Assembly: GCA_035571995.1 (NCBI GenBank)
Contig: DATNBK010000243.1
Span: 1-50,181, forward strand
DNA length: 50,181 bases
Origin: Rhodanobacter sp.
GTDB taxonomy: Bacteria > Pseudomonadota > Gammaproteobacteria > Xanthomonadales > Rhodanobacteraceae
Direction of reading: 5' to 3'
In this document: positions 1-50,181 of the stretch, piece after piece
Numbering within the stretch: the stretch's first letter is position 1
Layout of the letters: each line of letters opens with the position of its first letter
Notes under the pieces: model-generated
The model's input: only the letters and a program-made list of their open reading frames with translations
Database searches by the model: none
Told to the model about the DNA's origin: nothing
Made by a program: the position numbers and the translations under genes

Positions 1-615
1 CCCACCGACCAGCCCATGTTTCCAAAGCCCGTGGTGCACCGCACGCTCGGCGTGCTGATGGTGCTGATGTTCTCGAAGTTCTTTTACCTGGCCAGCATCA
101 GCAGCTACTACGAGTTCTACCTGATCCACCACTTTGGGCTGTCGATGACTGCGGCCACCAACCTGTTGTCGGTGTTCCTGGTGGCCGTCGCTGCCGGCAC
201 CTTGATCGGGGGGCCGATTGGCGACCGTATCGGGCGCCGGCAGGTCATCTGGTTTTCCATCCTTGGCATCGCTCCGTTCACGCTGCTCCTCCCGCACGTG
301 GACCTGGCCTGGACCGTGGGCCTGACGGTGATCATTGGCGTCGTACTGGCTTCGGCGTTCCCAGCCATCATCGTCTATGCGCAGGACATGATCCCGCATC
401 GCATCGGCATGGTCTCGGGCATGTTCTATGGCCTGTCGTTTGGCCTGGGCGGCATTGGCGCGGCGGTGCTCGGCGTGGTGGCAGACGCCTACAGCATCGA
501 ATTCGTCTACCAGGTCTGCGCTTTCCTGCCCTTGCTCGGGCTGTTTGCCGTGTTCCTGCCGGACGTCCGGCCATCCGAACCCGTCTATGTGGTGAAGGGC
601 GCCCCGCGCGCCTGA
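1..615 (+). CDS. fsr: MFS transporter, Fsr (fosmidomycin resistance) family, 5'-truncated by window edge
   Basis: Frame is open from base 1. C-terminal MFS half with Fsr-like motifs FSKFFYLASISSYY, GTLIGGPIGDRIGRR and ASAFPAIIVYAQ. TGA at 613-615. Confidence 0.85.
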   Translation, partial: PTDQPMFPKPVVHRTLGVLMVLMFSKFFYLASISSYYEFYLIHHFGLSMTAATNLLSVFLVAVAAGTLIGGPIGDRIGRRQVIWFSILGIAPFTLLLPHVDLAWTVGLTVIIGVVLASAFPAIIVYAQDMIPHRIGMVSGMFYGLSFGLGGIGAAVLGVVADAYSIEFVYQVCAFLPLLGLFAVFLPDVRPSEPVYVVKGAPRA

Positions 616-641
616 ATATCCCGCGGGCGCCTCGCTGCTCG

Positions 642-812
642 TCAGGGCAGCGTGACCTTGCCAATGTTTGCCGTCTGGCCCAGGACATTGAACGCAGGCA
701 TCCCGTTGGCGACGAAGGACTGGTATTGGGCCTGCAATGGGACCCGGCGCGCATCCAGCGCCGCCAGTCGGGTCTTCATGCCCGCAGTCACGTTGGGCGC
801 GTTCGGGTCCAT
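642..812 (-). pseudogene. Orphan 3'-terminal fragment (56 codons + stop) of a VPS10/BNR-protein gene; direct repeat of 5298-5468
   Basis: Manual ungapped alignment to 5298-5468 gives 150/171 identical bases. Translates MDPNAPNVTAGMKTRLAALD...GKVTLP versus [20 protein letters not shown]...GTITIP. Confidence 0.9.
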
Positions 813-2086
813 GATTGCCAGGCATAGAGCGGCAGTCCGAGCAGCAGCAGGATGAGGTTCCACTGTGCCGCCGCCGGGCCCGCGCCGATCACCGCCCACA
901 CGGTGAACGCAAACGCTGCGCCCGCCAACAGTACGTGCCGCACCGGCACGGCACGCTGGTCGCGCAGCGCGAGGACGACGTCGGCCACCGCGCTGAAAAG
1001 GTAGGCCATGACGTTGCCGAGCGTCGTCAGGAGGATGATGAACGTGAACATGCCGACCATCCCGCGGCTGTAGTTCGCGAGCACGATAACGCTGCCGATG
1101 GTCGCGCCAACGACAAGTGCGACGACGGGCACACCACGGGTGGAATCGGCGGCGAGGAAGCGTGGGAACAAGCCATCGCGCGCCACCGCCTCCGCGAACT
1201 GGCCGGCGATCAGCGTCCAGCCGTTCAGCGCACCGAAGCAGGAAATGATCGCGGCGCCGGCGATGAGATACGCCGCCCAGTTTCCCCACAGCACGCGCGC
1301 GGCATCCGCGAACGGGGCCTGCGAGTCGGCCAGCACGACAGCAGGCAGGACACCCATGACGCCTAGCGTGCAGGCGATGTAGACGACTGCCGCGGCAAGC
1401 GTGCCGAGCAGCGTCGCCCGCGGGATCGTACGTTCCGCGTCACGGACGTGCCCAGCGGGTATCGTCGCGCACTCGACACCGATGAACGCGAACATCGTCG
1501 CCGCAACGCTGACGTTGATCGCGTGGAGCGGCGTGTCCGCCGACGTCGCCGGCGCGAGCAGCCCAGGGTCGAAGTGCCAGAGCCCGACGGCAGCGAGCGC
1601 GATGAGCGGCAGCAGTTTCAGGATTGTCGTCGCGACCTGCACGGCGGACGCGGCGCGGATGCCGGCGATGTTCACCAGGGTGAGGCCCCAGATCACCGCC
1701 AGTGCCACGAGCGCGCCCAGGAACGGAGTCGTGGCGAGCACTGGTACCAGCGCCGACAGGTAACTCGCGAACGCGACCGCGATCGCGGCGTTGCTGCCGA
1801 CGACCGCGACCCAGTACACCCAGGCGACGAGAAAGCCGGGACAGTCGCCGAACGCCTCACGACTGTAGGCGTAGGGGCCGCCGGCCAGCGGTGCGCGGCG
1901 TGCCAGGCGATAGAACACGCCGGCGAGCAGCAGCGCACCGATCGCGCTGACGACCCAACCCATCAGGCTGTAGCTGCCGTAAGGCGCGAGCGTCGCCGGC
2001 AACAGGAATACGCCCGAACCCACCATGTTGCCCAGCACCAACGCAGTCGCGGCGATCAAGCCGATCTTGCGTGCCGGCGCCGTCAC
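788..2086 (-). CDS. APC-family amino acid permease (PotE/CadB/AdiC-like)
   Basis: GNMVGSGVF TM1 motif, GGPYAY, FAFIGVE and many hydrophobic TM segments. GTG start overlaps the upstream TGA (GTGA coupling). Confidence 0.9.
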   Translation of the reverse strand: MTAPARKIGLIAATALVLGNMVGSGVFLLPATLAPYGSYSLMGWVVSAIGALLLAGVFYRLARRAPLAGGPYAYSREAFGDCPGFLVAWVYWVAVVGSNAAIAVAFASYLSALVPVLATTPFLGALVALAVIWGLTLVNIAGIRAASAVQVATTILKLLPLIALAAVGLWHFDPGLLAPATSADTPLHAINVSVAATMFAFIGVECATIPAGHVRDAERTIPRATLLGTLAAAVVYIACTLGVMGVLPAVVLADSQAPFADAARVLWGNWAAYLIAGAAIISCFGALNGWTLIAGQFAEAVARDGLFPRFLAADSTRGVPVVALVVGATIGSVIVLANYSRGMVGMFTFIILLTTLGNVMAYLFSAVADVVLALRDQRAVPVRHVLLAGAAFAFTVWAVIGAGPAAAQWNLILLLLGLPLYAWQSWTRTRPT

Positions 2087-5000
2087 GCCGGCAGGTCCTC
2101 GCTGAGCACGCTGTCCAGCACGCCGACGAAGCGGTCGACGTCGGCGTCCGCGATGATAAGTGGCGGGCGTAGTTTGACGACGTTGTGAAACGGGCCGTCC
2201 GTGCCGGCAAGCACGCCACGATCCCGCAGGCGCTCGACGATGTGGCCGGCCTGCGCCGTCGCAGGCTGCCGGCTGTCGCGGTCGGTCACCAGATCGATGC
2301 CTTGGAACAGCCCCATGCCGCGCACGTCGCCGATCAATGCATGCCTTGCCTGGAGTCCGCGGAGTTCAGTCAGCAAGCGGTTGCCGACACGCAGCGCGTG
2401 TTCCGGCAGCGCCTCGTCCCGCAACACATCGAGTACGGCGAGGCCGGCGGCGCAGGCGACCGGATTGCCGCCGTAGGTGCTGAAGAACTCCATGCCGTTG
2501 TGGAAGGACGCGGCGATTGCCGGCGTGGTCACGACGGCGGCGAGCGGAAAGCAGTTCCCGATCGGCTTCGCAAGCACGACGATGTCGGGCACGACGCCTT
2601 GCGTCTCGAAGCCCCAGTACGCGCTGCCCAGGCGGCCGAAGCCGACCTGCACTTCGTCGGCGATGCACAGGCCACCCGCCGCGCGTACCAGCGCGTAGAC
2701 CGCAGCCAGGTAGCCGTCCGGAAAGATGATCTGCCCACCGACGCTCGGCATGCTTTCGGCAATGAATGCGGCAAGGTGACGGCGCTCCGCGTGCAGCGAT
2801 CCAAGGATGGCCTTCACGTCTTCGGCGTAGCGCCCGCCGAGGTCCGCTTCGCCGCGCCGATGCGGGCCGCGGTAATCGTCGGCAATGGGAGCGATGTGCA
2901 CCCATGGCTTGCGGCCGCTGCCGCCCGGTCCATTGAACTTGTAGGGACTGATGTCCGTCACCGTGCCGGTGTTGCCGTGGTACGCGTTTTCCAGCACCAG
3001 CATGTCTTGGGCATGTGTGTGCGTGCGCGCAAGACGGATCGCGAGCTCATTCGCCTCGCTGCCGGAGTTCACGAAATAGCACACGTGCAGAGGAGCCGGC
3101 AGCAACGCGGTAAGGCGCTCGGCATAGCGCAGCACGGTGTCGTGCAGGTAGCGGGTGTTCGTGTTGAGCAGGGCGAGCTGCCGGCATGCCGCTTCCACGA
3201 CGCGCGGGTGGTTGTGGCCGACCAGCGGCACATTGTTGAACATGTCCAGATACGGACGTCCCATGTCATCGTAGAGATACTGCCGCCAGCCGCGCACGAC
3301 CTTGAGTGGTCGCCCGTAGGACAGGCTGAGGCTTGGACCCAGCAGCACCTGTCGCCGCGCCAGGGTTTCCGCGCTGGACGCCTCCTGCGGGAAGCATGCG
3401 GCGGGAATGCCGAGCAAGAGGTTCGGGTCTGGGGACAGTGCGTTCCATGCGGCCCGTTCGGCGACGGGTATGCGCTCGGGGAAATCCGCGGAGGAGTCCA
3501 GCAGGTCGCGTGCAAGCTGGAAGTGCAGTCGGCTGATTCCACCCATCGCGGCGTCGGCCGGCTGCATGCGGCCCACGATCTCGCCGGCAGCCACCTGCTG
3601 GCCGGGCGCCAGGGTCCCGACGCTCGCGGCATCCAGCGGCTGGAACAGCGTGAAGAATGCCGGCGCGCCGTCCGGCTCGTGGCGGAGGATGACGCGGGTG
3701 CCGCTTGTGCCGTTGTGGAGGACGGCGTACACCGTTGCCGCGAGCGGCGCGTGGACGGCGGAGGCTTCGCGCAGGAACAGTTCGACGCCGAGGTGGATTG
3801 TCCGCAGTGCGGCGACGGGATCGTCCTGTCCGATCGAGTGCACCGCATCGGCGGCGTGACGTGCCTCGTCGTGGCGACCGATGCCCACGGCGGCACCACT
3901 TCGCGCGAGCTCGGCGGCGATGAGCCGCATGCGCTCTGTTGGTGTGTCGTGTGCGGGGTCGGCACCCAGCATGCTGCTGCCGACGCCGAGGTCGAGCACC
4001 CGGAGTGACGCTGGGCGCAGATCCACGTCGACGATGGTGTGGCATTCGCCACGCTGCGTTCGCAGCCATGCGGCGAATGCGTCGGCATCCGGCAAAGGCG
4101 CGAGGCCGCAGGCCTGGCGCAGGACAGCCTCGGCGCGACGCGGATGGATGCGGTCGAGCAGGTCCAACGCAGCCCAGGCCGGTGCCTCGGAAATCGTCAC
4201 GTAGGAGTCATCCGGCCGCGTGGCGTGGCGCAGGGCCGAATTGACGACGCTGACCGCGAGGCGCATCGCGGTCAGCGGGAAGAGCACGCCAAGCTCGTTC
4301 GTTTCGAGAGGAAATTGGCGGTGATAGCCGGAGACGAGCGTGGCCATCGCCACCAGGGGCTCGTCCTTGCCGAGCAGCGCATACGCTGCGGCGACTGCCG
4401 GTTCGGCGACGAGCATGCCCTCATGCATGTCGCCGAAATCAATCAAGCCGACACGTGCTGGCGAGGTAGCGTCCGTTGCTTCGACGAGCACGTTGTAATC
4501 ATTGGCGTCGCCATAGATCACGCCACGCCGAAGTTGCGGCAACAGCGGCACGACACCTGCCACGTAACGTTTGATCACGCGCGTGATGAGTTCATGCCGT
4601 CCGGGGTCTTCGATCGCATCGAGCGCATCATGTATCCAGAGCGGCGCCGACAAGTCCCATTTGAGCTGTCGCCATGCCGAGGGATGGTTGAAGTCCGCGA
4701 GCGCGTGGTCGAGGCTACCGAGGAATCCACCAATGGCGGCGAGCAGCGCGGCCGAGTGTGGATGCACGTCGAACAACACCTTGCCCGGCACATGGCTGAG
4801 CAGCCAGACGATGCGCTCGGAGCCATCAGCGCCACTGGTCGCCTGGAACGCGGCGCCATCCACGGTCGGGATCACACGCGCCAGACGCAACGATGGGGCG
4901 CGCCACGCCAGGTGTTGCAACGTGCGGCATTGCAGGTCGACGAACGACGCCTCACGCTCCGGGTGCATGACCTTGAGGATGAACATCGAGCCATCCAACG

Positions 5001-5130
5001 CCGTCAGCTCGAAGACCTGGTCGTATTCGCTCGGTAGCGGACGCACGCGGCCGGTGATGCCATAAAGCGCATGCGCCAGCGCCTCGACCGCACTTGCGTC
5101 CCAGTGCGCGGCTTCCCGTGGTTCGGTCAT
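2083..5130 (-). CDS. Fusion: APH/choline-kinase-like domain + degenerate M23-like domain + class III PLP aminotransferase/phospho-lyase (AGPHD1-AGXT2L-like), ~1015 aa
   Basis: Kinase motifs IYGDANDYN and IDFGD. Middle segment TIHLGVELF...LHFQ. Class III motifs [26 protein letters not shown] and LAKPIGN. ATG at 5130 has AGGA upstream (the ORF track start at 5214 is less likely). Confidence 0.85.
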
Positions 5131-5260
5131 GGATCGTGGTCCTGTTGCGTGGCAAACGTCGTTACCATGCCACAGGCGGTCAGCGACGGATCGGTGCGCG
5201 GGTGGCGCCGGCAAGACGTCGGTTCATGCCTGAAGAATTGCATCCCCGCAGTCACTGCCA

Positions 5261-5290
5261 CCGCGCCGGATGCGTACGCACCCGGCGCGG
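5261..5290 (-). terminator. GC-rich hairpin just downstream of the VPS10 gene
   Basis: CCGCGCCGG-ATGCGTACGCAC-CCGGCGCGG is a near-perfect inverted repeat. No U-tract, so it may be an mRNA-stabilising stem. Confidence 0.5.
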
Positions 5291-5297
5291 CGTTGCC

Positions 5298-5468
5298 TCA
5301 GGGGATCGTGATCGTGCCAATGTTTGCCGTCTGGCACAGGGCATTGAACGCAGGTATCCCGTTGGCGACGAAGGACTGGTACTGGGCCTGCAAGGGGGCC
5401 CAGCGTGCATCCAGCGCTGCAAGCTGGGTCTTCATGCCTTCGGTCACGTTGGGCGCATTCGTGTCCAT
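5298..5468 (-). repeat. Second copy of the 171-bp direct repeat (3' end of the intact VPS10 gene)
   Basis: Aligns without gaps to 642-812 at an offset of 4656 bp, with 21 mismatches. Confidence 0.9.
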
Positions 5469-8400
5469 CTCGCCTTTCAGGAAGATGTAGTCGGCGCTCA
5501 ACATGTTCACGTAGTTGATGATGTCGTCATTGCTCTCGGCCTTCCGCTGCACGAGCTGGCTGTCCCAGTCCAGGAGCTGCTTGGACAGGGCCTTGCCCGC
5601 GTTGGCGACGTCCGGGGCAGCTGATTTCTCCGCCAGGAGGGCGACCAGGCCGTCGATCTGCCCGCGTGCCGAAGCCATCTTGTTGACCGCCCCGTGGATT
5701 TCATTGAGGCGCGCCTCGATCGCCGACATGACGACGTGCTGCTCCTGGTATTGCGCGGCCGTGGCCTGGATGCCTGGATGCGGCAGCACGTTGAACGCCG
5801 TGGTTTGCTCCTGCGTACCGAGCTTGAGCGCCGCGCGGTAGGTTCCAGGAGCGGCCTTGTGCCCACTGTAGCTGCCCTCGATGAAGACACGTGGTGCACC
5901 GAGCACGGTGGGATAGCGCATGTCCCAGACGAACCGATGCATGCCCTTGGTCCTGGACAGGACGGGGTCGGCCTTGGGGCCGCCGGGGTAGGCGACGAAG
6001 CTTGCGTCCGCCGTGGACGAGTAACTCCGCACCACGTGGTTGTCCGCGTCGGTGATCGTGAGGGTCAGCGTGTCGCCTTCGGCGAGGTCGGCTGGCAGGT
6101 TGTAATAGAACACCACGCCGGTTGGTGCATTGGTCCCGAACGGAGATGTTTGTTTGACGTCGTCCTCGTCGAGCACGGCGTCGAACGCGCTGCGCCCGGA
6201 AACGCGCACGGCGTCGTCGGGCTTGAACAGCTGCAGCCCATTGTTGGCCGGGTTGTATTGGCGCAGCACCCCGACGTCGTCCAGGATCCAGAAGCCGCGG
6301 CCTTGGGTCGAGGCCACCAGGTCTCCCTGGCGGAGCATCAGGTCGGTGATCGCGACGACTGGAAGGTTGAGCTGCAGGGGGCTCCAGCTTTGGCCACCGT
6401 TGTAGGAAATGTATAAGCCCGTTTCCGTGCCGGCGTAGAGCAGGTCCTTGCGCACGTCGTCTTCGCGCACGACGCGCGTCGCGGCGCCATAGGGAATGCC
6501 GCTGGAGATATTGGTCCAGGTCTTGCCGTAGTTCGTCGTCTTGTAGATGGCCGGCGTGAAGTCGTTGAACTTGTAGCGGGTGGTGGCGATGTACGCGGTC
6601 GCATTGTCGTGCGGCGAGACTTCGATGCTGTCGATCAGGGTTTCCTTGAGACCAGCCGGGGTGACGTTGCTCCAGGTCTTGCCGCCATCTCGCGTGATGT
6701 ACACCAGGCCGTCGTCGCTGCCGGTCCAGATCACGCCTGGCTCGTTTGGATGGATCTTGACGTAGGCCAGCGTGCCGTAGTTTTCGCCGCCGGCGCCTTC
6801 GTTGGTATAGGGCACGCCACTCACCCCCAGCGTGGCCGGGTTGTTGCGCGTCAGGTCGGGGGAAATCTCCTGCCAGGTGTGGCCCATGTCGGTGGTTTTC
6901 AGCAGGTGGTTGGCCCCGTGGTAGAAGGCCTGGTCGGCTTTCGACCATACGACTGGCGCATTCCACTTGTAGCGGTATTTCATGTTCTTGGGCTGCAGCG
7001 CCTGGTACTGGATGGGCGCGGTCATGACCTTGCGGGTTTCCCCGGTCTGCGTGTCCAGGACTTCGATGGTGCCCTGGTAGCTGCCGCCCATCACGTAACG
7101 CGGGTCTTCCGGATCGAAGGCGAGGAAAGCGCTTTCGCCGCCGGCGGAGGCCTGCCAGTTGTGCTCGTCGATGCCGGCGCCGTCGACGTTGCGGCTCTGG
7201 ATCTTGACCGTGCTGTTGTCCTGCTGCCCGCCATACACGTTGTAGGGGAACAGGTTGTCGGTGTTGACCCGGTAGAACTGCCCGGTGGGCATCCGGTCCT
7301 GCGACGACCAGGTGGCGCCCTGGTTCACGGTGACGGCCGCGCCACCGTCGTTGGCGATGATCATGTTGCGGCTGTTGTCCGGGTTGATCCACAGGTCGTG
7401 GTAATCACCGTGCGTGCCCGACAGGTTGGTCCAGCTCTTGCCGCCATCGATGGACATCAGGCCGGGGGAATTGAGCACGTAGACTGTGTTCTCGTTTTGC
7501 GGGTCGGCAAACACCTCGATGTAGTACCAGGCGCGTTGCGTCAAGCGGTGGTCCTTGCTGACGCGCGTCCACTTCTCGCCCCCGTTGTCGGAGGCGAACA
7601 GGCCACCCAGCTCCTTCTGGGTGTCGCTTTCCACCAGGGCGTAGACCTTGTCCGGGTTGCTGCGGCTCACCGAGACGCCGATCTTGCCCAGTTCCTTGGG
7701 CAGTCCATCCTGGATCTGGTGCCAGGTTGCGCCGCTGTCGGTGGACTTGTACAGTCCGCTGCCCTTGCCGCCGCTGATCACCTGCCAGGGCAGGCGCCGG
7801 TGGTCCCACATGGCCGCATACAGGATGCGCGGGTTGGCCATGTCCATGCTGAGGTCGGCGACGCCGGTGTTCTCGTCCACGTACAAGATCTTTTTCCAGG
7901 TGGCGCCGCCGTCGGTGGACTTGTAGACGCCACGTTCCGTCGTCGCCCCATGCAACGCGCCCTGCGCGCCGACATAGACGATGTCGGGATTATTGGGATC
8001 GATGCGGACATCGGAAATGTGCCGGGTGAGTTCCAGCCCCATGTGTTTCCAGGTCTTGCCCGCGTCAGTGGACTTGTAGACACCATCCCCGTACGAGGTG
8101 CTCACGCCGCGCACCGCGTGCTCGCCCATGCCGACGTAGATGACGTTCGGGTCGCTCGCAGAAACAGCGACCGCGCCGACCGATCCGGTCTTGAAATAGC
8201 CGTCTGAGATGTTGCTCCAGTTCACGCCGGCATCGGTGGTCTTCCAGACGCCGCCGCCGGTGGTGCCCATGTAGTAGGTCAGCGGGTCGCCGATGACACC
8301 AGTTGCGGTGACCGACCTGCCGCCCCGGAACGGGCCGATGCTGCGCCACACGACCGGTTGGAAGTGGCTGTCCAGGCTGGTGACCTTGCTGGCCGCCGCG

Positions 8401-8483
8401 GCAGTAGCAGGTTTTTGTCCGGCCTGGGCGTACGCCACCAGGCCGATACTGAGGCCAAGGAAGAGGGCCAATGATGTTTTCAT
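5298..8483 (-). CDS. Secreted VPS10/sortilin-like BNR (Asp-box) beta-propeller protein, often annotated glycosyl hydrolase, ~1061 aa
   Basis: Signal peptide [33 protein letters not shown], many S/T-x-D-x-G-x-T/N-W Asp boxes and a helical C-terminal tail. Confidence 0.85.
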
Positions 8484-8548
8484 ATCCGTCTCTTGTGGGG
8501 GTGGATGCCGCTGGGCGCACGTCATGCGACGCAACGCGCGCCCTCAAG

Positions 8549-8583
8549 CCCGGCGCCAGGGAAGCTGGGCAACTGGCGCCGGG
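8549..8583 (-). other. Intergenic stem-loop after TonB receptor gene
   Basis: Perfect 11-bp inverted repeat CCCGGCGCCAG-N13-CTGGCGCCGGG. Confidence 0.55.
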
Positions 8584-8592
8584 TGATGCCGA

Positions 8593-11469
8593 TCAGAACT
8601 TGACTGTGGCCCTGGCCCAGTAATAGCGGCCCAGCATGTCGTAGGTGTTGGTGTCGGTGTTGGTCGTGCTCAGCATGTTGTTCTGGTAGGTCAAGGGCGG
8701 GGCCTTGTCGGCCAGGTTGTCGACACCGACGTCGAAGCGGGTGTTGATTGCCGGCACGGCATAGCCGAGCTGGATCGAGTGGTAGAGCACCGATGCCATG
8801 GTGATATCCACGTTTGGCAGCTCGGCATCCGCGTTGCGCTCGGTGACGTGGTTGATGTAGCGCGTCTGGGTCTGGGCATTCCAGTTGCCGCGGGTCCAGT
8901 TCAGCGTCAGCGTGCCGCGCCAGCGGGCGATGTTGCCGAACTGCTGGCCATAGGTGCCCGCGTAATCGATCGACCGCGCCCCGGGCAAACCAGGGGTGGC
9001 GCTGTTCTTGTACGTGGAGGTGTAGCTGGTGTTGACGCCGACGCGGAAGTCGCCGGGATCGACGCTGCCGAGGTTGAAGTGCGGCACGTTGTAACGCAGG
9101 CTGTAGTCGATGCCACTGGTGCTGAGGTTGCCGAGGTTCACCGCGGGCGTGGCGATGTAGAAAATCTGCCCGGGTTGACGCGTGCTGGTGTCGTAGCGGT
9201 GGATGAACGGGCAGTATGGGCTGGAGTTGTTGTTCCAGCACGAATCCAGCACCGTGCTCGACTGGATCGTGGTCAGCGTGTTGAACAGGTAGATGTGCCA
9301 GAAGTCCAGCGTGGTGGAGAAGCCCGGCAGCCACTGCGGGTCGTAGACCAGACCAATGTCGATGGATTTGCCTTGCTCGGGCTTGAGGCTGGAACCGGCG
9401 GCAACCGCACCCGAGGTCCGCGTGGGCAACTGGAAGATGGCGTTGCCCGCCCAATTGACCGGCACGAACTGGCACGCCGCGCCGTGCGCCGCGAGCTCGG
9501 CCGCGGTGCGATGCGCGCAGGGGTCGTTCGCGCTCGGGCTGCTTGTCGCCAGGCCGTCGTAGAGCATGTGCAGGTTTGGCGCGCGAAACACTTCCGAGAC
9601 CGTGCCGCGCACGAGCAGGTCCGCAATCGGCTTCCATTCGATCGCAACCTTGCGGTTTGTCGTGGTACCAGAGGTGCTGTAGTCGGAGGTGCGGATGCCG
9701 AGGTCGAGGTTGAGGGAGTGCACGAGCGGCTTGTCCGCGAGTAACGGAATCAGCGTCTCGGCGTAGATCTCCTTCACGTCCAGGCTGCCGCGCCCGGGCG
9801 ATTGGCAACCGCCGACCGCGCAGGTGAGGGTCACCGGGTCAAGGATGGAACCCGCACTGACCGTGTAGTTCATCAGTTCCTTGCGATACAGGATGCCAGC
9901 GGACAACTGCATGGTGCCGGCGGGCAGGCTCCAGAGCTCGCCACTGGATTCGAATCGTGCTTCCTTGGTGGCCTGGGTCAAGACATAGCGGGGCGTCTTC
10001 TTCGTGCCGTCCAGCAGCTTGCTCACGGCCGGGTCGGCCTGGTTGAAGATGTTCGCGCCGTTGTTGACCGCGGCCTGGATCTCGCTGGCGACCAGGTTGC
10101 CCGGTTCGGTCATGGTGCGGTTCATGTGGCTGTAGTTGGCGGACGCGTCCCAGGTCCAGCTGCTCTCGCCGAAGGTGCCGCGCAGGCCGGTGTTGACCTG
10201 GCCGCTGTCCGTGACGAAGTTGTGTGTGCGCGGGCCGATACCGGTCAGACGGGTGCGGAACTGGTAGCCACTGTTCGGATCACCCGCAATCGGGTTGAGG
10301 CTGAAGGTGATCCCGAACGGGTTGATCGGGTTGCTGGCAAGAATGCTGAAGTTCTGGCTGGTGGTCAGCGGCACCGATGCGTCCTGGCCGGCTGATTGCG
10401 TATGGTTGTAGAACGCGTCGATGAATGCGCTGACGTTGTCGGTCAGGTTGTAGGTTCCCAGCACGAAGCCGTTCGTCCGCTGCTGCGCGGTCTGCAGGTA
10501 TCCCTGTGGTTGGTAGTTGAAGTTGTCGACATTGCCGTTGTAGCAGCGGTAGTCGTCCAGGCTCTGGCCGTCGCCCTGGAAGCGCGTGACGTAGGTCGTG
10601 CCGCTCGAGTTGATCTTGCAACCGTAACGGCCGGCGACGGATGCGGGCAGCTGGACGCGGCCGTTCGGGATGCTGCTCGACCCCGACTGGACGACCTGTC
10701 CGCCAGACAGGTACAGCACGGTGTCGGTATAGGGCCGCCGGGAATTCATGGAGGGCAGGTACTTGTTGTAGTCGACGCCGCCGACGATGCTGTACTTGTC
10801 GCCGGACTTGCCCGCGGTGAGGTTGAGGCCGTAGCGCTGCGAGTCGCCGTGGCTTGAGATGCCGCTGTCGGCACTGGCCTGCACGCCGCTGAAATCGCGG
10901 CGCAGGATGAAGTTCACCACGCCGCCAATGGCATCCGAGCCGTACACGGTCGAGGCGCCCTCGGCCAGGACGTCGGTGCGCTCGATCATGTTCTGCGGAA
11001 TCATGTTGAGGTCGGGGTTGGCCATGCGCTGTCCATTGACCAGGACCAGGGTGCGCTCCACGCCCAGGCCACGCAGCGAGACGCGCGAGGCGCCGTTGCC
11101 GGCCTCGTCGTTCGGGCCGGCGGCACCCCCACCATTGCTGTTGTTCTGCGGGTTGGTGGCCTTGCCGGAAATGTTGGGCAAGGCCTGCAGCACGTCGCCC
11201 AGGGTCGGCTTGCCGCTGGCGCTGATGGTCGAACGGTCCAGGGTCACTACCGGGCTCGCGGTTTCGATGTCGACACGGCGGATCAGCGAGCCGGTGACGA
11301 CCACGCCCTGCAGGTTGCGGGCTTCCGACGGTGCGGCGGGCTGGCTGGACTGTGGTGCGTCCTGCGCAGCCACGTCCTCCGCTGCCATGGCGACGCCCAT
11401 CATGCCCAGTGCGCCGGCCGACAACGCCAGACGCACCGCCAGGGAAAGACGTTTCATGTCGTGTTTCAT
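8593..11469 (-). CDS. TonB-dependent outer membrane receptor (958 aa)
   Basis: Signal peptide, TonB-box-like VVVTGSLIRR, plug motifs LRGLGVERTLVLVNGQR and GASTVYGSDAIGGVVNFI, C-terminal GRYYWARATVKF. Confidence 0.95.
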   Translation of the reverse strand: MKHDMKRLSLAVRLALSAGALGMMGVAMAAEDVAAQDAPQSSQPAAPSEARNLQGVVVTGSLIRRVDIETASPVVTLDRSTISASGKPTLGDVLQALPNISGKATNPQNNSNGGGAAGPNDEAGNGASRVSLRGLGVERTLVLVNGQRMANPDLNMIPQNMIERTDVLAEGASTVYGSDAIGGVVNFILRRDFSGVQASADSGISSHGDSQRYGLNLTAGKSGDKYSIVGGVDYNKYLPSMNSRRPYTDTVLYLSGGQVVQSGSSSIPNGRVQLPASVAGRYGCKINSSGTTYVTRFQGDGQSLDDYRCYNGNVDNFNYQPQGYLQTAQQRTNGFVLGTYNLTDNVSAFIDAFYNHTQSAGQDASVPLTTSQNFSILASNPINPFGITFSLNPIAGDPNSGYQFRTRLTGIGPRTHNFVTDSGQVNTGLRGTFGESSWTWDASANYSHMNRTMTEPGNLVASEIQAAVNNGANIFNQADPAVSKLLDGTKKTPRYVLTQATKEARFESSGELWSLPAGTMQLSAGILYRKELMNYTVSAGSILDPVTLTCAVGGCQSPGRGSLDVKEIYAETLIPLLADKPLVHSLNLDLGIRTSDYSTSGTTTNRKVAIEWKPIADLLVRGTVSEVFRAPNLHMLYDGLATSSPSANDPCAHRTAAELAAHGAACQFVPVNWAGNAIFQLPTRTSGAVAAGSSLKPEQGKSIDIGLVYDPQWLPGFSTTLDFWHIYLFNTLTTIQSSTVLDSCWNNNSSPYCPFIHRYDTSTRQPGQIFYIATPAVNLGNLSTSGIDYSLRYNVPHFNLGSVDPGDFRVGVNTSYTSTYKNSATPGLPGARSIDYAGTYGQQFGNIARWRGTLTLNWTRGNWNAQTQTRYINHVTERNADAELPNVDITMASVLYHSIQLGYAVPAINTRFDVGVDNLADKAPPLTYQNNMLSTTNTDTNTYDMLGRYYWARATVKF

Positions 11470-11603
11470 GTGTTTGGCCCTATCTGAGGATGGCTTGGAA
11501 ACGTGGGGTGGGTTTACACATCTAGGTCCTGCCGCGCGACAACCCCTCGCCTGGCATCTCCGCCGGTGTGGCGTGTCTTGCGGACAGTCGTTGTCGCCTG
11601 CGC

Positions 11604-11624
11604 CGAGCCCGCGTCACGGGCTCG
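11604..11624 (-). other. Stem-loop between M14 peptidase and TonB receptor genes
   Basis: CGAGCCCG-CGTCA-CGGGCTCG, a perfect 8-bp stem. Confidence 0.45.
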
Positions 11625-11650
11625 ACGATGACGGTGATGAGCGCTTTGCC

Positions 11651-14428
11651 TTACGGTTTTGCCGCTGGCGCATCCAGCTTGTCGAAGTTCAGGATCGCGT
11701 TGAACACCAGGGGATAGCTGCCGATCGTTTCCCCGCGCCAGAGCGGGTTGTTGGCAAACAGCAGCACATTGCCCTTGCCATAGCGGGCCTTGACCACAGC
11801 GGCACGTTCGGCCATTTCTCCGGCGCCCTCGATCAGCCCGGACAACAGCAGGCGCTTGGCCTCGGCGTAGCGCAGGATGACCTGCGGGCGCTGGTCGGCA
11901 GGAATCAGCCACAGGCTGTTGCGCTCCTGCTCCACGTTGAGCGGCAACGGCTGCCAGGGTTTGGCGTCCGGCAGCGCCGGCGGCGCGGCGAACGGCCGGC
12001 CTTCGGGGATATCGACATCATCCGGGCCGCCGCGGCCGGTGGGGCGCTTGTAGTCGGCGAGCGTCGGCAGGCCACGGTCGCCACCGGTCTGGTTGGACAC
12101 CATGAAGGACTGCCCACGGAAGCTGAAGACGGCCAGGTCATCACTGGTGTAGCCGGCGGCAATGGGATTGCTGCGGTCCACGAACTTCGCCTGCAGCACG
12201 CTGCCGATGACCTTGAGCTTGCTGGTCGGGGTAACGAACACGCCGGGCGCCATGCCGGTCTCGATGGCGAACTTGGCGGTGTTTTCCGAGGTGATCAGCA
12301 GGCCGCCGTCCTGGACGAACTTCTTCAGGCTGGCGAGACCGGCGAGCCCGAGCCCCGGGCGGATGTCATCAGTGGAAGCGATGCGCCCCAGGTTCGGCGT
12401 CAATGTGGTCTTCTTCCACGGGATTGGACTGCCATACATTGGCAGGCCGTCGACGATCATCTGCGTGGTGACCTGCTGACGCGCGACGCCGCTGACCGGA
12501 CCAAACAGGATCACGTCGTACTTGGCGCGCAGGTTGCCGATCTTCGCCACATCCTGGGTGCTGATGTAGTCGAAGGGGATCTTCATCTCGTCCAGCGCCA
12601 TGCGCCACCAGCCCTCGGTCTGCGTGCCGAGCCAGGTGTGCATGAGCGCGATGCGCGGCAGTTTGGCGGCGGGCATGTCGATGCTCGCCAGGCCCGCGGG
12701 CACGGCGACCGGCCCTGCGACCGCAGTCATCGGCGCCTGCAGGATGGCCGGATCGGTGACGCGTGCCAGCTGCACATGGAACAGGTCGCCCATCGACCAG
12801 CCCGTATCGTCGAATGGTGTCTTCTGCGGGTCTTCGGGGGCCCAGTACTGGCGGTCGAGCAGAGTGTCGGCGATGCGCGAGTACGGCTGGTCCATGCGCA
12901 CCACATAGCTGCCCGCCGGGAAGGTCTGCGTGGCCCCGGCAGCGGTCTGCGCACTGCCGCTGGAGGTCGCGACCTTGACCGTGACCGGCGCGGTGGTGCG
13001 CTGGATCTCGACATGCTGGCGCTGCATCACGCGCAACAGCTGGGCCTGCGCGCCCTTGCGCGGGTCCTGGGCGGAAAGCACATAGGCCGCCGGTCCGGCG
13101 TTCTGCGGCTTCTCGATGGAGCGCTTGGCCTTCAGGTAGAAGTTCTTCAGGAACAGCGGCGTGTTGTTGGAGAAATAGCTGAGCGTGGTCAGCAAACCGG
13201 TCTGCTCGTAGTTGTTGTTGTTGCGCTGCGACCACATCACCTCTGGCAGGGGCGGGTTGGAGCGGTACCAGGTGCGCGAGTACTGGTCGGGGTTGAGGAT
13301 GCGCTTCACCGTGTCCGCGCCATCGTTGCCGAAGGTCTCGTACAGGCGGCTGATGCCGTTGTGGGTGGCGGCAATGAACATCATGTAGCCGGGGCTCCAG
13401 GTGTCGAACACGCCGTGTGCAAACGCGCCGGGCATGCCGAACTTGGTCAGCTCCTGCATGTTGCTCCAGCCAAGCTGGCGCCATTCGCCGGTCAGGATGG
13501 GATCGATCCAGGCGTTGTAGGGACCGGCACCGATCGTGTTGTCGTAGAGGAAGGGCACCGACTCGTGCAGGTCGTGCAGCACCTGGGCATGCCAGCCGAT
13601 GAAGGTGTCGGCGACATAGCGGGTCAGGTTCAGCGACATGGCCATGGCGTCGCGGTTGTTGTCATGGGCGACGTAGTGTCCCCAGTACAACAACGGCGGA
13701 TAGGTCTTGCCGGGGTTGGCCAGGTGCCAGTTGTAGACATCGACCTTGCGGTCGCGGCCGTCGACCTCGACCACCGGGGTGATCAGGGTGATGACGTTCT
13801 TGCGGATGTGCTGGATGTAGGGCGCGTCATCCACCGCCAGCCGGTAGGCGAGCTCCATCAGTGCCGTGGGCGCGCCGGTCTCCGGCGAATGCATGGTGCC
13901 GGTGATGTAGTACACAGGCTTGCTCTGCGCGATGAGCTGGTCGGCCGTGGCGTCGTTCATGCCGATGCTGCGCGGATCGGCGAGTTTCGCCAGGCGTTGC
14001 CCGTTGGCCTCCAGGTCGGCGAGCAAGGCCTCGTCGGCCACCGCCACGGCAATCGCCTCGCGGCCTTCCTCGCTCTTGCCGATGGTGAACACCCTCACCC
14101 GCGGGCTCGCGGCCGCGAGGGCGCGGAAATACTTGTAGACATCGGCCGAGTACGGCAGGTAGTCCGGTGCGCCTGCAATGTGGCCGAGGACTTTTTCCGG
14201 GGTCGGCACGGTCGCCGAGGCGGGAAGGTAGTTGGTCAGCGGCGAGTTGAATGCCGGGTCGGTGGTGAACTTCCCGATCTGCGCCGTGTACCCCTCATCG
14301 ATCGCCTGTCCCGGCGCCCGCGCGTAGGCCGCCGCTCCGTCAGGTGCCACGGTTTCGATGGCGCCGGCCTGCGCGGCCAAGCCGCATGCAAACAAGAGTA
14401 CCGCTACCTTTCGACTCGCTGGTCGCAT
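11651..14428 (-). CDS. Secreted M14 family zinc carboxypeptidase-like protein with C-terminal GATase-like region, ~925 aa
   Basis: Signal peptide (..LLFACGLAAQAGA). Zn motifs MHSPE (HxxE), DNNRD and HDLHE. Start placed at ATG 14428 (alternatives 14434, 14443). Confidence 0.8.
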   Translation of the reverse strand: MRPASRKVAVLLFACGLAAQAGAIETVAPDGAAAYARAPGQAIDEGYTAQIGKFTTDPAFNSPLTNYLPASATVPTPEKVLGHIAGAPDYLPYSADVYKYFRALAAASPRVRVFTIGKSEEGREAIAVAVADEALLADLEANGQRLAKLADPRSIGMNDATADQLIAQSKPVYYITGTMHSPETGAPTALMELAYRLAVDDAPYIQHIRKNVITLITPVVEVDGRDRKVDVYNWHLANPGKTYPPLLYWGHYVAHDNNRDAMAMSLNLTRYVADTFIGWHAQVLHDLHESVPFLYDNTIGAGPYNAWIDPILTGEWRQLGWSNMQELTKFGMPGAFAHGVFDTWSPGYMMFIAATHNGISRLYETFGNDGADTVKRILNPDQYSRTWYRSNPPLPEVMWSQRNNNNYEQTGLLTTLSYFSNNTPLFLKNFYLKAKRSIEKPQNAGPAAYVLSAQDPRKGAQAQLLRVMQRQHVEIQRTTAPVTVKVATSSGSAQTAAGATQTFPAGSYVVRMDQPYSRIADTLLDRQYWAPEDPQKTPFDDTGWSMGDLFHVQLARVTDPAILQAPMTAVAGPVAVPAGLASIDMPAAKLPRIALMHTWLGTQTEGWWRMALDEMKIPFDYISTQDVAKIGNLRAKYDVILFGPVSGVARQQVTTQMIVDGLPMYGSPIPWKKTTLTPNLGRIASTDDIRPGLGLAGLASLKKFVQDGGLLITSENTAKFAIETGMAPGVFVTPTSKLKVIGSVLQAKFVDRSNPIAAGYTSDDLAVFSFRGQSFMVSNQTGGDRGLPTLADYKRPTGRGGPDDVDIPEGRPFAAPPALPDAKPWQPLPLNVEQERNSLWLIPADQRPQVILRYAEAKRLLLSGLIEGAGEMAERAAVVKARYGKGNVLLFANNPLWRGETIGSYPLVFNAILNFDKLDAPAAKP

Positions 14429-14856
14429 GATCATCCCCACCATGTCAAATGAACGCCCCGATCGTTCCATTCGTTTGTACATGATGGGTCTGCATCATGA
14501 AAGGTGCGATGCAACACTTGTGTGTAGACATATCATGCAACTGGACGGGCCGTGGGTGTGGCAGTCTGGACGTCCGTTTCGACAAGGATGAGCTGTGGTT
14601 GCGCGCCGCCCCGTGTCGCGCCGGCCGGGCCTCCAATTCGCGTGTGGGAGCCACGTTTGCCTGCCTTCGCCGGTGTACCGACGCGGCCCAGCTCGCGGAT
14701 GGCAGCGGCCGCGCAGCGCGAGGCGATGTCGGGGTGGCAGGTGCTTCCGAGGAGGGTGCTGCTGGTGCAAGCGCTGTGTCAGGCGCGGGTGTGGTGAATT
14801 GTCGCAGGGTGACCACTGGCCCTTGCCGGCAAATCGCGACAAGGCGAGGCCACGGT

Positions 14857-17800
14857 TTACTTCTCGATACGGTAATTAAAGCTGGCGCGGCTGAATTCCG
14901 TGGCTTGCTGCGCCTCGAAATTCCAGCGGTGGCTCAAGCGGTAGCGTAGAGAGATCACCTGGCCGGGCTCGAACAAGCCGACGCCGTAACTGAGGTACAG
15001 CCGCGGCGACAGGTATTTGCCGACGGTGAAGGCGGAGGTGCCGCCCAGCGCCTCGTTGCTGGATACCCCGATGTCGTCCACACCGATCTTGGAGCCCACG
15101 CTCTTGGCCAGCAGGTCGCCGGCAGCCGAGCCGAGCGCCTGCGCGGCAGCGCCGACCATGTTGCCTTCGCCTCCCTTCACCTGCGACAAGGGCTTGCCGG
15201 TGACGAGGTAGGACAGCGCATCGGATTGCTCCATCACCGGGTTGGAGAACACCGTGAGGATGGGTCGCTGCGCGGTGCCGGAGACCAGCAGGCCGACTTC
15301 CTGGCCCTCGTCGATGGTGGCGTTTGGATTGAGTTTGCGCACCGCGCGGATGTTGAGTCCAGGATTGTCGATTGGCGTGCTGGCAAACAGCAGTTGGCCG
15401 CGCTGGATGTGCAGGTTCTGGCCGTAGGCCCTGTAGGTCCCGTCCACAGCGATCTGGCCTTGGCCGGTGGTGTCGCGGCCGGGCCGCTCGTCAACTGTCA
15501 GCACGCCGCTGAGACGGCCGTCCAGGCCCATGCCGACCAGGTGCGTGCGGCGGCCCAGCTCGACCTTGACCTGGGCGCTGATCGGCAGGGCAGCGCCCGC
15601 CTGCTCCCGCTGCTTTTCGTCCACCACCACCACGTCGGGCGAGGGCCTCACGGAGCCGGCACCCGGCAGTTTCTCCAGGTCCACGTCGGCGCTGTCCAGC
15701 GCCACCGTGCCGCTGATGTTGATGCCCTTGGCGTCCTGGCGGATGACCAGGTCAGGCGAGACCACCACGTCCGCGGCGGGAATGTCGGCCGCGGTGAAGG
15801 CGCTGCCCTTGAGCGTGATCGCGGTCTGCCCGCTGGCGCCGAGTCCCGCACTGCCGGCGACCGTGAGCGTGCCCTTGCCCGACTGCACGCTGCCGTCGAT
15901 CTGGAACTCGCGGGCGTCGCTGGTGGCGATGGCGAGCTGGCCCTGGGTCAGCTTGAGGCCCGCCGAGGGCACCTCGGCGGCGAAGCCATCGACCCTCGCT
16001 TGGCCGGTGATGGCCGGTTGGGCCAGGGTGCCTGCAAAGTGGAAGTTGCCGTCGAGATTGCCCTTCACGTTCGCCAACTCGGCGGTCAGCAACTCCAGCG
16101 GCGCCAGGCTGTCCAGGTGCAGCGCGAGCTGGCCGGCGAGAACGCGCTGGGCACCGCTCACACTGACCTGGCCGTCCAGACGGCCGCCATCGTCGAGGCT
16201 GGCGTGTGCGCTGAGCACTTGCCGCTGCGGCCCGAGTTCGGCGTTGACGGCAAGGTCGCGCCAACCAAGCAAGGGGCGGTCGGCGCGGTCGACATAGGTG
16301 ACCGTGCCGCGGCTGGAGGTGATCGATGCCGTGCCGCTGAGCGTGCCCCCGGCGGTGCGCCGTATCTCGCCACTGCCTTCGAGGCTGCCGTCGGCGCGCA
16401 TCGGCAGGTCAGCGTAGCCGCTGGCGTTGAGCAGCAGGGCCACGGGCATGGCTTGCATGCGGTAACTGGCGTCCAGATTGCCGGTCCGGTCCCGGGTCGC
16501 GGCGACGCACAGCAACGGTTCCCCCGCGCTCAGGCACAGCTCGGACAGTGAAAGCGCGCCGCGGTCGTAGGCCAGTTGCGCCGGCTGCTGCAGGCGCCAG
16601 CGCGGTAACCCTTGTGGTTCCAGCTCCAACGTGGACAAGGTGCCATGCCACGCCTGGCCCTTGAGGCTGCCTTCGAGGGCAAGATCCCCGGACAGCTGCG
16701 TGCCGCGCGCTTCAAGCCGCAGGTTGTGTCGCACCTCGGTGCCGTCGCCGTCGAGGCGGATGTGCTGGAACGCCAGCCCCGCGGTGTGGACGCCCGTGGC
16801 CGCCAGGTCGAGCTTGCCGGCGGGTTGGCTGATGTCCGGCACGTGCATGGCCAGTTGCAGGCTGTCGACCGTGTTGGCCTGGTAGGCCAGCGCCCGGCCG
16901 CGCAGTTCGCCGTCGACGCTGAGCTTCGGCGGCAGGCCGCGGATGTTGAAATGGCCGTCCAGATGCCCGCTGGCATCCGGCAGCCAGTCGCCGAGCGAGG
17001 CGATTGCCAGTTCGAGGTCGATGTCGTTGCGCTGGCCAGGTTTGGCAACGAGGCTCACCGTGCTGTCGCCAGAAGCGAGTTCAAGCCTGCCGTCGAGCAC
17101 CTGGCTCGGCGCCAGGTGCAGCTTGCCGCTGCCACGCAGCGCGCGATTGCGCAGGCGCCCGTGGAGCTTGCGTATCTCCAGGCTGGCATCGGGCTGGCCC
17201 TGGGGCAGCGTGCCCTGGCTGGCGATATCGGCGTCGAGGGCACCGTTCCAGCCGGCAAACAACTGGCCAGGATCGAGGCCTTGCGCGGTGGCTTCGAGCT
17301 GCCAGCCCAGCACCGGCTGCAGGGTCAGCACGCCCTGCGCCTGCAGCCCGCCCCGCGGCTGCTGCAGCGCCAGCGTGTGCAGGGTGATGGCCTGCTGCGT
17401 GCCGTCCAGGTTCACCGTGAGCTTGGCTGGTTTTCCCGGTGGGCCAAGGTCGACGTCGCCCTCGGCGTGGAACTGTCCAACGCTGCCCTTGGCTTGCAGA
17501 CTGCCCTGGCTGGCCAGCGCCTGGCCGACGAGCTCAGGCGGCAGCAGCAGATCCTTCCAGCGGATCGCCAGGTCGCCACTGACCGGCTTGGCATCGAGTT
17601 GCACCGTGCCGGTGGCTTGCACCTGGCCGCGGATCTGCGGCGAGCCGAGCGCCAATTCATCCAAGTGCAGCGTGCCAAAGCCGTCGCTGAGGCGCGCACG
17701 CAAGGGTTGCAGCAGCAACTGGTAGTCGTTGAGGTTGACCGTGCCACGCAAGGTGCCGCCGTGGCGGTCGCCACGGCCTTGCAGATTGGCGCCAAGCGCG

Positions 17801-18654
17801 GTCAGCGCGCTGTCGCCAAGCAGGGGCTTGGGGTCGAATTTCGGCGCCAGCAGCGTCGCCGTCCACGGATATGGCGCCTGCTGCGTGAGGTCCAGTTGCA
17901 GGGAGGCGACCATGGGCAGCTTCAACGCCAACGCGGCATGGCCTTGGCGCCCGTCGCTGCGGCCGGTGAGCTTGCCGGCGTAGTCGGTGCCCGCGAGCTT
18001 CCAGGCGAAGTCGATGCTGCCCGTGCCCTGCTTGTGCGTGCCAATCACCAAGCGGCCGTCGAGGTCGGCGTGGCCGTCTGGAGCGCGCAGGGCGAGCCGC
18101 CGCAGCGTGATACCGTCCGCGGTCCAGCTTCCCGCGAGCGCGAGGCTGTCGGAGATGAAAAGTGGCTTGCCGTTCCGGATGACTTCGACCCTGCCGACTT
18201 GCGCGTCGTCGAGCACCAGGTCCACCGGCGGGCTCAACGAAAAGCTGCTGCCGCCATTGTCCGGTGGCGCCTCGGTGGCAGCTGGCAAGGCCACGTGCAC
18301 GTCATCCGCCCGCAGCGCGAGCACGTGCACGCGCCGCGCCAGCAGCGGCCAGAAACGCAGGTCCAGGTGCAGCTTGGCGACGCGCACGTCCAGGCCCTTG
18401 CCGTCGGCGTAGCGCACGCCGGCAAGGTCGAGCGGGCCGATCAGCCGCCCTTGCGCCTGCTGCACGCTGACCGCGCCGTCGGTCAGGCTGTTCACACGTG
18501 CCAGGGCGAAGCGCAGCCCGGCGCCGGTGCCCAGCAGCCACCACGCGCTGGCAGCCAGCACGACCAGCAGCGCCAGCACGACTCCGCCAAGCCAGCGCAA
18601 CCAGCGGCGGCGGGGACGGGATGCCTGGGCGGCAGTGTGGTCGTTCGCGTCCAT
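14857..18654 (-). CDS. tamB: Translocation and assembly module TamB
   Basis: N-terminal membrane anchor, long beta-rich body and C-terminal DUF490-like VGKYLSPRLYLSYGVG. Directly downstream of tamA. Confidence 0.92.
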   Translation of the reverse strand: MDANDHTAAQASRPRRRWLRWLGGVVLALLVVLAASAWWLLGTGAGLRFALARVNSLTDGAVSVQQAQGRLIGPLDLAGVRYADGKGLDVRVAKLHLDLRFWPLLARRVHVLALRADDVHVALPAATEAPPDNGGSSFSLSPPVDLVLDDAQVGRVEVIRNGKPLFISDSLALAGSWTADGITLRRLALRAPDGHADLDGRLVIGTHKQGTGSIDFAWKLAGTDYAGKLTGRSDGRQGHAALALKLPMVASLQLDLTQQAPYPWTATLLAPKFDPKPLLGDSALTALGANLQGRGDRHGGTLRGTVNLNDYQLLLQPLRARLSDGFGTLHLDELALGSPQIRGQVQATGTVQLDAKPVSGDLAIRWKDLLLPPELVGQALASQGSLQAKGSVGQFHAEGDVDLGPPGKPAKLTVNLDGTQQAITLHTLALQQPRGGLQAQGVLTLQPVLGWQLEATAQGLDPGQLFAGWNGALDADIASQGTLPQGQPDASLEIRKLHGRLRNRALRGSGKLHLAPSQVLDGRLELASGDSTVSLVAKPGQRNDIDLELAIASLGDWLPDASGHLDGHFNIRGLPPKLSVDGELRGRALAYQANTVDSLQLAMHVPDISQPAGKLDLAATGVHTAGLAFQHIRLDGDGTEVRHNLRLEARGTQLSGDLALEGSLKGQAWHGTLSTLELEPQGLPRWRLQQPAQLAYDRGALSLSELCLSAGEPLLCVAATRDRTGNLDASYRMQAMPVALLLNASGYADLPMRADGSLEGSGEIRRTAGGTLSGTASITSSRGTVTYVDRADRPLLGWRDLAVNAELGPQRQVLSAHASLDDGGRLDGQVSVSGAQRVLAGQLALHLDSLAPLELLTAELANVKGNLDGNFHFAGTLAQPAITGQARVDGFAAEVPSAGLKLTQGQLAIATSDAREFQIDGSVQSGKGTLTVAGSAGLGASGQTAITLKGSAFTAADIPAADVVVSPDLVIRQDAKGINISGTVALDSADVDLEKLPGAGSVRPSPDVVVVDEKQREQAGAALPISAQVKVELGRRTHLVGMGLDGRLSGVLTVDERPGRDTTGQGQIAVDGTYRAYGQNLHIQRGQLLFASTPIDNPGLNIRAVRKLNPNATIDEGQEVGLLVSGTAQRPILTVFSNPVMEQSDALSYLVTGKPLSQVKGGEGNMVGAAAQALGSAAGDLLAKSVGSKIGVDDIGVSSNEALGGTSAFTVGKYLSPRLYLSYGVGLFEPGQVISLRYRLSHRWNFEAQQATEFSRASFNYRIEK

Positions 18655-18657
18655 CGC

Positions 18658-20427
18658 TCAGAAATCCGGACCGATCACGATGTGCAGCTGCACGCCGTGC
18701 TCGTCCTTGTTGTGGATGGGCGTGCCCAGATCCACGCGGATCATGCCCACGGGCGACAGCCAACGCACGCCGAGGCCGGCACCGATCTTTGGCCTGTAGT
18801 CGGTGCCGTTGAAGGCATTGCCGGTGTCGACGAAGGCGGCCATGCCCCACTTGGGGGTGAAGTAATGCTCCACCTCGCTGCTGGCGACCAGCAGGTTGCG
18901 GCCACCGATGACGCGGTCGAACTTGTTGCGCGGTCCGATCGACTGGTACCCGTAGCCACGCACCGAGCGGTCGCCGCCGGCAAAGAAGCGCAGCTGCGGC
19001 GGCAGTGCGGAAAAATCATTGGTCCAGGTGGTGCCGACGCTGCCGCGCAGGATCAAGCGGTTGTTGCCGGCAAAGGCGCGTATCCATTTCACGTCGCCCA
19101 GCACTTGGCTGAAGCTGGCGTCCGACAGCAGGGTGCCGGCCGTGCTGCGTGCGGCAAGGGTCACCGACCAGCCCCGCCGCACGAAGGTGGGGTTATCGCC
19201 CTGTTTGCGCGACAGCGAGGCTTCGGCAAACACCTCGGTGCTGTTGCCGCGTTCGATGCCGAAGGTGTTGTCCGGTTCGCCGCCTTTCTTGCCCACGGTG
19301 AACGTGCCGGACAGCGCGTGCACACCCAGGGTGCGCGTCCAGCCGTGCCAAAGCCGGGTCTCGTTGCCCACCAGTTCCAGCGTGCGCGATTTCGAGGTGG
19401 CGGTATTGGCGTCGCGGAAATTCGCGCCAAAGTTGTAGCTGCGCTGGCTGTCGCCAGGCATCGGGATCGAGTACAGGCTCGAGAGCGTCTTCAGCTTCTG
19501 CGCCACGACCAGCTCGTTCTTCCACTTGTGCCCGCGCCGATTCACCCAGCGTCGCTCCATGCTTGCGCGCACGCCGAAGCCGGTGTCGGTGCCGATGAAC
19601 GGTCCGCCGGTGTAGATCGTGCGCTTGGCCGGCGCGAGCTGGACGTCGACGTCGACCGTGCCGTCCTTGGCATGGTCCATGTCGGGCAGCACGTTGACCA
19701 CGTCGAAATAATCCGCGCCGTTCAGCGCCTGCTGCAGTTGCAGCAACTGATCCTGGACGAAGTAATCGCCGGGCTTGAACGGCACGTAGCGGTCGAGGAA
19801 GCCGTCGTTGAACTGCGAGCCCTCGAAGTGCACCTGGCCGAAGCGGTAGCGCTGGCCCACCTTCCAGGCCAGGTGGATCGTCGCGCTGTGCGTCCCGCGC
19901 GTCACCTCCACCCGGTGCGTGGTCATCCGCGCGTCGAGGTAGCCGTAGGCCGTGAGCTGGGCGCCCAGGGCATCGCGGGCGTCGTCGTAGGTGCCATCGT
20001 TCAGCGGCTTGTCGCGCATCTGCTCGATGGTGCGGCGTGCACGCCGGATGGCCGGGATCTTTTCCGCATCGCCATCCAGGGTCACGTCCACCGACGTGAC
20101 CACGACCGGCGCACCCGGCTGCACGTGCAGGGTGACCTTCCAGTCGTCGCCGCTCTGCTGCAGGTCGCCGGTCGTCTGCGCCTCGTAATAGCCATAGGGC
20201 CGCAAGGCGGCGCGAATCTCGTCCGGGGCGCGCTCGTAGAGGCGGCGCACCTGCGCCGCGCTCACCGTGCGCGTGCGGTAGGCCGAAAGGCTCAGGCCGT
20301 CGATGGCGGCGGCGCGCAGCGGATCGTCGATGCCGTCCACGACGAGCTGCACGCCGGCATGGGCCAGGCCCGCCAGCAGGAGCAGTGGCACCAGCAGCAG
20401 GCTCCGGCGGCGGTGGAGGCGGTGCAT
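18658..20427 (-). CDS. tamA: Omp85-family autotransporter assembly factor TamA
   Basis: POTRA region (ALRPYGYY), loop-6 motif RFFAGGDRSVRGY and C-terminal SPVGMIRVDLG...IGPDF. Confidence 0.93.
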   Translation of the reverse strand: MHRLHRRRSLLLVPLLLLAGLAHAGVQLVVDGIDDPLRAAAIDGLSLSAYRTRTVSAAQVRRLYERAPDEIRAALRPYGYYEAQTTGDLQQSGDDWKVTLHVQPGAPVVVTSVDVTLDGDAEKIPAIRRARRTIEQMRDKPLNDGTYDDARDALGAQLTAYGYLDARMTTHRVEVTRGTHSATIHLAWKVGQRYRFGQVHFEGSQFNDGFLDRYVPFKPGDYFVQDQLLQLQQALNGADYFDVVNVLPDMDHAKDGTVDVDVQLAPAKRTIYTGGPFIGTDTGFGVRASMERRWVNRRGHKWKNELVVAQKLKTLSSLYSIPMPGDSQRSYNFGANFRDANTATSKSRTLELVGNETRLWHGWTRTLGVHALSGTFTVGKKGGEPDNTFGIERGNSTEVFAEASLSRKQGDNPTFVRRGWSVTLAARSTAGTLLSDASFSQVLGDVKWIRAFAGNNRLILRGSVGTTWTNDFSALPPQLRFFAGGDRSVRGYGYQSIGPRNKFDRVIGGRNLLVASSEVEHYFTPKWGMAAFVDTGNAFNGTDYRPKIGAGLGVRWLSPVGMIRVDLGTPIHNKDEHGVQLHIVIGPDF

Positions 20428-20527
20428 GCGCAGTTTATGGCCCCGGCAAGGCGTGTCGACAGAGACCCCACTTTAACGGCTCCCCCGTCAATGGCATATG
20501 ACGGCCTCGCTCCATAGCGTCCCTCCT

Positions 20528-20560
20528 GTGGGAGCCCGCCTGCGGACAATGCCCTTGCTC
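20528..20560. repeat. Degenerate REP-like element
   Basis: GTGGGAGCCCGCCTGCGGACAATGC: a GTRG-like head followed by an imperfect palindrome (CCGC-CT-GCGG), intergenic. Copy number cannot be checked here. Confidence 0.35.
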
Positions 20561-20613
20561 TCCAGCTCGCGCCGGTCGCACGGCACTCCCGGCGAGGGGC
20601 AGGTGCCTGGAGC

Positions 20614-23271
20614 TCAGCCGGCCTTGTCGCCGGAGCGGTGGGCGATCCAGGCGACCGCCACGGCGGACAGGTAGGGCAGCGACTGCGCGGCGAGGATGAA
20701 CATCCACAGCGTGCCCTCGATGAAGCGCGTGCCGTAGCTCGTAGCCATGCCGATGATGGCCAGGATCAAGGCCACGGCCATCAGCAGTTCCTCGCGCGCC
20801 GGGGCAAACGCTGCCAGGCTGGATTGGCCTAGCCGCCGGCTCTTGGCGGTGACCACGAAGGCGGTCTTCTTGCGCGTCAGCCCGTGCAGGATGCCGCGCG
20901 CGATCGCGTGCGACAGGCTCATGCTGGCGACCGAGGCCATCAGCGTGTCGCGCCAGCCGCATGGCACGCGCGCGCGATACAGCACGATGCCGAAGATCAT
21001 CTTGGCGAAAAAGAAGCCAATCACCGGGATCAGGAACAACTGCATCGGCAGGCTGAAGAGTGCCGGGAACGCGATCATGCCCGCCGTCCAATACAGCGCC
21101 ATCAGGGTGAAGACCAGCAGCAGCGCATCGGCAAACCAGCTGAACCAGCCGGTGAGGAAGTGGAAGCGCTGGCCGCTGGAGAGCGGTCCCTTCTGCGTCA
21201 TCCAGTCCCAGCGGCCCTTCAGGATCTGCATGGCGCCGAAGGCCCAGCGGTAGCGCTGGCTCTTGTAGGCCTTGAAATCGGCCGGGGTGAGGCCCTTGCC
21301 CATCAGTTCGTCGACGTAGACGAGCTCGTAACCGGCGTGCATCAGACGCAGGCCAAGCTCGGCATCCTCGCAGATCGTCCACTCCGACCAGCCGCCGGTG
21401 CCTTCCAGCGCGCTGCGCCGGACCATGGTCATGGTGCCGTGCTGGATGATCGCATTGCGCTCGTTGCGATGGTGCATGCCAATGCGGAAGAAGCCGTCGT
21501 ACTCCCACGCGGTCATGCGCCGGAACGGGTTGTGCGCAAACTCGCGGTGCGCCTGCGGGCATTGCACCACGGCAACCTTCGGGTCGTGGAAATACCCGGT
21601 GAGGCTGGCGAGCCAGTCCTTGCGCACCACGTAGTCGGCGTCGATCACCGCCACCACGTCGGCCGTGGGCTCGGTTTCCTTCAGGCCGAAGTTCAGGGCG
21701 CCGGCCTTGTAGCCAGGCCAGGGTTCCAGGTGGAAGAAGCGGAAGCGCTTGCCCAGCTTTTCGCAATGTGCCTGCACCGGCTGCCAGACGTTTGGATCCT
21801 TGGTGTTGTTGTCGATCACCAGCACTTCGTAGTTGGCGTAGTCCAGCGCGGCGAGCGAGTCGAGCGTGACCATGACCATTTCCGGCGGCTCGTTGTAGCA
21901 GGCCAGGTGGATCGAAACGAACGGTTGGTGCTCGGGTGGATCGGGCTTGAGCATGCCCGCGTTGCGTATCCAACGGCGCCGCCACAGCACCTCGGTGAAT
22001 TCGAAGCCGTTGATCAGTAGGATGGCGATGATCGCGATGGTCGCCGGGAACAGCAGCGTGAGCATGGTCCAGTCGATCCAGCTCAGGTAGAACGCGAACG
22101 GCAGCGTGGCTGCCCACACGATCAGCGCGCACGCAAGCTGGACCAGGACGGCAAAGAACACCCGGCCCATCAGCTTGAAGCGCGCGAAGCGGCGCGCGAA
22201 CAGGATCATCGGCAGCAGCGCCAGCAGGCTTGCCGCCAGCGCCTTCCATGGCCAGGCGGTGTCCTCGGTGACCGGGCCGGTGAACGGGAACTTCAGTTGC
22301 CGGTCGGCGTTGAACATGCCCCAATACGCGCCGGTGCGGCCCTCGCCCAGGTTCTCCTTCCACGGCTGGTCGAACGCTTCCATCACGTAGTAGTCGATGC
22401 CAATGCCCTTGGCGACGTTGAACCACTGGCGCAGGAAGATCGCCTCGTTGGATACCGACGGTGTGGCGAAGTGGAAGCGGTCGCCATTGGACGGCCAGCC
22501 GATCTCGCCGACCACGATCAGCTTGTGCGGGTACAGTTGCTGCAGGTGGCGATAACGGGCCAGCGCATCACTGATCGCGTCCTTGCGCGCAATGCCGTTC
22601 CAGTACGGGAACAGGTGCACGGTGATGAAGTCCACGTGCTCAACCAGCTCGGGATATTTCTCCCAGATGTGCCAAGGCTCGGCCGTGGACACCGGTTGGT
22701 GCAGGGCCGCGCGCACGCGGTCGAGGTAGGTCATGAGCTTCTGCGGGGTGATGTCCTCGCGCAGCAGCACTTCGTTGCCGACGATGGCGCGGTTGATCGT
22801 GCCTGGATAGCGGCGCGCCTGGGCGATCAGGGCCGCGATCTCCTGTTCGTTGTTGTCGAGCCGGCGGTCGATCCACGCCCCGGCCATCACCTTCAGCCCG
22901 TAGCGCTCGGCGAGCCGCGGCACCTGCGGGTTCTGCAGCATCGAGTAGGTGCGGATGCGCGTCGAGTAGCGGCTGACCAGGCGCAGGTCGGAGTCGATCT
23001 GCGCATCGCTGGGGAAATCGCCGGTGAGCGGGTTCTGGTAGCGCCGGAATGGCGAGAACGCAAAGCCGCTGATCGGGCCGTGCCAATCCGCCGGACCGTG
23101 CGGCAGATTGCTCCACCACCACAGGCCCATGTTGAGTGCGGCGATGAGCAGCGCCAGCACGAGCGCGCTGAACAGCGCGTAGCGGCTGGTAGGAGGGGTG
23201 GCGCTGGCGCTCAACGAGTTTCCCGGACAAAGCCTGCGCAACAGGCGGTACAGCCCCGCGAGCTTACCCAA
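20614..23271 (-). CDS. ndvB: NdvB-like bifunctional GH17 + GT2 membrane protein (putative cyclic/periplasmic beta-1,3-glucan synthesis)
   Basis: GH17 catalytic segments VGNEVLLR and VGEIGWPS. GT2 motifs KAGALN, IDAD, CEDAE and QRYRW. TM helices present. True start may be TTG near 23214. Confidence 0.8.
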   Translation of the reverse strand: MGKLAGLYRLLRRLCPGNSLSASATPPTSRYALFSALVLALLIAALNMGLWWWSNLPHGPADWHGPISGFAFSPFRRYQNPLTGDFPSDAQIDSDLRLVSRYSTRIRTYSMLQNPQVPRLAERYGLKVMAGAWIDRRLDNNEQEIAALIAQARRYPGTINRAIVGNEVLLREDITPQKLMTYLDRVRAALHQPVSTAEPWHIWEKYPELVEHVDFITVHLFPYWNGIARKDAISDALARYRHLQQLYPHKLIVVGEIGWPSNGDRFHFATPSVSNEAIFLRQWFNVAKGIGIDYYVMEAFDQPWKENLGEGRTGAYWGMFNADRQLKFPFTGPVTEDTAWPWKALAASLLALLPMILFARRFARFKLMGRVFFAVLVQLACALIVWAATLPFAFYLSWIDWTMLTLLFPATIAIIAILLINGFEFTEVLWRRRWIRNAGMLKPDPPEHQPFVSIHLACYNEPPEMVMVTLDSLAALDYANYEVLVIDNNTKDPNVWQPVQAHCEKLGKRFRFFHLEPWPGYKAGALNFGLKETEPTADVVAVIDADYVVRKDWLASLTGYFHDPKVAVVQCPQAHREFAHNPFRRMTAWEYDGFFRIGMHHRNERNAIIQHGTMTMVRRSALEGTGGWSEWTICEDAELGLRLMHAGYELVYVDELMGKGLTPADFKAYKSQRYRWAFGAMQILKGRWDWMTQKGPLSSGQRFHFLTGWFSWFADALLLVFTLMALYWTAGMIAFPALFSLPMQLFLIPVIGFFFAKMIFGIVLYRARVPCGWRDTLMASVASMSLSHAIARGILHGLTRKKTAFVVTAKSRRLGQSSLAAFAPAREELLMAVALILAIIGMATSYGTRFIEGTLWMFILAAQSLPYLSAVAVAWIAHRSGDKAG

Positions 23272-23363
23272 AGCATGGTATCGGGCTCAATGAATTCCGC
23301 CAGCGGCGGTCAGCGCAAGGTCAGCGGAGGCGGCGTGCAGTTTTGGGAGTCCCTTGTGGACGC

Positions 23364-23393
23364 GCGATGCTTTCCTCGATGTGAAAGCCTCGC
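23364..23393. repeat. Hairpin / degenerate REP-doublet remnant at the left edge of the iol locus
   Basis: GCGATGCTTTC-N8-GAAAGCCTCGC (10/11 paired), preceded by TTGGGAG. Confidence 0.4.
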
Positions 23394-23418
23394 CCGCCAG
23401 CGCACGCACACTGTGGAG

Positions 23419-24237
23419 TTATGCCGGGGCGGACCGATCGGCGAAGGCCTGGTTAAGACGCTCCATCAGCACACCGTGGATGGCTCCGTTGGAGGCGCAG
23501 ACGGTGCCGCCCTGCAGATCGAGCGCCGTGCCAGTCGCCGAGGTGACCATGCCGCCGGCCTCGCGTACCAGGATCACGCCTGGTGCCATGTCCCAGGACT
23601 TGAGCGCACGTTCCCAGTAGGCGTCCCAGCGGCCGGCGGCGACGTAGGCCATGTCCACCGAGCAGGCGCCGGTGCGGCGGATGCCGGCGGTACGCGGCGA
23701 GAGCAAGGCCATCTCGCGGGCAAACACCGGATGGTCGGGTTTGCCGGCAAACGGGATGCCGCATGCAACCAGGCTGTCCACCAGGCGATGGCGGCTGGAG
23801 ACGTGGATGCGCTCGCCGTTGAGCCAGGCGCCGGCGCCTTGCTCGGCGACGTACATTTCGCCCAGGGCCGGCAACCAGCTGACGCCAGCCACCACCTCGC
23901 CCTCGCGCACCAGGGCCACGTTGACGCCCCATAGCGGCGTGCCAAACAGGAAGTTGGTGGTGCCATCCAGCGGGTCGACGACCCAGCTCTCGCCAGAATC
24001 GCGACCAATGGTCGTGCCGCCTTCCTCGCCGACGAAGCCGAACTTCGGATGCAGCTTGCCCAGCCTGTCGTGAATGCTGCGCTCGGCCTCCTCGTCGGCA
24101 ATCGAAACCAGGTCCGCCGGCCCGGTCTTGGTGCGTATCTGCAGCTCTCCAAGCTGGCTGAAGCGCCGCATCAGGCCGGCGCCGGCAGCCTCGGCCGCGC
24201 CGATCATGGCCTGAAGTTCACTTGAGGCTTGAAGCAT
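23419..24237 (-). CDS. Inositol monophosphatase family protein
   Basis: DLVSIAD, GEE, WVVDPLDGTTNF and WDMAPG motifs. Last gene of the iol operon, 3 bp after the transporter stop. Confidence 0.92.
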   Translation of the reverse strand: MLQASSELQAMIGAAEAAGAGLMRRFSQLGELQIRTKTGPADLVSIADEEAERSIHDRLGKLHPKFGFVGEEGGTTIGRDSGESWVVDPLDGTTNFLFGTPLWGVNVALVREGEVVAGVSWLPALGEMYVAEQGAGAWLNGERIHVSSRHRLVDSLVACGIPFAGKPDHPVFAREMALLSPRTAGIRRTGACSVDMAYVAAGRWDAYWERALKSWDMAPGVILVREAGGMVTSATGTALDLQGGTVCASNGAIHGVLMERLNQAFADRSAPA

Positions 24238-24240
24238 GGA

Positions 24241-25587
24241 TCAGTCCCTCCGTCGCACGCGCCACAGACTCAGCGCCAGCAGCATGGAAACCACCGAGGC
24301 GCCGATCCAGAAGCTGATCGCCGGACCGAAGTTGTAGTGATGCACGCCATCGACGACGGTGGTGCCTTGCTGGAGCAGACGTCCGGAAACCTGCTCCTCG
24401 ATGCCCGCGCCGATATAGCTGAAGATGCCGATCACGCCCATGGCTGCGCCGGCCACGCGCTTGGGCGCGATGTCCACGGCAAACAGGCCGCCCAGCGAGG
24501 TCACCAGTCCGGTCAGGCCCATGCCGTAGAGCAGCATGCTCACGATCAGCATCGGCAGGTTCGTCGGGCCGAAGAACAGCAGGCCCAGGCCGGTGAGCTC
24601 CAGCACTGCGAACATCAGGTTGACCGGCGGTCGACGTGCCTCGAACCACTCGTCGGAAATGAATCCGAACGCCACCGCCCCGACGATGCCCGCCAGCGTG
24701 CTGATCATCAACAAGGTGCCCGCCATCTCCAACGAATAGCCGCGTTCGGTCTGCAGGTAGAGGATGCCCCAGGAGTCGATTGCATAGCGGGCCACGTAGT
24801 TGGTGGCCGAGGCCAGGCACAGGATCCAGATCGACGGCAGCTTCAGGATCGACAGCTGTAGCGCCCACACGGACTTGATGTCCTGCCGCTTGGCCTCGCC
24901 GAAGCTGTCGTGCTTCCAGTCGTTGACGGCGGGTAGGCCCAGGGTTTGCGGGCGGTCCTGCAGCAACAGGTAGGCGCCGATCGCGGTGATCACACCGAGG
25001 ACGCCCGGGGCCCAATAACCCGCACGCCAACCGAACGTCGCCACCACCGCGCCGATGCCGACGAAGGTCAGCCCTTCCCCGATCGAATGCGCCGTGCTCC
25101 AGATGCCGTAGGTGCGGCCGCGCTCGTGGTTGGAGTACCACGCGGTCATGGCCACCACGCCGCCCGGCGCGCCGAAACTCTGGAACCAGCCGTTCAAGCC
25201 CCACACGACCACGGCCAGCCACAGCGTGGTGATGAAACCCATGGCCAGGTTGCACAGGGCCGTGGTCAGGAAGGCCACGGCCAGGAAGCGCTTCATGTTG
25301 GCGTGGTCGGCCAGGAAGCCGTTGGTCAGTTTGCCGACCGCGTAGGTGAAGAACAGCGCCGAGCCGATCATGCCCAGTTCGCTCGGGGTGAAGATGCCGG
25401 CGTCGAGGAGGGGCTTCTTCACCACGCCGAGCGCCAGCCGGCAGGTATAGATCAGGCCATAGCCGAGCGTGATCGCCAGCATGACGCGCAGGCGGTGTTT
25501 GCGGTACAGGCGATCGATCGTGCCTTGGTCGGCAATTGTCGGCAGATCCGCACCGGTTGCGAAAAACCTCAGCCAGCTAGCGGTCAT
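24241..25587 (-). CDS. MFS organophosphate:Pi antiporter family transporter (GlpT/UhpT/UhpC-like)
   Basis: GlpT-like segments YTCR (TM1 Arg), YAVGKL, LNGWFQSFG, ERGRTYGIWSTAH (His) and YVARY (TM7 Arg). Confidence 0.88.
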   Translation of the reverse strand: MTASWLRFFATGADLPTIADQGTIDRLYRKHRLRVMLAITLGYGLIYTCRLALGVVKKPLLDAGIFTPSELGMIGSALFFTYAVGKLTNGFLADHANMKRFLAVAFLTTALCNLAMGFITTLWLAVVVWGLNGWFQSFGAPGGVVAMTAWYSNHERGRTYGIWSTAHSIGEGLTFVGIGAVVATFGWRAGYWAPGVLGVITAIGAYLLLQDRPQTLGLPAVNDWKHDSFGEAKRQDIKSVWALQLSILKLPSIWILCLASATNYVARYAIDSWGILYLQTERGYSLEMAGTLLMISTLAGIVGAVAFGFISDEWFEARRPPVNLMFAVLELTGLGLLFFGPTNLPMLIVSMLLYGMGLTGLVTSLGGLFAVDIAPKRVAGAAMGVIGIFSYIGAGIEEQVSGRLLQQGTTVVDGVHHYNFGPAISFWIGASVVSMLLALSLWRVRRRD

Positions 25588-25676
25588 GTCGAATCCCCTC
25601 GATGGGCCGGGACCTGGTCGCCGGCAAATTGCAGTCGGCCCGCGTCATCTCGGCGCCGCCGGAACAGGCGCCTGGG

Positions 25677-27173
<1,497 letters not shown>

Positions 27174-27176
27174 GGC

Positions 27177-27995
27177 TCACTCCTTGGATGAGGTACGTCG
27201 AGCGATCCAGTCGTGTGCCGGGTCGTTGCGGAAGATCCACTGGCGGTGCTGGCCCGCCATCACATTGAGGTAATACAGGTCGTAGCCGTGCGGCGTGCCG
27301 ACTGGGTGGTAGCCGCGCGGCACCAGCACCACGTCGCCGTCCTCCACGCAGACGGTTTCGTCGAGCGCGCGGTCGTCGGTGTACACGCGCTGGAAAGCGA
27401 AACCCTGTGCCGGTTGCAGCCGGTGGTAATAGGTTTCCTCCAGCGCGGTTTCCGCTTCCGCGGCCGCGGTGTCGTGCTTGTGCGGCGGGTAGCTGGACCA
27501 GTGCCCGCCGGGCGTGATCACCTCGACCACCAGCAGGCTGTCGGCGGGTTCGGTCTGCGGCAGGATGTTGCGCACGTAGCGCGTGTTGGTGCCGGTGCCG
27601 CGCACCTCGCGGCTCATGGCCGATTCGTTGATCAGCCGGGGCTGGCCCTGGCCGGTGCCTGGCGCGCTGCATACGGCCAGTTCGACCGGGCCGCTGGCGA
27701 CCACCTCGTAGCGGCCGCCGGCGGGCACGTAGACGGCGCCGGGGGCGCGGTCCTCGAAAGGGCTGCTGCGGCCGCCGACGTGGGTGTAGCGCTGGCCGTC
27801 GACCGTGACGTCGGCCATGCCGGCCACGACCACCAGGCAGGTCTCGCGTCCCGCCTCGCCGCCGGCATGGCGCTGGCCAGCGGCCAGTCTCACCACCTTG
27901 AAACCGACGTATTTCCAACCGGCGCTGGCTGGGGTCACCTCGAGCACGCTGCCGTCGGCGGTGGCGGGATGCTGGCGAACGCGCAGGGAGGTCAT
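27177..27995 (-). CDS. iolB: 5-deoxy-glucuronate isomerase (272 aa)
   Basis: WSSYPPHKHD, LEETYYH, VPRGYHP and YYLNVMAG motifs. ATG at 27995 overlaps the iolE stop (TGATG). Confidence 0.93.
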   Translation of the reverse strand: MTSLRVRQHPATADGSVLEVTPASAGWKYVGFKVVRLAAGQRHAGGEAGRETCLVVVAGMADVTVDGQRYTHVGGRSSPFEDRAPGAVYVPAGGRYEVVASGPVELAVCSAPGTGQGQPRLINESAMSREVRGTGTNTRYVRNILPQTEPADSLLVVEVITPGGHWSSYPPHKHDTAAAEAETALEETYYHRLQPAQGFAFQRVYTDDRALDETVCVEDGDVVLVPRGYHPVGTPHGYDLYYLNVMAGQHRQWIFRNDPAHDWIARRTSSKE

Positions 27996-28885
27996 CAACG
28001 TAGTCCTGCTTCCGCCGCCAGGTCCTGCAGCGTGGTGAGGCCGAGCCTGGCATAGGTGCGGGGGTCGGCCAGGGCCGGATCCTGCTCGGCCTCGATCACG
28101 ATCCAGCCCTGGTAATGCATCGCCGCCAGCGCCGCCATGATGGCCGCGTAGTCCAGGTCGCCATCTCCCGGCACGGTGAACATGCCGGCCAACACGCCGT
28201 CGAGGAAGCTGGATCCTGCATCGCGCACCGCGTCGAACACGGACCGGCGCACGTCCTTGCAGTGCACGTGGGCGATGCGCCCGGGATGCTCGCGGATGAC
28301 CTGCACCGGATCGATGCCGCCCAGCGTCGCGTGCCCGGTGTCCAGGGTCAGCCCGACGGCGGGACCGGTGTAGGCGAGGAAGGCGCGCAGGTCCTCTGGT
28401 CGTTCGACCACGGTACCCAGGTGATGGTGGTAGGCAAAGCGGAGGCCCTGGTCCTGGATGTGGTCGGCCACTTCGGTCATGCGCCGGCCGAAGCGCGGCC
28501 ACTCAGCCGCATCCAGGCGCGGCGTATCGCGCAGGCTGCGGTCGCGCCGGCCATGGATCGCATTGCTGGTCTCGGCAAAGACGAACACCGTGCTGCCCAT
28601 GGCCTTGAGCAGGGCCAGGTGCGGCTGCAAGGCCGTGATCTCGTCCTGCGCCGAGCGCTCGAGCAGCGAGCCGCTGTACCAGCCGCCGATCAGGTCCAGC
28701 CGATAGCGCGCCAGCAGTGGTTTCAAGGTAGCCGCGTCACGCGGGAACTTGCCGCCGAGTTCCACCCCCTCGAAGCCGAGCTCCTGGATGTCGCCGAGGA
28801 TGCTCTCCAGCGGCGTGTCGCCGCCGAGTTCGGGCATGTCGTCGTTGGCCCAGGCGATCGGGCTGACGCCGAAACGGATACTCAT
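27995..28885 (-). CDS. iolE: myo-inosose-2 dehydratase (296 aa)
   Basis: SPIAWANDDMPELGG, YHHHLGT, DTGH, HCKD and EAEQDP motifs. ATGA overlap with iolD. Confidence 0.94.
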   Translation of the reverse strand: MSIRFGVSPIAWANDDMPELGGDTPLESILGDIQELGFEGVELGGKFPRDAATLKPLLARYRLDLIGGWYSGSLLERSAQDEITALQPHLALLKAMGSTVFVFAETSNAIHGRRDRSLRDTPRLDAAEWPRFGRRMTEVADHIQDQGLRFAYHHHLGTVVERPEDLRAFLAYTGPAVGLTLDTGHATLGGIDPVQVIREHPGRIAHVHCKDVRRSVFDAVRDAGSSFLDGVLAGMFTVPGDGDLDYAAIMAALAAMHYQGWIVIEAEQDPALADPRTYARLGLTTLQDLAAEAGLR

Positions 28886-30714
28886 GACAAATCCTTCTTG
28901 TGCTGGACGCCTCGTTCGTAGCCGCGACGTGCGGCTTCGACCTCGGGGCGTGTGGAGACTTCCGGTACCGCCACGTTCCACCACCAGCCGCCGGCGTCGG
29001 TGGCCTTGCGCGGATCGGTGTCGACCACCACCACGTAGCTGCGCTCGGCCGCCCGTGCGCGGGCCAGCGCCGACACCAGTTCGCCCACCGTGGCGGCGTG
29101 TTCGGACAACGCGCCGAGGCTCGCGGCATGGGCGGCGAAATCGATCGTCGGAAGCACCTGGTGCGCGGCGTCGGCCAGCAGGTTGTTGAAGCCGGCGCCA
29201 CCGGTGGCGTGCTGCAGCCGGTGGATGCACCCGAAGCCGCGGTTGTCCAGTACCACGACGACGAGCTTCAGGCCGAGCATCACCGACGTGGCGAGCTCCG
29301 AGTTGAGCATGAGGTAGCTGCCATCGCCGACCATGACCACGACCTCGCGTTCGGGCGCGGCCATCTTCACGCCGACGCCCCCGGCAATCTCGTAGCCCAT
29401 GCACGAATAGCCGTATTCGACGTGGTAGCCACCGCTGCGCGCGGTGCGCCACAGCTTGTGCAATTCGCCCGGCAGGCCGCCGGCGGCACAGACCACCACG
29501 GCATCGTCGCCGACGCTGCGTTGCACGGCGCCGATCACCTGGGCGTCGCTGGGTAGAGCCTGGTCAGCGGACGCAGCCGTCGCGGCATCCACCGCCGCGT
29601 TCCATGCAGCCACTTCGTCACCGTGGATCGACGGCGCCCGCCAGCCTTCCAGCGCCGCTGCCAGCGCCTGCAGCACCGTGCGCGCATCGCCGACCACCGG
29701 CAAGGCATCGTGCTTGTACGCATCGAAGGGCTGCACGTTGATCTGCGCCCGTCGCGCGTCGGGGAACAGGCTGCGTGAGCCGGTGGTGAAATCCGCCAGT
29801 CGCGTGCCCACGCCGATCACGAGGTCGGCGCGCGCCGCCGCGGCATTGGCCGCGCTGGCGCCGGTGACCCCGATGGAACCCAGGGCGCAGGGATGGTTCC
29901 ACGGCAGCGCGCCCTTGCCGGCCTGGGTTTCCGCTACGGCCAGGCCGGTGGCTTCCGCCAAGGTCGCCAGCGCCGCCTCGGCCTCGCTGTAGAGCACGCC
30001 GCCGCCGGCGACCAGCAGGGGGTGTCGTGCGGCCTTCAGCGCGGCGACCAGGGCGTCCAGCTCGCCTTGGTCGGCGCGTTGGCGGCGCTCACCCCACAGC
30101 CGCCGCGTAAAGAACGCTTCAGGGTAGTCATAAGCCTCGGCCTGCACGTCCTGGCAGAAGGCGAGGGTTGCCGGTCCACAGCACGCGGGATCGAGCAGCG
30201 TGGCCAGCGCCTTGGGCAGCGCATCCATGATCTGTTCTGGCCGGGTGATGCGGTCGAAGTACCGCGACACCGGGCGGAAGCAGTCGTTTACCGAGACCGT
30301 GCCGTCGGCAAAGTCCTCGATCTGCTGCAGGACCGGATCGGGGTGGCGGCTGGCGAACACGTCGCCGGGCAGGAACAGCACGGGCAGGCGGTCGGCATGG
30401 GCCAGGGCGGCCGCGGTGACCATGTTGGTCGCGCCGGGGCCGATCGACGAGGTGCAGACCATGGCGCGGCGGCGCCGCATCTGCTTGGCATAGGCGATGG
30501 CGGCATGGGCCATGCCTTGCTCGTTGTGCGCGCGCCAGGTTGGAAAATTCCCGCGTGCGGCGTACAGCGCCTCGCCCAGACCTGCCACGTTGCCGTGCCC
30601 GAAGATTGCCCAGGCGCCGGCGAAGTACGGCAACTCGCGGCCGGCGACGGTCACGTATTGTGCGGCCAGCCAGCGGATCGTGGCCTGGGCGGCGGTCAGT
30701 CGTACGCTGGCCAT
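28882..30714 (-). CDS. iolD: 3D-(3,5/4)-trihydroxycyclohexane-1,2-dione acylhydrolase, TPP-dependent (610 aa)
   Basis: IFGHGNVAG, NEQGMAH, SSIGPGATN, EYGYSCMGYE and GDGSYLM motifs. Confidence 0.95.
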   Translation of the reverse strand: MASVRLTAAQATIRWLAAQYVTVAGRELPYFAGAWAIFGHGNVAGLGEALYAARGNFPTWRAHNEQGMAHAAIAYAKQMRRRRAMVCTSSIGPGATNMVTAAALAHADRLPVLFLPGDVFASRHPDPVLQQIEDFADGTVSVNDCFRPVSRYFDRITRPEQIMDALPKALATLLDPACCGPATLAFCQDVQAEAYDYPEAFFTRRLWGERRQRADQGELDALVAALKAARHPLLVAGGGVLYSEAEAALATLAEATGLAVAETQAGKGALPWNHPCALGSIGVTGASAANAAAARADLVIGVGTRLADFTTGSRSLFPDARRAQINVQPFDAYKHDALPVVGDARTVLQALAAALEGWRAPSIHGDEVAAWNAAVDAATAASADQALPSDAQVIGAVQRSVGDDAVVVCAAGGLPGELHKLWRTARSGGYHVEYGYSCMGYEIAGGVGVKMAAPEREVVVMVGDGSYLMLNSELATSVMLGLKLVVVVLDNRGFGCIHRLQHATGGAGFNNLLADAAHQVLPTIDFAAHAASLGALSEHAATVGELVSALARARAAERSYVVVVDTDPRKATDAGGWWWNVAVPEVSTRPEVEAARRGYERGVQHKKDLS

Positions 30715-30715
30715 G

Positions 30716-32653
30716 TCACACCGCCTCGCGTCGGGCTGGCGGCGACGCCACGCGCGCCTTGCGCCAGGCCTCGACCAGCACGGCGAAGCGCGCGGACAGC
30801 TCGGCGATGGCCGCTTCGTCGTCGATGGCGCCGGCCAACCAGCGCGCGGCAGGCTCGGCGAAAATCGTGCGGCCCACCGCGAAGCCCTTGACGATGGGGC
30901 TGGCGGCAGCGGTGCGGAAGGATTCGACCAGCACCTCGCTGGGCGCCTGCAGGCCGAGCAGCAGTACGCCGCGGCACAGCGGATCGTTGGCGCGGATCGC
31001 ACGCTCGATGTTGGCCCAGGTGGCGTCGTCGGCGGCGGGTTCGAGTTTCCACCAGTCCGGTTGCATGCCCCGATCATAGAGTTGCTGGATCGCGCGCGCC
31101 GCGGTCTGCGCATCGACCGTGCCGTGGCGCGAGGAGATCACCTCCACCAGCAGCTCGTGACGGGTCTTGCGGCAGGCGTCCTGCAACCGCAGCAATTGCC
31201 GCTCCTGTTGCGCGCACAACGCCAACGGATCGTCCGGGTGATAGAACACCAGGCACTTGACCACGTGGTTGTACGGCCAGGTGACGATTTCGGTGGCCAC
31301 GTCGGCGGAGCTCTCGAACGCAAGCGGACGTGAGCCGGGCGACTCGATCGGGCGGCCGATCCAGTAGGGATGATCGGCCGCAGCCTCCAGGCCGCGCATG
31401 CCGTAGCGGCCGTCCAGCAGCACGCCGAAGCGGCCGTTGCCCTGGGCCAGCCGGTCCACGGCCTGCAGCGCCAACGCCTTGAATGCCGGGATGCGCGCCG
31501 GGTCGGCACCGGTCTGTCGGCACAAGTCCTCGAATTGGCTGCGATGGTCCATCGCCAGCACAGTGAGATCCTCGTCCAGTCGGGCGCGGGTGGCGGCCCA
31601 GTGCATGTGCTCAAGTTCCTTGTCGTCGCGTAGTCGGAACGGCCGCGGGCTCTCGTTCAGGAACAGCTGCAGCTCGTCCCAGGTCGGCATCGCCGGCGCG
31701 CAGCCGTGCCGCGAAACCACGATGGCGCCGCAGGCGTTGCCGTATTCGCAGCATCGCGGCAGCGGTTCGTCGCGCAGCCAGCCGCGCAGGAAGCCGGCCA
31801 TGAACGCGTCGCCGGCGCCGAGCACGTTGAACACTTCGACCTTGAAGCCGCGCCCGACCACGCCCTGGTCCAGACTGTCCGGGATCGCCTCGGGGAAGGC
31901 CGCACAGCCCAGTGCGCCGCGCTTGCATACAAGCAACGCCGGCGTCTGCGCGCGGATCGCCCGCAGCGCCGCGACGGTGTCGGTGCTGCCGCCGAGGATG
32001 TGGATTTCCTCCTCGGTACCCACGATCAGGTCGCACAGCGGCAACACCTGCTGAAGGCGCGTGGTGACGTCCGGGTTGGCGACAAAGCGGTTCTCGCCCA
32101 TGTCGCGTCCGGTCAGCCCCCACAGCACCGGGCGGTAGTCGATGTCGAACACCACCTTCGCGCCGACCGCGCGGGCCAGGCCGCAGGCATGCACCGAGGC
32201 GTCGAACACGTTCGGCTGCGACAGGTGCGTGCCGTTCACCAGCACGGCGCCGGACGATTGCACGAACGCCGCGTCAATGTCCGCCGTGGTCAGCGCCATG
32301 TCGGCGCAGTTCTCGCGATAGAAGATCAGCGGAAAGGTATCCGGATCGCTGATGCCGAGAAAGACCAGCGCGGTCAGCCGCGCGGGATCGGTGACGACGC
32401 CCCGTGTCGAGACGTCCTCGCGGAGCAACTGCTCGCGGATGAAGCGGCCGAAGTGGTCGGCACCGACGCGCGTGATCAGCCCGCTGCGCAAGCCGAGCCT
32501 GGCGGCACCGATGGCGGTGTTGGTCGGGCTGCCGCCGATGTACTTGGCGAATGACAGCATGTCCTCGAGGCGGCCGCCGGTCTGCTCGCCGTACAGGTCG
32601 ACGCCGGAGCGGCCGATCGTTACCAGGTCAAACTGGCGCTCCGCCCCCTTCAT
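30716..32653 (-). CDS. iolC: Bifunctional 5-dehydro-2-deoxygluconokinase / C-terminal aldolase (DUF2090)
   Basis: PfkB motifs GGSPTN and VLGAGDAF, plus C-terminal DHRSQF, PDWWKLE and GFAVGRTIF. Confidence 0.94.
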   Translation of the reverse strand: MKGAERQFDLVTIGRSGVDLYGEQTGGRLEDMLSFAKYIGGSPTNTAIGAARLGLRSGLITRVGADHFGRFIREQLLREDVSTRGVVTDPARLTALVFLGISDPDTFPLIFYRENCADMALTTADIDAAFVQSSGAVLVNGTHLSQPNVFDASVHACGLARAVGAKVVFDIDYRPVLWGLTGRDMGENRFVANPDVTTRLQQVLPLCDLIVGTEEEIHILGGSTDTVAALRAIRAQTPALLVCKRGALGCAAFPEAIPDSLDQGVVGRGFKVEVFNVLGAGDAFMAGFLRGWLRDEPLPRCCEYGNACGAIVVSRHGCAPAMPTWDELQLFLNESPRPFRLRDDKELEHMHWAATRARLDEDLTVLAMDHRSQFEDLCRQTGADPARIPAFKALALQAVDRLAQGNGRFGVLLDGRYGMRGLEAAADHPYWIGRPIESPGSRPLAFESSADVATEIVTWPYNHVVKCLVFYHPDDPLALCAQQERQLLRLQDACRKTRHELLVEVISSRHGTVDAQTAARAIQQLYDRGMQPDWWKLEPAADDATWANIERAIRANDPLCRGVLLLGLQAPSEVLVESFRTAAASPIVKGFAVGRTIFAEPAARWLAGAIDDEAAIAELSARFAVLVEAWRKARVASPPARREAV

Positions 32654-32700
32654 GCCTGCATTCCCTCACCCCTGGCCCGGCGCCAATCGCACCACTTGAT

Positions 32701-32733
32701 GTAATATATATTCCAAACGTATCAGAAACACAA
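32701..32733 (-). promoter_or_regulatory. Putative sigma70 promoter of the iolC operon with overlapping IolR box
   Basis: Minus strand reads TTGTGT-N17-TATATA. GTAA-TATATA-TTCC at 32701-32714 has one mismatch to GGAA-N6-TTCC. Confidence 0.65.
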
Positions 32734-32741
32734 TGTACGTT

Positions 32742-33632
32742 TCATTTCTTCGACGGATGGCGAGTGCTGGCCTTGGCCGTGTCGCGCGGACGCTCGTTGC
32801 TGGCGAAGGCATAGGAGATCACCAGTGCCTGGGCCAGGCACATCGACGCCGACAGCGAGCGGAACTTGCGGATTTCGGCTTCGCGGACCTGCAGTACCAG
32901 GGTGGAGGACCTTGCCACCGGGCTCACCGGGCTGTCGCTGATCGACAAGACCTTGCAGCGCTGCGCGCTGGCCTGGTCGATCAGTTGCACCGTCTCCTCC
33001 GCGTAAGGTCGATAGCTCACCGCGATCAGTAGGTCGCGCCGGGTGATGGCATGGATCTGCTGGTGCAGCATGCCGCCGATGCCGTCGATGAACACGGTTT
33101 TCTTGTTCACCTGATGCAGCGAGTAGGCGAGATAGGCTGCCACCGGGAAAGAGCGGCGGAAGCCGGTCACGTAAACGGTCTCGGCGGCGGCAATGAGTTT
33201 GACCGCGGCTTCCAGGTCCTTGGCGCCGACCGCATCGTCGAGATTGTTCAGGGCCAGCACGTTGCCCTCGACGAATTCAGCCAGTACCTGGCTGGGCTTG
33301 CCCACGGACTTGCTGTTCACCGACTGGCTGAACTGGCGCACGCGTTCGCCGTAGCCAAGCGATGCGTTGCCGGAGAGCAGGCCGTCGCGAAACAGGCGCT
33401 GCATCTGCGAAGCGCCGTCGAAGCCAAAGGACTTGGCGAAGCGCACGATTGCCGAAGGCTGCACGCCGCAACGTTCGGCCAGCACGGCGAGGGTCTCCAG
33501 CGCCAGGGCATTGGGCTCGTCCAGCACGTAGCGGGCAATCTGCTTCAGGCGCTTGCTCAATGCGTCGTAGCGCTCGAGGATCGCCGCGCGCAGCTCTTCG
33601 GCGCTGGCGGGAGGAGTATCCAGTTCAACCAT
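32742..33632 (-). CDS. iolR: RpiR/MurR family transcriptional regulator (IolR), 296 aa
   Basis: LSKRLKQIA, HTH region VQPSAIVRFAKSFGFDG and SIS domain GFRRSFPVAAY. ATG at 33632. Confidence 0.9.
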   Translation of the reverse strand: MVELDTPPASAEELRAAILERYDALSKRLKQIARYVLDEPNALALETLAVLAERCGVQPSAIVRFAKSFGFDGASQMQRLFRDGLLSGNASLGYGERVRQFSQSVNSKSVGKPSQVLAEFVEGNVLALNNLDDAVGAKDLEAAVKLIAAAETVYVTGFRRSFPVAAYLAYSLHQVNKKTVFIDGIGGMLHQQIHAITRRDLLIAVSYRPYAEETVQLIDQASAQRCKVLSISDSPVSPVARSSTLVLQVREAEIRKFRSLSASMCLAQALVISYAFASNERPRDTAKASTRHPSKK

Positions 33633-33729
33633 TCGGTTTGTCCTTGGGTATGGGGGCCGGTCGGCGCGGTGCGGACGGTGGCGATCGATAGGTGACGCCG
33701 TGGGCCGAAATTCTATTATACTTTGAGTC

Positions 33730-33743
33730 GGAAAATTGATTCC
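33730..33743. promoter_or_regulatory. Putative IolR operator in the iolR/iolG divergent region
   Basis: GGAA-AATTGA-TTCC is an exact GGAA-N6-TTCC palindrome. Confidence 0.75.
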
Positions 33744-33778
33744 ATTTTCGCCGCTGTCGCGGCACCAGGAGTCTACCC

Positions 33779-34783
33779 TTGGAAACCGTTGCCGTTGCCT
33801 TGATCGGGGCCGGGCGCATGGGCCACGTGCATGGGCCGAATGCCGCCCGCCATCCCCGTCTGCGCCTGAAGTACGTGGTGGACCCGAGTCCGGCGGCCGC
33901 CGTATTCGCCGCCGACCACGATGCCACGATCGCCACGTTGCAGCAGGTCCTCGCCGATCCGGCGATCCGCGGCGTGCTGGTGTGCAGTCCCACCGACCAG
34001 CACCTCGGCCACGCGCTGGCGGCGGTTGGGGCGGGCAAGGCCGTGTTCTGCGAGAAGCCGATCGACCTGGACTTGGCCAAGGTGCGCGCGTCACAGCCGC
34101 TCTTTGCTGGCGCGCGCTTCCTGCTCGGCTTCAACCGCCGCTATGACCCGCAATTCGTGCGCCTCAAGCAGCAACTGGATGCGGGCACGGTGGGTCGGCT
34201 GGAGTCGCTGCACCTCGTGAACCACGATCCGGCGGCGCCGCCGCCCGGTTTCATTCCCACCAGTGGCGGCCTGTTCAAGGACTTCACCATCCACGACCTG
34301 GACCTGGCGCGCTGGCTGCTGGGCGAGGAGCCGGTGGAGGTATACGCCGTTGCCAGCTGCCTGGTCGATCCGGAGATTGGCCGCCAAGGCGACGTCGATA
34401 CTGCGCGCACCGTGCTCAAGACCGCCAGCGGGCGGTTGTGCGTGATCTCCAACACCCGTCGCAGCGGCTACGGCTACGACCAGCGCATCGAGGCGTTCGG
34501 CTCCAAGGGAATGATCTGCGCCGGCAACGTCGCCAACGACACCGTGCACGTGGTGACCGAGTCCGGGGATACCGGCGCGCCGATCCGGCCGGCATTTGCC
34601 GAGCGCTACCGCGATGCCTATCGCGCCGAGATCGAGCATTTCGCCGACGTGGTGTACGACCGCGCGGAACCGAAGACCGGCTATGCCGATGGGGTTGCCG
34701 CGTTGGCGCTGGCCGAGGCCTGCGCGTGGTCCGCGCAGCATGGCCAGGTATTCAGATTTTCGAGCGAGGCTCATCATGCATAA
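33779..34783 (+). CDS. iolG: Gfo/Idh/MocA inositol 2-dehydrogenase-like, paralog 1
   Basis: GAGRMG, CEKP, GFNRRYDP, SGGLFKDFTIHD and YGYDQRIE motifs. TTG start with AGGAG RBS. Confidence 0.85.
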   Translation: METVAVALIGAGRMGHVHGPNAARHPRLRLKYVVDPSPAAAVFAADHDATIATLQQVLADPAIRGVLVCSPTDQHLGHALAAVGAGKAVFCEKPIDLDLAKVRASQPLFAGARFLLGFNRRYDPQFVRLKQQLDAGTVGRLESLHLVNHDPAAPPPGFIPTSGGLFKDFTIHDLDLARWLLGEEPVEVYAVASCLVDPEIGRQGDVDTARTVLKTASGRLCVISNTRRSGYGYDQRIEAFGSKGMICAGNVANDTVHVVTESGDTGAPIRPAFAERYRDAYRAEIEHFADVVYDRAEPKTGYADGVAALALAEACAWSAQHGQVFRFSSEAHHA

Positions 34784-35753
34784 GGTCGTACTGGTTGGCG
34801 CCGGCCGCATTGGCCACATCCACGCCCGCAACGCGGTGTGGCAGCCGCGCCTGGAACTGGCCGGCGTGGTCGACGCGATCGAAGCCGCGGCACAGTCGCT
34901 CGCCGCCGAGGTGGGCAGCCGCGTGACCACCTTGGAGGCGACGCTGGCCGATCCCTCGATCCGCGGCGTGATCATCGCCAGCTCCACCAGCACGCACCTG
35001 GACTACTGCCTGCGTGCCGCCGCGGCCGGCAAGGTGATCTTTTGCGAGAAGCCGGTCGACCAGGACCTTGCGCGCGCCCGCGGTGCGCTCGCGACGCTCT
35101 CCGGCGCCAGGCTGCTGGTGGCGTTCAACCGTCGCTTCGACCCCAACTTCCAGGCCTTGAAAGCGCGGCTGGACAGCGGCGTGATCGGCGGCATCGAAAG
35201 CCTGCAGATCACCTCGAACGATCCGGCGCCGCCGCCGCCCGCCTATGTCGCCGTGTCCGGCGGATTGTTCAAGGACATGGCCATCCACGATTTCGACATG
35301 GCGCGCTGGCTGCTGGGCGAGGAGCCCGTCGAGGTCTACGCCACCGGCAGTTGCCTGGTCGACCCGGCCATCGGTGAGCTCGGCGACGTCGATACTGCGC
35401 GCACCATGCTGAAGACCACCGCCGGGCGCCTGTGCGTCATTTCCAACACGCGGCGCAGCGGTTATGGCTACGACCAGCGCATCGAGGCATTCGCCTCGGG
35501 TGGCATGGTGCGCGCCGACAACGTGCTGGAAAGCACGACCCAGGTCTGGAGCGAGGCGGGCATCGCCACCGATCCGCTGCAGAACTTCTTCCTGGACCGC
35601 TATGCCGCGGCCTATCGCCGCGAGATGGATCATTTTGCCGACATGCTCGACGGCGCACCGTCCGCGATCGGCTACGCCGATGGCGTGGCCGCGCTGGCCC
35701 TGGCCGAGGCGGCCACCGAGTCGGCACGGAGCGGCGCCCCGGTGCGGCTGTAG
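34776..35753 (+). CDS. iolG: Gfo/Idh/MocA inositol 2-dehydrogenase-like, paralog 2 (325 aa)
   Basis: GAGRIG, CEKP, FNRRFDP, SGGLFKDMAIHDFD and FFLDRY motifs. ATG at 34776 overlaps the end of paralog 1. Confidence 0.87.
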   Translation: MHKVVLVGAGRIGHIHARNAVWQPRLELAGVVDAIEAAAQSLAAEVGSRVTTLEATLADPSIRGVIIASSTSTHLDYCLRAAAAGKVIFCEKPVDQDLARARGALATLSGARLLVAFNRRFDPNFQALKARLDSGVIGGIESLQITSNDPAPPPPAYVAVSGGLFKDMAIHDFDMARWLLGEEPVEVYATGSCLVDPAIGELGDVDTARTMLKTTAGRLCVISNTRRSGYGYDQRIEAFASGGMVRADNVLESTTQVWSEAGIATDPLQNFFLDRYAAAYRREMDHFADMLDGAPSAIGYADGVAALALAEAATESARSGAPVRL

Positions 35754-35790
35754 GCGGCCCAGCCGTCCAGCCATCCATCCTTGATCGATA

Positions 35791-35823
35791 CTTTGTGGGG
35801 GGCTTGCGAGGGCCCCCACAAAG
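35791..35823. terminator. Hairpin between convergent iolG2 and phytase genes
   Basis: CTTTGTGGGGG...CCCCCACAAAG, an 11-bp perfect stem. Confidence 0.6.
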
Positions 35824-35842
35824 ACGTGCAGTCCGGGCCGCG

Positions 35843-37177
35843 TCAGTTGCCCGCTGGCGTGCGCAGCGGCGGAACGAGTTTCGCCCTCACGATCTTCTCG
35901 AAGTCCGGAAGTGGGCAGAGTTCCGCACAACCGGGAATGTCGAGGTAGGTGTAGGAAGGCGGGTTCTGCGCATTGAGCGGTTGCAGGTCGCGGACCTGGT
36001 CCATCGTCTGCGAACGGTAGAAGGCATGCACGAACTGCTGGCCCGAGGTATCGGCCAGCACCTCGAAGCCGATCGCGCCGCCCGGTGGCGGATCATCGGC
36101 GGGGTAGCCCGGGACCTGCCAATGCACGCCCAGGAAGCCGCCGAGGTCGGCGATGTTGGTGTCGTGGCCTACCAGCGCCGTCAGCCTGGGGCCGCCTTCC
36201 ACGGCCTTCAGCATGCGCGAGGCCAGGGGTGATGCCGCACGCTCGGCGACGTAGGGCACGCGTGCCTCGTATTTGTACTTGATGATGTGGAACTGCTCCA
36301 GGGTTCCGATCTGCTCGCGGGTCAGGCGTCCCCACGCCACGTCCGGCATCGGCATGCCCTGCAGGTATTCCAACAGGAAGGTCTGGCTGACGGTCGAGGC
36401 GTGACTGAACGCCGGGCCGACACTGGCCGGGCCGTCCTTTTCCTCCACCAGGTCGGGCGACAGCCGTGAGATGTCGCACGCCGCCTTGGGCTGGCAACCC
36501 AGGGCGTGGTTGAGCAGGGCGAACAGCTCCGCGTGGGATTGCAGTTCGGCAGCGAGTCCGCCGGGGGGCGCCATGGCCTGCTGGGCCTGCAGGGCCTGCT
36601 TGGGGTCGATCGGCATGGAGTGGGCGTCGAACGGGTGGAATTCCAAATCGTCGCCCTTCGACGCAGGGAAGCTCACGGTGATCTTGCAGTCTGGCGCGAA
36701 ACCCTTGAGCCAGGCTTGTGCAGTTGCCCGGGTGCGCGGCGTGGCGCTGGCGGCGACGGTCAGCTCGCCAGCCGCGGGGCAGCCGGACGCGGGCAGCAAC
36801 CCGCGTGCCGCCCAGTTGCCGCGGTCCCAGGTGCCGACCAGGCTTGCCGCGTCGGCACCATGCGGGGTCAGTTCGCCAAAGTCCACCGGCCACTTTGGCC
36901 AGGGCTTGTCGTTCGTGCCGGGCGGGGACACGTTGGCCTTGGTGGGCGAGCGAACGCCGTGGCGCATCAGCATGACCACGCGCTCGAGCTTGAGCCCGGC
37001 GGTGGAGGCCGGGGATGGCGCGGCAGCCGTGGCGGTTCCGGGTACGGCCGCCGCGGCCGTGGCCGACGGTGCCGGGCTTGCCGTAACCTGAGAGGGTTGC
37101 TGCGAGCACGCGGCCAGGCCTGCGAACAGCAGGGATCCGGCAATCGTCGCCGACAGCAAGCGTGGGCTCATCTGCAT
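35843..37177 (-). CDS. Histidine acid phosphatase / phytase (AppA/Agp family), predicted lipoprotein, ~444 aa
   Basis: RHGVRSP (RHGxRxP), GELTPHG, RTRATA, GHDTN and PPGG motifs. Lipobox LAAC. AGGAG RBS before ATG 37177. Confidence 0.88.
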   Translation of the reverse strand: MQMSPRLLSATIAGSLLFAGLAACSQQPSQVTASPAPSATAAAAVPGTATAAAPSPASTAGLKLERVVMLMRHGVRSPTKANVSPPGTNDKPWPKWPVDFGELTPHGADAASLVGTWDRGNWAARGLLPASGCPAAGELTVAASATPRTRATAQAWLKGFAPDCKITVSFPASKGDDLEFHPFDAHSMPIDPKQALQAQQAMAPPGGLAAELQSHAELFALLNHALGCQPKAACDISRLSPDLVEEKDGPASVGPAFSHASTVSQTFLLEYLQGMPMPDVAWGRLTREQIGTLEQFHIIKYKYEARVPYVAERAASPLASRMLKAVEGGPRLTALVGHDTNIADLGGFLGVHWQVPGYPADDPPPGGAIGFEVLADTSGQQFVHAFYRSQTMDQVRDLQPLNAQNPPSYTYLDIPGCAELCPLPDFEKIVRAKLVPPLRTPAGN

Positions 37178-37339
37178 GGTCTTGCTCCTCATGGATTGGT
37201 GCATACCGGTGGCTGGTCGATGACCGGCTATGAACGGACGACTGTGCGGAACGACTTTATCAGCCGGTCAGCCGTCTCCCGGCCGGAGGGCTCCGCACGC
37301 CGGGTCCAGGAACGGGTGGTGCCGATTGCGCATGATCGT

Positions 37340-37359
37340 GCAGTCCGTCCGTGGACTGC
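37340..37359 (-). other. Stem-loop after the second TonB receptor gene
   Basis: GCAGTCC-GTCCGT-GGACTGC. Confidence 0.4.
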
Positions 37360-37373
37360 CGGCGCCGTTGCCG

Positions 37374-39665
37374 TCAGAACTTCATCGACAGGTCGAGGAA
37401 CACGCCGCGACCGGGCAAGCCAAAGTACATGTCGTCGCCGCTGACTTTCTGCGTGCCGGCGTACTCGGTGAGCTTGTGGACGTTGAACAAGTTGTTGATA
37501 TCCACGCTGACCGTGTAGCCCTTGCCGGTGAAGCCGCCGTCCAGGCTGCGGTAGCCCACGGTGGCATCGACGGCGAGGAAGCCACCCAGTGGTGCACCGT
37601 TGGCAAACATGCTGTTGCCGTCGTCGTCGGTGGTGTTGTCCAGTCCGTATTTGCGGCCGGTGAACTTGCTCATGATGGAGCCATAGAAACCATGGTCGCG
37701 GCCGTAGATCACGCCGAGCGCGCCTGTGATCTTCGGTGTCTGCGCGATCTGTACATCCGAATTCTTGTACGTCGCCTTGTTGTAGCTGGCGTTGGCGTAC
37801 AGGCTCACGGTGTCGGTGAGCGCCACGGTGGTCTCCAGCTCCAGGCCCTTGTAGATCGCTCCGGAGCCGTTGATGTAGGTGTTCTCGTTGCCGAGGTCGG
37901 TATGCACTTCGGTTTCCGCGAGCATGTTGGAGAAGTCGATGTAATAGACGGCGGCACCGAGGGTGAAGGCCGATGACGCATACGACGTGCCGATCTGGTA
38001 GTTGGTGGTGGTTTCCGGGCTCAGGTTCTTGGAGGATGCGACCTCGATGACGTCCACCGGTGGTGCCAGGAAGCCCTTGGCCGCCTGGATGTAGGCCGTC
38101 CAGTTGTCGGTGATCCACTCGTGCAGGGTCAGCGACGGCAGGGTGGCTGAATAAGTTGCCTCGGTGTACAGGGCGCTGCCATCTGCCTTGTTGATGGGCG
38201 CGTTCAGGTGGCGCGCCACCTGCGAATAACGCAGGCCCGGGCTCAACGTGAACTTGTCGTTGAGTACCCAATCGTATTGTGCGTACGGTTGCACCGTGTC
38301 GTCCGTGGTGCGGAAGTTGTACGAATACGGCGAGCCTTGCTTCGTGCCGGTGTTTTCGCCGGTGGTCAGGTCCTTGGCAAAAGCGTATTGATGGAAGATG
38401 TCGCGCTCGACCCAGAAACCGGCCTTGAGCGTGCCCGGACCAAGCTCGCGCTGCACGCGGAACACGTCGCCAAAGGCGTGATAGCCCGAGTCGGCCTGTT
38501 TGCCGCCGACATCCTCGGCGACCTTGCGGATCTTCTTGCCGTTGGCGTCGTAGAAGGTCACGCCGTTGTGGCTCGGATCGGTGTCGCTGGCGTCGGTGGC
38601 CTTGTTCGACCAGTGGTCGAAGCTGACGTAGTACACCTTGTTGTCGAGGTCCCACGCACCCACGCTGGTGCTGTAGCCGACATAGTTGAAGCTGGAATAG
38701 TAGGCCGCGTTGTTGTAGCCCTTGTAGTTCTGCGTGCGCGGATCGTTGCCGAGGCCGAAGCGCGGACCGAACTCGAGCACCTGGGCCTTGGTCTGGCCCT
38801 GCACCGTGTTCTGGTGCTGCTGGTTGTAGCTGACGACAAAGGTCAGCTTGCCGGTGGCGCCAATGTTGCTGATGGTTTTCAGGAACGCGTGCTCGCGCCG
38901 GTCATCCGTGCCCTTCAGGAAAGTCTCGCTCGATTGGCGTGACAGGTCGGCAAACGCGCTGGTGTTGGCGCCGAGCTTGCCGTCGCCGGCAACACCCACG
39001 GCGTGGTAATCCCAACTGCCGAGCGTCGCATACGGCGTGATGCCAGGCGTCGCATCCGGATCGCGCGAACGCAGCGCGATGGTGCCGCCAAACGTGGCGT
39101 TGCCGATGGTGTCGCCACCGCCCGGGCCGCGGTCGATCTGCGCCTGGCCGAGCACGTGGTTGCTGAAGTACGCCGAGGTGGTGTGGTGCAAGTCGGCGGC
39201 GTTGCCGAACGGAATGCCGTCGAACGTGATGTTGAACTGGCCGTCCTGGAACCCGCGGATGCTGATGCCTTCGTTCTTGCCCAGGCCCGGCCCCTCTGGC
39301 GAGGTGACGCTGACGCTGGGTGAATATTTGACGATGTCGTCGTAGCTGGAATCGATGCGCAGCGCGTCGCGGATGAAACGCGTGTCGATCACCGAGGACG
39401 GCTGGATCGCCTCCAGCGGCGGCGCGCTGGGCGCCAACTGGTTGACCGTGTTGCCGGTGACGAGGACGGCGTTGAGTTGCTTGACGCCCTTGGCTTTTTG
39501 CGTGGTGCTGTCCTGGGAGGACTGGGTGCCGCTGCTGGATTGTGCATCGGTGCTCGCAGGTGTTGGCGTGTCTCCAACTGCAGCCAATGCCAGGTCAGGT
39601 GCAACCAACAGGCAGCCACTCAGCAGCAGTGCCGTGTGCAACGCATTTCGACGAAAAGTGTGCAT
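37374..39665 (-). CDS. TonB-dependent receptor, candidate phytate/inositol-phosphate transporter (763 aa)
   Basis: Signal peptide, AVLVTG box, SIRGF..DGIP plug, NLFN and C-terminal LSMKF. GGGAG RBS. Directly upstream of the phytase gene. Confidence 0.9.
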   Translation of the reverse strand: MHTFRRNALHTALLLSGCLLVAPDLALAAVGDTPTPASTDAQSSSGTQSSQDSTTQKAKGVKQLNAVLVTGNTVNQLAPSAPPLEAIQPSSVIDTRFIRDALRIDSSYDDIVKYSPSVSVTSPEGPGLGKNEGISIRGFQDGQFNITFDGIPFGNAADLHHTTSAYFSNHVLGQAQIDRGPGGGDTIGNATFGGTIALRSRDPDATPGITPYATLGSWDYHAVGVAGDGKLGANTSAFADLSRQSSETFLKGTDDRREHAFLKTISNIGATGKLTFVVSYNQQHQNTVQGQTKAQVLEFGPRFGLGNDPRTQNYKGYNNAAYYSSFNYVGYSTSVGAWDLDNKVYYVSFDHWSNKATDASDTDPSHNGVTFYDANGKKIRKVAEDVGGKQADSGYHAFGDVFRVQRELGPGTLKAGFWVERDIFHQYAFAKDLTTGENTGTKQGSPYSYNFRTTDDTVQPYAQYDWVLNDKFTLSPGLRYSQVARHLNAPINKADGSALYTEATYSATLPSLTLHEWITDNWTAYIQAAKGFLAPPVDVIEVASSKNLSPETTTNYQIGTSYASSAFTLGAAVYYIDFSNMLAETEVHTDLGNENTYINGSGAIYKGLELETTVALTDTVSLYANASYNKATYKNSDVQIAQTPKITGALGVIYGRDHGFYGSIMSKFTGRKYGLDNTTDDDGNSMFANGAPLGGFLAVDATVGYRSLDGGFTGKGYTVSVDINNLFNVHKLTEYAGTQKVSGDDMYFGLPGRGVFLDLSMKF

Positions 39666-39740
39666 CGTTGATCTACTCCCCCAGGTCGTGCGCCACGGCT
39701 GACTACGCCCCAACGGCGAAGCGTCGGCCACCCAAGAATA

Positions 39741-39754
39741 CGAACAAAGATTCC
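39741..39754. promoter_or_regulatory. Putative IolR operator upstream of TonB receptor-phytase
   Basis: CGAA-CAAAGA-TTCC (one mismatch). A weaker GGAA-CGTTTG-GTGC lies at 39771-39784. Confidence 0.6.
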
Positions 39755-40033
39755 ATATTGCAATCGATTTGGAACGTTTGGTGCAAACATGGATTTTGGC
39801 ATGGCAGCGCGGTTTGCAGCGGCACTCGCTGCATTCCGCCTGTTGCTGTGCTGCAGCAATGGCGTGCAGCACTGCCGGATCCGATTGGATGAGCCATATC
39901 TCCGCAATGGGAATGGCGAGCTGGCATGAAGATTCCCGCATGGGCGGCGCAATGCCTCCCGCTCATGCCTTGCTCACGGAACTTGGCGCATCCTGCGAGG
40001 CGTGGATTGCTGCGGCCACGGGGAGGAAGTGTC

Positions 40034-41611
40034 GTGCCAAAGAGCTCATCATCAGCCCCGGTGGTGCGCCGGGTGCTTCCCGCCACGGCGCGTTGCCTTG
40101 GCGCGGCGCCGCCTGATTCAATGCTCGACGTGACCTTGGTCCTGCGCCGCCGGACCCCGCTGGTATGGCCGTTTTTGCTGCCGCCACGCACTTCGTTCGC
40201 CGCGCGCTATGGGGCCGATCCGGCCGATGTGGCGCGTTTGCGCGACTTGGGCTTGCGCTACGGCATGCAGGAGCGCGCCTGCGACGTAGCCTGTCGCAGC
40301 TTGCACTGGCGCGGCAAGGTCACGGCGCTGCAGCAGGCATTTGGCGTGCAGCTTGGTCGCTACCAGTTGACGCCGGGAGGTACACCGTTCATCGGCTGCA
40401 TGACTGCGCCCACCTTGCCGGACCCGGCCTTGCTTGCGGTGCTGGGCCTTGACCAGCGGCCGGTGGCGCATCCTCATTTTCGCGTGGCACTGGCCTCGCC
40501 TACGGTGTCGTATACGCCGCTGCAGGTCGGCGCGCTCTACGCGTTCCCCGAAGGTGACGGCAGCGGCCAGGCCGTGGCGATCATCGAGCTCGGGGGTGGG
40601 TATCGCCAGGCCGACCTGGATGCCTATTTCAAGGGCCTGGGACTTCCCACGCCGGCGATCAGCGCCGTGGGCGTCAATGGCGGCAGCAACCAGCCAGGTT
40701 CGGATGCGGACGCCGAGGTGTTGCTGGACCTCGAGGTGGCCGGTGCACTGGCGCCCGCGGCCACGTTTGCCGCGTACTTTGCGCCCAATACCGACCAGGG
40801 CTTTTACAACGCGATCGCCCAGGCCGCGCACAACGCCTCGCCGCGCACCACGGTCATGTCGATCAGCTGGGGTGGCCCGGAGGACAGTTGGAGCGCGGAC
40901 GCGCGCGCGGCGATGGAGTCCGCCCTGGAGGATGCCGCCGCGCTTGGCGTGACGGTGTGCGTGGCCAGTGGCGACAGCGGATCGGGCGATGGCGAAAGCG
41001 GCGGCGCCGCGCATGTGGATTACCCCGCCAGCAGCGTGTCCGTGCTTGCCTGTGGTGGCACCAAGCTGCTGTCCAGCGGCGGCAAGATCAGCAGCGAAGT
41101 GGTGTGGAATGAGACGGCCAGTGGCGAGGGGGCGGGCGGTGGCGGGGTCAGCGCAGCGTTCCCACGGCCAGCGTGGCAGGACGCTTCGGGCATACCCAAT
41201 GCACCGGGCGGCTTTGTCGGGCGCGGGGTGCCGGATGTGGCCGGTAATGCCGACCCGCTGACCGGTTACCAGGTGCGGGTGGACGGCAAGGCCGAGGTGG
41301 TCGGCGGCACCAGCGCGGTGGCGCCCTTGTGGGCGGCGCTGGTGGCGCGCCTGAACCAGCAGCTTGCGACGCCGCTGGGTCTTGCCAATCCCGTCTTGTA
41401 CGGCACGGGTGTCGCCGCGTGGCGCGACATCATCAAGGGCGACAATGGTGCCTACCGGGCCGGCCCCGGCTGGGATGCCTGCACCGGCCTGGGCAGCCCG
41501 GATGGACAGGCCTTGTTGACCGCGCTCCAGTCCGATCCCGGCAAACCGAAACCCAAGCCCAAACCCAAACCCAAACCCAAACCGTCGCGCACGGGTGGAG
41601 GACGGACATGA
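40034..41611 (+). CDS. S53 family (kumamolisin/sedolisin) serine peptidase with pro-domain, ~525 aa
   Basis: EVLLDLE (catalytic Glu/Asp), SISWG, ASGDSG, GRGVPDVA, GGTSAVAP (catalytic Ser) and GWDACTGLGSP. GTG at 40034 follows GGAGG. Confidence 0.9.
   Translation: MPKSSSSAPVVRRVLPATARCLGAAPPDSMLDVTLVLRRRTPLVWPFLLPPRTSFAARYGADPADVARLRDLGLRYGMQERACDVACRSLHWRGKVTALQQAFGVQLGRYQLTPGGTPFIGCMTAPTLPDPALLAVLGLDQRPVAHPHFRVALASPTVSYTPLQVGALYAFPEGDGSGQAVAIIELGGGYRQADLDAYFKGLGLPTPAISAVGVNGGSNQPGSDADAEVLLDLEVAGALAPAATFAAYFAPNTDQGFYNAIAQAAHNASPRTTVMSISWGGPEDSWSADARAAMESALEDAAALGVTVCVASGDSGSGDGESGGAAHVDYPASSVSVLACGGTKLLSSGGKISSEVVWNETASGEGAGGGGVSAAFPRPAWQDASGIPNAPGGFVGRGVPDVAGNADPLTGYQVRVDGKAEVVGGTSAVAPLWAALVARLNQQLATPLGLANPVLYGTGVAAWRDIIKGDNGAYRAGPGWDACTGLGSPDGQALLTALQSDPGKPKPKPKPKPKPKPSRTGGGRT
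41543..41584 (+). repeat. Hexanucleotide tandem repeat AARCCS x7 encoding (KP)7
   Basis: aaaccg aaaccc aagccc aaaccc aaaccc aaaccc aaaccg. Confidence 0.9.
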
Positions 41612-41814
41612 ATGATGTCGACATCATCCAGGCGGCCTATGGTGACGTCCTGACCCGACTGTTCTCCGTCTACTTCGGTGCACTGGTGACGGCGGGGGGC
41701 GATCCTGAGATGCAGGCGAAGGCAGCGAGCGCGTTTCAATCCGGCCTGGTACTCGCGCGCAAGGCACGCGATGCCGCCGCTGCCGCGGTCACCCGTCCAG
41801 CCGCATCCGGCTGA
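41608..41814 (+). CDS. Small hypothetical helical protein (68 aa)
   Basis: GGAGG RBS and ATGA overlap with the S53 stop. Sequence MNDVDIIQAAYGDVLTRLFSVYFGALV... has normal composition. Confidence 0.7.
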   Translation: MNDVDIIQAAYGDVLTRLFSVYFGALVTAGGDPEMQAKAASAFQSGLVLARKARDAAAAAVTRPAASG

Positions 41815-41880
41815 GCCGGACGCCCATGGCGACCTCGCATGCGCAATCGTTGCCAGCGCGCTGTGGTCGGCGGGGTGGGG

Positions 41881-44800
41881 TCAGTGGAAATCCCGTGAGC
41901 GCGTATCCAGCGTGCCGAGCAGCGGGCTGAGGTCCTGCAGCCGGCGCGCAATCAGGTGGCTGACACCATCCACGCTTTCCCATTGCCCTTCCACCACAAG
42001 CAGGCGCGCCTGGAGCAAGGCGCGGCGCTGGGCCTGGGCTACGTGCCGCCAGACGATGACGTTGATCGGGCCATGCTCGTCTTCCAGGGTCACGAAGATG
42101 GTGCCGCTGGCCGTCTGCGGTTGCTGCCGCGAGGTCACCAGGCCGGCCGCCCGCACCCGGCTGTTGGGCGGCTGCCTGCGCAGCACCTGGCCATCGAGGC
42201 AATGCGCCGCGCGCAGGCGCGCACGCAGTTGCCGCAGCGGGTGCGGGCCGAGGCTCAGGCCAAGGTGCGCATAGTCGGCCCGGGTGTCTTCGGCCCGTGT
42301 GGGCAGCGGCAGGTTCACCGCTGCTTCGGTCGGGCTGGCCAGGCCGGCCAGCGGCAGTTGCACCTCGACGCCAGCCACCGCCCAGCGGGCGCGGTGGCGA
42401 TGGCCACCCAGACCGCGCAGCGTCCCCGCGTCCGCCAGGATTTCCTGCTGCCGGCGATCAAGGCTGGCGCGTGCGCACAGGTCGGCCACGTCGCTGAAGG
42501 GGCGCTGCCTGCGTGCTGCGACCAGGTGCTGTGCCGCCGCCTGGGAACAGCCTGACACCATGCGCAGCCCCAGCCGGAGCGCGCGTGATCCGGCACCCCG
42601 CGGGCCGGGCTCCAGCGTGCAGTCCCAGTTGCTGTAACGCACATCCACCGGACGCACGGCGACGCGATGGCGCCGCACGTCCTGCACGATCTGGCTCGGC
42701 GCGTAGAAACCCATGGGCTGGGCATTGAGCAGGGCGCAGGCGAACGCGGCGGGATAGTGGCACTTCAGCCAGGACGAGGCATACACCAGGTTGGCAAAAC
42801 TGGCCGCGTGTGACTCGGGGAAGCCGTAGGAGCCGAAACCCTTGATCTGCTCGAAGATGCGCGTGGCGAATTCCGTGGTGTAGCCGTTCTTCAGCATGCC
42901 TTGCACCAGCCGGTCGCGATGCACCTCCAGGCCGCCGTGGCGCTTCCACGCCGCCATCGAGCGGCGCAACTTGTCGGCCTCGGCCGCGGTGAAGCCGGCC
43001 GCATCCATGGCCAGCTGCATCACCTGTTCCTGGAACAGCGGCACGCCCAGCGTGCGACCCAGTACGGCCTCGAATGCCGGCGACGGATACTCGATCGCCT
43101 CCTCGCCGTTCCGTCGCCGCAGGTAGGGATGGACCATGTCGCCCTGGATCGGCCCGGGCCGCACGATCGCCACCTGGATCACCAGGTCGTAGAAATTCTC
43201 CGGCCGGTGCCGCGGCAGCATGGCCATCTGCGCGCGGCTCTCGATCTGGAACACGCCGACGGTGTCGGCGCGCTGGATCATGCGGTAGGTGTCATCGTCG
43301 TCCTTCTCAACCGTCGCGATGCCGGCGATCGTCTTGGCCACGCCGTATCCGCTTTCCAGCAAGCCGAAGCATTTGCGCAGGCAGGTCAGCATGCCCAGCG
43401 CCAGGCAGTCGACCTTGAGCATGCGCATGTAGTCGAGGTCGTCCTTGTCCCATTGGATGACGGTGCGCCCGGGCATCGCCGCGTTCTCCACCGGCACCAT
43501 CACGCTCAACGGGGCGGCGGAGATCACGAAACCGCCGACATGCTGCGACAGGTGACGCGGCATGCCAAGCAGTTCGTAAGTGAGTGCCAGCACGCGGCGG
43601 ATCACCGGGCTGTCCGGATCGAAGCCTTGTTCGCGCAGCCGCTCCGCGCAGCTGCTGTCGCCCCAGCCGCGGGCAAAGACGTCGCTGAGCTGGTCGACCT
43701 GGTCCAGCGGCAGGCCGAGCGCCTTGGCCACGTCGCGGACCGCGCTGCGGCCGCGGTAGCAGATCACCGTGGCGGCCAGCGCCGCGCGCTCGCGCCCGTA
43801 TTTGCTGTAGATGTACTGGATGACTTCCTCGCGCCGCTCATGCTCGAAGTCCACGTCGATGTCGGGCGGCTCGTCGCGGTCCTCGCTGATGAAGCGCGCC
43901 ACCAGCAGATGGTTGACCTCCGGATCCACCTCGGTCACGCCCAGCGCGAAGCACACGGCGGAGTTGGCGGCCGAGCCGCGGCCCTGGCAAAGAATGCCGT
44001 TGTCGCGCGCGTAGCGGACGATGTCATGCACGGTGAGGAAGAAAGGCTCGTATTTCTTCGATGCGATCAGCGCCAGCTCATCCTCGACCAGTTGGCGCAC
44101 CTTGGCGCTGGCGCCTTGTGGCCAGCGCCAGCGGATGCCCTCTTCGGCCAGTTGGCGCAGCCAAGTGGTGGGCGTGTGGCCTGGCGGCACCAGTTCGGCC
44201 GGATAGTCGTATTGCAGTTCGCCCATGTTGAACGTGCAGCGTTCGGCGATGCGAACGCTTTCCTGCAGCAAGGCCGTGGGGTAGATCCCGGCCAGGACCT
44301 CGCGCCGGCGCAGGTGGCGCTCGCCGTTGCGGAAGAGCAGGGCGCCGGCCTCGGCAATCGGCAGGCGGTGGCGGATCGCCGTGAGCGTGTGCTGCAAGGC
44401 CAGCCGGCGACGCACGTGCATGTGCACGTCGCCGCTGGCCGCCAACGGCAGGTCCAGGGCATGGCCGAGTGCCTGCAGCTCGCGCAGGCGTCCGGCGTCG
44501 TCGGGTCCGCGATGCAGCTCCACCGCCAGCCAGGCGCGCTCGCCGAAGGTTGCCCGCAACCAGCGGCCGTGCGCGACATCCGCCTGCGCCGGCGGCAGCC
44601 ACAAGGCCAGCGTGCCTGGCATCCCGTCCTGGAGATCCTCGCGGGTGAGTCGGTAGCTGCCTTTTTCCGAGGCCCGGCGCCCGCGCGTGATCAACCGGCA
44701 GAGTGCGGCGTAGCCCTGGCGGTCCTCGCACAGCAGCGCCAGCTTCGGCCCATCCTCGAGCTGGAACTCCGCACCGACGATCAGTTTCAAGCCGGTCTCG

Positions 44801-44997
44801 TTGGAGGCCTGCCAGGCGCGGACGATGCCGGCCAACGAGCATTCGTCGGTGATTGCCAGCGCGCGGTAGCCGCAGGCCTTGGCGCGCTCGAACAATTCCC
44901 TGGCGCTGGAGGCGCCGCGGCCAAAGGAAAAGTCGGACAGGCAATGCAGTTCGGCGTAATCGCCCATGACCAGCCGGCCCATGACCAGCCGGCTCAT
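41881..44997 (-). CDS. dnaE2: Error-prone DNA polymerase DnaE2 (ImuC)
   Basis: [11 protein letters not shown] start, [28 protein letters not shown] and C-terminal SRDFH. Start is 44997 (ATGA coupling), 44982 or 44967. Confidence 0.96.
44965..44994 (-). repeat. 15-bp tandem duplication at the dnaE2 start
   Basis: CATGACCAGCCGGCC CATGACCAGCCGGCT, giving [14 protein letters not shown]. Confidence 0.85.
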
Positions 44998-46397
44998 GCG
45001 AACCAGCCATGCAGCATCCAGCCGGCTTGTTCGCCGGGCTGGCAGTAGGCCCAGGCCCGCTGACCGAGCGAGGTCTCGACCACGTAGTAGTCGCGTCGCG
45101 CTTCGCCGCCATCCCACCAGCCGGTCTCCAGCCGCTCGGGACCGGCCAGGATGCGCGGCGGCGGCCCACGCAACGGCAGCGGGCGCTGCAGCAGCCAGGT
45201 TGGCCGCGGATGCGGCTCGGTGTGGACGCCGCTGTCTTCGGCAACCACCTGCGCGCGTTCAGGGCGTGGGTCGGTGGTGCTGGCCAGCCGGTACACCGCA
45301 TGGTCGCCGAGCCGCGCGCGCAGGCGTTCACGCAGTTGCCCAAACGGCAGGGCCTGGGCCGGCCGCTCGTCGAACAGGTCGCGGCCGGCAGGCACGAAGG
45401 CCGGCAGGTCGCGGGCGAGCAGTCGCAGGGCAAGCACAGGTGCGGTCAACTGCAACTGCTCCAGTCGCCCGCGTGCTGCCTCAAACAACATGCCGGCATC
45501 GCGCTCGGGTGCCAGCAGGCCGACCGGCACTTCGGTCGGCTTGCTTTCGCGATGCTCCAGGCGCAGGACGAAGCGCTGCACGCCACCGTCCCGGGCGGCG
45601 AGGTAGGCGGCCAGGTCGCCACCCATGCGGCGCAGCGGGAACAGCAGCGCGGCGAGGTCCTCCACCTCATGGCTGAGTTCGATGCGCAGGTCGAACACAT
45701 CCGGTGGACGGTAGGACTCGAGCCCGGCCGGGCTTTCGCCAAGCAGGCGTTCGATCGCCTGCAGCAAGGCATCGCCGAAACGCCGGCGCAGGCCGGCGCG
45801 GGGCAGCGCCAGCAATTGCCCCAGGGTGCGGATGCCCATGGCCGGCAAGGCCTCGCGCGCCGGCGCAGGCAATCGACTCCTGACGATCGGCACGTCGCGC
45901 AAGGCGTGCGGCAACTGCCCGGGTGAGTGCACCGCCAGGCCATCGCCGATGCCGGCAAGCACGTGGGCTGCATGCGGCGTAGGGGCAAGCGCGATGCGAT
46001 GCTGGAACCCCAGCGCGGTGAAATCGGCCCGCAGCATGGCCTCGAAACGCGGCCAGGGACCAAACAGGCGCAGGCTCCGGCTTGCCTCCAGCACGATCGC
46101 GTGCGGCAGCAGGCTGACCTCGGAGCTGTAGCGATAGGCTACCGCCGCCAGGAAGCGCTCCCAGCGGGCGGTCGCGTCGGCGTCATGGGGCAAGGCCTCG
46201 AATTGCGCCAGCAGAGCATGGGCTGCCGACAGGCGCTGACCGACGCGCAAGCCAGCGGCGCGTGCCGCGGCGTTGACCGCCACGATGCTGCGCGCATTGA
46301 CGGCACCATCCACCAGCACCAGGGGCCCAGCCTCGGTGCGGCGGCGAAGGATGCTGTCCAGCGCGACATGCGGCAGCAGGATGCAGGCCCACGACAT
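44994..46397 (-). CDS. imuB: Y-family polymerase-like ImuB
   Basis: WACILLP start, [22 protein letters not shown] and WMLHGWFA motifs. Confidence 0.94.
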
Positions 46398-46409
46398 CGT
46401 CGGCCGCCA

Positions 46410-47033
46410 TCAATGCAGCGAATGCCACAGTGGAAGCGGCTGCTCCGGCACGGTGCCGCCACGGCACTTGCGCACCCACGCGCGCGCTTGCGGCAAGGCC
46501 TGCAGTTCCAGCCGCAAGGCGGCCGGCGAGGGATTGCCCAGGTGCCGCCGGTCGCGGAAGACAAAGGCCAGGGCCCGGCCACCATCCGCCGCGACCTGCA
46601 GCCGGCGCAATGCGCGGTCATCGGCCTGCCGCGGCCAGGCCAGGACCGCCGCGCAACTGCCGGAGCGCAGGCATTGCTCCGTGGCCCACAACACGTCGGC
46701 CTCGCCGGCGGCGACGATCTCGACCTGGCGCATGTCGACGCCGTGCTGTTGCCAGCCGGCCACGCAGGGCGCATAGGGAGGTGCCACCAGGACGATCGGC
46801 CGCGATCCGCGGCTCAGGCGAGCCAGGGTCGGCAACAGCAGGCGCAATTCGCCGACGCCGTCGGCCGGCAGCAGGATTTCCGACAAGGCGGCCTCCGGCC
46901 AGCCGCCGGCCGGCAGGGCGGCGTCGAGCTCGGCCCAGCCAGTCGGTTGTTCACCGGCTGGTGGCGGCGCCGCCCGGCCACGCCAGACCTGGCGCGTCTG
47001 CAACAGCGGCGACAAGGCGCCCACGGCAGCCAT
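46410..47033 (-). CDS. imuA: Translesion synthesis-associated ImuA (RecA/SulA-like), 207 aa
   Basis: TGWAELDAALPAGGWP, GVGELRLL, LRRLQVAA and SPAALRL motifs. TGATG coupling with lexA. Confidence 0.92.
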   Translation of the reverse strand: MAAVGALSPLLQTRQVWRGRAAPPPAGEQPTGWAELDAALPAGGWPEAALSEILLPADGVGELRLLLPTLARLSRGSRPIVLVAPPYAPCVAGWQQHGVDMRQVEIVAAGEADVLWATEQCLRSGSCAAVLAWPRQADDRALRRLQVAADGGRALAFVFRDRRHLGNPSPAALRLELQALPQARAWVRKCRGGTVPEQPLPLWHSLH

Positions 47034-47653
47034 CACCCACCCCGCAGCAGGCCTGCAAACAGGCCTTCGATGGCGAAGTCTTCGGTCGGGTCCACGTCGA
47101 TGGGCTTGAAGCCGGGGCTGTTCGGCAGCAGGCGGACCACCCCGCCTTTCCAGTACAGCCGCTTGATGGTGAAGCGGTCGCCCTCCACGCGCGCGGCCAC
47201 CACCTGGCCGTGGCGGGCCACGGGCGTGGCGTGCACCGCCACCAGGTCGCCATCGAGGATGCCTTCCCCGCGCATCGAATCGCCGACCACCTTGACCAGG
47301 TAATCCGGGCGCAGCCGGAACAGCGCACGCGACACGCGCAGGCTGCGCTCGACCCGCGACTCCGAGTACAAGGGTTCGCCGGCGGCGATACGGCCGATCA
47401 GCGGCAGTTCCATCGTCTCCATGTCCGCGGGTTCGGACTCGCGCACCAGGCGGATGCTGCGGGCCTGGTTGGGAGCCATGCTCAGCCGGCCCTTTGCTTC
47501 CAGCGCGCGGACGTGCTTGAGCACCGCGCTGACGCTGTCGATCTGCAGTGCCTTGCCGATTTCCTCGAGCGTGGGCGCTTGCCCGTGGCGCTCGATGTGG
47601 CCGCGGATGCAGGCCAGGACGTCTGTCTGGCGCTGGGTGGGCTGGATGGTCAT
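47033..47653 (-). CDS. lexA: LexA repressor (LexA2-type, heads the imu cassette), 206 aa
   Basis: Winged HTH (APTLEEI...KHVRALEAKG), cleavage site IAAGEP, catalytic GDSM and TIKR. Confidence 0.93.
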   Translation of the reverse strand: MTIQPTQRQTDVLACIRGHIERHGQAPTLEEIGKALQIDSVSAVLKHVRALEAKGRLSMAPNQARSIRLVRESEPADMETMELPLIGRIAAGEPLYSESRVERSLRVSRALFRLRPDYLVKVVGDSMRGEGILDGDLVAVHATPVARHGQVVAARVEGDRFTIKRLYWKGGVVRLLPNSPGFKPIDVDPTEDFAIEGLFAGLLRGG

Positions 47654-47660
47654 GCCTTCT

Positions 47661-47687
47661 ATTTTCACCTGAAATGGTGAAAATGCA
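47661..47687 (-). promoter_or_regulatory. Candidate lexA promoter with palindromic operator
   Basis: Perfect ATTTTCACC-N6-GGTGAAAAT at 47661-47684. Minus strand reads TTGCAT-N16-GAAAAT-N7-ATG. Confidence 0.7.
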
Positions 47688-48115
47688 ATGTGCGGCCCTG
47701 CGGTGTCCCGGGCGCACCCATGGATCGCCCGCGGAGCTTGGCGAAGGAGTGCGGGTCTGGAGCCGCAGTCCGCCAAAACTGTGCCGGTGACGCGCCTGGA
47801 AGGGCATGCTGCGCGCACGGCGGGCAAGGGCAGTGGGACTTCCGGCATATTGTCCGGCACGGCGACAGACAGCCATCATGCAGCAGGTGCGGGATGGCGC
47901 ACTGGCCTACCTGCGGGCCGCGCACCTCGATCCGGGATGCGCTGCATTTGCCGGTTACACTCGCAGCGCTCGATGCGTGCGTGGCTATCGCCGGGGAGTT
48001 CCCACAGCGTGCAGCCAGACTGGATCGGAGCGATGCGAGGAGCATCGTCCGCCCACCGGTCCCCATACCTGGGCATTGCAGCACTTCCATCCATCTGGCA
48101 GGAGATCCCCGCCCC

Positions 48116-50181
48116 ATGTTGATCCGAAAGTTTGCGCAGACCTGGTTGTTGACGTCGCTGGCGCTGGTAGCGCTGGCCTTGCCCATGGCGCCAGTACAGG
48201 CGCAGCAGGCTGATGCCTCGCTCTACAGCGGCGTGCAGTGGCGCATGATTGGCCCATTCCGCGGCGGCCGCACGGTCGGGATGTCCGGCGTGCCGGGCCA
48301 GCCCAACGTGTTCTACATGGGCGTGAACAACGGCGGCGTATGGAAGTCCGAGAACTTCGGGCGTACCTGGGAACCGCTGTTCAAGGGTGACGAAAGCAAT
48401 TCCGTGGGCGACCTGGCCGTGGCCAAGTCCAACCCGAACGTCATTTACGTGGGCTCGGGCGAGGGCCTGATCCGGCCGGACCTGTCCACCGGTGATGGCA
48501 TGTACAAGTCCACCGACGCCGGCAAGACCTGGCAGCACCTGGGCTTGCGCGACGGCCAGCAGATTGCCTCGATCGTGGTCGATCCGCAGGACGAGAACAA
48601 GTTGTTCGTGGCGGTGCTTGGCCATCCATACGGCCCGAATACAGAGCGTGGCGTGTATCGCTCGACCGACGGCGGCAAATCCTTCCAGCAGGTGCTGTAC
48701 AAGAACCCGGACGTGGGCGCGGTGCAGGTGGCGCTCGACCCGGCCGACCCGCATACGGTGTATGCGGTGCTGTGGGCCACGCGGCATGCGCCGTGGACGG
48801 GCCAGAGTGCGCTCAATGGCGTGCCGGGCAGCGGCTTGTTCAAGTCCACCGATGACGGCGCGACCTGGAAGCAGGTTGGCCAGGGCCTGCCCACGGTGGC
48901 GCAGGGCCTGGGCCGCATCGGCATCGGCATCGCGCCCAGCGACGCCAAGCGCATTTATGCGCAGGTGGAGGCGCCGCCGGCCTTTGCTGGCACGTATCGT
49001 TCCGACGACGCGGGCCAGAGCTTCCAGCGCGTCAACGATGAGCCGCGCATCCACGGCCGTGGGCAGGATTTTGCCGAGGTCGCGGTGGCGCCGGACAATC
49101 CCGACGAGATCTACGTCGCCAACACGTCGTTCTATCGCTCGCTGGACGCCGGCAAGACCTTCGAGGCGATCAAGGGCGCGCCTGGCGGCGATGACTACCA
49201 CCGCATCTGGATCAATCCGGAAAACCCGAAGATCATCGCGCTCGGCGTGGACCAGGGCGGCACCCTGAGCGTCGACGGCGGCAAGACCTGGAGCTCCTGG
49301 TACAACCAGCCGACCGCGGCGGCGTACCACATCATCACCGACAACGAATTCCCCTACAACGTCTACGCCTCGCAGCAGGAAAGCGGCTCGGTCGGCATCA
49401 CCAGCCGCAGCAATGACGGGCAGATCACGTTGCGTGATTGGCACCCGGTGGGTGTGGAGGAGTACGGCTATGTCGCGCCCGATCCGCTCAACCCCAACAT
49501 CATCTATGGCGGCAAGGTGACCCGGCACAACCGCATCACCGGGCAGACCCAGTTTGTCGGTCCGCAGATCGGGCGCGGTGGCGAGTACCGCACGAACCGC
49601 ACGGCACCGCTGCTGTTCTCGCCGGCTGATCCGCACGTGCTGTTCTACGGTACCAACGTGCTGTTCAAGACCAGCAATGGCGGCGAAACCTGGGACAAGA
49701 TCAGCCCGGACCTGTCGCGGCCGAATGCGGGCAAGCCGACGAGCCTGGCGCCGTTCAACGCCAAGGTGGACCCGCGTGACCACCGCGGCGTCATCTACAG
49801 CATCGGGCCGTCGTTCAAGAACGTGGACACGATCTGGGCCGGCACCGACGATGGCTACATCTGGCTCACCCGCGACGGTGGCAAGCATTGGGACAACGTC
49901 ACGCCCAAGGGCATGACCGGCTGGAGCAAGGTCACGCAACTGGTGGCCTCGCACTACGACGACCAGACGGCTTACGCCTCGGTCAGCCGCTTCCGCCTGG
50001 ACGACTTGAAGCCCTACATCTACCGCACCCACGACGGCGGCAAGACCTGGAAGCTGATCGTCAACGGCCTGCCGGACAACGCTTCGGTCAACGTGGTGCG
50101 CGAGGACCCGGTGCAAAAGGGATTGCTGGTTGCCGGCACCGAGCGCGCGGTGTGGTTCTCGGCCGACGATGGCGAACATTG
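48116..50181 (+). CDS. Second secreted VPS10/BNR beta-propeller protein, 3'-truncated by window edge (absent from ORF track)
   Basis: AGGAG RBS. ATG 48116 begins MLIRKFAQTWLLTSLALVALALPMAPVQA, then [31 protein letters not shown] and repeated Asp boxes. Frame appears open to the window end. Confidence 0.88.
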   Translation, partial: MLIRKFAQTWLLTSLALVALALPMAPVQAQQADASLYSGVQWRMIGPFRGGRTVGMSGVPGQPNVFYMGVNNGGVWKSENFGRTWEPLFKGDESNSVGDLAVAKSNPNVIYVGSGEGLIRPDLSTGDGMYKSTDAGKTWQHLGLRDGQQIASIVVDPQDENKLFVAVLGHPYGPNTERGVYRSTDGGKSFQQVLYKNPDVGAVQVALDPADPHTVYAVLWATRHAPWTGQSALNGVPGSGLFKSTDDGATWKQVGQGLPTVAQGLGRIGIGIAPSDAKRIYAQVEAPPAFAGTYRSDDAGQSFQRVNDEPRIHGRGQDFAEVAVAPDNPDEIYVANTSFYRSLDAGKTFEAIKGAPGGDDYHRIWINPENPKIIALGVDQGGTLSVDGGKTWSSWYNQPTAAAYHIITDNEFPYNVYASQQESGSVGITSRSNDGQITLRDWHPVGVEEYGYVAPDPLNPNIIYGGKVTRHNRITGQTQFVGPQIGRGGEYRTNRTAPLLFSPADPHVLFYGTNVLFKTSNGGETWDKISPDLSRPNAGKPTSLAPFNAKVDPRDHRGVIYSIGPSFKNVDTIWAGTDDGYIWLTRDGGKHWDNVTPKGMTGWSKVTQLVASHYDDQTAYASVSRFRLDDLKPYIYRTHDGGKTWKLIVNGLPDNASVNVVREDPVQKGLLVAGTERAVWFSADDGEH

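What the first reader, a model, noticed from the sequence alone, without database searches (positions are those of the whole stretch)
23419..39665. Complete phytate-utilisation locus that appears to import inositol monophosphate via an organophosphate antiporter
Seen: TonB receptor, lipoprotein histidine-acid phytase, two iolG, iolR, iolCDEBA, a GlpT/UhpT-type MFS and an inositol monophosphatase in one 16-kb block, with no inositol ABC transporter or sugar-porter gene. Established: AppA/Agp-type phytases remove phosphates stepwise and do not normally release free inositol, iolGEDBCA degrade myo-inositol, and OPA transporters exchange sugar/glycerol phosphates for Pi. Inference: InsP6 enters via the TBDT, is trimmed in the periplasm to a lower inositol phosphate (e.g. 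Ins(2)P), crosses the inner membrane by Pi antiport and is dephosphorylated in the cytoplasm. This would use phytate as a carbon source while exporting surplus phosphate. I do not know of this arrangement being characterised.
Basis: partly seen in the sequence, partly recalled or inferred. Interest (0 to 1): 0.85.

Follow-up and report, generated by a model that had tools for sequence, protein, structure and literature searches.

The report
Phytate-eating locus with inositol-phosphate antiporter
A Rhodanobacter-like bacterium carries a 16-kb block that joins a phytase and an outer-membrane receptor to a full set of inositol-breakdown genes, a phosphate-exchange carrier and an inositol monophosphatase; it likely eats phytate (the main phosphorus store of seeds) as carbon by importing inositol monophosphate, a predicted transport step that still has to be measured.

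Summary
All 12 genes are present. The block travels as a unit. Among close relatives of the GlpT-family (OPA) carrier, the inositol monophosphatase follows directly in 54 of 59 loci, and a phytase lies in 41 of 45 extended loci. In 16 iol clusters of the same family that lack the carrier, ABC transporter genes stand instead, with no monophosphatase or phytase. The carrier keeps GlpT's phosphate-binding residues, lacks the extra cations of a pyruvate-kinase-linked sister group, and has smaller side chains at three GlpT cavity positions. New here: an IolR-type operator sits in a conserved promoter of the receptor-phytase unit (26 of 30 loci, 2 of 28 controls), tying phytate capture to inositol (carbon) control. 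It is not without precedent: Klebsiella has a monophosphatase-carrier-PhyK gene row with a carrier 39-40% identical. The weak link is that canonical monophosphatases cleave Ins(2)P poorly. This scan noted the carrier-monophosphatase pair before on other DNA (e1-5239970). Verdict: new variant of a known kind.

The parts
23419..24237 (-). Inositol monophosphatase-family enzyme, dedicated paralogue, no signal peptide seen
   Evidence: PF00459 203 bits; below SuhB and HisN cut-offs; separate SuhB-like (C19) and CysQ-like (C42) genes exist in the genome; metal-binding motifs kept; directly after the carrier in 54 of 59 loci
24241..25587 (-). OPA-family (GlpT/UhpT-like) MFS carrier, candidate inositol-monophosphate:Pi antiporter
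   Evidence: Best PDB sequence hit and best fold hit is GlpT 1pw4 (model pLDDT 91.6); R50, K86, H167, R267 match GlpT R45, K80, H165, R269; own clade in tree
25677..27173 (-). iolA, CoA-acylating (methyl)malonate-semialdehyde dehydrogenase
   Evidence: TIGR01722 633 > 448.5
27177..27995 (-). iolB, 5-deoxy-glucuronate isomerase
   Evidence: TIGR04378 337 > 205
27995..28885 (-). iolE, myo-inosose-2 dehydratase
   Evidence: TIGR04379 390 > 290
28882..30714 (-). iolD, trihydroxycyclohexanedione acylhydrolase
   Evidence: TIGR04377 914 > 715
30716..32653 (-). iolC, fused kinase/aldolase (covers the IolJ step)
   Evidence: NF047869 746 > 600; TIGR04382 408 > 300
32700..32715 (.). IolR-type operator (one mismatch) upstream of iolC
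   Evidence: motif defined in Caulobacter (PMC2597717); found upstream of iolC in 25 of 47 upstream regions
32742..33632 (-). iolR, RpiR-family regulator
   Evidence: PF01418 + PF01380; Caulobacter IolR is RpiR-family
33729..33744 (.). IolR-type operator (the only perfect match in the window) between iolR and iolG1
33779..34783 (+). iolG1, inositol 2-dehydrogenase
   Evidence: TIGR04380 368 > 355
34776..35753 (+). iolG2, inositol 2-dehydrogenase
   Evidence: TIGR04380 396 > 355
35843..37177 (-). Histidine acid phosphatase, AppA/PhyK-like phytase, predicted lipoprotein
   Evidence: PF00328; AppA model 239 vs Agp model 171 bits, both under cut-off; 34% AppA, 33% PhyK, 29% Agp and AppA-type motifs; best PDB hits 4ars/4arv rank above glucose-1-phosphatases; lipobox
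37374..39665 (-). TonB-dependent receptor, cargo untested
   Evidence: PF00593 + PF07715; all 19 orthologue loci at >=60% identity have a histidine acid phosphatase immediately downstream
39735..39785 (-). Conserved promoter of the receptor-phytase unit: sigma-70-like -35 (39758-39763) and -10 (39735-39740) 17 nt apart, an IolR-type box between them (39740-39755) and a second weaker box upstream (39770-39785)
   Evidence: box in 26 of 30 cluster receptors, 2 of 28 receptor homologues outside such clusters, 6.3% of random windows; hexamers read by eye from the alignment, the consensus scan did not list them

Best explanation
The block is likely an inositol-controlled pathway for using phytate as a carbon source: the TonB receptor would bring inositol phosphates into the periplasm, the phytase would trim them to an inositol monophosphate, the GlpT-family carrier is predicted to import it in exchange for internal phosphate, the monophosphatase would free inositol in the cytoplasm, and the iolG/E/D/B/C/A enzymes would break it down. 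Shown here: the genes and their families, their conserved linkage, the carrier's retained phosphate-binding residues, and IolR-type operators before iolC, iolG and the receptor-phytase unit. From established knowledge: OPA carriers exchange organophosphates for internal Pi and are generally outside the Pho regulon (PMC9306846); iol chemistry. Inferred: the receptor's cargo, the phytase end product (Ins(2)P by analogy with AppA/PhyK, recalled), the carrier's substrate, the monophosphatase's specificity and repression by IolR. Antiport would return each imported phosphate, which suits growth on a substrate with six phosphates per six carbons.
For: Linkage: monophosphatase directly downstream of the carrier in 54 of 59 loci with enough sequence, an iol gene in 57 of 61 loci. 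In 45 extended loci (window plus 44 from 43 genomes, chosen for long contigs): phytase (HAP and/or beta-propeller) 41, TBDT 43, monophosphatase 42, iolCDEB 41; all 11 iolCDE loci with a beta-propeller phytase but no HAP carry PhoD. Control: 30 of 200 family genomes have iolD, 5 have the carrier, and all 5 are among the 30. In 16 of the 25 carrier-less clusters examined, 15 show a BLAST-labelled ABC component (the 16th by eye) and none shows monophosphatase, HAP or beta-propeller phytase within about 10 kb of iolD. Residues: 59-60 of 60 clade members keep the equivalents of GlpT R45, K80, H165, R269, Y38, Y76 and Y270, residues tied to Pi binding in PMC4598623; W138, E299 and Y362 become A, T, T (60, 60, 56 of 60); no added cation, unlike the pyruvate-kinase-linked group (5 of 5 with two extra basic residues). 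Regulation; no Pho-box-like match in the receptor promoter. Non-redundancy: 8 of 45 carrier loci also hold an ABC or sodium-solute transporter. Independent recruitment: Klebsiella row monophosphatase-carrier-PhyK uses a different monophosphatase lineage.
Against: No biochemical, transport or growth data. The carrier's wider subfamily also holds members beside pgtABC-like genes and pyruvate kinase (41-43% identity) and one beside glycerol-3-phosphate genes with a monophosphatase (L130), and the quick tree does not resolve which group is sister to the iol clade; whole-length diagnostic columns split 24 to 27 between Klebsiella and the pyruvate-kinase group. Canonical monophosphatases cleave Ins(2)P poorly. 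Five carrier loci lack the adjacent monophosphatase (L040, L042, L054, L056, L057) and 4 of 45 extended loci lack a phytase in the DNA held. PhoD in 28 of 45 loci could release free inositol in the periplasm and bypass the carrier. Three unrelated receptor types fill the same slot, so a single cargo is not shown. The genome is 80% complete, so an inositol porter may be missing from the assembly. Relatives are not independent samples.
Confidence: 0.7

Rival explanations
1. The carrier and monophosphatase do import and cleave an inositol monophosphate, but mainly Ins(1)P/Ins(3)P from phosphoinositide or other turnover, while the phytase product Ins(2)P is finished by a periplasmic phosphatase.
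For: Fits the known preference of monophosphatases for Ins(1)P and Ins(3)P over Ins(2)P (PMC4288329); a few loci keep carrier, monophosphatase and iol genes without a phytase in the DNA held (G349, G040, G007).
Against: A phytase is present in 41 of 45 loci; no phospholipase or glycerophosphodiester phosphodiesterase was among the recurrent neighbour families scanned; in Klebsiella the pair sits directly before PhyK; the window locus has no PhoD.
Confidence: 0.1
2. The carrier has become a free-inositol porter, or a plain Pi exporter, and phytate is fully dephosphorylated outside the cytoplasm.
For: It stands where other iol clusters have an ABC transporter; the window genome and 7 relatives (G010, G011, G013, G014, G016, G024, G028) show no sugar porter, no strong sugar-ABC binding protein and no strong sodium-solute hit; PhoD is common in relatives; Mitsuokella is reported to dephosphorylate phytate fully in the periplasm and use an inositol transporter (PMC7618129).
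Against: Every phosphate-binding residue is kept; a cytoplasmic monophosphatase would be pointless yet follows the carrier in 54 of 59 loci and in 0 of 16 ABC-type clusters; 8 of 45 loci keep both the carrier and an ABC or sodium-solute transporter.
Confidence: 0.09
3. The receptor-phytase pair is a phosphate-starvation scavenging unit that merely sits beside the iol genes; carbon use is secondary.
For: The same receptor family sits before a histidine acid phosphatase in 18 loci with a FecR-like gene upstream rather than this promoter; the Caulobacter phytase is needed for growth on phytate as sole phosphate source (PMC8963506).
Against: The receptor promoter carries the IolR-type box in 26 of 30 cluster loci against 2 of 28 elsewhere, and is conserved across three receptor types; Pho-box-like matches in the window are fewer than chance and none lies in this promoter; Pi antiport yields no net phosphate from the imported monophosphate.
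Confidence: 0.07
4. The MFS protein is a UhpC-like sensor that signals inositol phosphate to a two-component system instead of feeding catabolism.
For: UhpC is its best NCBIfam model and database names say 'UhpC-like'; many relatives have a PepSY protein and a two-component pair downstream (PepSY in 33 of 45).
Against: The score is less than half the UhpC cut-off; the tree places it outside the UhpC clade; the window locus has no two-component genes; it is embedded between iolA and the monophosphatase.
Confidence: 0.04

Closest known systems
Klebsiella LacI-monophosphatase-MFS-phyK gene row (PhyK 3-phytase, PDB 2wnh)
   Same: Same three-part core: monophosphatase-family gene, OPA-family carrier (39-40% identical; the window carrier is its best match in the window genome) and histidine acid phytase, in 3 of 3 records opened. 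Shares several cavity substitutions. K. pneumoniae CP-84, which has PhyK, was isolated on phytate as sole carbon and phosphorus source (PMC11219571). I recall thesis-level work describing phyK as co-transcribed with an inositol phosphatase and an 'inositol phosphate transporter'; this is recalled only and was not found in the library (Bohm 2010 and Sajidan 2004 not held).
   Different: Klebsiella has a LacI regulator and no receptor or iol genes within 10 kb; its monophosphatase is of another lineage; orthology of the two carriers is unresolved. Here the whole route from outer membrane to central metabolism is in one IolR-type regulon.
E. coli GlpT, UhpT and Salmonella PgtP (OPA family, TC 2.A.1.4; TC number from note e1-5239970 and recall)
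   Same: Fold (best Foldseek hit 1pw4, TM 0.73) and phosphate-binding residues.
   Different: 25-33% identity to GlpT, UhpT, UhpC; below every equivalog cut-off; K46L, W138A, E299T, Y362T changes; iol/phytase context. The review passages read list only G3P, hexose-6-phosphates, phosphoglycerates and PEP as OPA substrates (PMC9306846).
Caulobacter crescentus myo-inositol module (idhA, iolR, iolCDEBA; PMC2597717)
   Same: RpiR-type IolR, same catabolic genes, same palindromic operator. A phytase and its UrpRS regulators are described in this species; that they flank the iol genes is recalled, and matches the layout of Caulobacter relatives seen here.
   Different: C. crescentus imports free inositol through the ABC system IbpA-IatA-IatP, reported as its sole inositol transporter; the window locus has the OPA carrier and monophosphatase instead.
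Mitsuokella jalaludinii phytate pathway (PMC7618129)
   Same: Phytate used as carbon source through Ins(2)P, a periplasmic phytase and iol-type catabolism.
   Different: Authors name an inositol transporter and PstSCAB; no OPA carrier or monophosphatase appears in the passages read.

Membership tests
OPA (organophosphate:Pi antiporter) family | MFS fold with 12-helix topology closest to GlpT/SLC37 | tested here: met
   AlphaFold2 model pLDDT 91.6; top Foldseek hits GlpT and G6PT; phmmer top hit 1pw4 E 1.6e-45
OPA (organophosphate:Pi antiporter) family | Paired arginines and K80/H165 phosphate site | tested here: met
   R50, R267, K86, H167; K46 is Leu, a change that only weakens binding in GlpT
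OPA (organophosphate:Pi antiporter) family | Obligate exchange of organophosphate for Pi | not testable with these tools
   needs a transport assay
GlpT / UhpT / UhpC / PgtP orthologues | Curated NCBIfam score cut-off | tested here: not met
   206/632, 154/497, 266/564, 147/750 bits; separate clade
Klebsiella phyK-operon carrier | One clade with the Klebsiella protein to the exclusion of other groups | tested here: inconclusive
   Same subfamily (SH-aLRT 100) but three-way open fork with long branches in a quick tree; no test_one_clade run
iol catabolic gene cluster (IolCatGC) | At least three of the core genes iolB, C, D, E plus a dehydrogenase | tested here: met
   All four core genes and two iolG pass cut-offs; definition from PMC9430895
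Histidine acid phytase (AppA/PhyK type) | RHGxRxP and HD catalytic motifs, export signal | tested here: met
   Motifs at 72 and 338 match AppA/PhyK, not Agp; lipobox at 21-24
Histidine acid phytase (AppA/PhyK type) | AppA equivalog cut-off | tested here: not met
   239 of 585 bits
Histidine acid phytase (AppA/PhyK type) | Hydrolyses InsP6 to InsP1 | not testable with these tools
   needs HPLC/NMR of products
Inositol monophosphatase superfamily | PF00459 with metal-binding motifs | tested here: met
   203 bits; motifs aligned
SuhB (housekeeping) orthologue | NF008027 cut-off and being the genome's main SuhB | tested here: not met
   166 of 332 bits; a higher-scoring paralogue lies on contig C19
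IolR regulon (Caulobacter type) | RpiR-type IolR and the palindromic operator in iol promoters | tested here: met
IolR regulon (Caulobacter type) | IolR binds the box and represses | not testable with these tools
   needs EMSA or reporter assay

The most novel reading that the evidence does not exclude
This clade is a dedicated Ins(2)P:Pi antiporter working with a monophosphatase re-tuned to the axial 2-phosphate that phytases leave. Together they form a widespread, mobile 'selfish' phytate regulon that captures inositol carbon before competitors can, and returns all six phosphates to the environment. The IolR-controlled receptors would be the first outer-membrane transporters assignable to inositol phosphates.
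Probability: 0.4. Interest if true: 0.8.

Novelty: new variant of a known kind. Interest (0 to 1): 0.62.

Why it matters
How phytate carbon and phosphorus are released in soils and guts is an open practical question, and how a phytase's last product gets into a bacterial cell is poorly defined. The locus names specific, testable candidates for three missing parts: an inositol-monophosphate carrier (a new substrate class for the GlpT family), an Ins(2)P-capable phosphatase, and an outer-membrane receptor for inositol phosphates. If control is by inositol rather than by phosphate starvation, such bacteria would mineralise phytate even when phosphate is plentiful and release the phosphate, which bears on plant nutrition and phosphorus run-off. 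Cultured type strains carry the block (for example Rhodanobacter lindaniclasticus DSM 17932, Luteimonas mephitis DSM 12574, Pseudoxanthomonas daejeonensis DSM 17801), so it can be tested directly.

Tried and rejected
Single-sequence fold of the carrier failed (pLDDT 41.6); repeated with a 38-row alignment. The models could not be measured for cavity volume, so 'larger cavity' rests on side-chain size only. First ORF clustering was swamped by shadow ORFs and was replaced by a simple composition-based gene caller, which mis-calls some genes; key tallies were redone by tblastn, but the control-cluster absence of monophosphatase and phytase rests on called ORFs. The careful carrier tree did not finish; only the quick tree is used. 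Sigma-70 and terminator consensus scans were at chance level. Pho-box search was below chance (5 vs 11.7 expected; pattern recalled). RNA runs X4 and X6 (one study) hold short exact pieces including the carrier, but as contigs they cannot show transcription. A class-wide search with the Klebsiella carrier found only the window genome and one relative in 400 genomes, one genome not scored, so the spread of the Klebsiella type was not mapped. Ten literature searches returned no paper describing an OPA-type inositol-phosphate carrier or this cluster; the library lacks most subscription papers and theses, three wanted papers were not held, and no supplements were read. Rejected: glucose-1-phosphatase identity for the HAP; housekeeping SuhB identity for the monophosphatase; frameshift or pseudogene (all ORFs intact). 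No complex prediction was run, as no protein-protein binding is claimed.
Full report
Observation. ORF listing and start-site checks and Pfam/NCBIfam scans confirm twelve intact genes in 23419-39665: monophosphatase, OPA-type MFS carrier, iolA, iolB, iolE, iolD, iolC, RpiR-type iolR, two iolG, a histidine acid phosphatase and a TonB-dependent receptor. The seven catabolic genes pass curated cut-offs, and IolC is the fused kinase/aldolase, so the pathway is complete. From iolC to the monophosphatase the genes abut (-4 to +3 nt), except for 89 nt before the carrier. The genome is an 80% complete assembly. Its nearest carrier relatives are labelled Lysobacterales bacterium (91%) and Rhodanobacter sp. 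(88%), so I call it Rhodanobacter-like. No sugar-ABC binding protein, permease, full-length sugar porter or sodium-solute inositol-type carrier was found in it with these queries.

Linkage. A scan of GTDB genomes gave 62 loci; I dropped one distant hit (L064, 31%). The monophosphatase follows the carrier directly in 54 of 59 loci with enough downstream DNA, and an iol gene is present in 57 of 61. Extending 44 loci from 43 genomes chosen for long contigs and adding the window gives 45 loci: phytase in 41 (HAP 28, beta-propeller 37, both 24), receptor 43, monophosphatase 42, iolCDEB 41, PhoD 28. All 11 iolCDE loci with a beta-propeller phytase but no HAP carry PhoD, as expected if the product must be trimmed further (beta-propeller phytases stop at InsP3; PMC12482443 passages). 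The set spans Lysobacterales, Caulobacteraceae, betaproteobacterial and desulfobacterial MAGs and Ignavibacteria; the last keep carrier, receptor and phytase without the adjacent monophosphatase. These genomes are kin, so the counts are not independent trials.

Control clusters. Of 200 family genomes, 30 have iolD and 5 have the carrier; all 5 have iolD. I examined 16 of the 25 carrier-less clusters over about 20 kb: 15 show a BLAST-labelled ABC component, the 16th has permease-like ORFs by eye, and none shows the monophosphatase, HAP or beta-propeller phytase (based on a crude gene caller). The family thus has two kinds of iol cluster: an ABC type and the carrier-monophosphatase-phytase type. 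In 8 of 45 carrier loci an ABC or sodium-solute transporter is also present, which argues that the carrier is not simply a second free-inositol porter.

The carrier. Its best sequence and fold matches are GlpT and human G6PT. It fails the GlpT, UhpT, UhpC and PgtP cut-offs. In the alignment with E. coli GlpT, 59-60 of 60 clade members keep R45, K80, H165, R269, Y38, Y76 and Y270 equivalents, residues tied to Pi binding in PMC4598623 (passages). K46 is Leu, a change that only weakens binding in GlpT. W138, E299 and Y362 become Ala, Thr and Thr; their role in lining the cavity is recalled (Law 2009 not held). The pyruvate-kinase group has Arg at 165 and Lys at the UhpT D388 position (5 of 5), as fits a carboxylated substrate (recalled from UhpT work); the iol clade has neither. 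A single phosphate site with no extra cation points to a neutral polyol monophosphate rather than a polyphosphate. This is inference.

The phosphatases. The HAP is closer to AppA (34%) and PhyK (33%) than to Agp (29%) and has their motif type; PDB phytases outrank glucose-1-phosphatases. It has a lipobox. The monophosphatase shows no signal peptide, keeps the metal-binding motifs, and is additional to SuhB-like and CysQ-like genes elsewhere in the genome. The weak link: two plant monophosphatases cleave Ins(2)P at 0.94% and 17.8% of the Ins(1)P rate (PMC4288329 passages), while AppA/PhyK-type enzymes are recalled to stop at Ins(2)P. The enzyme must be atypical, or the imported isomer differs.

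The receptor and regulation. All 19 loci of receptor orthologues at 60% identity or more have a histidine acid phosphatase directly downstream, against 0 of 10 at about 35%, so the receptor family is tied to organophosphate hydrolysis; its cargo is untested. Boutte et al. defined a palindromic IolR operator in Caulobacter (PMC2597717 passages). The window has its only perfect match between iolR and iolG1, and one-mismatch sites before iolC and in the receptor promoter. That promoter is conserved across three unrelated receptor types: a box with at most one mismatch lies within 223 nt upstream in 26 of 30 cluster receptors (2 truncated ones skipped), against 2 of 28 receptor homologues outside such clusters and 6.3% of random windows. 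By eye the box sits between sigma-70-like -35 and -10 hexamers 17 nt apart, a repressor position. Thirteen relatives also have a perfect box about 84-97 nt before the carrier, among 84 OPA-family upstream regions scanned; internal genes iolD, iolB and iolE score 0 of 48, 1 of 50 and 1 of 51. The window's own carrier has no such box and likely rides on the iolC transcript. No Pho-box-like site lies in the receptor promoter. Capture, import and catabolism therefore look like one inositol-controlled unit.

Mechanism. Most likely (0.7): receptor-mediated entry of inositol phosphates, periplasmic trimming to a monophosphate, Pi-coupled import, cytoplasmic dephosphorylation, iol catabolism. Gene identities, linkage, residues and operators are shown; every substrate assignment is inferred. 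Rivals: Ins(1)P/Ins(3)P salvage (0.10), free-inositol or Pi carrier (0.09), phosphate-starvation unit (0.07), UhpC-like sensor (0.04).

Comparison with what is known. A protein search of plasmid-collection records led to Klebsiella, where LacI, monophosphatase, a 39-40% identical carrier and a histidine phosphatase lie in a row in 3 of 3 records opened; the phosphatase is PhyK (PDB 2wnh). A PhyK-bearing K. pneumoniae was isolated on phytate as sole carbon source (PMC11219571 passages). I recall thesis-level work naming these genes as an inositol phosphatase and inositol phosphate transporter, but could not find it (papers not held). Caulobacter crescentus has the same iol module with an ABC importer and a phytase (PMC8963506 passages). 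Mitsuokella uses phytate through Ins(2)P with an inositol transporter (PMC7618129 abstract and passages). A survey of iol clusters (PMC9430895 passages) has no occurrence of 'monophosphat' or 'TonB' in its main text, and a review of OPA carriers lists no inositol phosphate substrate in the passages read (PMC9306846). PMC12838507 and PMC4642748 (passages) added nothing on transport. Supplements were not read and could hold mentions.

Verdict. The feature is real and the reading is well supported by comparative evidence. It works like an OPA-fed catabolic operon and is a member of the OPA family and of the iol clusters, but not an orthologue of any named OPA carrier. Novelty: new variant of a known kind. 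Interest 0.62.

Noticed in passing
window 23328 to 39942/40008: One contig in each of two runs of one study (X7, X8) joins the DNA left of the block to the DNA right of it, skipping about 16.6 kb; the short sides are only 26 and 30 letters, so this is a weak hint that the block is an accessory islet with an empty site in close strains.
   Followed up: partly
L065, L082, L134, window versus L066-L104: Three unrelated TonB receptor types occupy the same slot behind one conserved promoter, suggesting gene replacement in place; loci with the window's receptor type lack the beta-propeller phytase.
   Followed up: partly
L004-L063 downstream of the monophosphatase: A recurrent cassette of PhoD, a receptor-like outer-membrane protein, a PepSY protein and a two-component pair follows the block in most relatives but not in the window; it resembles the Caulobacter UrpRS phytase regulator region (match to UrpRS not tested).
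   Followed up: partly
L108, L109, L110, L128, L129: A sister group of the carrier lies beside pgtABC-like regulators and pyruvate kinase, scores far below the PgtP cut-off and has two extra basic cavity residues: a possible second, independent PEP/phosphoglycerate carrier lineage.
   Followed up: partly
L130:9164-11327: An unnamed gammaproteobacterial genome has a Klebsiella-type carrier plus monophosphatase directly beside glycerol-3-phosphate dehydrogenase genes, with no phytase seen in 20 kb.
   Followed up: no
L054, L056, L057: Ignavibacteria carry the carrier with a PfkB-family kinase in place of the monophosphatase, next to a receptor, a beta-propeller phytase and sugar ABC genes.
   Followed up: no
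L156-L174: Close orthologues of the window's receptor in other family genomes sit behind a FecR-like gene and ahead of a divergent histidine acid phosphatase (28-33% identical), a possible signalling-type phosphatase/receptor unit; the FecR label is by eye.
   Followed up: no
window 40121-41611 (+): A 496-aa ORF with no Pfam or NCBIfam hit that looks like a kumamolisin/S53-type protease by eye; found in 19 of 60 same-genus genomes.
   Followed up: no
window 41881-47879 (-): imuA-imuB-dnaE2 error-prone replication cassette with an upstream LexA-like ORF.
   Followed up: no
window 20614-23271 (-): Fused GH17/GT2 glycosyltransferase, followed by tamA/tamB-like genes.
   Followed up: no
window 5298-8483 (-) and 48116-50181 (+): Two large sortilin/BNR-repeat (VPS10-like) proteins, one beside a TonB receptor and an M14 peptidase.
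   Followed up: no
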